NCBI GenBank assembly: GCA_963719085.1 | Contig: CAVRAL010000001.1 | Span: 204,096-268,095 of the forward strand | Source: a candidate division FCPU426 bacterium | GTDB lineage: Bacteria; Oederibacteriota; Muellerivitia; Muellerivitales; Muellerivitaceae | Direction: 5' to 3' | DNA: 64,000 nt | In this document: positions 1 to 64,000 of the stretch, in pieces | How the letters are laid out: every line of letters starts with the position of its first letter | How positions within the stretch are numbered: the stretch's first letter is position 1 | The notes under the pieces: model-generated | Told to the model about the DNA's origin: nothing | The model's input: only the letters and a program-made list of their open reading frames with translations | The model's database searches: none | Translations under genes and position numbers: made by a program

Positions 1-1521
1 CTGGGTGAAGGCCGGAAGCGGCGAACTGCCGCTAAAAAAAAGCGGTGTGTGCAGGATACAGGGGGTTGTGTAATGTCCGTGGCCGTAATGGCCGTCTTCC
101 CCCAAAAGCTCCCCATGGTCGGCTGTTAGTACCACCAGATAATCCTTCAAATATCCCTTTCGACCCAGGATTCCAAAAAGATTTTTCAAAACGGAGTCGG
201 CTTGCAGAATCCGGTCGTCGTAAAGATTGACGGCGTATTGGGCTTTGAGGGCTGGCGAGGATCCCTTTTCATGGGTTTCGCCGATGGGTTGGTATTGTTG
301 GTATTGGTCGTGGAACCGGCCCGCCTGGTGGACCGACATTAGGTGAAAATAAAAGAAGTGAAATTTTCCGTCGTCCGGTTTTAAGCCCTCTAGCAGCGCG
401 GGAAGGGCTTCGTCGTCGTCAATGCTGTAGCCCGGCGGGAAGGCGGTGCCGTCCAAACAAGTGGATATCTTGTGGCCGTAAGAATTATCGAAGTTATACC
501 AGTGGTGGTCGCCGGACAGGTAAAGAAAATCCTGAAAGCCGTTGTCCGCCAAAAAATCGGCGAGCGTGTAGTTTTGGGAGCTGATTTCAGGAACCGGCTT
601 GGAGGTGAGAATGGACATGATTCCCACCGCGGATTCAGAACCATTGGCCAGGCACCAGCCGATTTTCCGGGTCCGGGTGGAAGTTAAAAAGCTTCCCAAG
701 AAGGGAGTGGTGGACCTCGCGCGGCCGTAGGCGGGCAGTTGGTCGGCCCGCAACGCGTCCACGATAACGAGGATGATGTTGTGGACTTTGGGGATGCGGG
801 GGCGTGTTTCCATTTCCGCTTGTTTGTCCAGAGCGGCCCATCGCAGCCGTTCCGGGTCCATGGGAAATTTTGTTTTTTCCACCGTGAAGAACCCCCGTAT
901 GGGATCCTGGAGCAGGCCGCCGCCCAAGGCTTGCTCAGGGTTGGCCCGGCAAAAAAGCACCAAGCTGGCCGTCCAAACCAAACACAGGATGACAAGCGAC
1001 GTCATTTTTGGAGCCCGGTTCCGGTTGAAATTTTCGAAGCGTTCTTTGACCCACCGGTCTAACGCGGCCGCCCGGGCTTGGTAAAAAGCCACGAAACCGA
1101 TGAAGGAAAAGGCCGCGAGCGATAACGGAATCCAGGGCGATATCGAAAAGTCGCCGGCCACTTGAAAAAAGCGGGATAAGAAACGGCCCACGATCAGGTA
1201 AGTCGGCGTATCGCCCCAGCACCAGTTGCCGACCGCCGCGCTGAGATAAAGTAGGAAAAGAAAATAGAAACTCAACGCGGGGATGAGCGCCGGAATCCCC
1301 CGAACCGGCCAGAGGATGTTATTTTCCAGCGTTTTCCGGACAGCGAGGAATACTAGGAATGTGGCCAGAATCCATAGGGCGAGGATATAAAGGTGGACGA
1401 GGACAAAAGGAAGGCCCGCCCCAAAGCGCAGGAGCGCTAAGCCTATATAGAGGATTCCCCCCAAGGCGGGGGGGATCCAAAGAGAGGCCGGCGGCGGAAG
1501 GGGAAAAAGGGCGTCGCGCAT
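1..1521 (-). CDS. Sulfatase-like (alkaline-phosphatase superfamily) integral membrane hydrolase/transferase of LtaS/EptA/OpgB type. The C-terminus runs off the window.
   Basis: Manual minus-strand translation from ATG at 1521 stays open to position 1 (507 codons). The N-terminus has several hydrophobic segments. Motif NIILVIVDALRADQLPAYGR and the C-terminal VLTADHGELLGEDGHYGHG are typical sulfatase-family metal and catalytic motifs. It is absent from the ORF track because no stop lies inside the window. Confidence 0.8.
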   Translation of the reverse strand, partial: MRDALFPLPPPASLWIPPALGGILYIGLALLRFGAGLPFVLVHLYILALWILATFLVFLAVRKTLENNILWPVRGIPALIPALSFYFLFLLYLSAAVGNWCWGDTPTYLIVGRFLSRFFQVAGDFSISPWIPLSLAAFSFIGFVAFYQARAAALDRWVKERFENFNRNRAPKMTSLVILCLVWTASLVLFCRANPEQALGGGLLQDPIRGFFTVEKTKFPMDPERLRWAALDKQAEMETRPRIPKVHNIILVIVDALRADQLPAYGRARSTTPFLGSFLTSTRTRKIGWCLANGSESAVGIMSILTSKPVPEISSQNYTLADFLADNGFQDFLYLSGDHHWYNFDNSYGHKISTCLDGTAFPPGYSIDDDEALPALLEGLKPDDGKFHFFYFHLMSVHQAGRFHDQYQQYQPIGETHEKGSSPALKAQYAVNLYDDRILQADSVLKNLFGILGRKGYLKDYLVVLTADHGELLGEDGHYGHGHYTTPCILHTPLFFSGSSPLPAFTQ

Positions 1522-1556
1522 ACCCTTAAATTAACATTCAAGGATGAAAATTTCCT

Positions 1557-2918
1557 TTAGTTTCCGGAGAAGTCAAAGGCGTTCGTCAAATTCACCGCTT
1601 TTTTGTCCCGGTCATTCAAGGGCGTTAAGCCCCAACGGGTCTCAATCAATTTCAAAATTGAAGTGGTGTCATAGACGGTCTTGTCCACGAAGTTTTTCTT
1701 GGCGTAAGGCGAAACCACGATCAAGGGCAGGCGGATGCCCGGGCCCAATGAATCGCGGATAGGCGGGGCCACCTGGTCCCAGCGGCCTCCATGATCGTCA
1801 TAGGTAATCAAGATCGCCGTGTCTTTCCAATAGGGGCTGTCTTGAACGGCCTTCACCAAGCTCAGCACATATTCCTGGCCCGCTTGGATATCCGAATAGC
1901 CCGGATGCTCGTCATTCTCGCCCAAGGCCTTGATCCAGCAAACCGACGGCAAGTTTCCGCTTTTCAAATCGTTCAAAAAGTCTTCCTTATCTTTCAAGTG
2001 CGTGTGATCCACGGAGGTGGGACTGGCGTATTTTTTAAAATAGATGAAGGGTTGGTGATGGTACTCATAATCCTCGTCGGCTTTACCGGCCAAGGCGTCA
2101 TTGAACCCTTCCGCGTACCAAGCCCATGAAATATTTTTATCGCTCAGGCGGTCGCCGATCGTCGGCACATCGGACCCGGGCACCAATTGATCCTTCGGGG
2201 TCTTGGGATCATGCGGAATATTTTCGGTCTGGCAATTGTTGATCACGTCACCCTCGGGGCTGAGGAAGCCGTCCTTGATCAAATTGCCCTTGGCGTCCAA
2301 TTGGGCGCGCAGGGTGGCGGGGGCGCTTTTCCAGGAAATGGTGTCGGCGCAAATCAAATACAAATGATTCAAGAGGGAACCGCCAAAGGCGCCTTGGAAA
2401 TAATGGTCGCAAAGCGTGTATTGGCCGGCCAGCCGGCCTTCAGGTAATTTCGACGCGTCAAAGTAGCTCATGACCAATCCGCCGTTGTCGCTTCCCGAGA
2501 CGAACTTGTCCATCTTGCCGCCATCGATCTGGTTTTGTTCCTGATAATAACGGTGAACCAAATCGCCGGTTTTGTCCGTTGTCTTGATGTAGTTCAAAAG
2601 ATCAAAAGGCTTCACCGGCAGGTTGTCGGGGAAGCGCTTGTCCAAGGTAATAAATTTGGTTTTTTTATCGATGCTTAAAGCCGGTTGGGGCAAAACCGTG
2701 AGGGGTTTTCCTCCGTCGTCCACCTGGTCGAATTTCGCGTCGGGACTTTGGATGCCTTCGGCGCCCGGGAAAGACCCATAGAGTCCGTCAAAGCTCCAGT
2801 TTTCTTGGTAGATCACGATCACATGGTTAATTTTTTGAAGATTTGAATTCTGGGCATAGGCGCTCGAAAGCCCCATAAAAAGACCTAAAATCAGCCCGGC
2901 GGGGGATAAAAACCTCAT
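1557..2918 (-). CDS. Secreted phosphoesterase-family protein (phospholipase C / acid phosphatase AcpA family)
   Basis: 453-aa ORF with an N-terminal signal peptide (MRFLSPAGLILGLFMGLSSAYA). Motif INHVIVIYQENWSFDGLYG and the C-terminal ITYDDHGGRWDQV are characteristic of the phosphoesterase family. Confidence 0.8.
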   Translation of the reverse strand: MRFLSPAGLILGLFMGLSSAYAQNSNLQKINHVIVIYQENWSFDGLYGSFPGAEGIQSPDAKFDQVDDGGKPLTVLPQPALSIDKKTKFITLDKRFPDNLPVKPFDLLNYIKTTDKTGDLVHRYYQEQNQIDGGKMDKFVSGSDNGGLVMSYFDASKLPEGRLAGQYTLCDHYFQGAFGGSLLNHLYLICADTISWKSAPATLRAQLDAKGNLIKDGFLSPEGDVINNCQTENIPHDPKTPKDQLVPGSDVPTIGDRLSDKNISWAWYAEGFNDALAGKADEDYEYHHQPFIYFKKYASPTSVDHTHLKDKEDFLNDLKSGNLPSVCWIKALGENDEHPGYSDIQAGQEYVLSLVKAVQDSPYWKDTAILITYDDHGGRWDQVAPPIRDSLGPGIRLPLIVVSPYAKKNFVDKTVYDTTSILKLIETRWGLTPLNDRDKKAVNLTNAFDFSGN

Positions 2919-3078
2919 TTAACAGCCTCCCAGAAAGCTTTATTTTGAGCCCTTTTTAGGCCCTTTCCGGCTCAAAGCCTAGAGCCGAACCCAGAATTAA
3001 CCTCCTTTTTACAGGATTTGGGAATCTTCCCCACCTGGCTTTAGGCTTAAAAATAGTTGAAATATATAGAAAAAGTCC

Positions 3079-3106
3079 TTGACCTGGCCCAAAAGTTCAA
3101 CATAAT
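3079..3106 (+). promoter_or_regulatory. Sigma70-type promoter of the dcw operon (Pmra-like)
   Basis: -35 TTGACC (3079-3084), 16-nt spacer, -10 CATAAT (3101-3106). It lies about 75 nt upstream of the mraZ ATG. Confidence 0.6.
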
Positions 3107-3114
3107 GGCGGCAA

Positions 3115-3140
3115 GTGGGGAAAAGTGGTTTAAAGTGGGT
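3115..3140 (+). promoter_or_regulatory. MraZ operator: three direct GTGGG-type boxes at exact 10-nt phasing
   Basis: GTGGGG (3115-3120), GTGGTT (3125-3130) and GTGGGT (3135-3140), each preceded by AA and followed by an A/T spacer. They start just downstream of the -10 element. This matches the published MraZ-box arrangement of direct GTGGG/TGGGN repeats with 10-nt periodicity over the mraZ transcription start. Confidence 0.7.
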
Positions 3141-3181
3141 AAAACTACCGAAAACCCTTATTTTTCAAGGTTAAGGGCGCC

Positions 3182-3640
3182 ATGTTTCGAGGGATCTTTC
3201 ACAACCATTTAGATGAAAAGGGACGGCTCAATATTCCCGCCCGTTTGCGGGAGCAGATTAAGTCCGATCACGAAATGCCTTTGGTTTTGACCTTGGGATT
3301 TGACCAATCCTTGTTTTTGTACCCGATGGACGCGTGGAAAAAAATCGAGGACCAATTGTCCTCGCTCAACAGCCTCAGCCCGGAAGTCCGGCAGTTTCAG
3401 CGGATGATCTTGGGCAACAGCGATGAAGTGGAATTGGACCAGCAAGGACGCATCATCATCTCGCCGATCCTCCGCAAGGAAGCGGGGCTCTCGAAGAACG
3501 TGGTGATCGCGGGGATGCTGCACCGCATCGAGATTTGGGATAAAGAAAAGTACGAGACTTATCACGCTCAAAGTTCGCAGTCGTTGGAGCTCTTGGGCCA
3601 GAAGCTTTCGGATAAAGGGATTCAGTCGTTAACTCTGTAG
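3182..3640 (+). CDS. mraZ: Transcriptional regulator MraZ
   Basis: 152-aa ORF. The N-terminus MFRGIFHNHLDEKGRLNIPARLR and a second DxxGRI repeat (LDQQGRIIISPILR) are the duplicated SpoVT-AbrB-like MraZ signature. It is the first gene of the dcw cluster. Confidence 0.95.
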   Translation: MFRGIFHNHLDEKGRLNIPARLREQIKSDHEMPLVLTLGFDQSLFLYPMDAWKKIEDQLSSLNSLSPEVRQFQRMILGNSDEVELDQQGRIIISPILRKEAGLSKNVVIAGMLHRIEIWDKEKYETYHAQSSQSLELLGQKLSDKGIQSLTL

Positions 3641-3751
3641 CGGGGTGTTGAAAAAGTTGGGACGAAAAACTTTTTCGGTTGAGTAAACCCTGGGGCTGCT
3701 AGACAGGTTTTTGAAAATTTTTTAGAGCAACCCGCGGATCGGGAGTGACGA

Positions 3752-4105
3752 ATGGAAATCGGAATAGAAGTTAAGGAGAAATTTTCGCTCCTTTCCATCG
3801 TCGGGGATATGGATGACGACGATTTAGAAAAGTTGGAACAATCGATCGAGACGTTGATGGGGAAGGGCTACCGCCGGGTGGTCCTGGATTTGACTCAGGT
3901 CTCAACGATGAGCGCCAATGGGTTGGGGACCCTGGCTCGTCTTTGGAGTCGGATTCGCTTCAAGAGGGGGGACCTGAAGATCGTGGGGCTCAACAGCCGG
4001 CTCAAATATTTGTTCCGGTCGATGGGGGCCGAAGGAATGTTTGAGACTTACCGCGATGTTCGGGAAATGATGGAAAAGACCGGCCGCTTGCCGGTTGTCG
4101 CGTAA
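3752..4105 (+). CDS. STAS-domain protein (anti-sigma-factor-antagonist / SpoIIAA-like)
   Basis: 117-aa ORF. LDLTQVSTMSANGLGTLARL fits the STAS pattern LDLSxVxxIDSxGLxxL, with a Ser at the phosphorylatable position. Confidence 0.7.
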   Translation: MEIGIEVKEKFSLLSIVGDMDDDDLEKLEQSIETLMGKGYRRVVLDLTQVSTMSANGLGTLARLWSRIRFKRGDLKIVGLNSRLKYLFRSMGAEGMFETYRDVREMMEKTGRLPVVA

Positions 4106-4126
4106 AAGAATTGGGGAGATATACCG

Positions 4127-4462
4127 ATGCCGGTTACAGCCAAAGCGGAAACCGTTACCGTGGTTCGTTTAGGTGGCGAATTGAGCCAGGACGAGGTGAC
4201 GTCACTGCTCCGGGTTCTTACCGACTTGGTGCTGTCCAACAAAACAAAGGTGGTGCTGAATTTCCGAAAGGTGACCCACATGTCCCTGAACGGCATCGCC
4301 AAGCTGGTCGAGAAAAGCCTTCGCTTTAGGGCGCTGAACGGTGAGATCAAAATCGCCGGCATGGCCCCTTACGTCACCAACCTTTTCAACCTAGTGGGTG
4401 CCTCTTCCCAATTCGACATCGTGTCGAGCGAAGAAGAAGCCATTGCCCGCTTTGAAAGCTGA
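4127..4462 (+). CDS. STAS-domain protein (anti-sigma-factor-antagonist-like), second copy
   Basis: 111-aa ORF. VVLNFRKVTHMSLNGIAKLVE followed by LNGEIKIAGMAPYVTNLFNLVG matches the STAS core. It sits directly after the first STAS gene. Confidence 0.65.
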   Translation: MPVTAKAETVTVVRLGGELSQDEVTSLLRVLTDLVLSNKTKVVLNFRKVTHMSLNGIAKLVEKSLRFRALNGEIKIAGMAPYVTNLFNLVGASSQFDIVSSEEEAIARFES

Positions 4463-5405
4463 CCCTTCTCACCAACCGGTCCTTTTGGCCGAAACGGTGG
4501 AATGGTTGTCTCCTCCCGAGAATGGGACCGTCTTGGACGGAACCTTCGGGTTGGGAGGCCACGCGGCTGAGTTATTGAAACATTTGACCCACGGCCGTTA
4601 CGTGGGGTTGGACCAGGATGCCGATGCCCTTCAACACGCTGGCCGAGCACTGAAAGACGACCCCCGGGTCATCCTTCGTCAGGCTAACTTCGCCGACCTC
4701 CTGGATGTGCTGACAAACCTTGGGATCTCAGAGGTGGACAGCGTGTTGATGGATATTGGCGTATCCTCATTACAATTGGATTCGGCTTCGCGCGGTTTTT
4801 CATTCCAGCAATCAGGCCCGCTGGACATGCGCATGGACCAATCCGCCCCCCTTTCGGCTTCCAACGTCGTCAATGAATATTCCGAGGAAAAACTGTCCCA
4901 AATCTTTTGGGAATACGGCGAAGACCGCAAGGCCCGGGCCTTGGCCCGGGCCATCGTGAAGGCGCGCGAGCAAAAGCCCTTTGAAACCACCGATGAGCTG
5001 GCCGCTTTGGCCAAACGGGTCAATTACCAACCGGCCAGCAAGGGCGCCCAAAAACACCCGGCCACCCGGATTTTCCAGGCCATCCGTATGGAAGTGAACC
5101 AAGAGCTTCAGGTTTTGGAAAGGGGCCTGAAGGCCGCGCTTCAAGTCTTGAAGCCAGGCGGCCGCGTGGCCGTCATCACTTTTCATTCCTTGGAAGACCG
5201 GATCGTCAAACAATTCTTCAAAAAAGAAAGCGTTGATTGTATCTGCCCTCCCGAGATTCCTTTCTGCCAATGCGACCACAAGGCTTCCCTTGAAATACTG
5301 ACCCGCAAACCCGTCACGGCCTCCGAAGCCGAGACGGAGCGAAATCCCCGCTCCCGCAGCGCCAAGCTTCGGGTGGCCGAGAAATTGGCCGGAGGGCGCG
5401 TTTAA
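4398..5405 (+). CDS. rsmH: 16S rRNA (cytosine1402-N4)-methyltransferase RsmH (MraW)
   Basis: HQPVLLAETVEWL, DGTFGLGGH (SAM-binding) and ITFHSLEDRIVK are RsmH hallmarks. The start is uncertain. ATG 4398 overlaps the STAS gene by 65 nt. TTG 4452 would overlap by 11 nt and still precedes the conserved His. Confidence 0.9.
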   Translation: MPLPNSTSCRAKKKPLPALKADPSHQPVLLAETVEWLSPPENGTVLDGTFGLGGHAAELLKHLTHGRYVGLDQDADALQHAGRALKDDPRVILRQANFADLLDVLTNLGISEVDSVLMDIGVSSLQLDSASRGFSFQQSGPLDMRMDQSAPLSASNVVNEYSEEKLSQIFWEYGEDRKARALARAIVKAREQKPFETTDELAALAKRVNYQPASKGAQKHPATRIFQAIRMEVNQELQVLERGLKAALQVLKPGGRVAVITFHSLEDRIVKQFFKKESVDCICPPEIPFCQCDHKASLEILTRKPVTASEAETERNPRSRSAKLRVAEKLAGGRV

Positions 5406-5840
5406 ATGAGCCCAGCGCCCACCTTTAAAGAACAAGTGGTCAGCACCGCCAATGACGTGGTGGACGCCAGCCTTTTTTGGCGGGGCAACCTGGCCAAGGC
5501 GGTCCAACGCCGGGATTTTAAAGGGACCATTTGGGGTGTTCTGGCCCTGACCTTTTTTCTTTTTATCTACGTCTGGCAGCACATGCAGGTGATCAAGCTC
5601 GGCTATGAGGTTCAGGCGCTGAAGTCCCAAAAAGAGGAATTGAGCAACCAATATTATTACCTTCAATACAAACTCCATGACGTGGACAGCCTGGCCCGGG
5701 TGGAAACGCTGGCCCAGTCCCAATTGGGCATGACCACACCCCGCTCGGATCAAGTGGTCATCCTGAAGGACGAGGATTCCTCGGCCCCGCATTGGTTGAC
5801 GGTGTGGATCAACGCGGTCAAGGGGCTGGGGTCCAAATGA
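5406..5840 (+). CDS. ftsL: Cell division protein FtsL-like (single TM plus coiled coil)
   Basis: 144-aa ORF in the canonical position between rsmH and ftsI. It has one TM segment (IWGVLALTFFLFIYVW) followed by a heptad-rich segment (LKSQKEELSNQYYYLQYKL). Confidence 0.7.
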   Translation: MSPAPTFKEQVVSTANDVVDASLFWRGNLAKAVQRRDFKGTIWGVLALTFFLFIYVWQHMQVIKLGYEVQALKSQKEELSNQYYYLQYKLHDVDSLARVETLAQSQLGMTTPRSDQVVILKDEDSSAPHWLTVWINAVKGLGSK

Positions 5841-7981
5841 GTGCTTTTCAAACCATGACCCAGTCCGAAAAAAGGCTTTTTGGCGTCAAGCTCGTCATTC
5901 TTTTTTGCGCCCTCCTGGTGGAAGGCCGGTTGGTTTACCTGCAGGTCATCAAGCACGGCGAGTTCCGCGAGATGTCCGACCGGCAACAGTTCACCCCGCG
6001 GGATGTGCAGGCTTCCCGGGGATTGATTGAGGACCGCAATGAAAGCCCCTTGGCCGTGAATGTCGATCTTTTCAACGTCTGCGCCCATCCGGACCTCATT
6101 ACGGACAAAGCGGGAACCGCGCGGGTGCTTTCCCAGTGCCTGGGGATGCCTTATGGGGAGATCGCCGCCAAGTTGTCCCAGGATAAATCTTTCGTTTGGC
6201 TGGCCCGACAAGTGCCTTATGAGCGCTCCACCGCGGTGGAAAGCTTGAAGCTCCAAGGGGTCGAGGCTTTCCGGGAACAGCGCCGTTTTTATCCCGACCA
6301 CGATATGGCGTCCCACGTGGTGGGATTCGCCGGGATCGACAACCAGGGTTTGGACGGCTTGGAGCGCCTTTATGACACCTCGCTCAAGGGAAAAATCGGG
6401 AAGGTCGTGGCCGAGCGCGACGCGCGGGGACGGGTCGTGATCGAGGACAGCAAAAAAATCGCCGCCGGAACCGACGGGCTCAATATCGTCACCACCTTGG
6501 ATAAAACCATCCAGCACATCGCCCAAGTGGAACTGGAAAAAGCTTTCATCAAGTACAAGTGCAAAGCCGCCTCGATCATCGTCATGGACCCGCATACGGG
6601 CCAGCTTTTGGCCGTGGCCAATTACCCGAACTTCGACCCGAATGATTTTAAAAGCTATGGCAAGGAAATTTGGAGCGACCGGGCCGTGTGCGACTCGTTT
6701 GAGCCGGGCAGTACCTTCAAGTTGGTGACCATGGCGGGCGCCTTGGAAGAGGGCGTGGTGAACGAGGATGACAAATTTTTCTGCGAGAACGGGCATTTCC
6801 TCACCGACTACGGCCGGATCGTGACCGACCACGAGAAATTCGGATGGCTGACAGTCCGCGAGATATTCGGCTATTCCAGCAACATCGGCACCACCAAAGT
6901 GGCCATGAAGCTGGGCAAGGATAAACTTTACGCTTACGCCAAACGTTTTGGTTTCGGCGATTTGAGCGGGGTGGACCTGCCCGGCGAGGCCACCGGGACG
7001 CTGCGGCCCGTGGATAAGTGGAGCGGAACTTCCATCACCACGATCCCTTATGGTTACGAGGTTTCCACCACGCCCATCCAAATTCTCGACGCTTACGCGG
7101 CCATCGCCAACGACGGCGTTTTGATGAAGCCCTATATCGTCCAGCGGATGGAAACCATCGACGGCCGGACGGTGAAAGAATTCGGACCCAAGAAGGTGCG
7201 CCGGGTTTGCTCGGATAAAACCGCCAAGCGCATGACCGACATGATGCGATGGGTGGTGCAAAACGGAACGGGCACCGCCGTGGCCCTGCCCAACTACGAC
7301 ATCGCGGGCAAAACGGGGACCGCCTACAAGTTTGTGGGCAAACAATATTCCAAATACAGCTATGTGTCGTCTTTCGTGGGCTTTGTCCCGGCTGAAAACC
7401 CCAAATTCGCCATCTATGTCTCGCTGGACGATCCCCGGGGTATTTACTGGGGCGGCTATACGGCGGGTCCGGTGTTTAAAGAAGTGGCGAAGCGGGCCAT
7501 GGCTTATGACTTGATCCCGCCCTCGGGGGTGGACGCTCCCGCGGTGGCCGCAGCGCCGATCTCCAAAACCATGCCTTCGTTCGCGGGCCTGACTCCGGCC
7601 CAATGCCAATGGCTGGCGCAGGAGGCCGGTCTGAAATTACGGTTTTCGGGCAAGGGTGAAAGGGTGACGGATCAGTCGCTCAAGGCGGGCGTGAGCTTTT
7701 CCGATCCCGCTCAAGAAAAGCTGGTCCTGACCTTGGGCGTCCCCGCGAACGCCGCGGCCCCGCAAGGCAACGGCGTGATGCCCGACCTTCGTGGAAAAAC
7801 CAAGCGGCAGGCTTTGGCCTTGGTGGCGCCCTTGGGAATCACGGTGAACTTCCGGGGCCAAGGAATTGTCCAGAATCAGTTCCCGCTTCCGGGCCAATCC
7901 GTGGGCGCCGCCGGCCTTTGCGAGCTTAATTGCGACTTGCCGATGGCCGACTCCCAGGTTTCCGCGGGAGGCCATTCGTGA
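5837..7981 (+). CDS. ftsI: Peptidoglycan D,D-transpeptidase FtsI (class B PBP) with C-terminal PASTA repeats
   Basis: Transpeptidase motifs are STFK (FEPGSTFKLV), SSN (GYSSNIG) and KTGT (AGKTGTAYK). ATG 5837 overlaps the ftsL stop (ATGA). The upstream part of the 5792 ORF is probably spurious. The C-terminal roughly 140 aa look like two PASTA units. Confidence 0.9.
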   Translation: MSAFQTMTQSEKRLFGVKLVILFCALLVEGRLVYLQVIKHGEFREMSDRQQFTPRDVQASRGLIEDRNESPLAVNVDLFNVCAHPDLITDKAGTARVLSQCLGMPYGEIAAKLSQDKSFVWLARQVPYERSTAVESLKLQGVEAFREQRRFYPDHDMASHVVGFAGIDNQGLDGLERLYDTSLKGKIGKVVAERDARGRVVIEDSKKIAAGTDGLNIVTTLDKTIQHIAQVELEKAFIKYKCKAASIIVMDPHTGQLLAVANYPNFDPNDFKSYGKEIWSDRAVCDSFEPGSTFKLVTMAGALEEGVVNEDDKFFCENGHFLTDYGRIVTDHEKFGWLTVREIFGYSSNIGTTKVAMKLGKDKLYAYAKRFGFGDLSGVDLPGEATGTLRPVDKWSGTSITTIPYGYEVSTTPIQILDAYAAIANDGVLMKPYIVQRMETIDGRTVKEFGPKKVRRVCSDKTAKRMTDMMRWVVQNGTGTAVALPNYDIAGKTGTAYKFVGKQYSKYSYVSSFVGFVPAENPKFAIYVSLDDPRGIYWGGYTAGPVFKEVAKRAMAYDLIPPSGVDAPAVAAAPISKTMPSFAGLTPAQCQWLAQEAGLKLRFSGKGERVTDQSLKAGVSFSDPAQEKLVLTLGVPANAAAPQGNGVMPDLRGKTKRQALALVAPLGITVNFRGQGIVQNQFPLPGQSVGAAGLCELNCDLPMADSQVSAGGHS

Positions 7982-9465
7982 GGCTTCAAGCCCTGCTGAA
8001 AATCCTGAAACCCAAGAAAGTTTCCTTGAAGGCCAATCCTGAAATCTCGGGAATCGCCGAGAATTCCAAACAAGTCAAGCTCGGGGAACTTTTCGTTTGT
8101 GTCGCCGGCGCTAAGCAGGACGGCCGGACTTTCGCGAAGGAAGCGGTCAAAAACGGCGCCGCCGCCTTGATCGTGGAAGGCGAGGCGATCCCGGAAATTT
8201 CGGTTCCCCAAGTATTGGTCAAGGACAGCCGGGAAGCGCTGGCCAAGGCCGCCCATTTTTATTACGGATTCCCGTCCCGTCAGGTGAAGGTCATTGGGGT
8301 CACGGGGACCAAGGGCAAGACCACCACGACTTATTTAATCCGTTCGATCTTGGATCAAGCGGGTTTTAAGACCGGGTTGGTGGGGACGATCGCCTACGAG
8401 ATCGGCGGTAAAAAAGTGGAGGCGAGCAATACCACGCCCTCGGCTTTGACCCTGGTGAAACTGCTTCGGGAGATGGCGGAGGCGGGCTGCGCCTGGGCCG
8501 TGATGGAAGTGTCGTCGCACGCACTGGAAATGAAACGGGTATTGGGCATTGAGTTTGCCGGTGCCGTTTTCACTAATTTGGGACGCGACCATTTGGACTA
8601 TCACAAGACCTTCGCCAATTATTTCAAGGCCAAAAGCCGCCTCTTTACCGAGTTCAAAACCGTAAAAGCCCGCGCGGTGAACGCCGACGACACTTATGGC
8701 AAAAAACTTTTGACCCGCTTGAAATCAAAAGGAACGGGATACGGCGTGAAACAGAAATGCGCTTACCAGGCCTCGGAGGTCGAGCTGAAGCCCGGGCACC
8801 TTCGCTTCAGCGTGAAGGGCCAAGCTTTTGAGATCCCCATGACCGGTCTTTTCAATATTTATAACGCGCTGGCCGCCCTTTCGGTTTTGAAGGAACTGGG
8901 TTTTTCCTGGGCCGCGCTTCAAAAAGGGCTGGCCATGGCGCCTCCCGTGCCGGGCCGTTTTGAGCAGGTCAAGGGCGGACAGCCTTTCACTATTTTGGTG
9001 GATTACGCCCATACGTCCGACGCCTTGGAGCAGGCCTTGACCGCGTGCCGCCAGCTGATGGAGGCGCCGGGGCAATTGGGACAGGGGCATCGATTGATTT
9101 CGGTTTTTGGCTGCGGCGGGGACCGGGATAAGACCAAAAGGCCCTTGATGGGGGAGATCTCAAGCCGCTTGGCGGACCTGACCGTCATCACATCGGACAA
9201 TCCCCGCACGGAAAAACCGCGGGTCATTTTGGATGACATTCTTCGAGGCATCCCGGCCCAGTCCATTCAAAACGGCCACCGCCGGGTTTGGGTGGAAGAG
9301 GACCGGGGTAAGGCCATCCGCTTGGCCCTGTCCATGGCGAAGGCCGGCGATGTGGTCTTGATCGCGGGAAAAGGCCATGAGACTTACCAGATCATCGGGG
9401 AAAACAAACAGCATTTCGATGACCGGGAAGAAGCGCTCCAAGCGTTGAAAGAGATGTCCAAGTGA
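7978..9465 (+). CDS. murE: UDP-N-acetylmuramoyl-L-alanyl-D-glutamate--2,6-diaminopimelate ligase MurE
   Basis: VTGTKGKTTT P-loop. The DNPR motif (ITSDNPRTE) is characteristic of mDAP-adding MurE. GTG 7978 overlaps the ftsI stop (GTGA). Confidence 0.92.
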   Translation: MRLQALLKILKPKKVSLKANPEISGIAENSKQVKLGELFVCVAGAKQDGRTFAKEAVKNGAAALIVEGEAIPEISVPQVLVKDSREALAKAAHFYYGFPSRQVKVIGVTGTKGKTTTTYLIRSILDQAGFKTGLVGTIAYEIGGKKVEASNTTPSALTLVKLLREMAEAGCAWAVMEVSSHALEMKRVLGIEFAGAVFTNLGRDHLDYHKTFANYFKAKSRLFTEFKTVKARAVNADDTYGKKLLTRLKSKGTGYGVKQKCAYQASEVELKPGHLRFSVKGQAFEIPMTGLFNIYNALAALSVLKELGFSWAALQKGLAMAPPVPGRFEQVKGGQPFTILVDYAHTSDALEQALTACRQLMEAPGQLGQGHRLISVFGCGGDRDKTKRPLMGEISSRLADLTVITSDNPRTEKPRVILDDILRGIPAQSIQNGHRRVWVEEDRGKAIRLALSMAKAGDVVLIAGKGHETYQIIGENKQHFDDREEALQALKEMSK

Positions 9466-9477
9466 GCCCCGAGGCCA

Positions 9478-9526
9478 GGGAGATCCAGAGAACCACGCTT
9501 ATTCCAACGCCTATCTCTGGATCTCC
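9478..9526. repeat. Perfect 13-bp hairpin immediately after the murE stop
   Basis: GGAGATCCAGAGA (9479-9491) pairs with TCTCTGGATCTCC (9514-9526) across a 22-nt loop. No U-tract follows. Confidence 0.8.
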
Positions 9527-9548
9527 GTGTTCTCGGACAAGCCGATTT

Positions 9549-9626
9549 ACCGCGAAGCCGCGAAGCCGCAAAGAAAAAATGATTTTATTCTCATTTGTTC
9601 TTGGCGTCTTGGCGTCTTGGCGGTGA
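9549..9626. repeat. CCAAG-word hairpin element (copy with a decayed left arm)
   Basis: Left arm ACCGCGAAGCCGCGAAGCCGCAAAG (9549-9573), A/T-rich loop, right arm CTTGGCGTCTTGGCGTCTTGGCGGTGA (9600-9626). The word period is 8 nt. The left arm differs from the perfect complement at 5 of 25 positions. Confidence 0.85.
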
Positions 9627-9634
9627 GGGGTTCC

Positions 9635-10978
9635 GTGCTTCCCTGGACTTTGCGGGAGACGGCGGCTTTGGTGAATGGCCGGATCGTGGAAGGGAAAAAC
9701 GATTTAGTGGTGACGGGGGTTTGCCACGACACCCGCGCCGTTCAAAAAGGATTCCTGTTCACGGCGATTCGGGGGGCTCGGCTCGATGGGCACCGGTTTT
9801 TAGCCGAGGCGAAACGAAAAGGCGCGGTGGCGGCGCTGGTCTCGCGCTTTGTCGCGGGAGTGAAACTGCCCCAAATTTTGGCGCCGGAGACCACGGCGGC
9901 CTTGGGCGAATTAGGCCGGACCCAGCGCCTGCAATGGGGGGGGCCGGTGGTGGCGGTGACGGGCAGCGTGGGGAAAACCACGGTGAAAGATTTGACGGCC
10001 CACTTGTTGGGCGGAAAGTTTAAGACGCTCAAGACCCAGGGCAACCTGAACAATCAGTTCGGCCTGCCCTTGAGTTTGCTGAAGCTGACGGCGGCCCACG
10101 AGGCGGCCGTGGTGGAGTTGGGGATCAACCATCCGGGCGAGATGGAATGGCTGTCGGAGATCGCCCGGCCGGATACGGCGGTGGTGACGGCGATTGGGGA
10201 AGCCCATCTGGGTTTCTTTAAGGGGAAGAAGCAGCTGGCCGAGGAAAAATTGAAGATCGCCTCGCATTTGAGGCAGGGGGGGAGTGTCGTGCTAAACGCC
10301 GAGGACGACTACTTGAAAAAGAATTTGGAGAACAAAAAAAGTTTCGGCTTGCGCCAGGGCGATGTCCGGGCCTGGGGCCTCAAACTTTTGGGGCTTAAGA
10401 CCCAATTCACCCTTTGGGCGGAGGGCCGCGCCTTCCGAACCAGCCTGGCCATGCTGGGCGAGCACAATGTTCAAAACGCCTTGGCGGCCACCACGGCGGC
10501 CATGACCCTGGGGGTTTCGGCCGAGGAATGCGCGAAACGCCTCAGCACGTTTAGGGTAGAGGCCCCCATGCGGATGGAATTGAAAAAGCGCGACGGAATT
10601 CTATTTATTAATGACGCTTATAACGCCTCGCCCACCTCCATGGTGGCGGCTTTGGCGGCCTTTGAGCGGGTTCCGGCCAAGGGGTATAAGTACGCGGTTT
10701 TAGGGGACATGTTGGAATTGGGCGATTATTCCCTCGGCGCCCACGCGCAGATTTTGCGCTTGGCCCTGATGGAGCCTTTGGATGGACTCATTTTGGTCGG
10801 CGACGGGATGGGCGAAGCCTTGGATCACACGGCGATCCGGAAAAATTTCAGGATCTGGCATTTTCCCTCGGCGGGCCTGACCGGTAAATTTTTGAGGCGC
10901 AAATTGGTGAAGGGTGACGCGGTGTTGCTCAAGGGTTCCCGGGGCATGGCCCTGGAAAAGGTGTTGGACGCGTTTTAA
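9635..10978 (+). CDS. murF: UDP-N-acetylmuramoyl-tripeptide--D-alanyl-D-alanine ligase MurF
   Basis: VTGSVGKTT P-loop, with LNNQFGLPLSLL and NDAYNASP motifs. The proposed start is GTG 9635, preceded by GAGGGG (9625-9630). ORF-track start 9527 would translate the hairpin repeat (SWRLGVLAV). Confidence 0.9.
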   Translation: MLPWTLRETAALVNGRIVEGKNDLVVTGVCHDTRAVQKGFLFTAIRGARLDGHRFLAEAKRKGAVAALVSRFVAGVKLPQILAPETTAALGELGRTQRLQWGGPVVAVTGSVGKTTVKDLTAHLLGGKFKTLKTQGNLNNQFGLPLSLLKLTAAHEAAVVELGINHPGEMEWLSEIARPDTAVVTAIGEAHLGFFKGKKQLAEEKLKIASHLRQGGSVVLNAEDDYLKKNLENKKSFGLRQGDVRAWGLKLLGLKTQFTLWAEGRAFRTSLAMLGEHNVQNALAATTAAMTLGVSAEECAKRLSTFRVEAPMRMELKKRDGILFINDAYNASPTSMVAALAAFERVPAKGYKYAVLGDMLELGDYSLGAHAQILRLALMEPLDGLILVGDGMGEALDHTAIRKNFRIWHFPSAGLTGKFLRRKLVKGDAVLLKGSRGMALEKVLDAF

Positions 10979-10997
10979 AAAAAGAGAGGTAATTTTT

Positions 10998-11084
10998 ACC
11001 ACCAAGGCACCAAGACGCCAAGGAGGCTTAAGGAAAAAATCCTCAGGTTTTCAAATCTTTGATTTCTTGGTGTCTTGGTGGTGA
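10998..11084. repeat. CCAAG-word hairpin element
   Basis: Left arm ACCACCAAGGCACCAAGACGCCAAGG (10998-11023). Right arm CTTGGTGTCTTGGTGGTGA (11066-11084). It lies in the murF-mraY spacer. Confidence 0.9.
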
Positions 11085-11127
11085 GAGAGATTGAGACTTA
11101 GCTTAAGAAACGATCGGAGATCGAAAA

Positions 11128-12216
11128 GTGCTTTACCACTTGTTATATCCGCTGGCGGATAAATTTATCGGGTTCAACGTTTTTCGCTATGTGACCTTCC
11201 GCAGCGTTTACGCCGCCATCACGGCTTTTGGCTTGTGCCTGCTTTTGGGCGGCGCGGTCATCGCCCGCATGCGGGCCGCCCAGTTGGGCGAAAAGATCCG
11301 CCACGACGGGCCGGCCAGTCATTCCGCGAAGGCGGGTACGCCCACCATGGGCGGGGTTCTTATTCTTTTGACGCTTCTCATCAGCGCGCTGCTTTGGGTT
11401 CGGTGGGACTCCAAGTTTTTGTGGTTGGGGGTTTTTTCACTGGTTTGGTTCGGCCTGGTCGGGTTCGTCGATGACTACTCAAAACTCGTCGGCAAGGGAA
11501 AAAGCCGGGGAATGTCCAGCGCCACCAAGCTTGTTTTGCAGACCGTGGGCGCCGCCATCGTGGTGGCCCTTTATATGTGGGCCCTGCCCGATGATTTCGC
11601 GCTTCGCACCTCCATCACCCTGCCTTTCATCAAGGTGCCGGTGGACCTGGGGATGTTTTACCCCTTTTTCGCCGTGCTCGTCATCGTGGGCGCTTCCAAC
11701 TCGGTCAACCTCACCGACGGGCTCGATGGATTGGCCATCGGCTGTTCCACCTTTACGGCCATGGCTTTTGTGGTCATCACCTACGTGTCGGGCAATATCA
11801 AGTTCAGCGAGTATCTCAAAATCATCAGCGTGCCCGGCACGGGTGAGCTGACGGTCATGTGCGCGGCGCTGGTCGGGGCGGGGCTGGGGTTTCTTTGGTT
11901 CAACGCGCATCCGGCCCAGATCTTCATGGGCGACACGGGTTCGTTGGCCCTGGGCGGTCTTTTGGGCACCATCGCGGTGATGGTCAAGCAGGAGCTTTTG
12001 CTGGTGATCGTGGGCGGCATTTTCGTGGTGGAGGCCCTGTCGGTCATTATCCAGGTCACGTCTTATAAATTCAGCGGCAAGCGCGTCTTCAAGATGGCGC
12101 CCCTGCACCACCATTTTGAGCTGTCGGGCGTCCCGGAATCCAAACTCATCGTCCGATTTTGGATCGTGGCCATTATTTTGACATTGCTGACACTGTCGAC
12201 GCTGAAACTGCGTTAA
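11128..12216 (+). CDS. mraY: Phospho-N-acetylmuramoyl-pentapeptide transferase MraY
   Basis: 362-aa polytopic ORF. NLTDGLDGLA, MGDTGSLALGG and APLHHHFE motifs. GTG start. Confidence 0.95.
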   Translation: MLYHLLYPLADKFIGFNVFRYVTFRSVYAAITAFGLCLLLGGAVIARMRAAQLGEKIRHDGPASHSAKAGTPTMGGVLILLTLLISALLWVRWDSKFLWLGVFSLVWFGLVGFVDDYSKLVGKGKSRGMSSATKLVLQTVGAAIVVALYMWALPDDFALRTSITLPFIKVPVDLGMFYPFFAVLVIVGASNSVNLTDGLDGLAIGCSTFTAMAFVVITYVSGNIKFSEYLKIISVPGTGELTVMCAALVGAGLGFLWFNAHPAQIFMGDTGSLALGGLLGTIAVMVKQELLLVIVGGIFVVEALSVIIQVTSYKFSGKRVFKMAPLHHHFELSGVPESKLIVRFWIVAIILTLLTLSTLKLR

Positions 12217-12231
12217 GAGGAAAAAATGATG

Positions 12232-12353
12232 GAAACCAACACAAAAAGCCAACGCCAAGACGCAAAGGAAAGCGAAAGATATGTTTGAAAAACATTCTCG
12301 TTTTGCCCTTCTTGGCGTCTTGGCGTCTTGGCGTTGGTCGTTTGTGTTGGTTC
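12232..12353. repeat. CCAAG-word hairpin element (variant flanks)
   Basis: Left arm GAAACCAACACAAAAAGCCAACGCCAAGACGCAAAGG. Right arm CCTTCTTGGCGTCTTGGCGTCTTGGCGTTGGTCGTTTGTGTTGGTTC. There is a central ATGTTT..AAACAT mini-palindrome. It lies in the mraY-murD spacer. Confidence 0.85.
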
Positions 12354-12375
12354 TGACTTTGGAAGGGGTCGCGAA

Positions 12376-13752
12376 GTGATCTATGTCCATAACAAACAAG
12401 TGGCGGTGATCGGCTTGGGCCGCTCGGGACTGGCTGCGGCGCGTCTTTTGTCCGTGCGGGGCGCCCAAGTGGTGGTCCTGGACGAGAAGACGCCGGAAAA
12501 GCTAGGTTCCTGGATCGACAAGGCCAAGGACCTGCCGATCCGTTTGTCGTTGGGGAAAATGGACTTGACGCTCCTTTTGTCCTCGGATTTGATCGTCACC
12601 TCGCCCGGGGTGCCTTTTGACCATCCGGCCTTGGAACAGGCCCGGGACAAGGGAATCCGGGTGATCGGGGAGCTGGAATTGGCTTACGGTTATTGCCCGG
12701 CGCAAGTCGCCGCCATCACGGGCACCAACGGCAAAACCACCACCACGGCCCTGACGGCCGCCATGATCGCGGCTTCCGGCAAAAAAGCCATCGCTTGCGG
12801 GAATATCGGCCGGGCTTTCGCCGAGGCGGTCTTTGAGCTTTCGGCTGAGGATTGGGCGGTCTTGGAAGTTTCCAGTTTTCAATTGGAGACCATTGAGACT
12901 TTCAGGCCCAACTTGGCGGCGATTTTAAACGTCACTCCGGATCATTTGGACCGGCATGGCAGCATGCAGGCTTATGTCGAGATGAAGTCCCGGATTTTCG
13001 AGAACCAAAAACCCGAGGACGCGGCGGTCTTAAATGTGGGCGACAAATACACCCCCATCTTCGCGGGGCTTTTAAAAAGCCGGCTGCACTTCTTCGGTTT
13101 CGCCGAGAAGGCCAAGGATTTGGGCCGTCCGGGCTGTTACGTGGTGGGAAATCAATTGGAACTTTTAGGGCGTCCCTTGTTGAAGTCCGCCGATTTAAAA
13201 ATTCCGGGGCCCCATAATTTAGAAAACGCCTGCGCGGCGGCGATGCTGGCCTCGCTGGCGGGTGTTTCGGATTCGGACATCGCCCGGGCTTTGGCGGAAT
13301 TTAACGGGGTGGAGCACCGGTTGGAAAAGGCCGGCGTGATCGAGGGCGTGAGTTTTATCAACGACTCCAAGGGAACCAACGTGGATTCGGTCTTGAAGGC
13401 GCTGGAAAGTTTCGAGCGCCCGATCGTTCTTATCCTGGGCGGCCGGGACAAGGCCGGGGACTTTAGGACCTTGGCTCCTTTGGTAAAGGAAAAAGTGACC
13501 CGGGTGGTGGCCTTCGGGGAATGCAAAGCCAAGGTGGTTCAACAGCTTTCATCCACGGCCACCGTGGTGGAAGCCGAAACCTTGGAAGAGGTGGTGAATG
13601 GGGCTTTCGCGGCCAGTGAAAAGGGGGGCACGGTGCTTTTTTCCCCGGGCTGCGCCAGCTTTGACATGTTTCAGAATTACGAGGATCGGGGCCGTCAGTT
13701 TAAGGATTTGGTTTTGAAGTTGGCTTTAGCCAAGTCCACGGCTAAGGCTTAA
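12376..13752 (+). CDS. murD: UDP-N-acetylmuramoylalanine--D-glutamate ligase MurD
   Basis: N-terminal Rossmann VAVIGLGRSGLAAARLL and ITGTNGKTTT P-loop. The proposed start is GTG 12376 behind GGAAGGGG (12361-12368). ORF-track start 12328 lies inside the hairpin arm. Confidence 0.9.
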   Translation: MIYVHNKQVAVIGLGRSGLAAARLLSVRGAQVVVLDEKTPEKLGSWIDKAKDLPIRLSLGKMDLTLLLSSDLIVTSPGVPFDHPALEQARDKGIRVIGELELAYGYCPAQVAAITGTNGKTTTTALTAAMIAASGKKAIACGNIGRAFAEAVFELSAEDWAVLEVSSFQLETIETFRPNLAAILNVTPDHLDRHGSMQAYVEMKSRIFENQKPEDAAVLNVGDKYTPIFAGLLKSRLHFFGFAEKAKDLGRPGCYVVGNQLELLGRPLLKSADLKIPGPHNLENACAAAMLASLAGVSDSDIARALAEFNGVEHRLEKAGVIEGVSFINDSKGTNVDSVLKALESFERPIVLILGGRDKAGDFRTLAPLVKEKVTRVVAFGECKAKVVQQLSSTATVVEAETLEEVVNGAFAASEKGGTVLFSPGCASFDMFQNYEDRGRQFKDLVLKLALAKSTAKA

Positions 13753-13765
13753 GAAAATAAGTTTT

Positions 13766-13859
13766 ACCGCCAAGGCGCCAAGGACGCCAAGGACGGAAAA
13801 ACAAAAAGATATTTTGAAGGGGTTCGACTTTCTTGGCGAACTTGGCGTCTTGGCGGTGA
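13766..13859. repeat. CCAAG-word hairpin element
   Basis: Left arm ACCGCCAAGGCGCCAAGGACGCCAAGGA (13766-13793). Right arm TCTTGGCGAACTTGGCGTCTTGGCGGTGA (13831-13859). Each arm has three 8-9-nt words. Confidence 0.9.
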
Positions 13860-13893
13860 AATAGTTTTGGCTGAATTTTAGGTTTTAAAGGGA

Positions 13894-13982
13894 GTCATTT
13901 TTACATTCGGATTCTAAGACTACGCCTTCTACGCCACTCAACACCTACTACACCTGGCTTGGAATCCGAATGAAAGAATGAC
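13894..13982. repeat. Second, unrelated long hairpin in the murD-ftsW spacer
   Basis: GTCATTTTTACATTCGGATTC (13894-13914) pairs with GAATCCGAATGAAAGAATGAC (13962-13982) as 6+11 bp around an internal mismatch block. The loop carries short tandem words (CTACGCC twice, CACCTAC/TACACCT). Confidence 0.75.
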
Positions 13983-14175
13983 AGCCAAAAAAAGAAGTTA
14001 AAAAGTCATTCTGTAACAACCCCTGAAGCCGGGGGATTCAGGGGTTTATGAAAAGATGAATCCTATTTATTAGGGAATCATCTTTGGGCGCCATTGGAAG
14101 CTGTCCCTTCAAATGGCCATGGGGGACGACCTCCTTGTTATTGGCGGTCCGAAGTCGGTTTTATAGAAGTTATTT

Positions 14176-15336
14176 TTGGAGGCAGTTTTGAATTTTAAGA
14201 CTCGACAATTGGAATCGCCGGATTTTCTGCTTTTCCTGATCACCCTGATTCTCACGACTTCGGGACTGATCATGGTCTATAGCGCGTCGGCCATTTTGGC
14301 CCACGATGAGTACGGCAATTCTTACTATTTCTTCGGCCGCCAACTCCTTTGGATTTTGGTGGGAAGCGCCGCGGCTTGGGTCGTCAGCCGGGTCGATTTG
14401 GAAACCTTCCGGAGCCTGGCCATACCGGCCCTTTTGGTTGGGTTTTTCCTCATGGCCCTGGTTTGCGTGCCGGGCATCGGCCGCACCGTGGGCGGAGCCC
14501 AGCGCTGGTTTCGCTTGGGCCCCCTTTCGTTCCAGCCTTCCGAAGTCATGAAAATCATCCTGATCTTTTACCTGGCGGATTCCTTGGACCGGCGCCGGCA
14601 TCTTTTGGTCAACTTTTCCGGGCTCATGCCCTACCTGGTTATTTTGGGGATCACCATGGTCTTTTTGGAAAAACAACATGACTTCGGGACGGCCGTACTC
14701 CTGGCTTTGGTCACCATCCTGATGCTCTTTTTGGCCGGCATGCCCTGGGGTTATTTCGTGATCCCGGTTTCCATCCTGATCCCGGTTTTTATCTTCCTGG
14801 TGGAATCGGCCAGCTACCGCATGCGCCGCATCACGGCCTTTTTGAATCCTTGGGACGACCCGCAAGGCGCCGGATTCCAGCTGATTCAAAGCTTGATCGC
14901 GGTGGGCTCGGGCGGGCCCTTCGGCGTGGGACTTTCCAACAGCTCCCAAAAGCTTTTTTACCTGCCGGCTCCGCACACGGATTTTATCTTCGCCATCATC
15001 TGCGAAGAGCTGGGATTGGTGGGGGCGGGGGCTTTGGTGGCCTTCTTCGCTTTTTTCATCCTGCGGGGATTCAAGGTGGCCGAAACCGTAGGGGCCCGCC
15101 AGGGCGGTTTTTTCGCGTTCCTTTTGGCTTCGGGCATTACGGCTTTGATCGGCTTCCAGGCCATCGTGAACTTGGGCGTGGTGACCGGGCTTTTGCCCAC
15201 CAAGGGAATTCCCTTGCCGCTGATTTCGTACGGCGGATCGTCCATGGTCTTCACCCTGGTCTCCATCGGCATTCTTTTCAACATTTCCCGGGGGGTGAAG
15301 CTGCATTTCCCCTTCAGCGGAAAAAGGACGGTTTGA
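14176..15336 (+). CDS. ftsW: Peptidoglycan glycosyltransferase FtsW (SEDS family)
   Basis: 386-aa polytopic ORF. SEDS motifs QPSEVMKI, HTDFIFAIICEELG and LPTKGIPLPLISYGGSS. The start is uncertain: TTG 14176, or TTG 14188 behind GGAGG (14178-14182). Confidence 0.9.
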   Translation: MEAVLNFKTRQLESPDFLLFLITLILTTSGLIMVYSASAILAHDEYGNSYYFFGRQLLWILVGSAAAWVVSRVDLETFRSLAIPALLVGFFLMALVCVPGIGRTVGGAQRWFRLGPLSFQPSEVMKIILIFYLADSLDRRRHLLVNFSGLMPYLVILGITMVFLEKQHDFGTAVLLALVTILMLFLAGMPWGYFVIPVSILIPVFIFLVESASYRMRRITAFLNPWDDPQGAGFQLIQSLIAVGSGGPFGVGLSNSSQKLFYLPAPHTDFIFAIICEELGLVGAGALVAFFAFFILRGFKVAETVGARQGGFFAFLLASGITALIGFQAIVNLGVVTGLLPTKGIPLPLISYGGSSMVFTLVSIGILFNISRGVKLHFPFSGKRTV

Positions 15337-15340
15337 GGAT

Positions 15341-16468
15341 ATGACGGATATGGACCGCGGCGAAAAAGTGAAGGTCATCATCACCGGCGGCGGCACGGGC
15401 GGCCACGTGTTTCCGGGCATCGCTTTGGCGCAAGAATTGGGACGCCGTTCCTCGGTGAAAGTTCTTTATGTGGGCAAGGTGACCGGGCCTGAAAGCAAAT
15501 GGGTCACGGACCGGGGATTGCCCTTTGAGGGGATCAACGCCAGCGGTTTTCCGCGGGGCTTCAGTTTAAAACTTTTCACCTTTTGGATCGACCTATTGAG
15601 GGGATTTTCCCAGGCCTCTGGAATTTTGAAAAAATTCCGGCCCCAAGTGGTTTTTTCAACCGGCGGCTACGTGTCGGTGCCGGTGTCGGTGGCGGCGGCG
15701 TTGAAGGGGATTCCGGTGTTGTTGTTCGAGCCCAACGTGACACCGGGCTTGGCGGCCCGGGTTTTGTCCTTTTTCTCAAGCCGGGTTTTCACGGGATTTA
15801 AAAAAACCTCGGAAACTTTCGCCAGGTCCAAATCAGTTTGGAGCGGGATCCCGGTGCGCCGGGAGATTTTAGAGGCCCGAAAAGAGGAAGCCCTGAAAAG
15901 TTTCGGTCTGGACGGCGAAAAGATCACCCTGCTTCTTTTGGGGGGGAGCCAGGGGGCCCATGCCTTGAACCAAATGATGAGCGGCGCGATCCAGGTATTG
16001 AACGACGGCGCCGATCCCTTGCAGGTTTTGATGATGACGGGATTTTCCGATTATCAATGGGTGCTCGATGAGACGGGCAAATGCGCTTTGAAGGTGGTCT
16101 TGCGGCCCTTTTTCAGCGACATCCAACAGGCTTACGCGGCCGCGGATTTGGTCGTGGCCCGCTCCGGCGCCATTACTTGCGCGGAGCTTTTATCCCGGGG
16201 CCTGCCGTCCCTGTTGATCCCTTATCCCCACGCCTCGGGCCACCAGGAAGCCAACGCGCGGGCGCTGGAAGAAGCCGGCGCGGCGGAAGTGTTGCTCGAA
16301 AAAGATTTGCAAAAGGGTTTTTTGGCCGACCGGATCCACGATTTGGTCGCTCATCCGGAACGTTTAAAGCGCATGGGCCTCAAGGCCCGTGAAATTTACA
16401 AAGAGGACGCCTCGGCCTTGATCGCCGAGAACCTGTTGGAATTCGCGTCGCAAAGGAAAAGCGCATGA
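15341..16468 (+). CDS. murG: UDP-N-acetylglucosamine--N-acetylmuramyl-(pentapeptide) pyrophosphoryl-undecaprenol GlcNAc transferase MurG
   Basis: ITGGGTGGHVFPG N-terminal motif and C-terminal HQEANA motif. The alternative start is ATG 15350. Confidence 0.93.
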   Translation: MTDMDRGEKVKVIITGGGTGGHVFPGIALAQELGRRSSVKVLYVGKVTGPESKWVTDRGLPFEGINASGFPRGFSLKLFTFWIDLLRGFSQASGILKKFRPQVVFSTGGYVSVPVSVAAALKGIPVLLFEPNVTPGLAARVLSFFSSRVFTGFKKTSETFARSKSVWSGIPVRREILEARKEEALKSFGLDGEKITLLLLGGSQGAHALNQMMSGAIQVLNDGADPLQVLMMTGFSDYQWVLDETGKCALKVVLRPFFSDIQQAYAAADLVVARSGAITCAELLSRGLPSLLIPYPHASGHQEANARALEEAGAAEVLLEKDLQKGFLADRIHDLVAHPERLKRMGLKAREIYKEDASALIAENLLEFASQRKSA

Positions 16469-17865
16469 GCCTGTCCCAGTTTTTAACCCAGCCCCTGGGG
16501 TCCGTGAAAAGGGTCCATTTTATCGGCATCGGCGGCGCCGGCATGAGCGGCATCGCGGCGGTGCTCTTGAGCCTGAAATACCAAGTAACGGGATCGGACT
16601 TGAAACCCAGTGAAGTGACGGACCGCTTGATCGCCATGGGCGCCAAGATCGCCTTTGGCCACAAGGCCGCCAACGCGGTGGGTTCGGACGTGGTGGTTTA
16701 TTCGGCGGCGGTTCCCTTGGACAATCCGGAGATCACCGAAGCCCAAAAGCGGCAAATCCCGGTGATCCAACGCACCGAAATGCTGGCCGAACTGATGCGG
16801 CTCAAATACGGAATCGCGGTCTCGGGCACCCACGGTAAAACCACGACCACTTCCATGATCGGGCTGGCTTTGACCGAGGGAAAACTGGACCCGACCTTGG
16901 TGATTGGGGGCCAAGTGGACGCTTTCAAGTCCAACGCCAAACTGGGAAAAAGCGATTATCTGGTGGCCGAGGCCTGCGAGGCTTTCGGCGAGTTTTTCCT
17001 GCTCTCGCCCATGATTTCCATCATCACCAATATCGACGACGATCACTTGGACTATTACGGTTCCATCGAGAAGGTGCGGGATTCTTTCGTGACCTTCGCC
17101 AACAAAGTTCCTTTTTATGGCTGCGTGATTTTGGGGATCGATGACAAGCAGATCCAGTCCATGGTCGGGCAAATTAAGCGCCGGGTAGTGACCTATGGGC
17201 TTCAAAAACCGGCCCAGGTGATGGCCCGCAAGATCAAATACGAAAAAGCCGGGTCGATCTTTGAGGTGGCCCGGGACGGAAAAAAGCTCGGCGTGGTCCA
17301 CTTGGGCGTGCCGGGCCGGTTCAACATTCAAAACGCTTTGGCCGCCATTTCGGTGGCGCTGGAACTCAAAGTTCCCTTCAAGGCGATCGCGGCGGGGTTG
17401 GCCCGCTTCCATGGGGCCCAGCGCCGCTTTGAGATCAAGGGAACCTTCAAGGGCGCCACGGTGGTCGATGATTACGCCCACCATCCCACAGCGGTCTTGG
17501 AAACCTTGAAAGCGGCCAAGCATTTCGCCGGAAGCAAAAAGTTGGTGGTGGTGTTTCAACCCCATCTTTTTTCCCGGACCCAATTGCTCCGGGACAAATT
17601 CGGCAAGGCCTTTGGCGACGCGGATGAGGTGATCATCACCGCCGTTTATCCTTCCCGGGAAAAGCCGATCCCGGGCGTGACGGGCAAAACTTTGGTGGAG
17701 GCGATCCGGGAAAACGGCCACAAGTCGGTGGCGTCTTTTGAGGATAAGACGGCCCTTTTGGAATATTTAAAAGGCCATCTGACCGGCAAACATGTGCTTT
17801 TGACCATGGGCGCGGGGGATATCTGGAAACTGGGTTCGGACCTGGTCCAGAAACATAAAGGTTAG
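16465..17865 (+). CDS. murC: UDP-N-acetylmuramate--L-alanine ligase MurC
   Basis: FIGIGGAGMSGIA and VSGTHGKTTTTSM motifs. The ATG overlaps the murG stop (ATGA). Confidence 0.95.
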   Translation: MSLSQFLTQPLGSVKRVHFIGIGGAGMSGIAAVLLSLKYQVTGSDLKPSEVTDRLIAMGAKIAFGHKAANAVGSDVVVYSAAVPLDNPEITEAQKRQIPVIQRTEMLAELMRLKYGIAVSGTHGKTTTTSMIGLALTEGKLDPTLVIGGQVDAFKSNAKLGKSDYLVAEACEAFGEFFLLSPMISIITNIDDDHLDYYGSIEKVRDSFVTFANKVPFYGCVILGIDDKQIQSMVGQIKRRVVTYGLQKPAQVMARKIKYEKAGSIFEVARDGKKLGVVHLGVPGRFNIQNALAAISVALELKVPFKAIAAGLARFHGAQRRFEIKGTFKGATVVDDYAHHPTAVLETLKAAKHFAGSKKLVVVFQPHLFSRTQLLRDKFGKAFGDADEVIITAVYPSREKPIPGVTGKTLVEAIRENGHKSVASFEDKTALLEYLKGHLTGKHVLLTMGAGDIWKLGSDLVQKHKG

Positions 17866-17874
17866 GAAAAAATG

Positions 17875-17958
17875 ACCACCAAGGCACCAAGACACCAAGG
17901 AAGGCGGAAAGAAAATTCGATTTGTTTTTTTCTTGGTGTCTTGGCGTCTTGGTGGTGA
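17875..17958. repeat. CCAAG-word hairpin element
   Basis: Left arm ACCACCAAGGCACCAAGACACCAAGGA (17875-17901). Right arm TCTTGGTGTCTTGGCGTCTTGGTGGTGA (17931-17958). It lies in the murC-murB spacer. Confidence 0.9.
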
Positions 17959-17972
17959 GGAACTTTTTCGTC

Positions 17973-18920
17973 GTGGATTTTGGGGAACTGAAGAAACGGC
18001 TTAAGGGCCGGGTGGAATTGGGCGCCTCAATGGCGCTAGCGACCAGCTACCACATCGGGGGCGCCGCGGGGGCCTTGGTGGAGCCGCAAGACGTGGAAGA
18101 TTTAAAGACTTTGATGGGCTGGCTTGGGGAAACCCAGACGCCCTACCTCATTTTGGGCGGGGGAAGCAACCTGCTTTTCGCCGATGAGGGCTTTCAAGGC
18201 GTGGTGATCCGCCTGGGACGCGGGTTCCAAGGCGTGCAGGTGGAAGGGGATCGGGTTCGGGTGAAAGCCGCCACCAAATTGGTGACGGTTCTCAATCGGG
18301 CCCGGGAAGAAAACCTGGGGGGCGTCGAGTTTTTCGCCGGCATCCCGGGAACCATCGGCGGGGCGGTGTCCGGGAACGCCGGGGCTAAAAAGGCCTGGAT
18401 CGGGCCCACGGTGGAGGAGCTTTTGATCGTGACGCCTGAGGGCGAGGCGAAGGTTTTAAAGAAGGCGGACTACGTTTACGGATACCGCGCCTCCTCGTTG
18501 AAGATGAGCGGAAATGTTTTGGTGGAGGCGGTCTTGAGGCTCAAAAAAGAGCCCCAGGCGGAGATTGAAAAAAAAGTGAGGGACTATTTCAAGGTGCGCC
18601 GGGGGAAACAGCCCCGGGTGGAGCCCAACGCGGGAAGCGTTTTTAAGAACCCCGAGGGAAACTTCGCGGGGCGTTTAACCGAGTCGGTGGGACTCAAAGG
18701 CTTCAAGGTGGGCGGGGCTGAGGTGAGCCAAATTCACGCCAACTTTATCGTGAACGACGGAAAGGCCAAGGCCCGCGATGTGGTGGCGGTGATGCGGGAG
18801 ATTCAGAAACGGGTATGGGCTGAGTACCAGATCAAACTGGAGCCTGAAATCCTTCCCTTGGGGGATTGGGATTGGGCCGAGATTCAGGATGTGTGGTGGA
18901 ATTTGGAAAAGAAGTTTTGA
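17973..18920 (+). CDS. murB: UDP-N-acetylenolpyruvoylglucosamine reductase MurB
   Basis: FAD-binding GGGSNLLF motif plus the GSVFKNP and ANFIVN motifs. The proposed start is GTG 17973. ORF-track start 17922 translates the hairpin arm (SWCLGVLVV). Confidence 0.9.
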   Translation: MDFGELKKRLKGRVELGASMALATSYHIGGAAGALVEPQDVEDLKTLMGWLGETQTPYLILGGGSNLLFADEGFQGVVIRLGRGFQGVQVEGDRVRVKAATKLVTVLNRAREENLGGVEFFAGIPGTIGGAVSGNAGAKKAWIGPTVEELLIVTPEGEAKVLKKADYVYGYRASSLKMSGNVLVEAVLRLKKEPQAEIEKKVRDYFKVRRGKQPRVEPNAGSVFKNPEGNFAGRLTESVGLKGFKVGGAEVSQIHANFIVNDGKAKARDVVAVMREIQKRVWAEYQIKLEPEILPLGDWDWAEIQDVWWNLEKKF

Positions 18921-18983
18921 ATTTTAAGTTCTAAGTTTTGAGTTCTTAAACTTAAAACTAAAAACTGAGAACTCAAAACTAGG
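18921..18983. repeat. AT-rich word-repeat hairpin (AAGTTYT / AAAACTN words)
   Basis: Perfect 13-bp stem AGTTTTGAGTTCT (18934-18946) with AGAACTCAAAACT (18968-18980) and a 21-nt loop. The arms and loop are built of about 7-nt words (AAGTTCT AAGTTTT GAGTTCT on one side, AAAACTA AAAACTG AGAACTC on the other). It fills the murB-ddl spacer. Confidence 0.85.
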
Positions 18984-18994
18984 GCAGGAAACGA

Positions 18995-19975
18995 ATGAGT
19001 ACAAGGAAAGCAATGAAGCCGAAAACCGGAGCGGGAAAATTGAAAGTGGGTGTCCTGATGGGCGGTTGGAGCTCGGAACGCGCGGTGTCTTTGGTCTCGG
19101 GCCAAAAGGCGGCGGAGGCTTTGAAAAAGGCGGGCTTTTCCGTGGCGATTTTGGATTTGACCTCCACCGACCGGAACGAAAAGAAACTCGCGGCGAGGTT
19201 GAAAAAGGCCCGCTTGGACGCGGCTTTGATCGCCTTGCATGGCGGTTACGGGGAGAACGGCGGCATCCAGTCCTTGCTCGAACGTTTGAGGATTCCCTAT
19301 ACGGGATCGGGTCCCTTGGCTTGCGGATTGGCCATGCAAAAGGCCTGCGCCAAGCTGGTGCTGGAAGCCAACGCGGTGCCGACGGCGCCTTGGCAGGCGT
19401 TGGAACGAAAAACCTCGAATGACAATCGGGGCAAAGAAGTGATCTTGAAATTGCCGCTGGTGGTCAAGCCCGCGGACGGGGGATCGGCGATCGGGGTGAC
19501 GATCGCGCGCAAAAAAGAACAATTGAGCCCGGCCTTGAAAACGGCCTTTAAAACCAGCCAATGGGCGGTGGTGGAGAAATTCATCGAGGGAGTGGAAGTG
19601 ACGGCGGGAGTTTTGGAAGACAAGGCGCTTCCTTTAATCGAGATAGTGCCCGCGAACGATTTTTACGATTACGACGCCAAATACACGCCGGGCCGCTCCA
19701 AACACGTGATTCCGGCCCGGTTGTCCAAGGCGGTGACGAAAAAAGTCCAAGCCGCGGCGTTAAAGGCGGGCCGGGTATTGGGATGCCGTGATTTTTACCG
19801 GGTGGACTTGATCGTGCCGAAAAAAGGCGGCCCGCAAGTTTTGGAAGTGAACACGGTTCCGGGCATGACGGGAACCAGTCTTTTTCCGGAGGCCGCGGCG
19901 AAGGCGGGCACGCCTTTCCCGAAGCTTTTGAAGCGGTTGGTGCTTTTGGCGCTGAGCCGGAAAGGCCGTGATTAA
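18995..19975 (+). CDS. ddl: D-alanine--D-alanine ligase
   Basis: VGVLMGGWSSERAVSLVSG N-terminus, ATP-grasp core and C-terminal EVNTVPGMT motif. Confidence 0.93.
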   Translation: MSTRKAMKPKTGAGKLKVGVLMGGWSSERAVSLVSGQKAAEALKKAGFSVAILDLTSTDRNEKKLAARLKKARLDAALIALHGGYGENGGIQSLLERLRIPYTGSGPLACGLAMQKACAKLVLEANAVPTAPWQALERKTSNDNRGKEVILKLPLVVKPADGGSAIGVTIARKKEQLSPALKTAFKTSQWAVVEKFIEGVEVTAGVLEDKALPLIEIVPANDFYDYDAKYTPGRSKHVIPARLSKAVTKKVQAAALKAGRVLGCRDFYRVDLIVPKKGGPQVLEVNTVPGMTGTSLFPEAAAKAGTPFPKLLKRLVLLALSRKGRD

Positions 19976-21039
19976 TGTATTACCGGGGGTCCCGAGTTTC
20001 TTTAAGCGAAAGCCGGGATCATTTTCATCCCAGCGTGGGGCCGAAGACCTGGCGGGACCGGGCGGCTTCCCGCGCGCAGGAAAAGCCGAAGGAAAAGATG
20101 TTTCGGCTGTCGTTGAAGCTGGTCCGCAAGCCAAAGCGCCAAGCCCCCCTGTTTTCGGGGGCTCGGGCAACGGAAGTACAAGAACAAGTCGTTCATGGAT
20201 TCTACCGGCCCAGCCGCTTGACGAGGGCTTCCAACGGCGGCGCCGCCGCGGTGGATGGCCGGGATGGTCTGCGGCCTGGTTTCGCGGTTCCGCCTTTTGT
20301 GGGGAAGCTGGGGATGCCGATTTTAAAAGCGGGATTGGTGTTGGGGTTGGTGGGGGCCTTGGTGTGGTCCAAGGTGAAGACCTCGGATTTGCTGCAGCAG
20401 ATGTCGGGCTTGACGCTCTCCAAAATCAGCGTGGAGGGCGACCATTATTTGACGGAGGATGAAGTGATCGCCGCGGCCAAGGCGCCCCTGGGAGTCAATA
20501 TGTTCAAGCTCGATCTGGGCGATATCTCCGCCAAGGTGGGAGCCTTGAGCTGGGTGAAAAGGGTGTTCGTCGAGAGGCGCCTGCCCAAGTCCCTGCTCAT
20601 TTCCGTGGACGAGCGCAAACCCCTGGCCCTGTTGGACCATGGGGATCTTTACGCCGCGGATGCGGACGGCCGGATTTTATCCCCTTCGCAAGCCCTCTCC
20701 GGCGTGGACCTGCCGGTGGTGTCGGGCCTTGATTTTACCCCGGACGCCGTGGGGACCACGCTGGAGGCGGCCAGCTTGAAGCCGGCGCTGGATTTTTTGG
20801 AATTCCTGAAACACCAGGACGGGTCCTTGGCCCAGGACGTTTCGGAAGTGAACCTGGCGGAGCCCGGGTGCTTGAAGGTGACTTTTATCGACGGCGTGGT
20901 GGCCCGGTTTAACCCCTTGGTGACCGAGGACGAGCTGAGGCATATGGCGCTGGTGTTGGGCGATTTGAATTTAAAAGGGAAAAAGGCGGCCAGCCTGGAC
21001 TTTCGTTACAAAGACGAAGTGCTGGTGAGGACGCGATGA
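19975..21039 (+). CDS. ftsQ: Cell division protein FtsQ (POTRA domain)
   Basis: TM segment ILKAGLVLGLVGALVW followed by POTRA (ISVEGDHYLTEDEVIAAAKAPLGVNMFKLDL) and the FtsQ beta domain. The start is uncertain. ATG 19975 overlaps the ddl stop by 1 nt. ATG 20098, behind GAAGGAAAAG, is an alternative. Confidence 0.8.
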   Translation: MYYRGSRVSLSESRDHFHPSVGPKTWRDRAASRAQEKPKEKMFRLSLKLVRKPKRQAPLFSGARATEVQEQVVHGFYRPSRLTRASNGGAAAVDGRDGLRPGFAVPPFVGKLGMPILKAGLVLGLVGALVWSKVKTSDLLQQMSGLTLSKISVEGDHYLTEDEVIAAAKAPLGVNMFKLDLGDISAKVGALSWVKRVFVERRLPKSLLISVDERKPLALLDHGDLYAADADGRILSPSQALSGVDLPVVSGLDFTPDAVGTTLEAASLKPALDFLEFLKHQDGSLAQDVSEVNLAEPGCLKVTFIDGVVARFNPLVTEDELRHMALVLGDLNLKGKKAASLDFRYKDEVLVRTR

Positions 21040-21075
21040 ACATGAAAAGAGGAACCATGGATAAAAACAATATTA

Positions 21076-21172
21076 ACCACCAAGACACCAAGACACCAAG
21101 TTTAAAAGGTAACGATGGAACTCAAAAGCAAAAGTTTTTGACTTCCTTGGCGCCTTGGCGTCTTGGTGGTGA
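21076..21172. repeat. CCAAG-word hairpin element
   Basis: Left arm ACCACCAAGACACCAAGACACCAAG (21076-21100). Right arm CTTGGCGCCTTGGCGTCTTGGTGGTGA (21146-21172). It lies in the ftsQ-ftsA spacer. Confidence 0.9.
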
Positions 21173-21204
21173 AAAACATGTTTTAAAACAAGGGGGTGAA
21201 TGAA

Positions 21205-22470
21205 ATGGCTAAGGAAATAAAACAAGACGTGGTGGTGGGTTTGGACCTGGGGACGACCAAGGTTTGCACCATCATCGGGGAGCTGGATGACGAGGGCCAG
21301 GTCCACATCATCGGCGTGGGCACCACCCAGTCGACGGGTTTGAAAAAAGGCTCGGTGGTCAACATCGAGCAAACCATCAACTCGATTAAAAAATCCATCC
21401 AGGACGCGGAGCGCATGGCCGGGGTGGAAGTGACCTCGGTTTACGCCGGGGTGGCCGGAGGGCACATCAAGGGCCTCAACAGCCGGGGCGTCATCGCAGT
21501 GTCCCGCCGGGACAAGGAGATCACCGAGGAAGACAGGGAGCGCGTCATTGAGGCCGCGCAGGCCATCGCCATCCCGCTGGACCGGGAAATCATCCACGTG
21601 ATTCCCCAGGAATATATCGTGGACGATCAGGACGGCATCAAGAATCCCGTGGGCATGTCGGGGGTTCGATTGGAGGCCGAGGTCCATGTGGTGACCGGCG
21701 CGGTGACCAGCGTGCAAAACATCGTGCGCAGCGTGGAGCGGGCGGGGGTTTCCGTCAACGACATCGTGCTGCAGCCCCTGGCTTCCGCGGAGGCCATCCT
21801 TTCGGCCGACGAGAAAGAGCTGGGCGTGGTGCTCATTGATATCGGCGGAGGGACCACGGATATCGCGGTTTTCATCAACGGATCACTTTGGCACACGGGC
21901 ATCATCACCTTAGGGGGGGCCTTGGTCACCAGCGACGTGGCCGTGGGTTTGAGGACGCCCAACACCGAGGCGGAAAGCATCAAGACGCATTTTGGGAGCG
22001 CCTATACCGCCATGGTGAAAGAAGAGGAAGAAATCACCGTGCCGGGCGTGGGCGGGCGCCCGGACCGGCGCATGCCGCGGCGGGTATTGTCTGAAATTAT
22101 TGAGGCCCGCATGGAGGAAATTTTTGAGCTGGTTTCCGCCGAGCTTAAGAAACACGGGTTTGAGGACCGCATCCCCGCGGGGGCGGTTATCACGGGCGGG
22201 TCTTCCTTAATGGAAGGCACGGCCGAGTTGGCGGAAAAAATCCTCCAGCTTCCGGTGCGCATTGGGTCGCCCAAACGGGTGGGCGGGTTAACGGATGTGG
22301 TTTCCAACCCCATGTATTCCACCGCGGTGGGATTGGTTTTGATGGGACTTCGGTCCCACTCGGGGCCTTCGTCGGCGGCCGGGAAGAAAAGCGCGGGCGC
22401 CAAGCAAGGCGGCGGAATGCTGCAGGACATCCTGGGCCGGATGAAGGGTTGGTTCGGAGATTCGATTTAA
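21205..22470 (+). CDS. ftsA: Cell division protein FtsA
   Basis: Actin-fold motifs VVGLDLGTTKVC and VLIDIGGGTTDIAVF. ATG 21205 lies behind AGGGGG (21191-21196). The ORF-track GTG 21196 is 3 codons upstream. Confidence 0.93.
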   Translation: MAKEIKQDVVVGLDLGTTKVCTIIGELDDEGQVHIIGVGTTQSTGLKKGSVVNIEQTINSIKKSIQDAERMAGVEVTSVYAGVAGGHIKGLNSRGVIAVSRRDKEITEEDRERVIEAAQAIAIPLDREIIHVIPQEYIVDDQDGIKNPVGMSGVRLEAEVHVVTGAVTSVQNIVRSVERAGVSVNDIVLQPLASAEAILSADEKELGVVLIDIGGGTTDIAVFINGSLWHTGIITLGGALVTSDVAVGLRTPNTEAESIKTHFGSAYTAMVKEEEEITVPGVGGRPDRRMPRRVLSEIIEARMEEIFELVSAELKKHGFEDRIPAGAVITGGSSLMEGTAELAEKILQLPVRIGSPKRVGGLTDVVSNPMYSTAVGLVLMGLRSHSGPSSAAGKKSAGAKQGGGMLQDILGRMKGWFGDSI

Positions 22471-22480
22471 CGGCGGATTT

Positions 22481-22563
22481 ACCGCCAAGACGCCAAGTGC
22501 GCCAAGAAAGGCAAAGATTAAGAGATTTTGAAGTCCTTGGCGAACTTGGCGTCTTGGCGGTGA
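22481..22563. repeat. CCAAG-word hairpin element
   Basis: Left arm ACCGCCAAGACGCCAAGTGCGCCAAGA (22481-22507). Right arm CTTGGCGAACTTGGCGTCTTGGCGGTGA (22536-22563), with one mismatch. It lies in the ftsA-ftsZ spacer. Confidence 0.9.
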
Positions 22564-22747
22564 AAAGGTTTTGAATTTGTAGTGGGTTGGACTTTGGAAA
22601 GGTGGTGATTGTTTGGCACTGGAACTAAAGGGTTGAGGGGCGCGGGGGCGCGAGTCTTCGCCGCCCAAAGGGCGTGAGGCTTCACGTCCCTGCGCTTAAA
22701 AAATGGGGTTTAAAGTTTCACCAAAAAAATCAAGATGAGGGGGATTT

Positions 22748-23908
22748 ATGATCGAGTTCGCGGAAGACGATGTGACGCAGTATCTGGCCCATTTGAAGGT
22801 GATCGGGGTCGGCGGCGGCGGTTGCAACGCCATCAACAAAATGATTGAGGCCGGGATTGAGGGGGTGGAATGCATCTCCGCCAATACGGACTACAAATCG
22901 CTTCGCCGCAGCAAAGCGGCTAAAAAAATCCAACTGGGAAAGTCCTTGACCAAGGGCTTGGGCTCGGGCGGAAATCCCACGACCGGCAAAGAAGCGGCCA
23001 CCGAGTCCATCAACGAAATCCAGCAGGCGCTGGAAGGCGCGGACATGGTGGTGGTGGCCTGCGGGATGGGCGGCGGCACGGGAACGGGCGCGGCCCCGAT
23101 CGTGGCGGAGGTTTCCAAAAAGATGGGAATCCTGACGGTGGGCGTGGTGAGCCGTCCCTTTGAGTTCGAGGGACCGGTGCGCAAGGCCCAGGCCGAGGAC
23201 GGACTCAAGGCCATGATGCCCCACGTGGACGCCATTGTGGTGATCCCCAACGAACGCATCAACATGGTTTGCGAGCAGGACATCGATTTGTCCTCCGCTT
23301 TCAGCCGCGTGGATGACGTTCTGGTGCAGGCCATCCAGGGCATTTCCATGGTCATCCACTCGGAAGGGATCATCAACCGCGACTTCGCCGACGTGAAGCG
23401 CATCCTGACCGCCAAAGGCAAGGTCTTGATGGGAACCGGTTACGGGACCGGCGAGGACCGGGCCTTGAAAGCGGTCCAAAAAGCCGTCAACAGCCCCTTG
23501 CTGGAGGATGTGGATATCGCTGGCGCCACCGCGGTTTTGGTGCAGGTGACCGCGGGCGCGAACTTCAGCTTGAACGAGTTCAACCAGATCAACGGGTTCC
23601 TGCAGAAGGCGGCCCGGCCTGGCGCGGAAATCATCCCCGGCATCGTGAAGGACGAGAATCTTCGCGACGGCCTGCGGGTGACCATCATCGCCACCGGTTT
23701 CGACCAAGTGAAATCGGCCGACACCGCCACGGTGATCGACCTGAAGAACTTCGTCAATCCGAACTTCCAAACCTCCAAGGGGGACACCGCGGCTTCGATC
23801 GGCGCGGAGGATTTCGAGGGGGATATGGGCATCAAGTTGACCGAAGGGCAGTACGAGATTCCGGCTTACCTGCGCCGCCGTTTGGCCAGCAAGCCGTTTA
23901 ACAACTAA
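22748..23908 (+). CDS. ftsZ: Cell division GTPase FtsZ
   Basis: Tubulin signature GGGTGTGAAP, VIGVGGGGCNAINKM, and a C-terminal conserved peptide (IPAYLRRR). Confidence 0.97.
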   Translation: MIEFAEDDVTQYLAHLKVIGVGGGGCNAINKMIEAGIEGVECISANTDYKSLRRSKAAKKIQLGKSLTKGLGSGGNPTTGKEAATESINEIQQALEGADMVVVACGMGGGTGTGAAPIVAEVSKKMGILTVGVVSRPFEFEGPVRKAQAEDGLKAMMPHVDAIVVIPNERINMVCEQDIDLSSAFSRVDDVLVQAIQGISMVIHSEGIINRDFADVKRILTAKGKVLMGTGYGTGEDRALKAVQKAVNSPLLEDVDIAGATAVLVQVTAGANFSLNEFNQINGFLQKAARPGAEIIPGIVKDENLRDGLRVTIIATGFDQVKSADTATVIDLKNFVNPNFQTSKGDTAASIGAEDFEGDMGIKLTEGQYEIPAYLRRRLASKPFNN

Positions 23909-23926
23909 GGCGGTAAACAGCGGCAT

Positions 23927-24016
23927 TCACCACAGAGTTACACAGAGTGAACAGAGTAAGGATCAAACCCTATTTGGGATTTGGTTTTACTCCGAGTAAC
24001 TCGGTGTAACTCCGTG
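23927..24016. repeat. Word-repeat hairpin, 10-nt word family (CACAGAGTKA)
   Basis: The left arm is three tandem 10-mers, CACAGAGTTA CACAGAGTGA ACAGAGTAAG (23931-23960). The right arm is three inverted 10-mers, TACTCCGAG TAACTCGGTG TAACTCCGTG (23988-24016). The loop is about 27 nt. It starts 19 nt after the ftsZ stop. Confidence 0.85.
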
Positions 24017-24041
24017 TTTCAAAGATTTTGACTGTCTTTTT

Positions 24042-24175
24042 GGCCCGGCGCTCGTCGGGCCGATGAGACGGAAGCACGGCGCCCGGACCCTTTGGTGCTC
24101 CGGGAACACCCCCTACGCTTTTCGACACCTGGGGTGCCTCCCCGTGCTTCCGTCCCATCGCTGGGGATTTTTTTA
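24042..24175 (+). promoter_or_regulatory. Structured leader or complex terminator candidate: a 19-bp long-range helix enclosing two smaller helices, then a T7 run
   Basis: P1 is CGATGAGACGGAAGCACGG (24061-24079) with CCGTGCTTCCGTCCCATCG (24142-24160), 18/19 paired. Inner helices are CCCGGA (24082-24087)/TCCGGG (24099-24104) and CACCCC (24107-24112)/GGGGTG (24131-24136). A 5' hairpin is GGCCCG/CGGGCC (24042-24061). TTTTTTT lies at 24168-24174, directly before the RBS and TTG of the deacetylase gene. Confidence 0.45.
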
Positions 24176-24185
24176 GAGGATCCCC

Positions 24186-25496
24186 TTGGGAAAGGAAACC
24201 GATTTGCGTCGATTGGTTGTTTTTTTTATTTTTGCCCTAACCGCGTTAGGGGCCGCGGTGGTTTATTCGGCCGCCGCGTCCTCCGAAGGGATGATGCCAA
24301 CGCCTTCGGCCGCGCCTCCGGTGGACACGACCTTCAATGTTTTGTGCTACCACCGGTTCATCTATCACCCGGTGAAGACCACTTCGGATTACTTGATGCC
24401 GGTGGACAATTTCCGCTGGCAGATGCAGTACCTGAAAGACAACGGTTTCACGCCCATCAGCGTTGATCAACTTTTGGATTTTTGGGACAAGGGCTCGCCG
24501 CTTCCCCCCAAACCGGTTCTTTTGACCTTTGACGACGGATTTAAAAGTGTTTACGAGAAGGCTTTTCCGGTGTTGAAAGAATTCCACTATCCGGGAATTC
24601 TTTTCCTGATTTCCAGCTTCGTGCAAAACGGGGACGCCTGGGGGCTCCACCACAAGGACAATAGCGGGCGCATGGCGCTCAATGACGCCGAGATTGAGGA
24701 AATGGAAAAGGCGGGGCTGGTGGTGGAATCCCACACGGTCAGCCATTTGAATATGGGATTGGAAGCTGAAAAAAGAAGTCCGGCCGATTTTAAGGCGTTG
24801 GTCCAAAGGGAATTGGGATATCCCGTCGATTTTTTCGCCGGCAAGTTCGGCCAAAAGCCCGAGCTTTTAGCTTATCCCTACGGCGTTTATAACGACGAGG
24901 TCCTCAAAGAGACGGCGGCGCTTTACCGCCTGGCCTTCACGGTGAACGCGGGGCCCAATGACCGCACGGTTGATCCTTATAAGTTACGCCGGTTTTTGAT
25001 CCTGGGCGATACCAGCCAAAAGGAATTCGCGTCGATGTTTGGGGATAAGGTTTTGCATATCGCCCACGCGGGTCCGGGGGATGGCCAGGTGATTTGGTCG
25101 CGTAAGCCGCTGATTTCCATTCAAATCCTGGACGACGTGGACCCCAAGTCGGTGGCGCTGAATCTTGAGACCAAACGCTTAAAAACTACCTATGACCCGC
25201 GATTGCGTTTGGTGACCTACCGGGTGGAACAACCCATCCGCATGGGCGGGCACCAATTGACCTTGAGGGCCAAAGATATGGCCGGGAATACCCGGGTTTT
25301 CAGTTGGTATTTCCGCGTGAAGCACCGCTTGGAACCGGCCCTGTCCCCGACGCCAATCACCCCAATTCCGGCCGCGTCGCCCACGCCCCTTATGAGGACT
25401 TCGTCCCCCATGGGGACTTCGTCCACTGCGAGGACTTCGTCCCCAATGGGGACTTCGCCACCAGCCATGATGAAGGTGGGCCATGACTCCCAATAA
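24186..25496 (+). CDS. Polysaccharide (probably peptidoglycan/exopolysaccharide) deacetylase, NodB-homology family, secreted or membrane-anchored
   Basis: N-terminal hydrophobic anchor, then the NodB motif VLLTFDDGFKSVYEKAFPVLKEF and a later ESHTVSH His motif. The C-terminal tail is Ser/Pro-rich and tandemly repeated. TTG start. Confidence 0.8.
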   Translation: MGKETDLRRLVVFFIFALTALGAAVVYSAAASSEGMMPTPSAAPPVDTTFNVLCYHRFIYHPVKTTSDYLMPVDNFRWQMQYLKDNGFTPISVDQLLDFWDKGSPLPPKPVLLTFDDGFKSVYEKAFPVLKEFHYPGILFLISSFVQNGDAWGLHHKDNSGRMALNDAEIEEMEKAGLVVESHTVSHLNMGLEAEKRSPADFKALVQRELGYPVDFFAGKFGQKPELLAYPYGVYNDEVLKETAALYRLAFTVNAGPNDRTVDPYKLRRFLILGDTSQKEFASMFGDKVLHIAHAGPGDGQVIWSRKPLISIQILDDVDPKSVALNLETKRLKTTYDPRLRLVTYRVEQPIRMGGHQLTLRAKDMAGNTRVFSWYFRVKHRLEPALSPTPITPIPAASPTPLMRTSSPMGTSSTARTSSPMGTSPPAMMKVGHDSQ

Positions 25497-26892
25497 ACCC
25501 CTCTTTTTCCCGAAATTTTTGTTTTTCGGGCTTTTAATCCTGGCGCTGGGGACTTTTTCACGGGCGGGTGACGATTCCGTTGCTCTCCAATATACCTATC
25601 GGGCGGATCAGGGAAGCGTTTCCTTATTGAAGGATCAAAACGGGAAAAGATACGTTCCCCTGATGGACGCCGCGAAATTTTACGGCATCGACGTGGCCTT
25701 TGACGCCCAGACCCGGAAGATTCTTTTGAAGAAGGGAAACCGGACGGTCAAGATCATCCTATCCCAACCGGTTTTTCTATTGATGAACCCTTCCGCATCC
25801 GCCCCCATTGATCCCGTGGAGGTGATCTCGGGTCAATTGGCGGTGCCGATCGAGTCCATCGGCGACATCTTGAGCGGCGTGCTGAATATCAACGTTCGAT
25901 ACCTTTCGGACTCCCAAACGGTCATGGTGGGGGGAGTTTCGGACAACGAAATCCGTCAGGAAATTTTGACCCAAGCCCAATCCTTGACTCCGACGCCTGG
26001 GACTAAATTGGTCCTGATGGCCGTACCGACCGCCACGCCCGCGATGGTGGTGGAAGCGCCTCCCACGGCCACGCCGCAATTAGTCATCGAGGCCCCTAGC
26101 GCGCTCGTGACACCCACCGAAACCGTGGACTCCGAAGACCAAGATGAGACCCCCGCGCCTATTCCTGGAAAAGATGAATTGCCGCCGTCCAAGAATGTGT
26201 ATCAGGTGCGCCGTATCATCATCGACGCTGGGCATGGAGGTGTGGATAACGGAGCCCGCGGTTATGACAAGCGCTATACCGAAAAGCAGGCGACCTTGGA
26301 TATCGCCAAAAGGGTCGCCGGGATATTGAACAAGCAAAATGACCTGGATGTCTTTTTAACCCGCACCGCCGATTATTACATCACGTTGAAATACCGGACC
26401 ACCTTCGCCAATGAGCATAACGGTGACCTTTTTGTTTCCATCCATTGCAACGCCAATCCCAACACCGAGGCCTATGGGACCGAAACCTACTTCTACAGTA
26501 CGAAGGCCTCCAACCAAGCCGCTGAAGTGGCGGCCGTGCATGAAAACGGGGATGGCGACGCCATTGATTCCATACTCAACTCCCTTCACAATCAGGCCTA
26601 CCGCCTGCGTAGCTTCGAATTGGCCAAATTGGTGGATGCCCACATCCGCGAGAGGATGGGCCAGCATATCCGCCGAATCCAGCAGGCGCCTTTTTATGTC
26701 CTGGCGCGCGTCAACATGCCGTCCATATTGGTGGAAACGGCCTTTATCACCAACCCCAAGGAAGAGGAAAAGTTGAAGGATGAGGATTGGCGGGACAAAA
26801 TCGCCCACGCCATAGCCGACGGCATCCTGGCTTACCGGGATGAAATGAAGAAAGTGGAGGGAAGCTTTGGAAACCAAACCAGCACTCAGTGA
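25483..26892 (+). CDS. N-acetylmuramoyl-L-alanine amidase (Amidase_3, AmiC-like) with an N-terminal copper-amine-oxidase-like stalk domain
   Basis: IIIDAGHGGVDNGA, DLFVSIHCNA and LVETAFITNPKEE are Amidase_3 zinc and catalytic motifs. It has a signal peptide. Confidence 0.88.
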   Translation: MTPNKPLFFPKFLFFGLLILALGTFSRAGDDSVALQYTYRADQGSVSLLKDQNGKRYVPLMDAAKFYGIDVAFDAQTRKILLKKGNRTVKIILSQPVFLLMNPSASAPIDPVEVISGQLAVPIESIGDILSGVLNINVRYLSDSQTVMVGGVSDNEIRQEILTQAQSLTPTPGTKLVLMAVPTATPAMVVEAPPTATPQLVIEAPSALVTPTETVDSEDQDETPAPIPGKDELPPSKNVYQVRRIIIDAGHGGVDNGARGYDKRYTEKQATLDIAKRVAGILNKQNDLDVFLTRTADYYITLKYRTTFANEHNGDLFVSIHCNANPNTEAYGTETYFYSTKASNQAAEVAAVHENGDGDAIDSILNSLHNQAYRLRSFELAKLVDAHIRERMGQHIRRIQQAPFYVLARVNMPSILVETAFITNPKEEEKLKDEDWRDKIAHAIADGILAYRDEMKKVEGSFGNQTSTQ

Positions 26893-27712
26893 GGATGTAA
26901 AGGCCGCCCAAACGGGCGGTCTGACGCTTTTAACTTTTCCGAGGTTCGCGGATTCGAAATCCGTGAAGCACGTGATTTCCACCCGCTTGGGCGGCGTGAG
27001 CCGGGGCGTTTTTAGTTCCCTGAATCTCAGCACCCAAGTGGGCGATGATCCCTTGAGGGTTTCCCAAAACCGGGAACTGTTTCGTCTTGGCGCGGGTTAC
27101 GCCAAGACCCGGCTGGTGCAGGCCAAACAAATCCACAGCGATATCGTGTTGAAAGTGGGCGCGGGCGATGTGAAGAGCCTGCCGGTGAGCGGGCCTTGGA
27201 AAGAAGGCGACGCGTTGATCACGGCTGAGAAAAACGTGACCTTGATGATTTTGGTGGCGGATTGCCTGCCCGTTTTATTTTACGACCCCGTCCACCAGGC
27301 CATCGGCTTGGCCCACGCGGGATGGCGGGGCACGGCCACCCACATCGCGGCCAAGACCCTTTTGTCCATGGGGGAGGCTTTCGGCACCCAGGCTTCCGAG
27401 GTGAGGGTGGCTCTGGGACCCTGTATTGGGCCCTGTTGTTATGAAGTGGGGGATGACGTGAAGGGACAGTTTGATGAAATCTTCCCTTGGTCTTCCGAGG
27501 TTTTTCAAAAATCTTTCGAGGGCCGCTTTAAGCTCGACCTGCCCGAGGCCAATGTCCGCCAATTGCTGGACCTTGGGGTTTTACCGGAAAATCTGGTTCG
27601 CTCCAACCTTTGCACCGTTGACCGCAAAGATTGGTTTTATTCCCATCGGGCGGAGGCTTCACCGGAGAAATCCACCGGCCGCCTGGGCGCCTTTTTAATG
27701 CTGGCGGATTAA
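26867..27712 (+). CDS. pgeF: Peptidoglycan editing factor PgeF / YfiH (laccase-domain, DUF152) family
   Basis: QIHSDIV, GDALIT, VADCLPVLFYDP, GLAHAGWRGT and CCYEVG motifs. The start is uncertain (TTG 26867 overlaps the amidase gene end). Confidence 0.88.
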   Translation: METKPALSEDVKAAQTGGLTLLTFPRFADSKSVKHVISTRLGGVSRGVFSSLNLSTQVGDDPLRVSQNRELFRLGAGYAKTRLVQAKQIHSDIVLKVGAGDVKSLPVSGPWKEGDALITAEKNVTLMILVADCLPVLFYDPVHQAIGLAHAGWRGTATHIAAKTLLSMGEAFGTQASEVRVALGPCIGPCCYEVGDDVKGQFDEIFPWSSEVFQKSFEGRFKLDLPEANVRQLLDLGVLPENLVRSNLCTVDRKDWFYSHRAEASPEKSTGRLGAFLMLAD

Positions 27713-27782
27713 GGCTGGTTTTGGGAAGAACGTTAAAAAACGAAGGCGTAACACGCGCCTATTTCTTCGAATTTTCAACGCC

Positions 27783-30700
27783 TTGACGGCCCACCAATAT
27801 CCCGATAAGGTTTATCCATATTTGTTGTCCGATCTACCTAATTCCTTTAAAGGAAAATATCGTTTGATCTTGAGCCGCCGTTTCCCAATCCTATTTTTCC
27901 TTTCTTTGGGTGTCTTAATCCCCTCGGGGTCAATGGCCCAAACCGCGCCCATCACCGTGGGCGTCTTCAATAACAACGGGGATTCCAGCGTGGGCTCTTT
28001 GGGCGGGGCCGTGACGGCGGTTAACGCCGATCCTTCGGGCGGCGTGATTACCTTTGGCACACTCCTGAGCAATGCCATGACTTTATCCGGGCCTTTGTCC
28101 GAAATTTCTAAGAATGTCACTTTAGAAGGGCCGGTCGCCGGTTTTTTGGTGGAAGGCGCCTCAGGGTCCACCGCCAATCTGACGGCGGATGGGGTCTTAG
28201 GCCTTCAGGCCGATTCCAGTTCCTTTCAATTTGGATTAGAAGGCGGCGCGGCTTCCGGCGCCGGGGGCACTGGCGGGGGATCGTTCCTAACTTCCTCAAC
28301 CCTTAATCTAGGCTCGAATTCAACTTTGAACCTGACGGGTGCCGAGGGTAATTCGGGAAGCGGCGCCGCCGGGGGGGATGGCGGTTCGGCCTTTTTGGTT
28401 ACAACCAATATGACCCTTGATTCTTCCACCGCTGTGACGCTTTTGGGCGGAGCGGGCGGGGGCGGCGGAACCGGTACGGCGGGGTTCGACGCTTCGGCGG
28501 GCGGGGACACTTCTTTTAACGCGACCTCAGTGACTTTTAATTCCAACAGCGACTTATTTTTAGAAAGCGGCGCGGGATCGGCGGGCGGTCAGGGAACAGT
28601 TTCCATGGGCGGAGCGGGTTCCCGGGGCGGCTTGGCGGTCTTAACGATGGGTGACGCGGTCTTCGCTTCGGCGACGACCTTATCGGCTTTGGGCGGCAAC
28701 GGCGGGGCGGGTGGGGAAGGCGTGAGCGAAGGCGGCGCGGGCGGGACGGGGGGCGGGGCGCAGTTGGATTCAAATACGCTGTCTTTGGCTCCGGGATCCG
28801 CGCTTAACTTTACCGGCGGAACGGGCGGCGCGGGGGGATCAAGCGACACGACCGAGGGCGGCGACGGCGGCGCGGGGGGAAGTGTGAGTGTGGTCGCGGT
28901 TTCAGCCACGATTGTCAATGGAACCGTGAGCATGACCGGAGGACAGGGCGGGGCCGGAGGCGTGGGAATTACCTTGGGCGGCGCGGGCGGTCGGGGGGGC
29001 GGGGTTGATTTTGGTTTTTCCAATCTTTCTTTTAGTTTGGGATCGAAAGTCCAAATCGACGGCGGCCAGGGAGGGGACGGGGCTTCGGGTTCAACCGGGG
29101 GCTCGGATGGTTCGGGCGGCGCTGTTACTTGGACGTCTTCCGGTGTGACCCTTTTGTCGAGCTTGACCCTGGACGTCCAGGGGGGAAGCGGCGGCAACGG
29201 TACGACGGGCGGCAATGGGGGCGCGGTGGGTGTGACCCTCGGTTTGTTGAACCTCGGGACGAACGCGGCCTTAACCATTGCCGGTGGCACCGCTTACGGG
29301 ATCGGGTTGGGCGGGGACGTGAGCTTTCAACCGGGCACGCTTCAATTGGGCAACGGGACCGTTTTAACTTTGGAAGGCGGTCTTACGAATGGAGGATCCG
29401 CGGTGGGCGGCTCAGTGACGGTTGATTCGGTTTCCGTCAGCCTGGGCGCGGGCGCGACCCTGGACCTTGACGGCGGCAATAGCTACGCGGCCTTGGAAAA
29501 TCTGGAGGGGTCGGGAACCGTCACCGTGAGCGGGGTTACTTCGGGTCAACTGCAATTATCCGACGGACTTTTTTCTGGGACTATCGGCGTGGATAGCCTG
29601 ATGGAAAGCGGTCCGGGTACTTTCATCTTAGACGGCGCGGCGACGGTTTCGGACGGAGTCACCGTGGCCAGCGGTGATTTTGAGGTGGGCGACAATCCCT
29701 CGTCCTCCGCGGTTTGTCATGGCACGGTCCAAGTCAATTCCGGCGCCCTCTTGAGCGGCCAGGGAAGCGTGAATGGACTGGTCACCAATGACGGCCTGGT
29801 TCAGCCCGGAAGCTCGGGTCCAGGAACCTTGACGGTGGCCAGCTATACCCAAAACGCGGACGGCACTTTGGGCATCTTTTTGAGGCCTTCCGGCCAATCC
29901 AGTCTCTTAAATGTAACCGGCGCGACCCAGTGGGACGGTACCTTGTCTTTGGAAGAACAAGGGGCTTTCGGCCTTCGCTATAGCTATGTGATTCTTGACT
30001 CGGGAAGCCCGATCAGTGGGGCCGTCACCTCAGTGACCCAGACTGTGCCCGGCTTTTCCGCCACGCTTTCCGGAACCAACGCCGTGACGTTGACCTTAAA
30101 CCGGATTAATCCCGACTTTAATCATTTCGCCTCGACTTCCAATCAAACGGCGGTAGCGGCGGTTTTAAATCTTCATTTAAATGATCCGGATGGCGCTTTC
30201 TTTACAAAGTTAAATGAAATTTACGCCATCGGCACGGGATCGGTTTTGGACTCACTTGACGGCGTGATGTATACGGCTTTACCCCAAGTTATTTTAGATA
30301 ACAATCAATTTGAAAATAGCTTGTTGCTCGACCGGTTGGATCAGGGAGTCTTCGGAACCCTCCCGCGTGCGTCTTCCGCCCTCGTCAGCCAAATTTTGTC
30401 CTCCGACATGAGCGGCGCGGGCGCCCCGATTTCCGGTTTGAAATCCGCCGGTTCGCCCCATGGATTTTGGATCCAAAATGTCGACAGCTTTGGCGGCACC
30501 AGCGCTACGGCCAATGTGACCGGTTTCAACAAGACCAACTACGGCTTTTTGGCCGGCTATGACGATCAATTCGGCGCCTTCACGGCGGGCGTGGCCGGCG
30601 GCTATCTGCACACGGATTTGAAATCCGCGGATCAAAGCGACAGCACGGGCGTCAACGGCTATCAGGGGATGCTTTACACCAATATGGCTTGGGGCGCGAT

Positions 30701-31286
30701 TGAGACGGGACTGGTGTTGGGTTTTGGCGTGGATCATTTTGATTCCACCCGGACCCTATCCTTGGGAAGCGATGTCAGCCAAGCGATGGGAACCTTCAAC
30801 GGCACCCAATGGGGCGGCGATTTGCGGATCGATTCTCCTTTGAATTTCGCCGGCTGGAGTTTAAAACCCCAGGTGGGCGCCCAATATATCCGCCTGTCCC
30901 AAGACGCCTTCACGGAAACCGGGGCCGGAACTTTGGATTTAACCGTCCCGGCCGTTACTGAGAGTTCTTTGCGGCCTTATGTGGGAATGGAGGGCTGCAA
31001 AAACCTCAAACTGCAAAAGGGGCTTGAGCTCATCCCTGACTTTAATTTAACCCTGAGCGACGAGGTCTTGAGCCAATCCAACCAATCGCACATGACCTTG
31101 GCCGGGGCTTCCACACAGGCCTTTACCATCCAGGGCTTGGGCTCCGAATCCCTTTTGGTCGGGGTGGGCGCGGGGGTGAACTTTCTTTTTAATAAACAAT
31201 TCAACCTTTTCGCCCATTACCTGGGAAGTTTCAGCCAGAACCAGTCGATGAGCACGGTGAACGGCGGCTTAAGCCTGGCCTTTTGA
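27783..31286 (+). CDS. Autotransporter outer-membrane protein with a Gly-rich beta-helical passenger (Pmp-like rungs)
   Basis: Signal-peptide-like FPILFFLSLGVLIPSGSMAQ. About 10 rungs have GGxGGxGG tracts alternating with FxxN/LxL strands. The autotransporter-associated PGxGTLTV motif is present. The C-terminal roughly 280-aa beta-barrel alternates hydrophobic residues and ends LSLAF (terminal Phe). The start codon is uncertain. Confidence 0.8.
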   Translation: MTAHQYPDKVYPYLLSDLPNSFKGKYRLILSRRFPILFFLSLGVLIPSGSMAQTAPITVGVFNNNGDSSVGSLGGAVTAVNADPSGGVITFGTLLSNAMTLSGPLSEISKNVTLEGPVAGFLVEGASGSTANLTADGVLGLQADSSSFQFGLEGGAASGAGGTGGGSFLTSSTLNLGSNSTLNLTGAEGNSGSGAAGGDGGSAFLVTTNMTLDSSTAVTLLGGAGGGGGTGTAGFDASAGGDTSFNATSVTFNSNSDLFLESGAGSAGGQGTVSMGGAGSRGGLAVLTMGDAVFASATTLSALGGNGGAGGEGVSEGGAGGTGGGAQLDSNTLSLAPGSALNFTGGTGGAGGSSDTTEGGDGGAGGSVSVVAVSATIVNGTVSMTGGQGGAGGVGITLGGAGGRGGGVDFGFSNLSFSLGSKVQIDGGQGGDGASGSTGGSDGSGGAVTWTSSGVTLLSSLTLDVQGGSGGNGTTGGNGGAVGVTLGLLNLGTNAALTIAGGTAYGIGLGGDVSFQPGTLQLGNGTVLTLEGGLTNGGSAVGGSVTVDSVSVSLGAGATLDLDGGNSYAALENLEGSGTVTVSGVTSGQLQLSDGLFSGTIGVDSLMESGPGTFILDGAATVSDGVTVASGDFEVGDNPSSSAVCHGTVQVNSGALLSGQGSVNGLVTNDGLVQPGSSGPGTLTVASYTQNADGTLGIFLRPSGQSSLLNVTGATQWDGTLSLEEQGAFGLRYSYVILDSGSPISGAVTSVTQTVPGFSATLSGTNAVTLTLNRINPDFNHFASTSNQTAVAAVLNLHLNDPDGAFFTKLNEIYAIGTGSVLDSLDGVMYTALPQVILDNNQFENSLLLDRLDQGVFGTLPRASSALVSQILSSDMSGAGAPISGLKSAGSPHGFWIQNVDSFGGTSATANVTGFNKTNYGFLAGYDDQFGAFTAGVAGGYLHTDLKSADQSDSTGVNGYQGMLYTNMAWGAIETGLVLGFGVDHFDSTRTLSLGSDVSQAMGTFNGTQWGGDLRIDSPLNFAGWSLKPQVGAQYIRLSQDAFTETGAGTLDLTVPAVTESSLRPYVGMEGCKNLKLQKGLELIPDFNLTLSDEVLSQSNQSHMTLAGASTQAFTIQGLGSESLLVGVGAGVNFLFNKQFNLFAHYLGSFSQNQSMSTVNGGLSLAF

Positions 31287-31316
31287 GAAACGGTTAAAGG
31301 GCTTGACCGTTTTGTT

Positions 31317-31652
31317 ATGATTCTCCCCATGAAAAATCAATTTCTACCCTTGAGAATTGTCTGCTGTATCGGCTTCTTGAAGGCTTTCGCGAACATATTT
31401 TTCATATACTCGCCGACCATTTGGCAGGTCAACGCCTGGTATCCGGGCTATTTTGTTGTGGGCAACACGGTATCCGTGATCGCGCTCGGCGGGTTTTGGG
31501 TATTGCGGCGCTGGGCTTTTCCGGTTTACGCCCTCTACGCCCTTTTTGCCCAAGTGGTTCCGCTTCTGCTCCATCGATGGGATAGCTCGATTCTTGTGCT
31601 GCCGCTTTTGACATTAATGGTCGCGGCCTTTTATTACGGGAAAATGAAATGA
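31317..31652 (+). CDS. Small hypothetical membrane protein (3-4 TM)
   Basis: 111-aa hydrophobic ORF. Its stop overlaps the ATG of the next gene (ATGA). I recognise no family. Confidence 0.5.
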   Translation: MILPMKNQFLPLRIVCCIGFLKAFANIFFIYSPTIWQVNAWYPGYFVVGNTVSVIALGGFWVLRRWAFPVYALYALFAQVVPLLLHRWDSSILVLPLLTLMVAAFYYGKMK

Positions 31653-32656
31653 AGGCCGCCGGACGCATTCTTCTGCCAAAACCTTTTTCACTGGGTCTGA
31701 CCCTTTTGTGCGGCCAATGCTTCCGCTGGGAAGGCCCGAATAATCATTCCTGGTTCGAGGGCGTGGCGGGCGGGGCGTGTTGGAAGCTTCAACAAGAAGG
31801 GGATTTTCTTAACTGGCAATGCGGCACCGAACGGGTACGGGGCCGCGCCGCCGAAGAGTGGCTCAGCCATTATCTGAGCTTGGACGATGACCTGGCCGGG
31901 TGGGTCAAGGAATACGCGGACCATCCCATGTTGGAACAATCGATTAAGACCTTGGAAGGACTCCGGCTCATCCGGCAGGAGCCTTGGGAATGCTGCGTTT
32001 CTTATATGTTCGCCCAAGGGCTTTCGGTGAAGGTGATCCGGCAAGCCCTTCGAAAATTTTGCGCGGCCTATGGCGGCCCGGTCGAAGGCGCTCCGGGGGT
32101 TTACGCTTTTCCCGAACCCGAACAGCTGGTGGGATTAACCGCCCACGTCCTAAAACCTTTCACCAACAACTATCATGCCCGGGCCGACCGGATTATCCGC
32201 GCCGCCCGGGTGGTGAAAACCGGCGTGATTTCACTCCCGCATTTAAGGACGCTCCCTTGCGATGACGCCCGTTCGGCTTTGATGGGATTGGACGGGATTG
32301 GGCCTAAGATCGCCGATTGCATCCTGCTTTTTTCCTTGGATCAGGCTTCGGCTTTTCCGGTGGACCGCTGGGTTTTGCGGGCCATGAAGCGCCATTTCCG
32401 CTCCGTCAAGCTTTTGGGCGCGGGGGAAGAAGCGCCGACGGCCTCCCAATATCCGAAGATTGTGGGGAAGGCCCGTCGTCATTTGGGTCCGCGCTGTGGA
32501 TTGGCCAGCGAATACTTGTTTCTTTTCTTGCGGCTATTAGAAGACCGGAAATTGCGCGAGGAATTGGAGCCCTACTTGAGCCGGGCCTTGCCCCCCTTGG
32601 CGGAAAGTTCAAAGCCGCCCCGGAAAAAGCTCCGGTTTAAGCCGGGGAAAAATTAG
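31649..32656 (+). CDS. HhH-GPD DNA glycosylase, 8-oxoguanine glycosylase (Ogg)-type
   Basis: LDGIGPKIADCILLFSLDQASAFPVDRWV matches the Ogg1 HhH-GPD motif GxGxKVADCxxL...PVDxH/W, with the catalytic Lys and Asp. It has a basic C-terminal tail. Confidence 0.8.
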   Translation: MKAAGRILLPKPFSLGLTLLCGQCFRWEGPNNHSWFEGVAGGACWKLQQEGDFLNWQCGTERVRGRAAEEWLSHYLSLDDDLAGWVKEYADHPMLEQSIKTLEGLRLIRQEPWECCVSYMFAQGLSVKVIRQALRKFCAAYGGPVEGAPGVYAFPEPEQLVGLTAHVLKPFTNNYHARADRIIRAARVVKTGVISLPHLRTLPCDDARSALMGLDGIGPKIADCILLFSLDQASAFPVDRWVLRAMKRHFRSVKLLGAGEEAPTASQYPKIVGKARRHLGPRCGLASEYLFLFLRLLEDRKLREELEPYLSRALPPLAESSKPPRKKLRFKPGKN

Positions 32657-32746
32657 CTGACAAGATTGGGTTTCCTGTTTTTTTAAAAGAATTAAGTGAC
32701 ATTCTCAAGAATTCCCATGTATTTTATAAATGTTGAATAAACTGTG

Positions 32747-32769
32747 CAGGGTTTTGAAAACCCTGTTTT
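32747..32769 (+). terminator. Rho-independent terminator-like hairpin
   Basis: CAGGGTT (32747-32753), loop TTGAA, AACCCTG (32759-32765), then TTTT. It lies after the glycosylase gene and only about 15 nt before the regulator start. Confidence 0.5.
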
Positions 32770-32779
32770 CCATCAATAG

Positions 32780-34204
32780 GTGCGCGCCATGAAACCATCG
32801 CTTTTAATCGTGGATGATGAAGAAAGTGTCCGGGAATCCTTCCGCCTGGCCCTTCAAGACGACTATGAGCTGACCTTCGGCGAGGATTCCAAAAGCACCC
32901 TGAACATCCTCAAGACCAAAGTTTTTGACTTGGTTTTGCTCGATATCATGCTGCCGGACGGCTCGGGCATGGATCTTTTACGCCAAGTCAAGCGGCGGGG
33001 CGAAAGCATGGAAGTCATCATGGTCACGGCGCTTCAAAGCATCGACACGGCCCTGGAGGCCATGAAGTGGGGCGCTTACGATTACATCACCAAGCCTTTT
33101 AAAATTGAGGAACTTTACGAGATCATCAAACGCGTCTTGAATAAGCGGGACCTGGAACGCGAAAACGCTTTTTTGCGCGGGGAAGTGTACCATCCCAAGC
33201 CGGTGAGTCTGATCGGGCAAAGCAAATCCCTACAGGAAATGTTGAAAAAAATCGAGAACGCGGCCAAGACCGATATGCCGGTTTTGGTCAAGGGGGAGAT
33301 CGGGTCGGGCCGGCAGGAAGTGGCGCGCCAGATCCACCATTCCAGCGCCCGGCAGAAGAAGCCTTTCATTACCGTGCATTGCGGAAGCATCGCCAAGGGC
33401 CAGTTTGAAAGCGAGCTTTTCGGTTTGGAACGCCAGGACGCCCGGGGACGCACCTCGCCCCAAATCGGCCAGTTGGAATTCGCCAACGAAGGAACCCTTT
33501 TTCTGGAGCAGGCCGACCGGCTTCCGGATGAGATACAAGAAAAACTTCTGCGGGTTTTTCACGAGAAAAAAATGACCCGGGCGGATCACGCGGTCACCAT
33601 CCCCTTGGATTTAAGGGTCATCGCTTCCATGGATATGGATCCCGAAAACAAGCCCCGGGAAACCGAACTTCGCGGAGACTTTTTACAGTTCCTCAACGGC
33701 TTTCCCCTGGTCGTGCCGTCTTTGCGGGACCGCAAGGAAGATATCCCTGAATTGATCGAGCATTATCTCAAGCAAGTCAACCGCAAGGCCCGCATGACGG
33801 TCAAGACCATCTCCAAAGAGGCCGTGCAGTTTTTCACCCACTACACCTGGCCGGGCAACTTGCAGGAATTGGAAAACAGCATCGAGATGATGGTGCTTTT
33901 CGCCGGCCGCGACACCCTGACGCTGGAAGACATTCCCTTGGATATCCTGGTCAAACAGATCGACCTGGCCAAGACCAAGGAAGAAGCCAAACTGTCCCTT
34001 AAACGGGTGAGGCATCAATTTGAGCGGCATTACATCCGCAAGGTCCTGGAGCGCACCCGCGGCAACCAGACCCGTACGGCCGCCACCCTGGGGCTCCACC
34101 GCAATACCCTGATATGGAAATTGAAGGAATTGGACCTGGAAGAGGACTACAAAAAGATCGTCAAAAAGCGCCGGGAGCGTGGACTGGGTTTTAGGAATAT
34201 CTGA
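32780..34204 (+). CDS. NtrC-family response regulator (REC - AAA+ - Fis HTH) with a degenerate AAA+/sigma54-interaction core
   Basis: REC is intact (LIVDDEES, LVLLDIMLPDGSG, KPF). The AAA+ module is recognisable (ESELFG, WPGN..LEN). Walker A is GEIGSGRQ (canonical GESGTGKE). The GAFTGA position reads QDARGR. Walker B is LFLEQA (canonical LFLDEI). Sensor II is NLQELEN (canonical NVRELEN). The C-terminal HTH is AATLGLHRNTLIWKL. The alternative start is ATG 32789. Confidence 0.85.
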   Translation: MRAMKPSLLIVDDEESVRESFRLALQDDYELTFGEDSKSTLNILKTKVFDLVLLDIMLPDGSGMDLLRQVKRRGESMEVIMVTALQSIDTALEAMKWGAYDYITKPFKIEELYEIIKRVLNKRDLERENAFLRGEVYHPKPVSLIGQSKSLQEMLKKIENAAKTDMPVLVKGEIGSGRQEVARQIHHSSARQKKPFITVHCGSIAKGQFESELFGLERQDARGRTSPQIGQLEFANEGTLFLEQADRLPDEIQEKLLRVFHEKKMTRADHAVTIPLDLRVIASMDMDPENKPRETELRGDFLQFLNGFPLVVPSLRDRKEDIPELIEHYLKQVNRKARMTVKTISKEAVQFFTHYTWPGNLQELENSIEMMVLFAGRDTLTLEDIPLDILVKQIDLAKTKEEAKLSLKRVRHQFERHYIRKVLERTRGNQTRTAATLGLHRNTLIWKLKELDLEEDYKKIVKKRRERGLGFRNI

Positions 34205-34365
34205 CAACCCTTGCCGACTTTTTGCCCGAAGCTTTTTCATCCGACTTCGCAGAAAAACCTGCATATAAGTAGAAACGCATAGAAAGCTACGCCGGATGTC
34301 GCAGGAAGAGAACGTGAGGATGCCCGGCATAGCGTAGCGAAGACGGGCAACGGGTACCATGGTCT

Positions 34366-34394
34366 TTGCCGCGCAGCTCCATCTGTGCCATAAT
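34366..34394 (+). promoter_or_regulatory. Sigma70-type promoter candidate for the histidine kinase gene
   Basis: TTGCCG (34366-34371), 17-nt spacer ending in TG, CATAAT (34389-34394). It lies about 40 nt upstream of the TTG start. Confidence 0.45.
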
Positions 34395-34435
34395 CGATTT
34401 TGAAATTAATCCATTCCGGCCGGTGAGAGTGACTC

Positions 34436-35566
34436 TTGGATCGTTTGACCGTATTTCAAGATTTGTTGGACAGTATGCCGTCCGGTCCGTCGCGGCAGGC
34501 CGCTGATTTTTCTTCCGCTGAGAAAATTCTCCAAAACCACTTGGGCTTGTCCCAGGTCCATTTTTTCAAGGCCCATCCGGAAGGATTGGCCTCCCATTCT
34601 GAAAGCGCTTTGAAGCGACTTTGGATTCCCCTCTCGAGCGCCCCTTACCGGCATTTGATGAAGACCCGTAAGAGCTGGGAAAGCCAACCGGCCCGGGGGG
34701 ATTGGGCCCTGCTGGTTCCGGTCCTTTCCGGCGACAGGCTTTTGGGCGCCATTGGTTTGGGCCCCAAGAAAAACAAAAAGCCTTTTTCCCGGGACGAGAA
34801 GGCTTTTTTAGGACTGGTCGCTTTTTTCCTGCGGGAACCCTTGGAAGCCCAAGCTCTTTGGACCCAAGTGGGCCGGCTCAACCGCCAGGCGGCCTTGGGG
34901 TTCGTTTCCGGCATGCTGGCCCACGAGATTCGAAACCCCCTGACCGCGCTTCAAACTTTGCTTCAATTGTTTCCCCAAAAATCCGGGGATGAAAAGTTCC
35001 GGATGGATTTTCAACGGATCGTACTGGGCGAGGTGGAGCGGCTCCAGTATCTCTCGGAAAATTATCTCTCCTGGCTCAAGGCCGAACCCGCGCAAGAACA
35101 GGTTCTTGACCTCAATCCGGTGGCGGCCCGGGCGGTCGAGTTTTTAAAACCGCTCTTTAAGGCCAAGGGCGCCGAAATTTTGTTGAAGACCCAGGGGCCG
35201 GTTTGGATCCGGGCCGGGGCTTTTCAATTGGAAAGCCTTCTTTTGAATTTGGCTCAGAACGCCTATCACGCTTTGCCTGAGAAAAAAGGAAAGGTCGCGA
35301 TCGCCGTCGGCCGCTCGGTCCGGGTCAAGGGGCGGCCGGGCGCCTGGGCGGAGATTCAGGTTTCGGATAATGGCCGGGGAATTCCGAAAGCGAATTTGAA
35401 AAAAATATTCGATCCCTTTTTCACCACCCGGCCGGACAGCGCCGGATTGGGGCTCCTGATTTGCCGGCAGATCGTGGAAATGTTCCAGGGATTTTTGACC
35501 GTCGCCAGCCGGCCGCGGGGAAAGACCGCGTTTAAGGCCTATTTTCCCTTGATTTCCAAGCCTTAA
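34436..35566 (+). CDS. Cytoplasmic sensor histidine kinase (GAF-like N-terminal domain, HisKA, HATPase_c)
   Basis: H-box MLAHEIRNPLTAL. N-box LLNLAQNAYHA. G-boxes DNGRGIP and GLGLLICRQIV. There are no TM segments. The N-terminal LLVPVLSGDRLLGAIGLG segment is GAF-like. TTG start. Confidence 0.85.
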   Translation: MDRLTVFQDLLDSMPSGPSRQAADFSSAEKILQNHLGLSQVHFFKAHPEGLASHSESALKRLWIPLSSAPYRHLMKTRKSWESQPARGDWALLVPVLSGDRLLGAIGLGPKKNKKPFSRDEKAFLGLVAFFLREPLEAQALWTQVGRLNRQAALGFVSGMLAHEIRNPLTALQTLLQLFPQKSGDEKFRMDFQRIVLGEVERLQYLSENYLSWLKAEPAQEQVLDLNPVAARAVEFLKPLFKAKGAEILLKTQGPVWIRAGAFQLESLLLNLAQNAYHALPEKKGKVAIAVGRSVRVKGRPGAWAEIQVSDNGRGIPKANLKKIFDPFFTTRPDSAGLGLLICRQIVEMFQGFLTVASRPRGKTAFKAYFPLISKP

Positions 35567-35642
35567 ATCAAAGCACAATTCCCCATGCAATTTATCCCGA
35601 TTTCTGATAATTTATTGGTCAGATTGTGGGATGGAGGCGCGT

Positions 35643-36218
35643 ATGAAAAAAGAACTTCGATTCCTCATTTTGGAAGATGACGCGGGCTTCCGCAAAATGT
35701 TGGAAGGCGTTTGCGCCGAATTGGGCAAGGTCACCGCTGTTTCCGACGCCGAGGCCGCTTCCAAGCTTTTGACCCAACACACCTTTGATGTGCTTCTGCT
35801 TGATTGGCACTTGAACTCGGACGATTTCAACCGCCGGTTGACCCGGTTTCAGTCCAACGCCTCCCGGATCGCGCTTTTCACCATTCCGAGCTTGGAAGAC
35901 GTGGTTCGGGCCATGAAAATGGGCGCCGCGGACGTTTTTTGGACCACGCAGGAGCCCCGGGTTTTAATTGAAAAAATCAAGAATTGCCTGCGAAACACCA
36001 AAAGTTCCAATCCGTTCAAACACGCTTTTGTTTCCGAATTGGCCGAATCGCTCAGTGAAAAGGCCTTTTTGCAGGAGCTATCCCTTTTCCGGGCCCGCAA
36101 AGAATTTTCCAAAACCTTCATCCAATATCTGTTGGATCAGCCCAATATCCAGAGGGATCGGCTGGCGGGCTTAATGAATGTGAGCCTTCGAACCCTTCAT
36201 CGCTACCTATCGGTTTGA
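35643..36218 (+). CDS. Response regulator: REC domain plus C-terminal Fis-type HTH, with no AAA+ module
   Basis: LILEDD, phospho-acceptor LLLDWHL, ALFT and MKMGA are the REC signature residues. The C-terminal HTH is LAGLMNVSLRTLHRYL. ATG 35643 lies behind GGAGG (35633-35637). Confidence 0.75.
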   Translation: MKKELRFLILEDDAGFRKMLEGVCAELGKVTAVSDAEAASKLLTQHTFDVLLLDWHLNSDDFNRRLTRFQSNASRIALFTIPSLEDVVRAMKMGAADVFWTTQEPRVLIEKIKNCLRNTKSSNPFKHAFVSELAESLSEKAFLQELSLFRARKEFSKTFIQYLLDQPNIQRDRLAGLMNVSLRTLHRYLSV

Positions 36219-36343
36219 CCTTTTGGCCCCCGAAGGGGAGTCAAAAGGCCCTAAAATAAGGGAAAAGAGCCAAAAAGTCCTTGCCAAGACCCCGGCGCTT
36301 TTGTAAGAATACCATCTGGATGCACTAATCCAGGAGGTGGACG

Positions 36344-36619
36344 TTGACTAAGAGCGAATTGCTGGGAAGTTTAGCCAATGACACGGGTTTGAAGAAAAAA
36401 GACGTGGATAACGTTTTGCAGGCTTTGCGTAACACGATTTACAAAACCTTAAAGACCGAACACAAGATCAAGCTCGACGGTTTGGGCGTGTTTCAATTGA
36501 AAGACCGTAAAGCCCGCCAAGCGCGGAATCCTCGCACGGGCGAGATGGTCAATGTGCCGGCTAAGAAAGTCGTTAAATTCCGTGTTTTGAAAGATTTGAA
36601 AGAAGCCGTTTTATCATAA
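36344..36619 (+). CDS. HU/IHF-family nucleoid-associated DNA-binding protein
   Basis: 91-aa ORF. GLGVFQLKDRKARQARNPRTGEMVNVPAKKVVKF is the HU beta-arm signature. TTG start 6 nt after AGGAGG. Confidence 0.92.
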   Translation: MTKSELLGSLANDTGLKKKDVDNVLQALRNTIYKTLKTEHKIKLDGLGVFQLKDRKARQARNPRTGEMVNVPAKKVVKFRVLKDLKEAVLS

Positions 36620-36643
36620 TCCAGGCTTTTTGAAGCTTTTCCA

Positions 36644-36679
36644 AGCATCCTGTCAAATTGGCAGGGTGCTTTTTTATTT
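36644..36679 (+). terminator. Rho-independent terminator after the HU gene
   Basis: An 11-bp stem, AGCATCCTGTC (36644-36654) with GGCAGGGTGCT (36660-36670), includes two G-U pairs. The loop is AAATT. TTTTTATTT follows. Confidence 0.7.
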
Positions 36680-36691
36680 CCCGCCCTTCGA

Positions 36692-38989
36692 TTGAGGAGA
36701 ATTCTTCCATTGAGAAAATCTTTTTTCAAATTCGGCCTTGGAAGCCGGGGAAACCTCATGATGATTTTGTTTTCCGGTTGGTTCCTTTTTGTTTTTATCC
36801 GTTATTTTCAAGATATCCCCAATCCCTTCGCCGTGATTTTTGCCCAGCTTCATTTAGGCCGTTTTGGGCCTTCGGGATGGGCACAACCTTTGGGGGTGGA
36901 GACGGAGTCCTTCATCGCGTTCGCGGTATTCTTCTTGGCGATCCTCAACAGCTGGTGGTTGGGCTCGGTGGTTTGGGAATGGTTAGGGCCGGACAAACAA
37001 AGGGGTTTTGTCCCTTGGGCTTTTGAGCTGGGGTTGGGCGCCTTGGCCTCCAGTCTTTTTTGGATGGGGACGGGTCTCAATCGTTTGTGGTTCCCTTATT
37101 TATTGGCGGCTTTGGGGATTCTAGCCCTAGGGCCCGCTTGGATGAAACTCAAAAGCCGGATGGTCCAATTTCCGAGGACGCTTGCGCGGCCATGGGCGGG
37201 TCCGCCCATGGGCTGGATCCTGACTGGCTTCGTGGGAGTGGCTTTTTTATACGGAGCTTGGGGCTTCCTCCAATGCTTTTTACCCGAAACCTTTTACGAT
37301 TCGCTCAACTACTTTTTGGGCGTTCCCCAATATTGGATTTTTAAACATGGGATTACGGATGAGCCGGGCCATATCCTGGCCAGCTACTTTCATGGCGGAA
37401 CCCTTTATTTTATGGATGGCTTTTATTTTGGCGGGACCGAGGCGGCCAAATTTTTAAGTTTCGGCGCCGGTTTCTTAAGCGCGCTTTTCGTGGGGGCATG
37501 GGTGAAGGAAGAAGCCGGGGCCAATGCCGGATGGGCCGCCTTTGCCCTTACCGCCACTTTCCCGCTTCTTTTTCTAAACGGATGGGCGACCAGGGTGGAC
37601 GGCCTTTTAACCTTTTGCCTGCTTTTGTTCTTTTACGCTTGCCGGCGTTTTTTAAAGGAAACGAGGCCGCGGTTTTTTAAGTCCTGGGGCCTATTGGCGG
37701 CGCTGTTGGCGGGATTCGCCATGACGATTAAGCCGACCGCGGCGGTGGGCGTCGCGGCGATTTTTTTTGTTTCCCTCGGTGACCTTCGCCGGATCAAGGC
37801 GAAGGGCTTTGGAATTTGGATGGCGCTTTTGGGCGTCAGCTTGGCCTTGGTGGCGCCTTGGTTTTTAAAGAACGCCCTCTTTACGGGGAATCCTTTTTTC
37901 CCTTACGCTTTTTCCTTTATGGGCGGCCGGTCCTTTTTCGCCCCTGGCGGCGCCGCGCGCCTTCTTTACGAAAACCAGCAGTTTCTCGCGTTGGGCCCCG
38001 ATTTGAAAAATTGGGTTACTTTTCCTTGGCGGCTTTTGATGCCGGGCTCCGGCGGCAATGGACAATTTATGGGGCCTTTGATCTTGGCCTTTCTGCCCCT
38101 GTGCCTGCCGTTGCTCTTCAAAAAAGGCGAACCGCGATTTTGGGCCGCGACAGCCTTGGTTTACTTGGGGATCGGGTTGTGTCTTTCCCACATGCTTCGG
38201 TTTGTCCTGCCCGCCTTCGCCCTTTTATTCATGGCCTGGGCCGGGTGGGCCGCGCGGGAGAAAGGTTTTTTCGAGAAATCCGTGGCGATTTGGGGATTGG
38301 CGGCCGCCCTTTTGGGGCTGCCTTATTTTTTAGACACCAGCGCCCGTTATTTTGACGGCTGGGGCGTTTGGACGGGCTTGGAAACTAGAAGCCAATACCT
38401 GGCCCGAATGGTCCAAAACCCCTATGAGGACCTGGTGGAATGGACCGACGCTCATTTAGCCCCGGACGCCCGAGTGCTTCTGGTGGGGGATACCCGGGGA
38501 CTTTATTACCGCCGGGATTTTTTGGCGAACTCCGCTTTTGACGAACCCGCGTTGGAAATGATCGCCCGGACTTCGGCCACGCCCGGGGAAATCGCCGAGA
38601 AAGTCAAACGCCTCGGGGTGAGCGACGCTGTCGTGAATATCCCGGAAGGCATCCGGATTTCAGAGGACTACCATCTTTATGAGTTGACGCCCCAGGAATG
38701 GGACCGGCTTAACCGTTATTTGGCGCTCTATTGGAAACCGCTTTATTTCAACCATTTCCGAGCGGTTTACGCGGTTGAGGCTAAGCCGGCGCCGGCGGGT
38801 TCGTCAGTCCTCGGGCCTTTGAATCCTTTTTCTTTTTTCGCGCCGCCCGCCTATGATTTTAGCCGGGCCATGGAGGCTGGAAATTTACCGGCCGCCTTGG
38901 CGGCGGCCAATGCCCAAACCGTTCTTTTTCCCGGGGATCCCTTTTGGGCGGGAAAAAAAGTCTCGGTACTTTCCCGAAAAGGATATTGA
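36692..38989 (+). CDS. Large polytopic membrane protein, GT-C-fold (ArnT/PMT-like) glycosyltransferase candidate, with a C-terminal soluble domain; paralog 1
   Basis: 765 aa with at least 12 predicted TM segments. It has a first-loop acidic motif PETFYDS and a conserved FTGNPFFPY. The C-terminal roughly 230-aa soluble domain contains LVGDTRGLYYRRDFLANSAFD. The family call is tentative. The start is uncertain (TTG 36692 or ATG 36758). Confidence 0.6.
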   Translation: MRRILPLRKSFFKFGLGSRGNLMMILFSGWFLFVFIRYFQDIPNPFAVIFAQLHLGRFGPSGWAQPLGVETESFIAFAVFFLAILNSWWLGSVVWEWLGPDKQRGFVPWAFELGLGALASSLFWMGTGLNRLWFPYLLAALGILALGPAWMKLKSRMVQFPRTLARPWAGPPMGWILTGFVGVAFLYGAWGFLQCFLPETFYDSLNYFLGVPQYWIFKHGITDEPGHILASYFHGGTLYFMDGFYFGGTEAAKFLSFGAGFLSALFVGAWVKEEAGANAGWAAFALTATFPLLFLNGWATRVDGLLTFCLLLFFYACRRFLKETRPRFFKSWGLLAALLAGFAMTIKPTAAVGVAAIFFVSLGDLRRIKAKGFGIWMALLGVSLALVAPWFLKNALFTGNPFFPYAFSFMGGRSFFAPGGAARLLYENQQFLALGPDLKNWVTFPWRLLMPGSGGNGQFMGPLILAFLPLCLPLLFKKGEPRFWAATALVYLGIGLCLSHMLRFVLPAFALLFMAWAGWAAREKGFFEKSVAIWGLAAALLGLPYFLDTSARYFDGWGVWTGLETRSQYLARMVQNPYEDLVEWTDAHLAPDARVLLVGDTRGLYYRRDFLANSAFDEPALEMIARTSATPGEIAEKVKRLGVSDAVVNIPEGIRISEDYHLYELTPQEWDRLNRYLALYWKPLYFNHFRAVYAVEAKPAPAGSSVLGPLNPFSFFAPPAYDFSRAMEAGNLPAALAAANAQTVLFPGDPFWAGKKVSVLSRKGY

Positions 38990-38992
38990 TCA

Positions 38993-41389
38993 ATGAAGGA
39001 TGAGAGTGAGAAGTCACCGTCGCCGGCGGGAGCCCGGCCGGCCTGGATTTTGATTTTTCCCTTGGGTTGGGCCCTTGTCGTTTTTTTTAAATACTTCCAT
39101 TATTTTGGTCTTTATCTGCCTAATGGGCCGCGCCTTTTCAGCGCCGCCCCATGGCCCGAGGCGGAATTCGCCGGCCGGTTGCTGATATGGGGCCAATCGC
39201 TTTGGATCTTATTTTGCGCCGCCGCTTTGATGGGGGTGATCCTCGCTTGGGGAAGCCGGTCGCGGCGGTGGTTGGGGCTTGGGGTGGAAGATCCTTGGAT
39301 GCGGGCCGCCTTGAATTTTGGTTTTGGCATTTTGGGGTTTGATCTTTTATGGCTGGGAACCGGGCTTGCCCATTTGTGGTGGACCCCGCTGTTGGCGGTG
39401 GTATTGGCGGCCGCCGCGGGGGTCGCTCTTTGGGACTGCGCCCGCGCGGCGCGGGAAAGGAGCTTTTCTTTCCCGGTTTTTTGGCCCCGGGGGCAGTGGG
39501 CTCTCGCGGGAATCGCCTTCGTTTATCTGGCGCTGGTCTGGGGTCATGGCCTGGCCCCCGAGACTTTTTATGATTCGATGGTTTATCACTTGGCGGTCCC
39601 TTCGGATTGGCTGTTGCGGCATCAAATAACCGACAATCCCGCGAACTTTTTTTCCAACTATCCTTATGGCGCCGAGCTCTTTTTTTTAAACGGCCTTTTC
39701 GTTCAAGGGACGGAGACGGCCAAGTGCCTGCACGCGGGGGCCTTCCTCTTTTGCGCCCTGGCGGCCGGGGGGTGGGCCCGGGAAATCGCGGGGCCCCAAG
39801 CCGGATGGCTCACCCTGGGGATGGCGCTTACCCTGCCGCTTCTGGCCTTGAACGCCTCCACAACCCAGGTCGAAGGCGTATTGTCCCTCTTCACCGTCCT
39901 TTTTCTTTACGCGCTTTGGAAAGCGTTCAGCGGGAAAACCACGGAAGCGGGATGGGTTTGGGCCTTCGGTCTTTTGGCGGGAGCCGGTCTTTCGGTTAAG
40001 TACACGGCCGCGGTGGGTCTTTTGGGAGGGCTGCTGGGGCTGGGCCGGGGAGCTTTTCAAAAATCAAAATTGACCGCTTGGTTTTGGGCCGGGGCGGGCG
40101 CGCTCCTGGTTTTGGGCCCTTGGCTAGTTAAAAATTTCTGTTTTACCGGCAATCCGTTTTTTCCTTATCTCGCCCATTGGCTCGGGGAAAACCGGCTTTC
40201 GGACGGGGGATACGCCAGGCTTTTGGCCGAACAGCGGGCCTTCGACATCGTCCATGGATGGTCCTGGTTGACCCTGCCTTGGCGGCTGATTATGTCCAAT
40301 CCGGATGGCTACAATTTCGCCGGGCCCTTGGGCCTGGCGCTTTTGCCCGCCCTTTTTTTCAAGCAGTTCAAGGATCCGGTCCTTGGTTTTTGGGCCAGGT
40401 CCACCGGGTTTTATTTCGCGGCCGGTCTCTTGATCACCCACATCCTTCGTTTTATGGCGCCCGCCTTCATCGTGTTTTATATTTTAGCCGGCGCTTTTTT
40501 CGCCGGCGCCGGAAGGGGCTGGGCGCGGACTTTAAGTTGGGGGGCGGCCCTTTGCGCTTTTCTTTGTTTTTTTTATTTGGCCTCCATCAGCGTCTTTTAC
40601 TACGCTTGCGGGGGGATTTGGTGGGGGAAGCAGACGCGCGCGGATTATCTTCAAGGACCGGGAAAGATCACCCCTTACGCTTCCATGGCGGATTGGGTTT
40701 CTAAAAACCTGCCGCCGGAGTCCCGGCTTTTAATCGTGGGGGACGCCCGGGGGCTTTATTACGACCGGCCTTTTTTGGCCAATTCGGTTTTTGACACCCA
40801 GGTTTTGGCCCGGGCGGCCGAAGCGCAAAAAGACGCGCCCGGCATCCGGTTGGCGCTTTTGAAACTGGGCGTGACCCATTTGGCGGTCAACGGCCCGGAA
40901 GGGGTGCGGGTTTCGTCCGATTATCACCATTACGATTTGACCCCGGAAGCTTGGGCGAGGCTGGACGATTTTTTCAAGACCCAAACCACGCTGATTTACG
41001 ACCGGAAATTCCAGAGCGTCTATGCTTTAAGGCCGCCGGCGGCCATGCCGAACGTCGAGCCCATGCCGATCCTGTTTTTTACCGCCCCGGGCAAGAGCTT
41101 TATTGAGGACTACCAGCGTCAAAATTGGGCGGCGGCGGATCAGGCGCTGGACCAGGCGCTGGCGCTTTACCCGGCTTGTGTTTTTTGGTGGGAACAAAAG
41201 GCCGTGGTCGCGTCCCGATTGGGCAAGAATCCCGAGTCCGAAAAGCTTTTTGAAAAGGCGGCCGGAATGGGCGATTTAACCCCGGAAGGCTATCAACAAT
41301 GGGCCCAAAACGCCGAGGCAGGGGGTTGGGGGACAAAAGCTTCGAGGATTTTGGCGCGGGGCCGCAAGCTTTATCCCGGACAGTTTTAA
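38993..41389 (+). CDS. Large polytopic membrane protein, GT-C-fold glycosyltransferase candidate with a C-terminal TPR-like tail; paralog 2
   Basis: 798 aa, collinear with the upstream gene. Shared motifs are PETFYDS, GTETAKCLH (paralog 1 has GTEAAKFLS), FTGNPFFPY, LPWRLIM, HILRF and IVGDARGLYYDRPFLANSVFD. The extra C-terminal helical repeats look TPR-like. Confidence 0.6.
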   Translation: MKDESEKSPSPAGARPAWILIFPLGWALVVFFKYFHYFGLYLPNGPRLFSAAPWPEAEFAGRLLIWGQSLWILFCAAALMGVILAWGSRSRRWLGLGVEDPWMRAALNFGFGILGFDLLWLGTGLAHLWWTPLLAVVLAAAAGVALWDCARAARERSFSFPVFWPRGQWALAGIAFVYLALVWGHGLAPETFYDSMVYHLAVPSDWLLRHQITDNPANFFSNYPYGAELFFLNGLFVQGTETAKCLHAGAFLFCALAAGGWAREIAGPQAGWLTLGMALTLPLLALNASTTQVEGVLSLFTVLFLYALWKAFSGKTTEAGWVWAFGLLAGAGLSVKYTAAVGLLGGLLGLGRGAFQKSKLTAWFWAGAGALLVLGPWLVKNFCFTGNPFFPYLAHWLGENRLSDGGYARLLAEQRAFDIVHGWSWLTLPWRLIMSNPDGYNFAGPLGLALLPALFFKQFKDPVLGFWARSTGFYFAAGLLITHILRFMAPAFIVFYILAGAFFAGAGRGWARTLSWGAALCAFLCFFYLASISVFYYACGGIWWGKQTRADYLQGPGKITPYASMADWVSKNLPPESRLLIVGDARGLYYDRPFLANSVFDTQVLARAAEAQKDAPGIRLALLKLGVTHLAVNGPEGVRVSSDYHHYDLTPEAWARLDDFFKTQTTLIYDRKFQSVYALRPPAAMPNVEPMPILFFTAPGKSFIEDYQRQNWAAADQALDQALALYPACVFWWEQKAVVASRLGKNPESEKLFEKAAGMGDLTPEGYQQWAQNAEAGGWGTKASRILARGRKLYPGQF

Positions 41390-41417
41390 TCTTAAAGACG
41401 GTAACAAAACATTTTTT

Positions 41418-41532
41418 CACCGCCAAGACGCCAAGGACGCCAAAAACAAAGAAAGACTAGAAATCCGGCAAAAGGTTTTAAAATCCCCGCTTTTGTTTTT
41501 GTTTTTCTTGGCGAACTTGGCGTCTTGGCGGT
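41418..41532. repeat. CCAAG-word hairpin element (outside the dcw cluster)
   Basis: Left arm CACCGCCAAGACGCCAAGGACGCCAAAAACAAA. Right arm TTTGTTTTTGTTTTTCTTGGCGAACTTGGCGTCTTGGCGGT. The stem is extended by A-tract/T-tract pairing. Confidence 0.9.
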
Positions 41533-41602
41533 AAAAATTGACGTTAATTTTATTTCTGTTGTCGGTTCTTAATATTTCCAAAAAAGATTCAGAGAGGCTT
41601 TC

Positions 41603-43513
41603 ATGACGGACCGGTTCTCTAAAATCGCGATGGGCCTGCTTTTGATTTGGGTCCCCTTGGCCTATTACTACCGGGCCGTGGACGGCTTTACCTTGCCCAA
41701 GGAATTGGTCGGCTTGCTGGCCCTGGTATTTTTAGGCGGGCTTTTGCTGTTCTCGGGCGCCCCGGGCCTTGGACGGTTATCCTTGCTTTGGCTCGCGGGC
41801 TTATTTTTGCTTTGGATGACCGGGGATTCGTTGGCGGTGGGTTTGGTGAAGACGGAGGCGCTGAAGGGCTTAATCCACTTCGTCTTGATCGTGGGAACGC
41901 TTTGGAGCGCGGTATTTCTGTGCGCCCGGGGCCTTTCCTATGAGCGGCTGCTCCACTATGCCCTGGGAGCGGGAGTTTTCATGGCCCTCTATGGAATTAT
42001 CCAAACCATGGGCGGTGATCCCACCCAATGGACCACGCGCTTTTCCAGCCGGGCCTTTTCCACCCTGGGGAATCCGGATTATCTGGGCGGGCATCTGGCG
42101 GCCTTGATTCCCTTGGCGGCGGTTTTAACTTTACGCTCCGAAAATCGGCGGGCTTGGCTTTCTTACCGGTTGATAACCGTTATATTCCTGGCCTGCCTTT
42201 TGATGACCAAGGTCCGGGGGGCGGAAATCGCGGTAGCGGGGGCCTTTTTCTTTATCGCGTTTTTCTTTTTTAGGCCTTGGGGGCGGGACCTCTATACCCA
42301 GAACCGTAAAGTCATTTTAGGCTTTTTGGGAATTGTGTTGATCCTGGGCTGTATTGGGGTGATTTGGAAGGGAAATCTTTCTTTCGTGAGCCAATCCCGG
42401 GTCTCCGTCGACCAGCGGGTCGCCATTTATAAAACGGCTTGGCAGATAATCCGTGAAAATCCTTTGCTGGGGATCGGCGCGGGCCAAGTGGGCATGGTTT
42501 ATCCGGCGTACCAATTTAAACCTTACACCCCTTCGGATTATTCCAACCATCCCTATGTCTATACCGAGCATATTCACAACGAGTTCCTGCAATTTTGGGC
42601 CGAAGGGGGCTTGATCGGGCTTTTGTTGTTTATCGCGGTATTGGCCGCTTACGCGATGGCGCTTCGAAAAACATTGGCGCTGTCCTCCGTCTCCTCCAAA
42701 GACCGGGAGTTGTTGTTGGGCGTGTCAGCGGGTCTGATCGCGCTTTTGGTCCAGGCGCTGAGCAATTTTCCTTTTCAAATCGCCCCCACGGCTGTTTTAT
42801 TCGGATTGTTTTTAGCCGCGCCCTTGGCTTTGAGGCCCGGGCCGGTTCCGGACCAGCCCTTTAGACTTTCGGGACTTCAATGGGCGGTGGTGGGTTTGGC
42901 GCTTTTCGGGATGGCCGGCGTGGGTCTTCGCATGGTGGGCGCTTCCATCGCCTATCGAAATACCGCCGGGGAAATCGGATTGGGGAACCATGATAAGGCG
43001 GTTTATTACGGCGGGCGGTTGGTGGGTTTGTCGCCCCAAAATCCCAAGGATTGGAATGTGGATGGGCAGGCGCTGGAGCTGGGAGGACAAAACGACGCCG
43101 CGCTTCAAGCCTTTCAAAAGTCCTTGGACTTGAACCCGGATTACGTTGAGAACCTCATGGCGATGGCGGACTTGAAAGCCAAGGCCGGTCAACTGCCCGA
43201 ATCCTTAGGGCTGGCCCAAAGGGCTTTGGCCGTGACGCCGAATTTTGTGGGCCCGCTTTGGGTTCAGGCCTATTGCCAATACCAGTTAAAGCAATATCCC
43301 CAAGCCGCCGCCAGCTTCCAACAATTTCTGGGTTACGCGCCCCAAAGCCCGGATGCTTGGACGGGACTGGGGGTCTGCGACATCCACTTGGGTAAAAAAG
43401 CCGACGCCATTCAGGCTTGGCGCAAGGCCCATCAATTGGCGCCGGATAACGCCCAAGTCATCCAGTTTTTAAAAGGCGCCGGCGACTCCGCTTTTTTGAA
43501 AAACCCTTCTTGA
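41603..43513 (+). CDS. O-antigen-ligase-like (Wzy_C) polytopic membrane protein fused to C-terminal TPR repeats
   Basis: 636 aa and multi-TM. The Wzy_C loop motif is EHIHNEFLQFWAEGGLIGLLLF. The C-terminal roughly 200 aa carries TPR units (ALQAFQKSLDLNPDY, AIQAWRKAHQLAPDN). Confidence 0.8.
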   Translation: MTDRFSKIAMGLLLIWVPLAYYYRAVDGFTLPKELVGLLALVFLGGLLLFSGAPGLGRLSLLWLAGLFLLWMTGDSLAVGLVKTEALKGLIHFVLIVGTLWSAVFLCARGLSYERLLHYALGAGVFMALYGIIQTMGGDPTQWTTRFSSRAFSTLGNPDYLGGHLAALIPLAAVLTLRSENRRAWLSYRLITVIFLACLLMTKVRGAEIAVAGAFFFIAFFFFRPWGRDLYTQNRKVILGFLGIVLILGCIGVIWKGNLSFVSQSRVSVDQRVAIYKTAWQIIRENPLLGIGAGQVGMVYPAYQFKPYTPSDYSNHPYVYTEHIHNEFLQFWAEGGLIGLLLFIAVLAAYAMALRKTLALSSVSSKDRELLLGVSAGLIALLVQALSNFPFQIAPTAVLFGLFLAAPLALRPGPVPDQPFRLSGLQWAVVGLALFGMAGVGLRMVGASIAYRNTAGEIGLGNHDKAVYYGGRLVGLSPQNPKDWNVDGQALELGGQNDAALQAFQKSLDLNPDYVENLMAMADLKAKAGQLPESLGLAQRALAVTPNFVGPLWVQAYCQYQLKQYPQAAASFQQFLGYAPQSPDAWTGLGVCDIHLGKKADAIQAWRKAHQLAPDNAQVIQFLKGAGDSAFLKNPS

Positions 43514-43666
43514 AATAAGCTTATTTTCTCCCCAATTTAAAGCCAGGAGCCGGGCACCCCCTAAGCGCCTGGAATCTCTGTATTTCCCGTTAAAGCGGTG
43601 CTAAATTGTTTTGTAGGAAAGGGTGTTTTTCGGCTTTGGCCGGGGAACACTAGTAAAGGGTGCGCC

Positions 43667-45880
43667 ATGGGTATTCAAGCCTTACTTGATCCGTCCAATA
43701 TTTCCGCGACCGGGTTGACCCCCGCGGAGAGCCATCTCAATCGTCCCCTCATTCAAAAGGCCTATGAGTTCGCGAAAAAGGCCCATGAAGGCCAACAGCG
43801 GCTTTCGGGCGACGCTTATTTAACCCACCTGGTCGGCGTGGCGGAAATCCTCGAAGAGCTCCATATGGACTCCATCACCATCGCGGCCGCGCTTTTGCAC
43901 GACATCCTGGAAGACACCACAGTCACTTATGATCAATTGAAACAGGAATTCGGCGAGGAGATCGCCAACCTGGTCGAGGGCGTGACCAAACTTTCCACCC
44001 GCAAATTCCAGGACGCTACCGTGCGCCAAGCCGAAAGCACCCGCAAGATGCTGGTGGCCATGGCCAAAGACGTGCGCGTCATCCTCATCAAATTGGCCGA
44101 CCGAACCCACAATATGCGCACCCTGGAATTTTTACCCCAGGACCGGCAGGAAAAAATGGCCCGGGAGACGCTGGATATTTACGCGCCCCTGGCCCATCGG
44201 CTGGGAATGGCCAAGATCAAGAGCGAGTTGGAAGACCTGTGCCTGCGCTACCTGCGGCCCGAGGTTTACCGCGACCTGGTGAAAAAAGTGGCCATGAAAA
44301 AGGCCGAGCGCGAAAAGATGGTGGAAACGGTTAAGGCCCTGATTGAGAAGGGTTTGAAAGAGGCGGGCATCACCGCCCAGGTCCAAGGCCGCTCGAAACA
44401 TTTCACCAGCATTTACCAAAAGATGACCGAGCAGGGAAAAGATTTTGATGAGATTTACGACCTGATCGCGATCCGGGTTTTGACCAACACGCTGAAGGAA
44501 TGCTATGAGGTTTTGGGGATGGTGCACACCCTTTGGAAGCCCCTGCCGGGGCGTTTCAAGGACTATGTGGCCATGCCCAAGAACAACCTGTACCAGAGCC
44601 TGCACACCACCGTGATGGGGCCCTCGAACCAGCCTTTGGAAATTCAGATCCGTACCTACGAAATGCACCGCACCGCCGAGGAAGGCATCGCGGCCCACTG
44701 GATTTATAAAGAGGGCCGTGGGTTTGAGAAAGAGGACCAGAAATTCGCCTGGATGCGGCAACTCCTCGACCTGCAGCAGGACATCAAGGACACCACGGAA
44801 TTTTCCGAGGCCATGAAGGTGGATTTGTTCGAGGACGAGGTCTTTGTTTTTACCCCTAAGGGCGATGTGAAGGAGATGCCCCGGGGAGCGACGGGCCTGG
44901 ATTTCGCCTATACGGTCCATACAGATGTGGGCACCCATTGCATGGGCGTCAAGGTGAACGGTCAAATGGTACCGCTGAAATACATCCTTAAAAACGGCGA
45001 CATTGTGGAAGTCTTGACCCAGACCTCCCGCACGCCCAGCCGCGATTGGCTCAAGATTGTCACCACGAGCCGGGCGAAGAACAAAATCCGCCACTGGTTC
45101 CGAACCCACTTGTCGGCCGATGAAATTGATAAGGGACGGCACTTGTTGGAAAGGGAAGCGGTCCGCTTGGGAGTGGACTTCAACGAGGCGCTTAAGTCGG
45201 GCTTGCTTGAGAGCCTGGTTTCCGATTTCGGGTGCCATAACGTGAACGAACTTTTGGCCAATACGGGCCACGGGGAAATCTCGGCCAAGACCCTGCTCAA
45301 CCGGATTACGGCCAAACTCGAGGAGTCCCAGCCGGAAAAGGCCGAGAAGGCCCCCAAATTGGATGAAAAGAAACCCGAGCCCCACACCTATCGGAGCCTG
45401 ACCCAGGAGCCCGTGCGCAATATCCCGATGGAAAAGGGAATCTCCATTTCGGGCAAGACCGACTGGCTCATTCGTTTCGCCCGCTGCTGCACGCCGGTGC
45501 CCGGCGACCCCATCGTGGGTTATATTACCCGTGGACGGGGCGTCTCCGTGCACCGCACCGATTGCCCCAACACCCTGCTTTTGCCCGACGGCGAAAACCG
45601 GATGATCAAGGTTTCTTGGGAAGCCAATGAGGGACAGGTTTACGAGGTGGCGGTGGAAGTGAAGGCCCGGGACCGGGACAAGCTGTTATCCGACATGCTT
45701 TTGGCGATCTCGGAAGAAGGCGTCATCATCAACGAGGCCAATGCCAAGACGGTGGAAGGCGGCTGGGCCCAAGGTTATTTCCTTTTAGGGATTTCTTCGG
45801 CGGACCAACTGCAAAAGGTCCTGAAAAAACTGGAACGGGTGCAGGGCGTGGTGAACGCGCGCCGGATTGAGCCGCGTTAA
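43667..45880 (+). CDS. rel: Bifunctional (p)ppGpp synthetase/hydrolase, RelA/SpoT homolog (Rel)
   Basis: The HD hydrolase motif is intact (HLVGVAEIL...LLHDILEDT). The synthetase motif is RSKHFTSIYQKM. TGS and C-terminal ACT regions are present. ATG 43667 is preferred over ORF-track start 43598. Confidence 0.93.
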   Translation: MGIQALLDPSNISATGLTPAESHLNRPLIQKAYEFAKKAHEGQQRLSGDAYLTHLVGVAEILEELHMDSITIAAALLHDILEDTTVTYDQLKQEFGEEIANLVEGVTKLSTRKFQDATVRQAESTRKMLVAMAKDVRVILIKLADRTHNMRTLEFLPQDRQEKMARETLDIYAPLAHRLGMAKIKSELEDLCLRYLRPEVYRDLVKKVAMKKAEREKMVETVKALIEKGLKEAGITAQVQGRSKHFTSIYQKMTEQGKDFDEIYDLIAIRVLTNTLKECYEVLGMVHTLWKPLPGRFKDYVAMPKNNLYQSLHTTVMGPSNQPLEIQIRTYEMHRTAEEGIAAHWIYKEGRGFEKEDQKFAWMRQLLDLQQDIKDTTEFSEAMKVDLFEDEVFVFTPKGDVKEMPRGATGLDFAYTVHTDVGTHCMGVKVNGQMVPLKYILKNGDIVEVLTQTSRTPSRDWLKIVTTSRAKNKIRHWFRTHLSADEIDKGRHLLEREAVRLGVDFNEALKSGLLESLVSDFGCHNVNELLANTGHGEISAKTLLNRITAKLEESQPEKAEKAPKLDEKKPEPHTYRSLTQEPVRNIPMEKGISISGKTDWLIRFARCCTPVPGDPIVGYITRGRGVSVHRTDCPNTLLLPDGENRMIKVSWEANEGQVYEVAVEVKARDRDKLLSDMLLAISEEGVIINEANAKTVEGGWAQGYFLLGISSADQLQKVLKKLERVQGVVNARRIEPR

Positions 45881-46266
45881 TGGAAAAAGAAATGATCCGG
45901 TCCGACGGCGCCCCCTCGCCGATTGGGCCCTATTCGCAGGCCGTGGCGGCGGGGGATTTTATTTTTTGCTCGGGCCAAATCCCCCTGGACCCGGCGACCA
46001 ACACGTTGGTGAGCGGGGATATCCGGGTCCAAGCCGAGCGGGTTTTGGATAATTTGCAGGCGGTGCTGAAAGCGGCGGGGTCCGATTTGGACCGGGCCGT
46101 GAAGATCACGGTTTATTTGAAAGACATGAATGACTTCGCCGCCTTGAATCAGGTTTTTGAGGGCCGGTTCAAAACCCATCCCCCTGCCCGGGCGGTGGTC
46201 CAGGCGGCGGCTTTGCCGAAGAACGCCTCCATTGAAGTGGATTTGATCGCGTTGAAGGGGAATTGA
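45880..46266 (+). CDS. ridA: RidA family (YjgF/TdcF) reactive-intermediate deaminase
   Basis: 128 aa. APSPIGPYSQAV, GQIPLDP and ARAVVQAAALPKNASIEVD motifs. The ATG overlaps the rel stop (TAATG). Confidence 0.9.
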   Translation: MEKEMIRSDGAPSPIGPYSQAVAAGDFIFCSGQIPLDPATNTLVSGDIRVQAERVLDNLQAVLKAAGSDLDRAVKITVYLKDMNDFAALNQVFEGRFKTHPPARAVVQAAALPKNASIEVDLIALKGN

Positions 46267-46402
46267 TCCGGCTTTCAAGGAACTGGTTTGCAATCGTGAA
46301 AGACTGTTTCCGCTGGAGCCGCTTAGCGAAATTAAAAGTGAGGATCGGTCCGCCCCATCGGGGCTAGGACCTTCAGAAATTTCTCAGCGGAAAGGTTGAC
46401 TG

Positions 46403-48220
46403 ATGCCGGGAACTCCTTGCGTGAACCATGCCGACCGAGACGCGGTCGGTAACTGTAGCCGTTGCCACCGGTTTTTCTGCGGCGCTTGTTTGGGGCTCGA
46501 TTCCAAAATGCAGCCCATCTGCGCCAGCTGTGAGAAAGAGACCGGCGCGGCGTCTTTGGGCGCGCAGCAGCCGGCCCTGTCCCCTTTGGGGGCGCCGGCC
46601 GGGGTCATTCCACCGTCTTCGGTGGGGGGGGCGTCCAAACCTGGATTTGATGTTTTGAAACACAAAATGGAAGAGGATGATCCTCTAGGGCTTTTAAACA
46701 CGCCGGCCCCGGCAGCGGCGCCTAAGGCGCCGATTAAAGCCGAAGCCGCGGCTTCCTCGTCGGAAGAAGTTTTGAGTGAAGAAGACGCCATGGAAATCGA
46801 CGTGGATGTGCCCTCCGCGCCTAAGCCCCAGGCGCCCGCGCCTGCCGTCGCGGCGCCAAAGATTTCGTCCGGGTCGCTTTTGGATGATTTACTCACCACG
46901 CCCCCTTCGGCAGTTGTGCCTCCGATCAAAGCGCCGGCCCCCGCGGCGGGACCTGTGATCGCCCCGTCGCCTTCGATCACTGCCCCGGTGATGCCGCAAC
47001 CGATGTCCCCTGCGGCATCCTCCTTGGGGACCGTGTCAGCGCCCAAGCCCCAGTCTCCCGTGATCCCGGCTTCTCCCGCGGCATTTGATGCCCCGGCCGG
47101 GTCCGCTCCCGCTTTCCCAAAAGCGTCTCCCTTGGGGACCGCGCCCGTCGCCCCTTCGACATTTGCCCCGACGACGGTTGGGATACCGGCTTCCCCCTCC
47201 GCCGGGTTGGACGATCTTTTGAAGCCCCCGCAGCCGATCGCGCCGGCCGCCGCGCCATCCGCCCCCGCTTCGGGGACTGCGCCGGCCGGCGGGTTGGATG
47301 ATTTTCTTTCCGCGCCGATCGCCAAACCCAAGCTTCCGACCGTGACTCCCGTGACTCCGGCCAAATTGAATCTCGACATAAAGCCGGCGGTTCCCATGGC
47401 TTCGTCCGCGCCCCTGCCCGTGTTGGATCCCATCAAGCCATCCATGCCCAAGCTGAACCCTTCGGCGCCCGTTCCCAAGGCGATCGATATTCCGGCCGCG
47501 AAGGTTTCCCTGCCCGATGAGGATTTGAGTCCTAAAGAAAAAGGGACCGGGTTAATGGCCGCGTTGCTTAATTCCAACCTCACGGTCATGAAAATTAAAA
47601 TTCCTTATTATGCTTTGGCGGCCGCCTTGGTGGTTTTTTTAGGGCTGGCCGGGTGGGGAATCGCCTCGGCCGGCGGCGGACCCTCGATTAAGATCGTGGA
47701 CACGATCGCCCCGCTCCAAATCGTGCAGGTGGACGCCAGCCAGATCGCCGACATGGACATCACGACCTATTCGGATATCCAGACCAAGCTCCAGGCCATG
47801 CAGTTCACCAACTTTATCCAGATGACGGTGCCCGAGCTTCCCTCGCCCAATTTTTTTAACGTCCAAATGAAACCGGAATCCGGCACCTATGCCGAGGTCA
47901 TTAAGATGCCGGGGCAGTTAAAACCGGTGCTTTCTTACGTGACGGTTTTCACCAACGGCGTTTGGTATTCCACCAATGGCTGGGACGGGAAAAACCAGGA
48001 ACTGGAATATTTGGTAAGCGAGTTTGATCCTAATGACGATCCGGACCAGTTATACGTAGCCCATATCCAAGGAGTGGACAAGCTCAAGAGCGATAAGGGC
48101 TGGGACACGCAAACCATGAGCGAGGACCGCTATCTAGCCGCCTTCAGCGATCATGTGCGCTGGTACCTGGATTACAAGGATATCGCCGGATACCAAGCCG
48201 ACTTCGCCGACTGGCATTGA
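46403..48220 (+). CDS. Hypothetical bitopic protein: N-terminal Cys/His zinc-ribbon (B-box-like), about 330-aa Pro/Ala-rich linker, one TM, and a C-terminal roughly 185-aa globular domain
   Basis: CVNHADRDAVGNCSRCHRFFCGACL...CASCEK provides 8 Cys/His ligands. The low-complexity PA-rich tract has no TM until IPYYALAAALVVFLGLAGWGIA. I do not recognise the C-terminal domain. Confidence 0.7.
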   Translation: MPGTPCVNHADRDAVGNCSRCHRFFCGACLGLDSKMQPICASCEKETGAASLGAQQPALSPLGAPAGVIPPSSVGGASKPGFDVLKHKMEEDDPLGLLNTPAPAAAPKAPIKAEAAASSSEEVLSEEDAMEIDVDVPSAPKPQAPAPAVAAPKISSGSLLDDLLTTPPSAVVPPIKAPAPAAGPVIAPSPSITAPVMPQPMSPAASSLGTVSAPKPQSPVIPASPAAFDAPAGSAPAFPKASPLGTAPVAPSTFAPTTVGIPASPSAGLDDLLKPPQPIAPAAAPSAPASGTAPAGGLDDFLSAPIAKPKLPTVTPVTPAKLNLDIKPAVPMASSAPLPVLDPIKPSMPKLNPSAPVPKAIDIPAAKVSLPDEDLSPKEKGTGLMAALLNSNLTVMKIKIPYYALAAALVVFLGLAGWGIASAGGGPSIKIVDTIAPLQIVQVDASQIADMDITTYSDIQTKLQAMQFTNFIQMTVPELPSPNFFNVQMKPESGTYAEVIKMPGQLKPVLSYVTVFTNGVWYSTNGWDGKNQELEYLVSEFDPNDDPDQLYVAHIQGVDKLKSDKGWDTQTMSEDRYLAAFSDHVRWYLDYKDIAGYQADFADWH

Positions 48221-48298
48221 GTTTCGGTGATTAGTCCAAAATGGCCTAACGCCCCGCGTTTTTTCAAATCCACTTAAAAACGGTTGCCGGGGCTCGGG

Positions 48299-49830
<1,532 letters not shown>

Positions 49831-49840
49831 AGTCCGTTTA

Positions 49841-49962
49841 CATTGATGAACGCAGATGGACGCGGATGAATAAAACCCAACCAGTCGATTTTTTGATTCC
49901 GTCTTTTTAGTGATTTGGTTGATTTAAATCGGAGTTTATCCGCGTTCATCATTGTTTCATTG
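49841..49962. repeat. Word-repeat hairpin, 10-nt word family (GATGAACGCG)
   Basis: Left arm CATT GATGAACGCA GATGGACGCG GATGAATAAA (49841-49874). Right arm TTTATCCGCGTTCATCATTGTTTCATTG (49935-49962). It is imperfect and lies in the guaB-guaA spacer. Confidence 0.75.
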
Positions 49963-49984
49963 CCTGAACTTTTAAGGAATCCTT

Positions 49985-51535
49985 GTGAAACACGATCTTG
50001 TCATTGTTTTGGATTTCGGGGCTCAGTACAGCCAGCTCATCGCCCGCCGGGTTCGGGAATCCAAGGTTTACTGCGAAATCCTGCCCTTCAACACGCCGAC
50101 CGCTAAAATCCTCGAGAAAAATCCCAAGGGCATCATCCTGTCCGGCGGGCCTTCCAGTGTTTACGCCCCCGGCGCGCCCCATGTGAAGGCGGATCTTTTT
50201 GAAAGCGGCGTGCCGATGCTCGGTATTTGCTACGGCATGCAGCTCATCAGCCAGGCCTTGAAGGGGAATGTCCAAAAAGCCTCCAAGCGGGAATTCGGGC
50301 TGGCTCCGCTTCACATCAAATCCGCGAAGCTTCTTTTCGCCGGGCTTCCGTCCAAACTCAATGTTTGGATGAGCCATGGGGATCAAGTCACCCGCATTCC
50401 AAAAGGATTTAAAAGCCTGGCTTCCACCTCCACTTGCCCCTTCGCGGCGGCCTATGATGAAAAACGGCGGATTTACGGAATCCAGTTCCACCCCGAAGTG
50501 GTCCATACCCAAAAGGGCAGCCAGATCTTGCGGAATTTCGTCTTGAAGATCGCGAAGGCCAAACCCACTTGGACCATGGATTCTTATGAAAAAATAGCCA
50601 TCGCCGAAATCCGGGCCAAGGTCGGGAAGGGCCGGGTGCTTTGCGGCGTTTCGGGCGGCGTGGATTCCACCGTGGCGGCCACTTTGATCCACCGGGCGGT
50701 GGGGAACCAGTTGGATTGTGTTTTCGTGAACAACGGGGTTTTGCGCCAAGGCGAGGCCGAGCAAGTGGTCAAGATGTTCAAGGAACAACTGCGGATCCCG
50801 CTTCATTACATCAACGCGGAAAACGAGTTCTTGAAGCTTTTGGAAGGCGTCAGCGAACCGGAGAAAAAACGGAAAATCATCGGGAACACTTTTATCCGGG
50901 TCTTCGAGAAAAAGGCGCGGGAACTGCAAAAGAAAAAGGGCCCCTTTGAGTTCCTGGCCCAGGGAACCCTTTATCCCGACGTGATCGAAAGCGTTTCGGT
51001 GAAGGGCCCCTCGGCGACCATCAAGAGCCATCACAATGTGGGCGGCCTGCCTAAGGATATGAAATTTAAACTGGTCGAGCCCTTGCGGGAACTGTTTAAG
51101 GATGAGGTGCGGGAATTGGGCAAAGAACTCAAGGTGCCCCATGATCTTTTGTGGCGTCAGCCTTTTCCCGGTCCGGGTTTGGCGGTGCGGCATATCGGGC
51201 CTTTGACGAAAGCGAGGCTTGATGTTTTGCGCAAGGCGGACGCCATTGTGCAGGAAGAAATCGCCAAGGCGGGGCTTTATCACTCCATCTGGCAGTCTTT
51301 CGCGGTCCTCACGCCGGTCAAATCCGTGGGGGTTATGGGCGATGAAAGAACTTACGAGAGCGCCTGTGTCATCCGGGCGGTCCATTCCACCGACGGCATG
51401 ACGGCCGATTGGGTGAAGCTTCCCTATGACCTTTTAGGCAAGATGTCCAACCGCATCATCAATGAGGTCCGCGGCATCAACCGGGTGGTTTATGACATCA
51501 CCAGCAAGCCCCCCGGCACAATTGAGTGGGAGTAG
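49985..51535 (+). CDS. guaA: GMP synthase (glutamine-hydrolysing)
   Basis: The GATase domain motif is GICYGMQL. The ATP-PPase P-loop is SGGVDSTV. The C-terminus ends GTIEWE. GTG start. Confidence 0.97.
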
Positions 51536-51560
51536 ATAAGAACCTCAATTAAAACCATTT

Positions 51561-51670
51561 TCACCGCCAAGACGCCAAGTTCGCCAAGAACGGCTAAAAA
51601 CAAGAATTTAACACGAACCATGATCTATTTTGTTTTGCTTTTCTTGGCGTACTTGGTGTTTTGGCGGTAA
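51561..51670. repeat. CCAAG-word hairpin element (outside the dcw cluster)
   Basis: Left arm TCACCGCCAAGACGCCAAGTTCGCCAAGAA (51561-51590). Right arm TTCTTGGCGTACTTGGTGTTTTGGCGGTAA (51641-51670). It lies downstream of guaA. Confidence 0.9.
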
Positions 51671-51779
51671 AACTGGTTTTGCTGGAATCCTTGAGTTTTT
51701 TCTGAGCTGATTTGTTCCTTGTGGCCCCGCTTTAAGCCCTATAAAATCTATTGGTTTGGACATTCCACCGGGGGTTTTC

Positions 51780-52752
51780 ATGAAACAATCCTTCGCCTTG
51801 TTGGCCGGCCTCTTTTTGGCCCTCTCAATCCCTTGCCGCCTTTGGGCCTGGGGGGACTATGGGCACCAGGTCATCGCCCAAATCGCTTATGACAACTTAA
51901 GCGCCCCGGTTTCGGCCAAGATCGCGGAAATGATCAATGACGCGGGTTACACCACGCCGGACCAACTGGTGATTGACGGGTTGGAAAATCATGACAGCCA
52001 AGAGGGGTTTCCCTCGCACGCCACCATGCTTCAAATCTCCGTTTGGCCCGACTATCTTTTGACCAAATCGACCGAGTTCAAAAACATGACGGCCCCCTGG
52101 CACTATATTTCGATCGACCGCAATCCGGGCGAGACTGAGGAGCGGGAAGCGGATTTTTGCCGCAACAACGACTGCCTGCCCGTCCAGATCAATCAGGCGC
52201 TTTCTAATTTGACGGACAGACTCGATTTCGGTGAAAGAAAAATTTGTCTCGTTGGCCATGCTCATCAACCTGATGGGCGACATCCATCAGCCCTTGAACT
52301 GCTCGGACGAGGGCGACCACAACGGAACCGAGAAATATTTCAGCTGGAACGGCGGCAAGCCCATGAGCCTTCACTCGGTTTGGAACAACCTGCTTCACGG
52401 CGCCCCGCCTTCGGGCAACGTCACGGTTTATGCCCGGGAACTGGAAACGCAAATCACGGCCGATGACCGCGCGGCCTGGAAATCGGGTGTGGCTTCGGAT
52501 TGGGCTTGGGAAAGCTACCAGATCGCCGACGACAAGATTTACGGTTTGGACGCCTTTCAATACGGCCCCCAGAACGTGAAAGTCGATGAACTTGGAAATT
52601 TGATCCTCAAGGGCGGCCAAGCGGTGGTCACCAAAAAAGTCCCATTCCCCCCGGAATTCTATTCGGACGAATACAAGCAATTGGTGGAAGTTCAGCTGGA
52701 GAAGTCGGGAATCCGGCTGGCCTGGCTTCTCAACAGCGTGCTGGGGAAATAA
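51780..52752 (+). pseudogene. S1/P1-family secreted nuclease interrupted by a +1 frameshift
   Basis: Frame A (from ATG 51780) has a signal peptide, the mature N-terminus WGDYGHQVIAQIAY and WHYISID. Frame B (from 52231) continues the family with LINLMGDIHQPLN, GTEKYFSWNG and SLHSVWNN. The switch must lie between the frame-B stop at 52210 and about 52245. An A5 run lies at 52238-52242. Confidence 0.75.
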
Positions 52753-52754
52753 GC

Positions 52755-53054
52755 TTGGCCTACGAGCGGTGCATGGGGCTTCGGGTGGTGGATGAGGCTT
52801 TGTACCGCAGGTACCGGGAGGGGATGCTCCCCATCCTCGCGCGCTTTGGGGGACGGTTCCGCTATGACTTTAAAATCTCTGAAACGCTGAAATCCGAGAC
52901 CGCCGCGCCCATCAACCGGGTTTACATGATCGCCTTTGAAAGCAAAGCCGATAACGACGCCTTTTTCAAGGACCCGGATTATCTCAAGGTTCGGGAAACT
53001 TTCTTTAAACCTGCCGTCGCGGAGATCACGACCCTAGCCGCTTACGAGCGTTAG
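52755..53054 (+). CDS. DUF1330-family small protein
   Basis: 99 aa. The pattern YRRYREGMLPILARFGGRF...AFESKADNDAFFKDPDYLKVRE resembles DUF1330 (dimeric alpha-beta barrel). The start is uncertain (TTG 52755 or ATG 52773). Confidence 0.55.
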   Translation: MAYERCMGLRVVDEALYRRYREGMLPILARFGGRFRYDFKISETLKSETAAPINRVYMIAFESKADNDAFFKDPDYLKVRETFFKPAVAEITTLAAYER

Positions 53055-53077
53055 GCTATCGCTTCGAGTTAAAAATT

Positions 53078-53479
53078 TTATTCAACTGCGCTCACGATAA
53101 TATCATTACAGACGCCACCAGTTCCTTCGGCTACAGAGGCCTCGAAAACATCCCCCCCGCCTACGGAAAAGGTTAGGGGATAATTAGCGGTGTCGTTTTG
53201 AAAAAGGCAGGTTACGCCGACGCAGGTGCCGCTTGTAATAAAATTCAAGGTGTGATTTCCGGGCGAAACGGTGTTAGGGAATGGGACAAGTCCTTGGCCG
53301 GCGGTAATGGACATGGCCTGGTTACCGTCTATATTTACGCTCATTTCGCAGCCAGCGGAACGGCTATCATCGACTTCGATGGTTCCTTGGGTCACTCCGG
53401 CGGGCTGACAGCCGACGGCCAAAAGCATACCGCCGAAAATGATGGCGAATAAAAAAGCGGCGATTAAGTGATTCTTCAT
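53078..53479 (-). CDS. Small hypothetical lipoprotein
   Basis: 133 aa. It has a signal peptide with lipobox LLAVGC. The mature part is Gly/Thr/Cys-rich with no recognised family. Confidence 0.6.
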   Translation of the reverse strand: MKNHLIAAFLFAIIFGGMLLAVGCQPAGVTQGTIEVDDSRSAGCEMSVNIDGNQAMSITAGQGLVPFPNTVSPGNHTLNFITSGTCVGVTCLFQNDTANYPLTFSVGGGDVFEASVAEGTGGVCNDIIVSAVE

Positions 53480-53701
53480 GATTCCTCCGGTGATGGGTGT
53501 ACCGAATTTTGACGTCTCAACCCGGTTAAAAGTTCCCTCAGGCGCTCACTATAGTGAAGGTTTTAACCCTCGAAGTTTTCGGTTAGTCAGGGCATTATTA
53601 TAAGCGGGTTAGTTGTTCTCCTTGGGTAAATATCACCCACAGATTTGATCTTCCTTGTGGACCAAAAAGCCTTTTTCCCTGGATATTTTCCGTCTCTCCC
53701 A

Positions 53702-53717
53702 TGGCACGTCCTTTGCT
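53702..53717 (+). promoter_or_regulatory. Sigma54 (RpoN) -24/-12 promoter
   Basis: TGGCACGTCCTTTGCT is an exact match to TGGCAC-N5-TTGCW. It lies in a non-coding divergent region, 57 nt upstream of the CheY-like gene ATG (53774). Confidence 0.65.
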
Positions 53718-53773
53718 TTATTTAAACCTGAATATTCAAATAACCCCCGTGGGGAAGATCAGTGGGAGGCCGC

Positions 53774-54199
53774 ATGAGTTTAGGAACTATTTTAATCGTG
53801 GAAGACCAAAGGGGTTTTCGGCGGATTTATCAGGACGCCCTGGAAAGCCAGGGCTACGAGGTTTTGGTCGCCGAGGATGGGGAAAAGGGATTGGAACAGG
53901 TTCGGTTGCACAAACCCAGCCTGGTCCTGCTCGATTTGGGCCTGCCCCGGATGAGCGGATTTGAGGTGCTTCGGAAAATCCGCGAGGATGTTTCCTTGGA
54001 TAAAGTCCGGGTGGTCATTTTTTCGGTCACCGGCGAGGAAAATCACGTGGAAAAGGCGCTTGGCATGGGCGCCAATGGCTATGTGCTGAAGGGGGGCCAC
54101 ACACCCCGGCAGGTCATTGAGGTCATCCAAGGCCTTTTGAATCCTGCTGAAAAGGCCGCGGGAAAAACGCCCGAGGCTAAAATTCCACAGGCTTCCTGA
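53774..54199 (+). CDS. Single-domain CheY-like response regulator
   Basis: ILIVEDQ, phospho-acceptor LVLLDLGLPRMSG, FSVT and YVLKG are the REC signature. ATG 53774 lies 5 nt after GGGAGG. Confidence 0.88.
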   Translation: MSLGTILIVEDQRGFRRIYQDALESQGYEVLVAEDGEKGLEQVRLHKPSLVLLDLGLPRMSGFEVLRKIREDVSLDKVRVVIFSVTGEENHVEKALGMGANGYVLKGGHTPRQVIEVIQGLLNPAEKAAGKTPEAKIPQAS

Positions 54200-54416
54200 C
54201 TCGGGCCCCCGCCGCCTGTTGGGCGGCCCCGGGTTCCCGGAAATACTCATTCCATCGGGGCGGCGGTATGTCTTTGCCTTCGTAGAGGATGAATTCCATT
54301 TTCCATTTGGTTTCATGAAGGCATTTTAAAAGCGCGTCATCCGAATTGACCGCCTGGGTTTTGTAAAGCGACCCGGTCCGGTCATGGCGGAAAAAATATA
54401 GATAATCAGTCCGCAT
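54177..54416 (-). CDS. Hypothetical small protein (79 aa)
   Basis: The ORF lies 84 nt downstream of, and co-oriented with, the sulfotransferase gene. Its 3' end overlaps the convergent regulator gene by 23 nt. No motif is recognised, so coding status is unproven. Confidence 0.35.
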   Translation of the reverse strand: MRTDYLYFFRHDRTGSLYKTQAVNSDDALLKCLHETKWKMEFILYEGKDIPPPRWNEYFREPGAAQQAAGARVRKPVEF

Positions 54417-54500
54417 AGTGATCCGCCGGATGGTTGGATGGATCCCTCAAGCAGCGCCTCCTGTTTTTGGAACTATTTGGACAAATCCAAGGACGGGTCC

Positions 54501-55310
54501 TCATGAATAGCCCAGAGCGCCATGGAGCGCTTTTTGCCTCTCGAGCAGTTTCGGGGGGATCGCCGCCATAAGCGTTGGATCAATTCGGGCGCCTTTTCCA
54601 ATCCGGTCCGTTTCGATCTTTGAGGTCGAAGCGATTTTATAATCTCCGCCGCCTGGATCACGGCTGACTTCAAAAACCCGGTCCAAAAGGGCGGGGTCCC
54701 AATCCAAGCCGAGAAATTGAAAGACCGGGTGGAGGGTGCCCGCCGGATTCCCGACGAGGGCCTCGTACCGCAGCCGGAAGGTTTGGGAATGGCGCTTTTC
54801 GAAGTCGAGCATGATTTGGGTCTTGTCGACCCAGCTTTCGAGCAACGCGGCGGCGTAATTTTTCGGGTGCTTGACCACATAGGGGAGGGCCCACCAGACA
54901 TAGTTTTTTTCCTCAAGTCCGAGGCCTGAATGGACAACGTCCAAACTGTTCCGGTAAAGACAGAGATAACGGGCGGTCGGAAAGGTTTTTTCCAATTCGG
55001 AAAGGTTTTTCAAGTTGAAGGGAGTCTTATCGCACCAAATTTTCTTTCCCTGGAGCCGGGTAAAGTTTGAGAGAAGCTCATCGATGATGCGGCCCACCTC
55101 CCGCCACGTCGCTTGGTCCTGATCGCTGCTTTCTTTCCCGGCGGTCAGGCCGAGCGTCCGGGAAACGGTTTCCCCTAAGTCCTTGGCCAGCCTCCCCAAA
55201 AACAACTCGCCGGGACAACAAATGTCCGGATGCGTATCCAAAATATAGCGCAGGAGCGTGGAGCCGGAACGTTCGCTGCTCAGGATGAAAATCGGGGCGG
55301 TGGGTGCCAT
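54501..55310 (-). CDS. Sulfotransferase-family protein (PAPS-dependent)
   Basis: The N-terminal 5'-PSB loop FILSSERSGSTLLRYIL and the later RNSLDVVHS region fit the sulfotransferase fold. Confidence 0.75.
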   Translation of the reverse strand: MAPTAPIFILSSERSGSTLLRYILDTHPDICCPGELFLGRLAKDLGETVSRTLGLTAGKESSDQDQATWREVGRIIDELLSNFTRLQGKKIWCDKTPFNLKNLSELEKTFPTARYLCLYRNSLDVVHSGLGLEEKNYVWWALPYVVKHPKNYAAALLESWVDKTQIMLDFEKRHSQTFRLRYEALVGNPAGTLHPVFQFLGLDWDPALLDRVFEVSRDPGGGDYKIASTSKIETDRIGKGARIDPTLMAAIPPKLLERQKALHGALGYS

Positions 55311-55421
55311 TTCCTATTGACGTTCGCGTCCGGGCGAAAGTGTCGTGCGGGTTGGACGCTGTTTTCTTTCGGACCTAAAGTGAAGTTTATTTTGAGGGAA
55401 GATTCCGGACCGGCGGCGGTA

Positions 55422-56570
55422 TTATTTATCCAATACCAGTATTTTGGTTTCGTGGACCATGATCGGTTCGGTCACGTAAATGATGTAAATGCCGCTGGCC
55501 ACAATGTCTCCCAGAAAATTTTTTCCGTCCCAATAAACCATATCCGTGCCCGTGGATTGGGTTTTGTTGTCCCGCAATGTCCGTATAAATTCTCCCGCGC
55601 TGTTGTAAATTTTGACGGCGTAAGGGCCGGGCGTGCATAGGTTGGATTTGATGAACAAAAGGGGACTGTCGGTCCGAGGCGCGAAGATGTTGCGGGATAC
55701 AAAGACGGATTCATCGCAGGGGGCCCCTGATAGAGTCGGCGTCGGGGTGGGGCCGCTGATGAAACTATTGGAACGGATGAAAACGTTTGAATCCAGGTTG
55801 CAGTCGCCCACGTCGCAGATAGCCATTTTAATGTGGTTGACCACGCCCGGTGTCACGGCGGCGATGACGCTTAAAACGGTCGTCAAACCGCGCATGGTGG
55901 TGTTCAGGTTCGCCGTGGGTTTGGTGACGGTGCAAGCGCTACTGTAGGTGCCGTTGCTATTGTCGATATAGTAGGAAGGGTTCACGCAGTTATTGACGGT
56001 GTTGATGGAAACGTCCGTGGAGGTTCCGGGAATGAGGGCTTGGTTGACCCCGTTGACGAAAAAACCAAAGACATCGTCGAAGGCCCCGATGTAGGAATTG
56101 TATTCGTCCGAGGCGAAGACATATTGAAAAGAAATCGTGTTGGCGATCGGGACGAAATCAAAGGAAAGGACGGTGGCGTCGTAGGTGGTGTTGCCGCCGA
56201 CGCCCGGGAGGGCCGCCAAGTCCGAGTCTCCCGGCAGGCCGTTGCAGGTGCTGGTGGTCGTCGTGTTCGGGCCCGCCACGGAGGCGGCGTTCCCATCGCT
56301 TAAGATAATCCCGGAGTCAAAGCCGATGACGCCGTTTCCGCCCGTAAAGGTCCCCGAGGAAGTGCCCACACCCTGGTAGGTGACATTGCTGTAGCTGACG
56401 CCTGAACCCAAAAGGGATTGAACCAAGACGGAGGGGGATTGGGATCCCAATGGGGTTACCTGAAGGGTTTGGCCCCGGACGCCTTGCGCGTTCAGGAGGC
56501 AAAGAAGGACGCTTATCGCGCCGAGGCGATACGGGAAGTTTGGGAGATAAGGCTTCTTCATCATATTCAA
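55422..56570 (-). CDS. Secreted choice-of-anchor-L domain protein with a C-terminal FlgD-Ig-like / sorting-type beta-sandwich
   Basis: Signal peptide, then LVQSLLGSGVSYSNVTYQG, GIILSDGNA, LPGDSDL, TYDATVLSFDFVP, FQYVFASDEYNSYIG and FGFFVNG (choice-of-anchor L pattern). The C-terminal MVYWDGKNFLGDIVASGIYIIYV is typical of FlgD-Ig/T9SS-like C-terminal domains. Confidence 0.75.
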   Translation of the reverse strand: MNMMKKPYLPNFPYRLGAISVLLCLLNAQGVRGQTLQVTPLGSQSPSVLVQSLLGSGVSYSNVTYQGVGTSSGTFTGGNGVIGFDSGIILSDGNAASVAGPNTTTTSTCNGLPGDSDLAALPGVGGNTTYDATVLSFDFVPIANTISFQYVFASDEYNSYIGAFDDVFGFFVNGVNQALIPGTSTDVSINTVNNCVNPSYYIDNSNGTYSSACTVTKPTANLNTTMRGLTTVLSVIAAVTPGVVNHIKMAICDVGDCNLDSNVFIRSNSFISGPTPTPTLSGAPCDESVFVSRNIFAPRTDSPLLFIKSNLCTPGPYAVKIYNSAGEFIRTLRDNKTQSTGTDMVYWDGKNFLGDIVASGIYIIYVTEPIMVHETKILVLDK

Positions 56571-56730
56571 ACACCTGTGGATGATTGGGAGGCTGATATC
56601 AACTTTAAATAGTGGCCTGATTATATCACCGGATTAAACGAACCCGAAAAGCCAAGGCCCTGCTTTTGATCCATCCCGGGACGGCCTATAATCGATCGAC
56701 TTCCACTTACGTGATTGAAAGGAATTTCCA

Positions 56731-57255
56731 ATGATTTCACCGAAAAAAATCGCTCTTTTGGTCGGCAAAGATTTCGAGGATATGGAGGTAATGTATCCCT
56801 ATTACCGGTTGATTGAGGCCGGATACCAGGTGGACGTCATCGGCGAAGGCCCGGCGGGCACCCAGTACCACGGAAAATTCACCTATCCCATCCTCTCCAC
56901 GCTGGAAATATCCCAAGCCAAGGCGGTGGATTACGTTGGGCTGGTGGCGCCGGGCGGTTGGTCGCCGGACAAGCTGCGTCGAAACCCGCAGGTGCTTCAA
57001 TTGGTAAGGGACATTGACCGCCAGGGCGGGGTCATCGCCTCGATTTGCCATGGTCCCTGGATTTTGATCTCCGCCGGCGTGGTCAAGGGCAAAAAAATGA
57101 CGGCTACCACGGCCATTAAGGACGATTTGGTGAACGCGGGAGCCTTGTTCGTGAACGAGGAAGTGACCGTGGACGGCCGGATGGTGACCAGCCGTAAGCC
57201 CGACGACCTTCCGGCTTTCCTGCGCGAGACGCTGAAACTTTTGGGATCGGCTTAA
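56731..57255 (+). CDS. DJ-1/PfpI-family protein (type 1 glutamine amidotransferase-like)
   Basis: 174 aa with the nucleophile elbow IASICHGPWIL. Its overall length and motifs match PfpI. Confidence 0.88.
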   Translation: MISPKKIALLVGKDFEDMEVMYPYYRLIEAGYQVDVIGEGPAGTQYHGKFTYPILSTLEISQAKAVDYVGLVAPGGWSPDKLRRNPQVLQLVRDIDRQGGVIASICHGPWILISAGVVKGKKMTATTAIKDDLVNAGALFVNEEVTVDGRMVTSRKPDDLPAFLRETLKLLGSA

Positions 57256-57340
57256 AATCCACGAATTGTCCCTTTCTTGCGTCCATAAGGCTTATAGTCA
57301 AGTCAGACTTGTGGATGGAGTCCCGAAAGGAAGTTGAATC

Positions 57341-57694
57341 ATGAAGATCAATAAAGAAGAAGTCCTGGCGAAAATGGAACTGGGTCAAGCGGTTTTGATT
57401 AATGTGCTCTCCAAGGATGATTACCGCAAACTGCGGATCAAGGGATCCAAGAACCAATATTTTGATAATGACGAAGCCGCGGCTTTTTCAAAGAACGTTG
57501 AGGCGGCATACGGGAAAGACAAATCTTTCATCGTTTACGGCGACCATTTCGGACATTTGCAAAGTTTCGAGGCGGCCCAGGCGCTGAATGCCCGCGGCCT
57601 CAAGGTTTTGAATTACGCCGGAGGCGTGCAGGAATGGTACAAATCGGGATATCCGGTTGAGGGAACCCAAGTCAACAACGCGGGCGGCGAATAA
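57341..57694 (+). CDS. Rhodanese-homology domain protein lacking the catalytic Cys
   Basis: 117 aa. Fold markers are RIKGS, IVYG and NYAGGVQEWYKSGYPV. The active-site loop reads YGDHFGHLQS, where rhodaneses have C(R/K)xGxR. Confidence 0.65.
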   Translation: MKINKEEVLAKMELGQAVLINVLSKDDYRKLRIKGSKNQYFDNDEAAAFSKNVEAAYGKDKSFIVYGDHFGHLQSFEAAQALNARGLKVLNYAGGVQEWYKSGYPVEGTQVNNAGGE

Positions 57695-57726
57695 AAAACA
57701 GTTGAAAAGTATAAAGTTTTGGTTTT

Positions 57727-57820
57727 TCTCCTTCTCCCTTGAGGGGAGAAGGTCGGGATGAGGGTGATTTAATTAACTAAACCCCTCACCTTAACCCTCT
57801 CCCACAAGGGGAGAGGGAGC
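57727..57820. repeat. Inverted pair of a roughly 38-nt hairpin-containing element between convergent genes
   Basis: Copy 1 is TCTCCTTCTCCCTTGAGGGGAGAAGGTCGGGATGAGGGTGA, with internal hairpin 57730-57738/57744-57752. Copy 2, inverted, is TCACCTTAACCCTCTCCCACAAGGGGAGAGGGAGC, with hairpin 57795-57803/57809-57817. The centre is TTAATTAA. Confidence 0.85.
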
Positions 57821-57861
57821 TCGAATCAAGCCGGTTTGCCAAGTCAATAGTTCGGCTTTTT

Positions 57862-58422
57862 TTACGCCGACCCATCCAAGGGATGGCGCTCCAGCTTCCC
57901 CTGAAAAGTTTCCTTGCCCACTCCCACGTAAAGCTCGCCCTCGTTGCGGGTCATTTCCCAATGGTTATCCCGGTCCAGCGTGGCCCCCAGGGCGTTTAAA
58001 AACCGTTGATCCATCGAGTACAACCCGATCGATTCCACCTTGTGGACTTTTTCCGAGAGGAGTTCCCTGGCCAGCATTTGAGGGTCTTTGTGGGTATAGA
58101 TGCGCACTTCCTTGACGGACTTGGACGCCTTGTGGATCCTTTTGGCGGTGGGATTGCCGATGTCGATCCAAATATCCAGCCCTCCGGTCAGGTTGGCGAC
58201 CCGAATGGCGGGGTCGTCGGGCGCGCTGATGCCGCCGGAAAATTCCAGGCCTTCCTGATAATTCAAGGCGTAAGCCAAAACTCGGATGATGAAAAAAGGA
58301 ATCGATTCGGAAGGATGCATGGCGGCCCGGAATTCCAAAGTCTGATAAAGGCTGCGGTCCACGTCGGATAAATCCAGGGTGAAGCGGTAAAGGGTTGAAG
58401 TGAGGGTCAAGTTTTTCTCCAC
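57862..58422 (-). CDS. yaeQ: YaeQ-family protein
   Basis: 186 aa. TLYRFTLDLSDVDRSLYQTLEFRAAMHPSES and the LAYALNYQEGLEFS pattern are typical of YaeQ (PD-(D/E)xK-like). Confidence 0.85.
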   Translation of the reverse strand: MEKNLTLTSTLYRFTLDLSDVDRSLYQTLEFRAAMHPSESIPFFIIRVLAYALNYQEGLEFSGGISAPDDPAIRVANLTGGLDIWIDIGNPTAKRIHKASKSVKEVRIYTHKDPQMLARELLSEKVHKVESIGLYSMDQRFLNALGATLDRDNHWEMTRNEGELYVGVGKETFQGKLERHPLDGSA

Positions 58423-58509
58423 GGAAGATTAGGTTTATTTTACAAGGAAAGCGGTCTTAATTTCGGCTTGTTGGATTATTTTTATCCCCTACTACCTTAT
58501 ACTATTTGA

Positions 58510-58887
58510 ATGAGAATCCTTTTATCCCATTCCAATGAGTTTCAAAAACAACCGGTTCCGGCGAAACCTAAAACCCTCGTCATTACCAAAGAACGGGAAG
58601 CCGCTTCGGTGGAACTGGGAAATCCCTGGCAAGTGGTTCTTTTTAACGATGAGGTCCATAGTTTTGACGAGGTCATCCTTCAAATCCAAAAGGCCACGGG
58701 CTATGCCTTGGAAAAAGCCGCCGACATCACTTTTCGGGTGCACCACAACGGCAAGGCCATCGCTTATATCGGCGAGAAGGACCCTTGCGAAAAAGTAGCG
58801 GCCATCTTGGGGCAGATTCAGACTCACCACTTCGGTCGAAAAAACATAAGAAAGTTCCGGGCGCCGGCCTCGTCAAATCCCGGATGA
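58510..58887 (+). CDS. clpS: ATP-dependent Clp protease adaptor ClpS
   Basis: WQVVLFNDEVHSFDEVILQIQKATG and AADITFRVHHNGKA match the ClpS core. Confidence 0.88.
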   Translation: MRILLSHSNEFQKQPVPAKPKTLVITKEREAASVELGNPWQVVLFNDEVHSFDEVILQIQKATGYALEKAADITFRVHHNGKAIAYIGEKDPCEKVAAILGQIQTHHFGRKNIRKFRAPASSNPG

Positions 58888-58905
58888 GCCCCTTATAATA
58901 AACCC

Positions 58906-61900
58906 ATGAACCGGCCCGAATTCGTCCATCTCCACCTCCATTCCCAATACAGCCTTTTAGAAAGCACCGTCCGGTTGGATCCCCTGATGAGCCGGTTGAA
59001 AGAACTTCAAATGCCGGCGGCGGCCTTGACCGATAAGGCCAATCTTTTCGGGGCTATCCATTTTTATCAAAGCGCCCTGGCCCACGGCATCAAGCCCATT
59101 TTGGGATGCGAGCTTTTGGTGGCGCCCCGGTCCCGCTTTGACAAGACCCATTCCCATGGCCGGCCCGAGGCGGCCTATCACCTGGTTTTGCTCGCCGAAA
59201 ATCAGGAAGGCTATCAGAACCTGATGAAGCTGTCCTCGGCGGGCTATCTGCAGGGCTATTTCCTGGGGCCGCGGATTGATAAAGAGCTTTTAGCCCGGCA
59301 CAGCAAAGGGTTGATCGCTTTGTCCGGTTGTTTGGACGGCGAGATCGGCGATTTTTTGCTGAAGGATGAGATGCCGCCCGCCTTGAAGGCCGTGGGGGAG
59401 TATCAGGATATTTTCGGCAAGGACCGTTTTTTTCTCGAGGTCCAGGATCACGGTCTGGATAAAGAAAAAAAGATCAAAAAAGCCCTGGTGGAACTATCCC
59501 AAAAGTCCGGGGCGCCCCTCGTGGCCACCAATGACGCGCATTATCTGCGCCGGGAAGACGCCGAGTACCATGAGGTTTTGCTTTGCCTGGGCAAGGGCGA
59601 GACCCTTTCCAGCCCGACCCATCCTTCCTATCAATCGGACCAGTTTTATCTTAAAAGCGCCGAGGAAATGGCCGCCCTTTTCGCTGAAATGCCCGACACG
59701 CTTCGGCGCACTTTGGAAATTTCCGAGCGCTGCCACATTACGTTTGAGTTTGAAAAACTTCATATGCCCCAATTCCCGGTGCCCAAGGGCGCCGGCAACG
59801 AGGACACTTATTTGGGCGAGCTTTGCCGTTTGGGCCTGGACCGGCGTTTTGGCGAGAAGGCCTCGGCCCAACCCATCCAAGACCGTTTAAGCGAGGAACT
59901 GGGAGTCATTAAGCGCACGGGTTTCAGCGGTTACTTTTTGATCGTGGCGGATTTTATCCAAGCCGCCCGCGCGAAGGGAATTCCCGTGGGACCGGGCCGG
60001 GGATCGTCGGCCGGAAGTTTGGTGGCTTACCTTTTGGGCATCACGGATGTGGACCCGCTCAAGTACGACCTTCTTTTTGAGCGCTTCATCAATCCCGAAA
60101 GGGTCAGCGCCCCGGATATTGATGTGGATGTTTGCGACCGGCGGCGGGGGGAAGTGCTTCAATACATCACCCAAACTTACGGCGCCGACAAGGTGGCCTC
60201 CATCATCACCTTCGGCACCTTGTCGGCCCGCGCGGTCATCCGGGACGTGGGACGGGTTTTGGAAATCCCCCTGCCCGAAATCGACCGGATCGCCAAGCTG
60301 ATTCCCTATGAGCTCAAAATTACCTTGGAGGATTGCGCGGCCAAGGTGCCCGAGCTTCGGGCCATCGCCAATGAACAGGGGCCTTACCGGAAATTGTGGG
60401 ATGTTTCCCGGGCGTTGGAAGGCCTCTTCCGGCACGCCTCGACCCACGCGGCCGGCATCATCATCGGCAATGAGCCGCTCATTGAGACCGTTCCCCTATG
60501 CCAGGGCGGGGAATCCGAAGTCTTGACCCAGTACGACATGAACACCTTGAAGGATGTGGGCATCCTGAAACTCGATGTTTTGGGGCTTCGAACCCTAACC
60601 GTCATCGATGACGCCTTGGAACTGATCCATCAAACCCGCGGCCAAAAAATCGACTTATCCAAAATTCCGGAAGATGATCCGGCCGCTTTTGAGCTTTTAA
60701 AAAAGGCACAGACGGGCGGCATCTTCCAACTGGAATCCAGGGGAATGCGGGATTACATGCGCAAGTTGGTCCCTGAAAGTATGGAGGATATCACGGCCTT
60801 GATCGCCCTTTACCGGCCGGGCCCCTTGGGTTCGGACATGGTGGACGATTTTATCCACCGCAAAAGGGGCCAAGTGAAGTTCAAATACCTTCATCCCAAG
60901 CTGGAGCCCATTCTCAAGACCACTTACGGGGTCATCCTTTACCAGGAACAGGTGATGCGCATCGCCAAGGATTTGGCGGGTTTCAGCCTGGGCCAGGCGG
61001 ATATTTTGCGAAAGTCCATGGGAAGTAAAAATCCGGAACAAATGGAAAAAATGCGCAGCCGTTTTCTGGAAGGCGCCAAACTTGAGAAAATTCCCGAGGA
61101 AACCGCCGAGTCCATTTTTAACCTGATGGCCAAGTTCGCCGGCTACGGTTTCAATAAATCCCATAGCGCGGCTTACGCCCGGGTGTCCTACCAAACCGCT
61201 TACTTGAAGGCCAATTATTCACCCGAATTTATGGCGGCCCTTTTGACCAGTGAGTCGGGCAATCAGGACAAGATTTTTCAATATGTCTTCGAGTGCCGCC
61301 GCATGGGTTTAAAGGTTTTACCGCCGGACGTGAACGAGAGCGGGGAAACCTTCACAGTGGACAAGGAAGGCCGGATTCGGTTTTCCCTTTTCGCCATCAA
61401 GACCGTGGGCGGGCCCGCGGTCGAGGCGATCCTCGAGGCGCGCAAAGCCGGGCCCTTCACCTCGCTTTTTGATTTCTGCCGCCGGGTGGATTTAAAGGCC
61501 TTGACCCCCAAGCTGGTGGAAAGCCTGATTTTGGCCGGGGCCTTTGATTCCACAGGCGCGGCCCGGGCGCCGATGAAAGAAGCCGCCGAAAAGGCTTTCC
61601 GGCAAGGCCAGTCGGTGCGGGAAGATTCCCAAAGGGGCCAGACATCGCTTTTTGGCATGATCGAGACCGCGTCCCCCGACAGTCTCCCCAATATCCCTGA
61701 ATTTTCGGCCGCCCAGAAACTGATCGCCGAAAAGGAAGCCTTGGGGTTCTATTTGTCCGGGCATCCCTTGTCCGAGCATGAATGGGCCTTGGAACACTAT
61801 GTGCTTCCCTTAAGCGAGGTAGGCGATCTGCCCGATGGGGTGGAAATTCGGGTGGGCGGCATGATTTTAGGCTTGTCCCAAAGCGTGGTGAAGAAGACCA

Positions 61901-62343
61901 AGGAAGTTTATGGACGCTTTATTTTGGAAGACCTTCATTCCCATATCGACGTGATCGCTTGGCCGGAAGTGTTTAAAAAATACCAACCCTTTCTGACGAA
62001 GGAAAGGCTGGTCGCGGTCCGGGGCCGGTTGGATAAATCGGGCGACCGGGTTCAATTGATCGCCAATGAGATTTTGGACGTGAAGGATATGGCCGGAAAA
62101 TGGGCCAAGGGAATCAACGTGGATTTAAATATGGTCGGCATGGACGCGGACCTTTTAGTCCGTCTCAAGGAAATTTGCGAGAAGTTTCCGGGAACCATTC
62201 CGGTCACTTTTAGGCTTCAAACGACCCACCGGGGCTTGATGGTCATGGAGGCGGGCGAAGAGCTAAAGGTGAGTCCCAGCCAGGCTTTCATCAAGGCCAT
62301 GAATGACGCCGTGGGCGAGGATTCGGTCCAGATCGAGGTTTAA
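58906..62343 (+). CDS. dnaE: DNA polymerase III alpha subunit
   Basis: 1145 aa. The PHP domain begins [15 protein letters not shown]. Also present are [29 protein letters not shown], the finger motif [10 protein letters not shown] and a C-terminal OB fold. Confidence 0.97.
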   Translation: [1145 protein letters not shown]

Positions 62344-62356
62344 TAATTCGATTTTT

Positions 62357-62470
62357 GCATTGATAAACGCGGATGAACGCCGATTGAAGATTTACGGAAC
62401 TATGCCTTTGACAAAGCAGGCAAGGCCCGTCTTTTGAAACAATGATAAATGCCGATGACGAGTGATGTTT
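62357..62470 (+). repeat. GATGAACGCG-word arrays, two direct degenerate copies (same word family as 49841-49874)
   Basis: Copy 1 is GCATT GATAAACGCG GATGAACGCC GATTGAAGA (62357-62389). Copy 2 is AAT GATAAATGCC GATGACGAGT GATGTTTGAA (62441-62473 approx). I found no clear inverted partner arm. Confidence 0.6.
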
Positions 62471-62493
62471 GAAACGTAAAAATCAGGCCTTTC

Positions 62494-62528
62494 GCCGCTT
62501 TTCATTTAATAAAGTTATGGAAAGCGGC
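62494..62528. repeat. 10-bp hairpin nested inside a 9-bp long-range inverted repeat
   Basis: GCCGCTTTTC (62494-62503) pairs with GGAAAGCGGC (62519-62528), including one G-U. It is enclosed by TGACGAGTG (62456-62464) and CACTCGTCA (62538-62546). It sits between the convergent dnaE and Wzy_C-TPR genes. No adjacent U-tract is present on either strand. Confidence 0.6.
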
Positions 62529-62633
62529 ATTATCCCGCACTCGTCAGAATGATATTTAATAAGGAACTGTGGGGAATCAGCCTCGCTCAATGTTTCAACA
62601 GGTCTTGTTTTGCGTAGTGAATGTTCCTGAAGT

Positions 62634-64000
62634 TTATTTTTGGTTTTCGGATTCCCCAAGGAATTTGTCGATCTGGGGATTGTTCGGGTCTAAGCTTTTC
62701 GCCTTTGTAAGGTCCGCCTGGGCCAACTTCCGTTTCTTTTCATCCAAATAAATAAGTCCCCGATAAAAATAAGCCGTTCCATAATTCGGGCTGTGGGCAA
62801 GGGCCAAAGTCAGTTCCGCCAAGGCTGGATCTTTTTGGCCGTTTTGGTATTTTTCCAAGGCCAATTGGGTCAGGGTCTTCGCCGTAAAGTCCGAATCCAA
62901 GGCGAAGGCTTGGTTCAATTGATTTTGGGCTTCGGGGCCCTGGCCATCGGCCTCGAGCGCTTGGGACCAGTTCACCCGAAAATAGGGGCTGGCCGGCGCT
63001 AATAGAACCGCTTGCTGATAGTCTTTTGCGGCCGCGTCTAAATAACTCTTATCGTAAAGGGCCAATTGGGCTTCGACCCGGCCTAAATCATTGTAGTAGT
63101 AGGCGTTGAATGGGCTTTGATGGATCGCCAACAGGTAATAGCCCCGGGCGCTCACAAGGCATATCTTTTCATGGGCCGAATCCAAATGGGCCCGTTCCTC
63201 ATAGGCCAATCCCGTGTAAAGGGCATATTTTACTTCCAACGGACAAAGCGCGCGGGCTTTGTCAATTTCTTGGATCCCATAATTGGAATAAGTGGTCAGC
63301 CGATCGGGGTCCATGTTGGGATCATGACGCTTCAAAAGCTCATTGACCGCGTTGCCATGCCCAAAAGCCACGTCGGCCGCCAAGCGGGTAATGGAAAAGG
63401 TGAAAAGCCCGAGGCTGAGGATGATCGCCAAGCCGCGGTTCAAAAAAGAAGCGAGTGGCTTGGGCTGGACCGGGGTCTCCGGAATGGCAGTGGGGCCGCT
63501 TGAAAGCTTTTGGACGGCGGCCAGGCAAAAAAACCAGAGAAAATTAATCGAGGCGACGCCGAAGCTGAACAAGTTTTGGACTTGGTAGGCAACCGCGCAG
63601 CCCAAAAGGGCCAAAAGAATACCCCGAACTTGAAGAGAACCCCGCTTATAAGCCTTGGACCAAGCGCGGACAAAAAAAACAAGTATCGAAAGATAAGCGG
63701 CCAGGCCGAGAAATCCCGAGGTGGAGGTGATTTGAAGCAGCTCGTCATGGGCCGCGCGGGAACTCATGAACATTCCGTCGATCTCATTGAACTCGATGCC
63801 GCTGTAATAGGGAAAGGCGATTTTAAAGGTATCCAGGCCGACGCCGTGGAGGGGGTTGGTGGCGATCATCCGCAGGGCTGGCCGCCAAATATGGAGCCGT
63901 GAAACAGCCAAACTGTCGCCGGCATGAAGGACGGAAGTGAAAAGCCGTCCAAAAAAAGAATAGCCGAAGAATAAAAACAAAAGAAGCGCGGCGCCCGCGA
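62634..64000 (-). CDS. O-antigen-ligase-like (Wzy_C) membrane protein with C-terminal TPR repeats. The N-terminus lies beyond the window.
   Basis: The reading frame stays open upstream of the ORF-track TTG at 63980, up to the window edge. Wzy_C-like loop RAAHDELLQITSTSGFLGLAAYL. The C-terminal TPR units are YYLLAIHQSPFNAYYYNDLG, DYQQAVLLAPASP and YFYRGLIYLDEKKRKLAQADLTKAKSLDPNNP. It has the same architecture as 41603-43513. Confidence 0.75.
   Translation of the reverse strand, partial: AGAALLLFLFFGYSFFGRLFTSVLHAGDSLAVSRLHIWRPALRMIATNPLHGVGLDTFKIAFPYYSGIEFNEIDGMFMSSRAAHDELLQITSTSGFLGLAAYLSILVFFVRAWSKAYKRGSLQVRGILLALLGCAVAYQVQNLFSFGVASINFLWFFCLAAVQKLSSGPTAIPETPVQPKPLASFLNRGLAIILSLGLFTFSITRLAADVAFGHGNAVNELLKRHDPNMDPDRLTTYSNYGIQEIDKARALCPLEVKYALYTGLAYEERAHLDSAHEKICLVSARGYYLLAIHQSPFNAYYYNDLGRVEAQLALYDKSYLDAAAKDYQQAVLLAPASPYFRVNWSQALEADGQGPEAQNQLNQAFALDSDFTAKTLTQLALEKYQNGQKDPALAELTLALAHSPNYGTAYFYRGLIYLDEKKRKLAQADLTKAKSLDPNNPQIDKFLGESENQK

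Follow-up and report, generated by a model that had tools for sequence, protein, structure and literature searches.

Long hairpins between cell-division genes are most likely gene-less copies of a mobile cassette encoding a predicted nuclease

The long hairpins found between the cell-division genes of a candidate division FCPU426 bacterium are real, but they are most likely gene-less copies of a widespread, previously undescribed selfish DNA cassette that in its full form carries a small predicted nuclease gene, and not a control system built for this operon. We analysed a 64,000-nucleotide stretch of its genome (contig CAVRAL010000001.1, positions 204,096 to 268,095), hereafter the window, which includes an essential 16-gene dcw cluster whose genes were confirmed by Pfam. 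The hairpins show the same arms as elements that we identified in more than a dozen phyla and in phage contigs, and in six loci from four phyla these arms enclose a single gene of the GxxExxY family.

Tandem-word hairpins in the window

A preliminary description reported nine copies of a hairpin whose arms are tandem CCAAG words, seven of them within the dcw cluster, and we confirmed this observation for all nine (Table 1). The motif CCAAG-N4-CCAAG occurs 8 times in the window against 0.26 expected, and none of 100 shuffles reaches 8. A strict detector, requiring at least 3 words on one arm and at least 2 inverted words on the other, finds 7 hairpins in the window, but none in 20 shuffles of it nor in 806 kb of dcw loci from other bacteria. 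Each copy folds at -39 to -63 kcal/mol (z = -5.1 to -10.8), with none of 200 shuffles as stable, although the spacers between words are often not complementary between the two arms. The overlaps described at the junctions without a hairpin also hold: ATGA at ftsL/ftsI and murG/murC, GTGA at ftsI/murE, and TAATG at ddl/ftsQ. Once the two copies outside the cluster are reverse-complemented, all nine share one polarity, TTTACC...GGTGAAA. The window contains in addition four or five tandem-word hairpins of other word families (CAGAG, CAGATG, AT-rich heptamers).

Table 1. Tandem-word hairpins and canonical terminators in the window. L121, L123 and L204-L210 are dcw loci, and L259-L261 guaA loci, of relatives.
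Positions	Strand	Feature and location	Folding	Sequence features	State in relatives or elsewhere
9469-9536	+	Degenerate CAGAG-like hairpin directly after murE			Conserved in L123
9549-9626	+	CCAAG hairpin, murE-murF	MFE -39.1, z -5.1	Degenerate left arm (CGAAG/CAAAG words); 3' end GGCGGTGAGGGG overlaps the Shine-Dalgarno sequence of murF (GTG start near 9634)	
10998-11084	+	CCAAG hairpin, murF-mraY	z -7.2	ACCAAG word variant	Absent in L123; a different hairpin in L121
12232-12353	+	Composite CCAAG/CAAAG hairpin, mraY-murD	z -7.7	Extra outer arms AACCAACACAAA...TTTGTGTTGGTT; keeps an ATG and a leader-like frame, MMETNTKSQRQDAKESERYV, then a stop	Homologous over its whole length, loop included, to guaA-downstream copies in L259 and L260 (non-orthologous sites)
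13766-13859	+	CCAAG hairpin, murD-ftsW	z -10.8		Absent in L121 and L123, which keep only the conserved ftsW-leader hairpin
17875-17958	+	CCAAG hairpin, murC-murB	z -9.7	Begins ATGACCACCAAGG; 3' end GGTGGTGAGGAA supplies the murB Shine-Dalgarno sequence	CAGATG-word hairpin in L121 and L204; 13-nt spacer in L123
18913-18980	+	AT-rich heptamer-word hairpin, murB-ddl	z -4.5	AGTTYTR words	Kept in L121 and L204/L205; variant in L123; absent in L208, where the genes overlap
21076-21172	+	CCAAG hairpin, ftsQ-ftsA	z -6.8	Begins ATTAACCACCAAGACACCAAGACACCAAG, which reads (I/M)NHQDTKTPS	Orthologous copy with conserved flanks in L121 and L209/L210; AT-word hairpins in L207, L204-206 and L208; empty 36-nt spacer in L123
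22481-22563	+	CCAAG hairpin, ftsA-ftsZ	z -10.3	Arm-specific spacers, TGCG on one arm and TTCG on the other	CCAAG in L205; CGAAG in L208 and L123; other hairpins in L121 and L209; same spacer pair at an unrelated site in an Akkermansiaceae MAG
23929-24026	+	CAGAG hairpin after ftsZ, upstream of the canonical terminator	z -5.7	TTCACCACAGAGTTACACAGAGTGAACAGAG...	
about 24061-24175		Canonical terminator at the true end of the dcw cluster			
36640-36680		Canonical terminator			
41418-41532	-	CCAAG hairpin between a PMT_2/DUF8201 gene and a Wzy_C/TPR gene		Inverted polarity relative to the dcw copies	Absent in L260 and L261 (90% GuaA identity), which have a 43-nt spacer
49840-49955	+	CAGATG/CGGATG hairpin, guaB-guaA	z -4.8		Orthologous but decaying in L259; replaced by a CCAAG hairpin in L260 and L261
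51561-51670	-	CCAAG hairpin just after guaA		Inverted polarity	CAAAG/CCAAG composite in L259 and L260; CAGAG hairpin in L261
62360-62390	+	Solo arm of the CGGATG family in a convergent spacer, read from the sequence alone		TTGATAAACGCGGATGAACGCCGAT	

The hairpins sit 7-36 nt after stop codons, and, as the preliminary description stated, they are not canonical terminators: no U-tract abuts any stem, and a scan of the window found 31 terminator-like sites against 27 in shuffles, none of them at a hairpin. Runs of four or five T lie 8-12 nt beyond the GC stem in six copies, 11 cases of the wider family lie between convergent genes, and the guaA copy lies where an operon end is expected, upstream of a conserved promoter-like sequence. 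Nevertheless, it is very unlikely that these are unconventional terminators or attenuators, either U-tract-independent or bidirectional, since seven copies are inside an essential cluster, the organism has canonical terminators elsewhere, and full cassettes (see below) sit between operon genes.

Turnover at orthologous junctions

The interpretation given in the preliminary description is only partly supported. Its reading of a REP/BIME-like or MITE-like element with a preference for operon junctions holds, as these are dispersed, extragenic, hairpin-forming repeats that show presence/absence polymorphism between relatives, a test that it had itself set. Within the window, CCAAG hairpins are enriched at dcw junctions (7 of 17 against 2 of 30, Fisher p = 0.007), as are the hairpins of all word families together (9 of 17 against 4 of 30, p = 0.006). 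However, the statement that they fill nearly every non-overlapping junction is partly circular, because the spacer shrinks to 13-43 nt where relatives lack the hairpin.

By contrast, we found no evidence for its main reading, i.e. that the hairpins divide the dcw mRNA into segments of different stability, are processed, or attenuate transcription, and so set protein stoichiometry. Close relatives with the same gene order lack them at several junctions or carry a different word family there (Table 1), and identical elements occur at unrelated loci, in unrelated phyla and in phage contigs. Mismatches between arms show no bias towards G.U on the transcribed strand (23 sense, 29 antisense and 36 transversions over 35 elements), so that we see no selection on the RNA. 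Moreover, two genuine RNA structures in the same operon, the ftsZ-leader and the ftsW-leader, are conserved across those same relatives. We therefore consider host-selected intercistronic hairpins unlikely, although the very stable stems, the use of the 3' end of two copies as a Shine-Dalgarno sequence, the dcw enrichment, and the persistence of some hairpin of one family or another after ftsA and after guaA in every relative examined leave room for a host benefit.

A widespread family whose arms are the ends of a gene cassette

The same arms, ACC(R)CCAAG...CTTGG(Y)GGT, have a very wide distribution. Of 120 loci found with a two-word pattern, 105 carry a third in-register word plus the ACC terminus, where about 8% is expected by chance. 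These loci come from Planctomycetota, Chloroflexota, Verrucomicrobiota, Acidobacteriota, Cyanobacteria, Myxococcota, Proteobacteria, Armatimonadota and others. In IMG/VR, 48 stretches match the CCAAG pattern, many of them clear arrays or complete hairpins, and 52 match the CAGAG pattern.

We found that CCAAG arm pairs 400-470 nt apart enclose one GxxExxY gene in Sorangium, in Terriglobia (where it is frameshifted) and in Rhodospirillales, while a Planctomycetaceae locus shows the 3' end of the gene followed by the 3' arm, at a contig end. The family assignment rests on matches to TIGR04256 (E = 2e-41 to 2e-42) and PF13366 (E = 6e-42). All four GxxExxY genes in the 842 kb of CCAAG-hit loci are inside or against the arms, and there are none in 806 kb of control loci. 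Two more cassettes, in Blastocatellia and Planctomycetota, start 5 nt after the upstream stop inside co-directional gene runs, with arm-to-arm duplex energies of -59 and -90 kcal/mol. In all six, both arms sit within 1-30 nt of the ends of the ORF.

Read in gene sense, the 5' arm is the start codon plus the N-terminal leader, ATG AAC CGC CAA GAC GCC AAG GAC GCC AAG, which translates as MNRQDAKDAK, and the 3' arm is its inverted copy just after the stop codon. An NRQDAK-type leader is present in 108 of the 120 closest homologues, 97 of them at residue 1. Among the 149 best cluster representatives, 30 have leaders that translate four word families: NRQDAK.AK, HRRGAEDAE/NRRDAEGAE, NHEGHEG and NRKAAKAAK. 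The leader is disordered in a confident structural model (pLDDT 89.9 overall, below 50 for residues 1-13). The protein, of roughly 125 residues, has a predicted minimal PD-(D/E)XK nuclease fold, but its nearest folds (lambda exonuclease, Cas4, RecE) match only weakly (E = 2e-3 to 1e-2, TM 0.46-0.51), and its nuclease activity is putative.

These data also bear on the proposal that the arms are double-stranded DNA binding arrays, either for a nucleoid or global regulator or for a repeat-reading protein. Conserved 5-nt words at 8-9 nt spacing with variable spacers do look like iterated contacts, and IHF/HU was proposed for similar paired sites in Geobacter metallireducens (PMC2700814). However, the word differs between families while the architecture and the ACC(R)C terminus stay the same, the sites lie at 3' ends and inside operons and are depleted between divergent genes (5 of 39), and the arms are translated as protein leaders in the full cassettes. 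In the absence of any known binding evidence, the repeat-reading version put forward in the preliminary description is not supported, and binding arrays in general appear very improbable.

Origin of the gene-less hairpins

We favour with moderate confidence the view that the dcw hairpins are gene-less, MITE-like shells of a palindromic cassette whose 5' arm is (ATG)AACC(G/A)CCAAG-N3-(G/A)CCAAG-N3/4-(G/A)CCAAG. In this view, loss of the gene leaves arm, short A-rich/T-rich loop and arm, and the other word families (CAGAG, CGAAG, CAAAG, CAGATG) are the equivalent ends of other GxxExxY subfamilies. Cassettes and shells land in spacers a few nucleotides after stop codons, including junctions inside operons, and in the loops of hairpins already there, and they turn over quickly. 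Consistently, orthologous junctions gain, lose or swap family, different word families are nested at hairpin apexes, and related copies occupy unrelated sites, both in relatives and in the Akkermansiaceae MAG (Table 1).

Our analysis establishes the family membership of the dcw hairpins, the arms as ends of the gene cassette, the turnover at orthologous junctions, the existence of paralogous copies at non-orthologous sites, and the absence of a U-tract adjacent to the stems. What we infer is that the shells derive from full cassettes by internal deletion, in the way MITEs do, and that the putative nuclease supplies mobility in trans. We further infer that the 25-35 bp stem, when transcribed within the dcw mRNA, does not terminate transcription but is cut by RNase III and blocks 3' exonucleases, as happens with 23S rRNA intervening sequences, so that any effect on dcw expression would be a side effect and not the reason the elements exist. 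Finally, an essential operon may be a safe harbour, because imprecise deletions there are lethal.

Several results sit less easily with this scenario. No GxxExxY gene lies in the window or in 139 kb from its relatives, so that a trans-acting partner in this genome remains hypothetical, and no target-site duplication or clean insertion boundary could be defined. Only six gene-bearing cassettes were seen, and gene-less arrays outnumber them more than 20 to 1. Distant viral GxxExxY homologues (35-40% identity) have no flanking inverted repeats, indicating that the link does not hold across the whole family, and solo arrays in sense orientation just upstream of start codons in some phages and cyanobacteria are not explained by a deleted-cassette model. 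The direction of descent is likewise unproven, as the gene could have lodged secondarily in pre-existing hairpins. The hairpins might then be the primary, self-propagating element (REP/REPIN-like, moved by an unidentified enzyme), and GxxExxY genes separate selfish genes that preferentially lodge in hairpin loops and borrow the ATG of the arm. The nesting of unrelated hairpins at loop apexes shows that loops are favoured landing sites, and about 80% of the best 149 cluster representatives show no word-type leader by our motif screen. We nonetheless find this alternative doubtful, since the leader stays in frame with the domain in 108 of 120 close homologues and across four word families, which argues for long co-evolution of arm and gene, both arms adjoin the ORF in all six cassettes, and no other candidate enzyme was seen near the arrays.

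Comparison with known elements

The closest analogue is the 23S rRNA intervening sequence, for example in Coxiella burnetii and Leptospira (with the S23p ORF) and in its short ORF-less form in Salmonella. This is a selfish insert bounded by terminal inverted repeats that form a stem of about 28 bp, whose long forms carry one small ORF of about 120 residues and whose short forms are bare hairpins, with a sporadic, horizontally transferred distribution, and it is tolerated in an essential transcript because RNase III cuts the stem out (PMC4990558). Here, however, the host site is an intercistronic mRNA spacer and not an rRNA helix loop, the ORF is a GxxExxY PD-(D/E)XK protein and not S23p, the arms are tandem 8-9 nt words of which the 5' arm is translated, and RNase III cleavage is only inferred.

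The paired tandem-repeat "global regulator binding sites" of classes 1-3 in G. metallireducens (Aklujkar et al. 2009; PMC2700814) are pairs on opposite strands at variable distance, each of 3-5 tandem 7-9 nt repeats, present in dozens of copies including one between the operon genes proB and proA. Their class 2 word, TCTCCGTS(Y), is the complement of the CGGAG/CAGAG words seen here. They were only annotated in a genome paper, as putative sites guessed to bind IHF/HU, and no link was made to other phyla, to phages or to a gene cassette.

REP/BIME elements and REPIN-RAYT systems (PMC3116915) are also abundant extragenic hairpin-forming repeats at 3' ends of genes and inside operons, with a hairpin unit made of two inverted copies and non-autonomous copies that depend on a single-copy enzyme gene. 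REP hairpins stabilise upstream mRNA. The elements described here have no GTAG head, their arms are tandem words and not imperfect palindromes, no Y1 transposase (RAYT) was seen, and the candidate partner is a PD-(D/E)XK protein whose own coding start is the arm.

As in MITEs, the internal-deletion derivatives of insertion sequences, terminal inverted repeats are shared with a gene-bearing parent, gene-less copies far outnumber the parents, some copies share internal sequence, and there is presence/absence polymorphism. However, we found no target-site duplication, loops are mostly unrelated between copies, the parent encodes no known transposase, and the palindrome often extends into the flanking sequence.

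Finally, the STRR heptamer repeats of cyanobacteria and the TAACTGA repeats of Beggiatoaceae (MacGregor 2015; PMC4679880) are direct arrays, usually without an inverted partner, for which no associated gene has been proposed. They nevertheless also consist of tandem 7-nt words in intergenic DNA, often just upstream of start codons, with no known function and a patchy cross-phylum distribution that suggests horizontal transfer, and heptamer arrays sit in the loops of several CCAAG hairpins.

Anatomy of the hairpins

The nine elements of the preliminary description are real, and all were recovered where it had placed them. The pattern CCAAG-N4-CCAAG occurs 8 times in the window against 0.26 expected, and each copy folds at -39 to -63 kcal/mol (z = -5.1 to -10.8), with none of 200 shuffles being as stable. 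The surrounding genes are rsmH-ftsL-ftsI-murE-murF-mraY-murD-ftsW-murG-murC-murB-ddl-ftsQ-ftsA-ftsZ, and the junctions without hairpins overlap, as had been claimed. Each arm consists of ACC, then R, then three words (R)CCAAG spaced 8-9 nt apart, the left arm containing almost no T and the right arm almost no A. The 2-4 nt spacers between words vary and are often not complementary between the two arms. Once two copies are reverse-complemented, all nine align with one polarity, TTTACC...GGTGAAA.

The window also holds tandem-word hairpins built from other words (see the table of features), which brings the total to 13-14 word hairpins in 64 kb, all of them intergenic and 7-36 nt after stop codons. 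Word hairpins occupy 9 of 17 dcw junctions against 4 of 30 elsewhere in the window (p = 0.006), although part of this enrichment is circular, because the spacers exist only where the hairpins are. Mechanical ORF calls extend murF, murD and murB into the hairpin arms through GTG/TTG codons, which is an annotation pitfall.

Features of the window, and one feature of a guaA locus from a relative (L261)
Position	Feature	Remarks
3113-3141	Three direct repeats, AAGTGGG-N3-AAGTGGT-N3-AAGTGGG, with a 10-nt period	Just upstream of mraZ; looks like a MraZ operator; unrelated to the CCAAG words, which have an 8-9 nt period
9469-9536	Degenerate CAGAG-like hairpin	After murE
9527, 12328, 17922	Mechanical ORF calls of murF, murD and murB	Likely true starts are GTG near 9634, 12375 and 17973
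13889-13990	ftsW leader, long hairpin (TCATTTTTACATTCGGATTCTAAG ... CTTGGAATCCGAATGAAAGAATGA)	Upstream of ftsW; conserved in L121 and L123 with compensatory changes
18913-18980	AT-rich heptamer hairpin	Between murB and ddl
22637-22697	ftsZ leader, GC-rich hairpin	Conserved in L121, L123, L205, L208 and L209, with one compensatory C-G to U-A pair; candidate cis-regulatory RNA for ftsZ
23929-24026	CAGAG hairpin	After ftsZ
24061-24175	Canonical intrinsic terminator (GC stem plus T7-T8)	True end of the dcw cluster
36640-36680	Canonical intrinsic terminator (GC stem plus T7-T8)	After the HU gene
49840-49955	CAGATG hairpin	Between guaB and guaA
57720-57830	CCCTCTCC/GGAGAGGG-type palindrome	In a convergent spacer
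L261, 11549-11670	Repeat of the guaA 3' end (GAATGGGAATAA)	About 100 nt after guaA; looks like the trace of a recombinational replacement next to a hairpin swap

Turnover at orthologous junctions

An exact look-up of FtsZ returned no record, and GuaA is at least 70% identical only to sequences from MAGs. We retrieved dcw loci of relatives at 69-89% FtsQ identity (L121, L123 and L204-L210) and guaA loci at 89-95% GuaA identity (L259-L261). Comparison of orthologous spacers, which had been proposed beforehand as a check, shows rapid turnover, the same junction being filled, empty or occupied by a different word family in different relatives.

Occupancy of orthologous junctions in the window and in relatives
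Junction	Window	Relatives
mraY/murD	CCAAG	CCAAG (L123); CAGAG (L121)
murC/murB	CCAAG	CAGATG (L121, L204); 13-nt spacer (L123)
ftsQ/ftsA	CCAAG	CCAAG with conserved flanks (L121, L209/210); AT-word hairpins (L207, L204-206, L208); empty (L123)
ftsA/ftsZ	CCAAG	CCAAG, CGAAG or unrelated hairpins
PMT/Wzy (41418 copy)	CCAAG	Absent, 43-nt spacer (L260, L261)
guaB/guaA	CAGATG	CAGATG, decaying (L259); CCAAG (L260, L261)
guaA downstream	CCAAG	CAAAG/CCAAG composite (L259, L260); CAGAG (L261)

The mraY/murD copy is homologous over its whole length, loop included, to the guaA-downstream copies of L259 and L260, and these are paralogues at different sites. By contrast, two real RNA structures in the same operon, the ftsZ and ftsW leaders, are conserved in the same relatives with compensatory changes, unlike the CCAAG hairpin next to the ftsW leader. 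However, some hairpin persists after ftsA and after guaA in all relatives.

We looked for selection on the RNA strand as a bias of G.U over A.C among arm mismatches, and found none. Over 35 hairpins in co-directional contexts there are 23 G.U mismatches on the sense strand, 29 on the antisense strand and 36 transversions, and the window alone gives 19, 16 and 45. The palindrome therefore looks like a DNA-level feature that decays symmetrically.

A family spread over many phyla

A scan of one genome per species with a 17-nt, two-word pattern returned at least 120 loci, and 105 of these 120 carry a third in-register word, where about 8% is expected by chance. They come from Planctomycetota, Chloroflexota, Verrucomicrobiota, Acidobacteriota, Cyanobacteria, Myxococcota, Alpha-, Beta- and Gammaproteobacteria, Armatimonadota and others. 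IMG/VR contigs carry them too, 48 stretches matching the CCAAG pattern and 52 the CAGAG pattern, whereas a BLAST search of one copy against PLSDB plasmids and INPHARED phages gave no match, a test limited by the low-complexity filter and the short query. A metagenome scan with Ddl found only distant relatives (60% identity or less), which we used as controls, and 80 dcw loci from other bacteria (806 kb) have no such hairpins. Across phyla, the hairpins lie in 23 co-directional, 11 convergent and 5 divergent contexts.

Other word families share the same terminus, ACC(R)C...G(Y)GGT, and are often nested exactly at the apex of one another. An Akkermansiaceae MAG has the same asymmetric arm pair as the ftsA/ftsZ copy at an unrelated site. 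In three Sorangium loci (L009, L020, L027) the CCAAG hairpins carry an extra conserved flank on one side, CTAGAGCGACAAACGGGTTGAAACTGCCTGAAAAG, which begins at the stop codon of different upstream genes and suggests a larger lineage-specific composite element. In seven further loci (L005, L014, L032, L044, L105, L106, L118) the loops or flanks of CCAAG hairpins hold long direct arrays of unrelated heptamers or octamers (for example AGTGGTT, TTGGCTC, GACTCGT), like cyanobacterial STRR repeats.

The arms as ends of GxxExxY gene cassettes

Where CCAAG arms lie 400-470 nt apart, they enclose one gene of about 125 residues, as seen in L056 (Sorangium), L064 (Terriglobia) and L075 (Rhodospirillales), while L079 shows the 3' end of the gene with only the 3' arm, because the contig ends there. 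The gene encodes a GxxExxY protein (TIGR04256, E = 2e-41 to 2e-42), that is PF13366 PDDEXK_3. All four such genes in the 842 kb of CCAAG-hit loci are inside or against the arms, and there are none in the controls. Read in gene sense, the 5' arm is the start of the ORF, ATG AAC CGC CAA GAC GCC AAG GAC GCC AAG translating as MNRQDAKDAK, and the 3' arm follows the stop codon. NCBI annotates the Sorangium ORF with this leader (protein P0189 in our set). Two further cassettes, in Blastocatellia (L342-345) and Planctomycetota (L346), start 5 nt after the upstream stop within co-directional gene runs, PNPOx/GxxExxY/CofH-like and BatA/GxxExxY/ThuA-like, and their arms pair at -59 and -90 kcal/mol. Candidate autonomous elements with a transposase between distant arms (L226, L233, L035 and L106) turned out to be unrelated neighbouring copies, and a generic search for long-loop word hairpins gave mostly false positives in GC-rich DNA.

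The link extends beyond these loci. Among the 120 closest homologues, 108 carry the NRQDAK-type leader, 97 of them at residue 1. A profile search of 1.84 billion representatives finds 33,635 clusters, and 30 of the best 149 have leaders that translate tandem words of four families: NRQDAK.AK for CCAAG, HRRGAEDAE and NRRDAEGAE for CAGAG, NHEGHEG for CGAAG, and NRKAAKAAK for CAAAG. Many GxxExxY representatives (P0309-P0311, P0317, P0318 and others) are instead tandem two-domain proteins of 260-295 residues without a word-type leader, and form a distinct architecture within the family. The flanks of 76 viral GxxExxY homologues, which are distant, have no inverted repeats. In other genomes the commonest 3 nt before ACC is TGA, as in ATGAACC (54 of 226). 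Three dcw copies still read like leaders in the dcw direction: ATTAACCACCAAGAC... reads (I/M)NHQDTKTPS, ATGACCACCAAGG reads MTTK..., and a third contains ...SQRQDAKESER.

The protein models confidently (pLDDT 89.9) with a disordered leader. The nearest solved folds to this predicted structure are lambda exonuclease, Cas4 and RecE, but only weakly, and comparison of GxxExxY with PADLOC and with PDB sequences gave nothing informative. PDDEXK_3, which has a nuclease fold, is listed as of unknown function with 'multiple transfers' (PMC3424549). Literature searches for the word sequences and for GxxExxY returned nothing relevant: none of the word strings searched is printed in any relevant paper of the library searched, and GxxExxY has essentially no literature.

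Probable passengers in an essential operon

Our data demonstrate that the hairpins belong to a cross-phylum family, that their arms are the ends of GxxExxY cassettes, that they turn over quickly and have paralogous copies, and that they are not canonical terminators. We only infer that gene-less shells arise from cassettes by loss of the gene, that the nuclease mobilises them, that in RNA the stem is an RNase III substrate and a block to 3' exonucleases, so that the element is tolerated between cistrons, and that essential operons act as safe harbours. Some observations sit less easily with this model. No GxxExxY gene was found in the 64-kb window or in 139 kb from relatives, no target-site duplication was found, distant viral homologues lack arms, and gene-less copies vastly outnumber cassettes. 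Moreover, solo word arrays in gene-sense orientation lie 10-60 nt upstream of start codons in phage contigs (L253, L354, L368, L384, L386, L394), sometimes before several genes of one phage, and in cyanobacteria (L015, L076, L077, L087); the deleted-cassette model does not explain them, and they recall the TAACTGA repeats upstream of start codons. The preliminary reading of a REP/BIME-like system that could set segmental mRNA stability, processing or attenuation, or alternatively of a MITE-like element, is partly supported. For this operon, the hairpins are most likely passengers and not a control system built for dcw.

For annotation, gene callers run the starts of murF, murD and murB into the hairpin arms, and GxxExxY 'leaders' are repeat DNA. 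More broadly, three orphan observations, i.e. tandem-word inverted repeats in many phyla, paired 'regulator sites' in Geobacter, and the very large GxxExxY/PDDEXK_3 family, are tied to one testable model of a small nuclease cassette whose ends are made of tandem words, plus MITE-like shells that colonise operon junctions. If the nuclease does act on its own arms, this would be a new mobility mechanism, and would also show how selfish DNA can live inside essential operons without breaking them.

A more far-reaching possibility, which we regard as doubtful on present evidence, is that the tandem-word hairpins found in more than a dozen bacterial phyla and in phage contigs are the termini of an unrecognised class of mobile cassette. 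Such a cassette would be driven by the GxxExxY PD-(D/E)XK nuclease, a family of more than 30,000 sequence clusters with no known function, each word family being matched to the leader of its own nuclease subfamily. The cassettes would insert at intercistronic junctions and hairpin apexes, and would be made harmless by RNase III excision of the stem. They would then be the mRNA counterpart of rRNA intervening sequences, and would also explain cyanobacterial STRR-type repeats and the Geobacter 'regulator sites'.

Comparison with known systems

Against Rfam (E up to 1) the hairpins draw only weak, sub-threshold hits to microRNA-precursor hairpin models, and nothing in the window reaches a family's gathering score. 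They do not fit integron attC sites (RYYYAAC ... GTTRRRY), since the commonest right end, GGTTCAA, does not fit GTTRRRY, and the window ends are TTTACC and GGTGAAA. We also considered by eye and rejected tRNA T-arm similarity of GGTTCGAATC, sigma-54 promoter spacing, an IHF consensus, MraZ boxes, which lie elsewhere with a 10-nt period, and CsrA GGA sites.

Intrinsic terminators have a GC-rich stem immediately followed by a U-tract. Here nothing U-rich adjoins the stems, the sequence after the stem being GGTGAAA with T4-5 runs only 8-12 nt further on, and the terminator scan flags none of the hairpins, although the organism does use U-tract terminators.

With REP/BIME and REPIN-RAYT systems the hairpins share an extragenic location, mostly at 3' ends or inside operons, and a high copy number, judged from the window alone. 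They lack the 20-40 nt imperfect palindrome with a conserved 5' GTAG-type head, as the arms are tandem words with an ACC(R)C terminus, with no GTAG and no palindrome within an arm. Among the called genes of the syntenic loci, limited to the window and about 140 kb from relatives, no transposase appears, and the gene found between arms elsewhere is GxxExxY and not a RAYT, the IS200-like Y1 transposase flanked by the repeats in those systems.

As in MITEs, the terminal inverted repeats are those of gene-bearing elements, since the same CCAAG arms bound the GxxExxY genes. The parent of a MITE encodes a transposase; GxxExxY/PDDEXK_3 has a nuclease fold of unknown function. However, no convincing target-site duplication was found: filled and empty sites (ftsQ/ftsA against L123; the 41418 copy against L260) give no clean direct repeat, and the flanks are often inverted, not direct, repeats.

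MacGregor (2015) described cross-phylum TAACTGA repeats of unknown function. The G. metallireducens genome paper annotated pairs of tandem 7-9 nt repeats on opposite strands as putative regulator sites (classes 1-3). Compared with the published description and the class 3 alignment, our elements have the same anatomy of two intergenic, multicopy arrays on opposite strands at variable distance, each of 3-5 tandem 7-9 nt repeats, and one of the G. metallireducens words is the complement of the CGGAG/CAGAG words seen here.

The best architectural analogue is the 23S rRNA intervening sequence, which has a 28-bp terminal stem, an optional small ORF, and excision by RNase III. All copies seen here lie in mRNA spacers and not in an rRNA helix loop, with no rRNA gene in the window or in the loci examined, but they have stems of 25-35 bp, and the long forms carry a gene of about 125 residues.

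Follow-up and report, generated by a model that had tools for sequence, protein, structure and literature searches.

Immediately downstream of ftsZ stands a hairpin whose arms are built of short tandem words, and the locus raises the question of whether this structure is a control signal of a cell-division gene, a palindrome of purely local origin or one copy of something more widely dispersed. In the window (the whole 64-kb stretch of DNA analysed) it occupies positions 23926–24016, and it is probably a member, partly decayed and without the gene, of a palindromic nuclease-cassette family, lodged in the ftsZ 3' UTR.

The hairpin downstream of ftsZ and its relatives in the window

The host gene upstream of the element is the ftsZ open reading frame (22748–23908, + strand; Pfam Tubulin E = 8e-48, FtsZ_C E = 6e-27), for which homologues were found. 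Its stop codon is followed by a 17-nt spacer (GGCGGTAAACAGCGGCA, 23909–23925, + strand) that, in the alignment with relatives, is missing where the site is empty and is shared only in part by other copies; in metagenome X3, the match of the other copies to the window begins only at 23921–23924. The element opens 18 nt past the stop with the terminal clamp TTCACC (23926–23931; family consensus TTNACC), a sequence common to the CCAAG elements of the window, the Bacteroides copies and the metagenomic GxxExxY cassettes described below. The left arm (23931–23960) consists of the words CACAGAGTTA CACAGAGTGA ACAGAGTAAG, with a core spacing of 10 nt and then 9 nt. Its cores CACAGAG, CACAGAG and (A)ACAGAG (23931–23957) start at 23931, 23941 and 23950 and are separated by spacers of 3 nt and 2 nt; the third is degraded, its first C being gone. 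On the other side of a 31-nt inner segment (23958–23988), the right arm (23989–24016, + strand) reads ACTCCGAGTA ACTCGGTGTA ACTCCGTG and carries the inverted cores CTCCGAG, CTCGGTG and CTCCGTG, the last two starting at 24000 and 24010 and the degraded first one at 23990. Comparison with canonical copies places the right clamp at 24017–24023, where TTTCAAA is found instead of GGTGAA (family norm GGTNAA), within GTGTTTCA. The right clamp would thus have been lost or have decayed, and this is read as decay of a gene-less copy.

A closer look at the fold showed that 23926–24016 forms an 86-nt near-continuous hairpin, with a 34-bp stem and an apical loop of 5 nt (23971–23975). For the 132-nt region the folding z-score is -4.5 (+ strand) and -6.3 (- strand), and none of 200 shuffles folds as well. 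This copy is more stable on the antisense strand (-42.9 kcal/mol versus -38.9 kcal/mol on the sense strand), and the sense-strand mismatches of the stem are A·C and A·G. No Rfam match was obtained at E up to 1 on either strand of 23000–25000. Intrinsic termination was considered and rejected, as no + strand site with a GC-rich stem, a 3–8-nt loop and an immediate U-run was scored at 23926–24025; the nearest terminator-like site on this strand lies at 24152–24168 and is followed by T7.

The word family of the window was described with a motif model that takes at least two tandem C-R-C-N-R-A-K cores at a period of 7–12 nt, a loop of up to 150 nt and at least two inverted cores. Ten elements of the window, including the one at the ftsZ site, match this model, and all ten start with TT[TCA]ACC; 100 dinucleotide-preserving shuffles gave a mean of 0.0 matches (maximum 0). 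The CACAGAG word of the ftsZ site, the C[AG]CCAAG word of the so-called CCAAG elements and the CGC[AG]GAT word of the GATGAACGC elements are all variants of the one heptamer, and spacers of 1, 2 and 3 nt between its copies result in periods of 8, 9 and 10 nt. At 49.8 kb and 62.4 kb, the cores of the GATGAACGC elements agree with the pattern on inspection, but their right arms have degraded too far for these elements to be among the ten model matches. The core is not matched by the AT-rich hairpin at 18921. Tandem Repeats Finder and direct reading showed that nearly all dcw-operon junctions at which the genes do not overlap have a hairpin of the tandem-word plan, as do other places in the window. 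The ftsZ-site word itself occurs in one copy only within the 64 kb.

Most of what the earlier note had reported about the architecture is upheld by these results. The arms, the fold z-scores and the ten model matches against none confirm a hairpin with three tandem words of about 10 nt per arm after ftsZ, and its grouping with the CCAAG and GATGAACGC hairpins holds. The tandem-word layout is commoner than in dinucleotide-shuffled sequence, at ten elements against none in 100 shuffles. The loop of about 27 nt stands as far as an inner segment does separate the arms, but this segment is mostly paired with itself and only the 5 nt at its apex form a loop. The statement that the hairpins share a construction rule and not a sequence is not supported, given that three of the four word families of the window are one heptamer, C-R-C-N-R-A-K, with a TTNACC clamp.

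Two further observations concern the other hairpins of this region. Seven of the nine CCAAG-type hairpins (9545–22565, 41415–41535 and 51560–51672) are more stable as sense (+) RNA, by 3–13 kcal/mol, mainly through G·U pairs formed by left words that end in G opposite right words that start with T; this could reflect selection at the RNA level or a mutational bias. Hairpins with tandem-word arms outside the C-R-C-N-R-A-K core also recur at the dcw junctions of this lineage, at 18915–18985 of the window and in related loci (L003 1297–1424, L005 2833–3001 and 4161–4300, L129 5825–6001 and L131 5630–5760), with words that include the AT-rich AAGTTYT and AATTTTGA as well as GGACGNN, GTTGACAG and CAGGGGATA.

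The heptamer in other genomes and around a nuclease gene

A scan for CACAGAGTNACACAGAGT across 185,579 species genomes matched at least 120 stretches, against a chance estimate of about 70 for the whole collection. Among the 120 matches listed, 80 belong to Bacteroidota and the rest to at least ten other phyla, and 58 have an inverted partner arm no more than 200 nt away. Many canonical copies read TTCACC-ACAGAGTCAC-ACAGAGTTCC-ACAGAGT, followed by a loop, the exact complement and GGTGAA. Within one such element no more than one of the 27 arm positions differs between the arms, even though the spacers vary from element to element, and copies with identical arms enclose unrelated inner segments of 15–62 nt. 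Most Bacteroides copies are gene-less. The exact word of the ftsZ site therefore recurs across phyla and is not idiosyncratic; the word families of the window that share the heptamer differ mainly in the length of the spacer. A 21-nt identity between the left arms of the ftsZ site and of locus L102 was considered as a sign of direct descent and discarded, since it is expected by chance with words this short in a sample selected by the query.

Some of these copies are nested or rearranged. In L031 (4970–5130) and L125 (6400–6540) alike, the loop of one word hairpin contains or adjoins a second, complete one. In a Bacteroides genome (L098, 3650–3780) words of the GATGAACGC type lie within the inner segment of a CACAGAGT element, so that word classes found together in the window also co-occur in Bacteroidota. 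In four Bacteroidales MAGs (L007, L008, L028 and L030) the arrays face the opposite way, with ACTCTGTG-type words first and CACAGAG-type words after them, and a clamp-like TTACA...TGTAA is located at the inner ends of the arrays; these elements may constitute a distinct subfamily.

The complete form of the element came to light at L102, where arms made of the ftsZ-site word surround a 420-nt 'loop' that contains a 123-aa open reading frame matching GxxExxY (TIGR04256, E = 6e-45) and PDDEXK_3 (PF13366, E = 9e-43). Comparison with this locus shows that the inner segment of the ftsZ-site element (23958–23988) takes the place of the nuclease gene in complete cassettes. A phmmer search of all open reading frames found seven GxxExxY genes among the 120 loci listed, all seven with word arms beside them, and none either between the arms of the ftsZ-site element or among the open reading frames of the 64-kb window. 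A metagenome scan with an alignment of GxxExxY proteins then returned 599 relatives, from which 80 loci were fetched and 70 genes were usable. Their flanks are almost always inverted arrays with the clamp and C-R-C-N-R-A-K cores; under a strict test, 45 of the 70 genes had tandem-core arms on both sides, whereas not one of the 87 controls, segments displaced by 1 kb, did. The association between nuclease and arms is statistical. Other candidate cargo genes between long-range inverted arms were rejected, as they mostly turned out to be ordinary host genes (alanine racemase, RraA-like) flanked by two separate hairpins. The arms of the family consist of a TTNACC ... GGTNAA clamp and three or four copies of the heptamer placed 1–4 nt apart; complete members carry between them a predicted PD-(D/E)XK nuclease gene of about 120 aa (GxxExxY, TIGR04256 / PF13366), and the gene-less ones keep a short inner segment.

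The nuclease looks functional. Residues E27 (of the GxxExxY motif), D67, K79, Q91 and Y95 do not vary among 60 homologues, E77 hardly varies, and the AlphaFold model reaches a pLDDT of 96. The solved folds nearest to this model are Cas4 SSO0001, lambda-type exonucleases and the AddAB nuclease domain, all of them weak matches (E at least 0.013), and the sequence gave no match to solved structures. PF13366 was listed with 'Unknown' function in a superfamily survey of 2012 (PMC3424549).

Position-by-position comparison of the two arms in 56 cassettes revealed that the mismatches are not evenly distributed. Arm-to-arm identity reaches 92% at core position 2 (R) and 91% at core position 5 (R), drops to 69% in the spacers and is lowest at core position 4 (N), with 56%, a value close to that which we estimate from base composition alone. 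No wobble bias was seen at N in these cassettes (G/A 14 versus A/G 11, with many transversions). In the ftsZ-site element the two outer word pairs differ at N only (A23934 opposite C24013 and A23944 opposite G24003), and these mismatches are therefore a trait of the family and not random decay. True decay has occurred too, at the first base of the third word and at the missing right clamp. The view of the earlier note that the mismatches show divergence of the copies is misleading for the two outer word pairs. Since the core positions are fixed whatever the pairing at N, sequence-specific recognition of the heptamer array is favoured over pure structure.

The word class, defined by core positions 2, 5 and 7, is homogeneous inside each element. 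Mapped on a tree of 75 nucleases it requires 17 changes, whereas shuffled assignments needed 38.5 on average and never fewer than 33. Such tracking fits cognate recognition, and a gene and arms copied together would give it equally. The idea of a family of cognate factors, also put forward in the earlier note, agrees with arms that flank GxxExxY genes and with word classes that cluster on the nuclease tree (17 versus 38.5 changes).

Full-text literature yielded no published description of the cassettes or of the word, only incidental mentions, among them a B. fragilis PCR primer that overlaps a word copy. It is new that the apparently different word is the same degenerate heptamer, and that words of this class are common in Bacteroidota and border GxxExxY genes. 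New as well are the systematic lack of pairing at N, the agreement of word class with the nuclease tree and the turnover of the ftsZ site between close relatives.

History of the ftsZ 3' site and origin of the element

The order ftsA, ftsZ, polysaccharide deacetylase, amidase is kept in the relatives, and the site after ftsZ varies among them. Nothing follows the ftsZ stop in the lineages whose FtsZ is 98% (L127), 94% (L001 and L002), 86% (L128), 84% (L129) and 83% (L130) identical to that of the window. A clamp-bearing hairpin of CACGAAG / CACAAAG words stands there in L003 and L004 (94%), a GGACG-word hairpin in L005 and L006 (87%) and a CACAAAG-word hairpin in L131 (75%). Taking the window together with nine relative lineages, three relatives carry hairpins of other words and six carry none. 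Among the lineages compared, the locus is best explained as a nuclease-cassette shell present in the ftsZ 3' UTR of the window lineage only. Between invariant flanks, the window is about 124 nt longer than L127 and L001 (alignment A1), and comparison of the filled and the empty junction in this alignment shows no target-site duplication. In such a pattern a gain in the window lineage and losses in the relatives look alike. The L003-type element also occurs in the ftsA-ftsZ spacer of that genome. L003 (4161–4290) and L004 (4161–4281) encode identical FtsZ proteins and differ there by a single 9-nt word (ACACGAAGT), present twice in the former and once in the latter, in the left arm only. This is direct evidence of slippage in one arm, and it speaks against a mechanism that must always make both arms from a template.

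At the ftsZ locus, a strain in metagenome X3 has this element too, with 104 of 108 nt identical (96%), and two other contigs of this metagenome have the same left arm in different contexts. In the best-matching metagenomes X1, X2 and X4, the ftsZ locus alone matches at 80% or above. The Logan contigs of X1 and X2, the two soil metagenomes with the best match, are in both cases interrupted within the first left-arm word (window 23929–23938), consistent with assembly trouble at a repeat; it is a warning that elements of this kind fragment metagenome assemblies at gene ends.

Close to the element, within 24040–24175, lies a block of about 100 nt (GATGAGACGGAAGCACGG ... CCGTGCTTCCGTCCCATCG, about 24061–24160) that is almost invariant where FtsZ is 94–98% identical, with variable DNA on either side of it among those relatives. 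It is preceded by a small GC hairpin whose stem sequence changes between relatives while the pairing is kept, it is followed by a terminator-like stem and T7 (24152–24174), it gave no Rfam match, and it is missing from the lineage with 87% identity (L005). The block has the appearance of a structured leader, or of a small RNA, that is conserved ahead of the polysaccharide deacetylase gene.

One rival view takes the hairpin for an RNA element which the host has selected in its dcw operon, as a REP-like stabiliser, an RNase III or RNase E site or a partial terminator that sets the ratio between ftsZ and neighbouring transcripts. Such a role would suit the location in a transcribed 3' UTR 18 nt past the stop codon, the presence of a hairpin of this family at nearly every non-overlapping dcw junction, the better folding of the sense RNA in seven of the nine CCAAG elements and, by analogy, the cutting of hairpin-flanked 23S rRNA intervening sequences by RNase III (PMC4990558). 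However, neither the closest relatives (FtsZ 98% and 94%) nor several others have the element at this site, despite the invariant synteny and the neighbouring 100-nt block. Moreover, the ftsZ-site copy folds better as antisense, it carries A·C and A·G mismatches on the sense strand and no + strand terminator-like site was scored at it, which makes a host function of this kind unlikely. Chance is the weakest account. That the word has one copy only in the window might suggest a locus-specific palindrome that arose by local duplication and has no relatives, and this is refuted by the recurrence of the word, with its clamp and layout, in at least 120 stretches from other genomes, and by the ten model elements against none in shuffles; with the fold z-scores of -4.5 and -6.3 added, its probability is practically nil.

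Two alternatives accept the family and differ in what moves it. The hairpins might spread and persist without a dedicated nuclease, by slippage and template switching or through a host DNA-binding protein, the GxxExxY genes merely lodging inside them. The gain or loss of words in one arm between near-identical strains (two in L003, one in L004) points in this direction, as do arms that are near-identical within an element although spacers differ between elements, the excess of gene-less over gene-bearing copies (seven genes among the 120 loci listed) and the existence of hairpins with non-core words (18921; L005; L129). Against it, conservation of the core heptamer and of the clamp spans more than ten phyla and does not depend on pairing, with N unpaired and the flanking positions fixed, the arms are tightly associated with the nuclease (45/70 versus 0/87) and the word class follows the nuclease tree, so that we hold this explanation to be improbable. 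A classical MITE, moved by a conventional transposase whose gene lies in another part of the genome, would account for terminal inverted repeats, a dispersed multi-copy distribution, presence/absence polymorphism and nested copies (L031), but it would be expected neither to lack a target-site duplication at the filled versus the empty junction nor to have unrelated inner segments of 15–62 nt between identical arms, which is unlike the copying of whole MITEs. The only gene repeatedly found inside the arms, furthermore, is a PD-(D/E)XK nuclease and not a transposase, and a MITE origin is accordingly very unlikely.

The reading we prefer is the cassette copy. Because its closest relatives have no element at the site, the ftsZ-site element is probably a recent selfish insertion and not a control signal of ftsZ. 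We infer that the nuclease drives the spread of the family and reads the heptamers. The copy would have arrived, or have last been replaced, at the DNA level in the window lineage as a selfish element, the heptamer arrays serving as putative recognition sites for a cassette nuclease that acts in trans, and the number of words would afterwards drift by slippage. The element is presumably transcribed within the ftsZ 3' UTR and may fold there into the stem of about 34 bp, which would be at most an incidental barrier to 3'-exonucleases or a site for a double-strand RNase, and not a required regulator. On this reading, the hairpin at the 3' end of ftsZ is not to be taken for a conserved regulator of cell division.

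A broader proposal, which we put forward tentatively and hold to be possible, with somewhat more doubt than confidence, is that these elements represent an undescribed cross-phylum class of mobile 'hairpin cassettes'. In this scenario each GxxExxY protein, as a minimal PD-(D/E)XK nuclease of RecB/Cas4-like type, would read its own variant of the heptamer, perhaps on an extruded hairpin in which N is deliberately unpaired, to copy or maintain its cassette, and gene-less shells would build up at the 3' ends of genes and at operon junctions. If so, these shells would supply Bacteroides and many soil phyla with structured 3' UTRs and with RNA stems inside operons, in large numbers and without annotation, and thousands of intergenic hairpins of gut Bacteroides and of uncultured bacteria from soil and peat would be remnants or satellites of a single family with a nuclease gene. 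The proposal would also suggest a function for the 'GxxExxY protein' / PDDEXK_3 family, which is very common, and alert annotators to arms that imitate N-terminal extensions and regulatory hairpins; a protein with a heptamer array and natural specificity variants would offer a tractable test system.

Comparison with known systems

Several known systems share features with the cassettes. Integron attC sites are likewise imperfect palindromes at the 3' ends of genes, with a variable inner part and conserved unpaired bases that are not decay. They differ in lacking tandem-word arms and in requiring an integron integrase and a cassette array, neither of which was seen at the ftsZ locus, and the dcw genes are not cassettes; the resemblance is an analogy only. 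The short tandemly repeated repetitive (STRR) heptamers of cyanobacteria form intergenic tandem arrays that can fold into inverted hairpin sets and vary between strains, as the cassettes do; Elhai and colleagues reportedly described in 2008 such heptamers and hairpins that host small dispersed repeats. Their heptamer sequences are unlike those of the cassettes, and they are not known to carry a clamp or a nuclease cargo.

The intervening sequences with an open reading frame in the 23S rRNA of Coxiella burnetii and Leptospira (S23p / PF05635) also enclose a small gene in a stem of inverted flanks; the family of this gene is multi-copy in some genomes, versions without it exist and the stem is cut by RNase III (PMC4990558). 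They are located in helices 25 and 45 of the rRNA, whereas the cassettes are located in mRNA 3' UTRs or intergenic DNA, and their cargo belongs to another family.

REP/BIME/REPIN sequences with their RAYT genes (IS200/IS605-type Y1) resemble the cassettes in being short extragenic palindromes dispersed in many copies, in which a small gene of nuclease/transposase type is flanked by its own palindromes, gene-less copies are far commoner, and the position is often between operon genes, where an RNA hairpin can affect mRNA decay. The differences lie in the arms and in the cargo. A REP is a single palindrome of about 20 nt with a GTAG head, while the arms of the cassettes are tandem heptamer arrays; the ftsZ-site element, with arms of this kind, carries no GTAG head. 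RAYT is a Y1 HUH transposase, of which there is one per REP family, and the nuclease of the cassettes is a PD-(D/E)XK protein (RecB/Cas4/lambda-exo-like) whose gene is multi-copy, each copy in its own hairpin. The cassettes are further set apart from REP sequences by the core position N, which is systematically unpaired.
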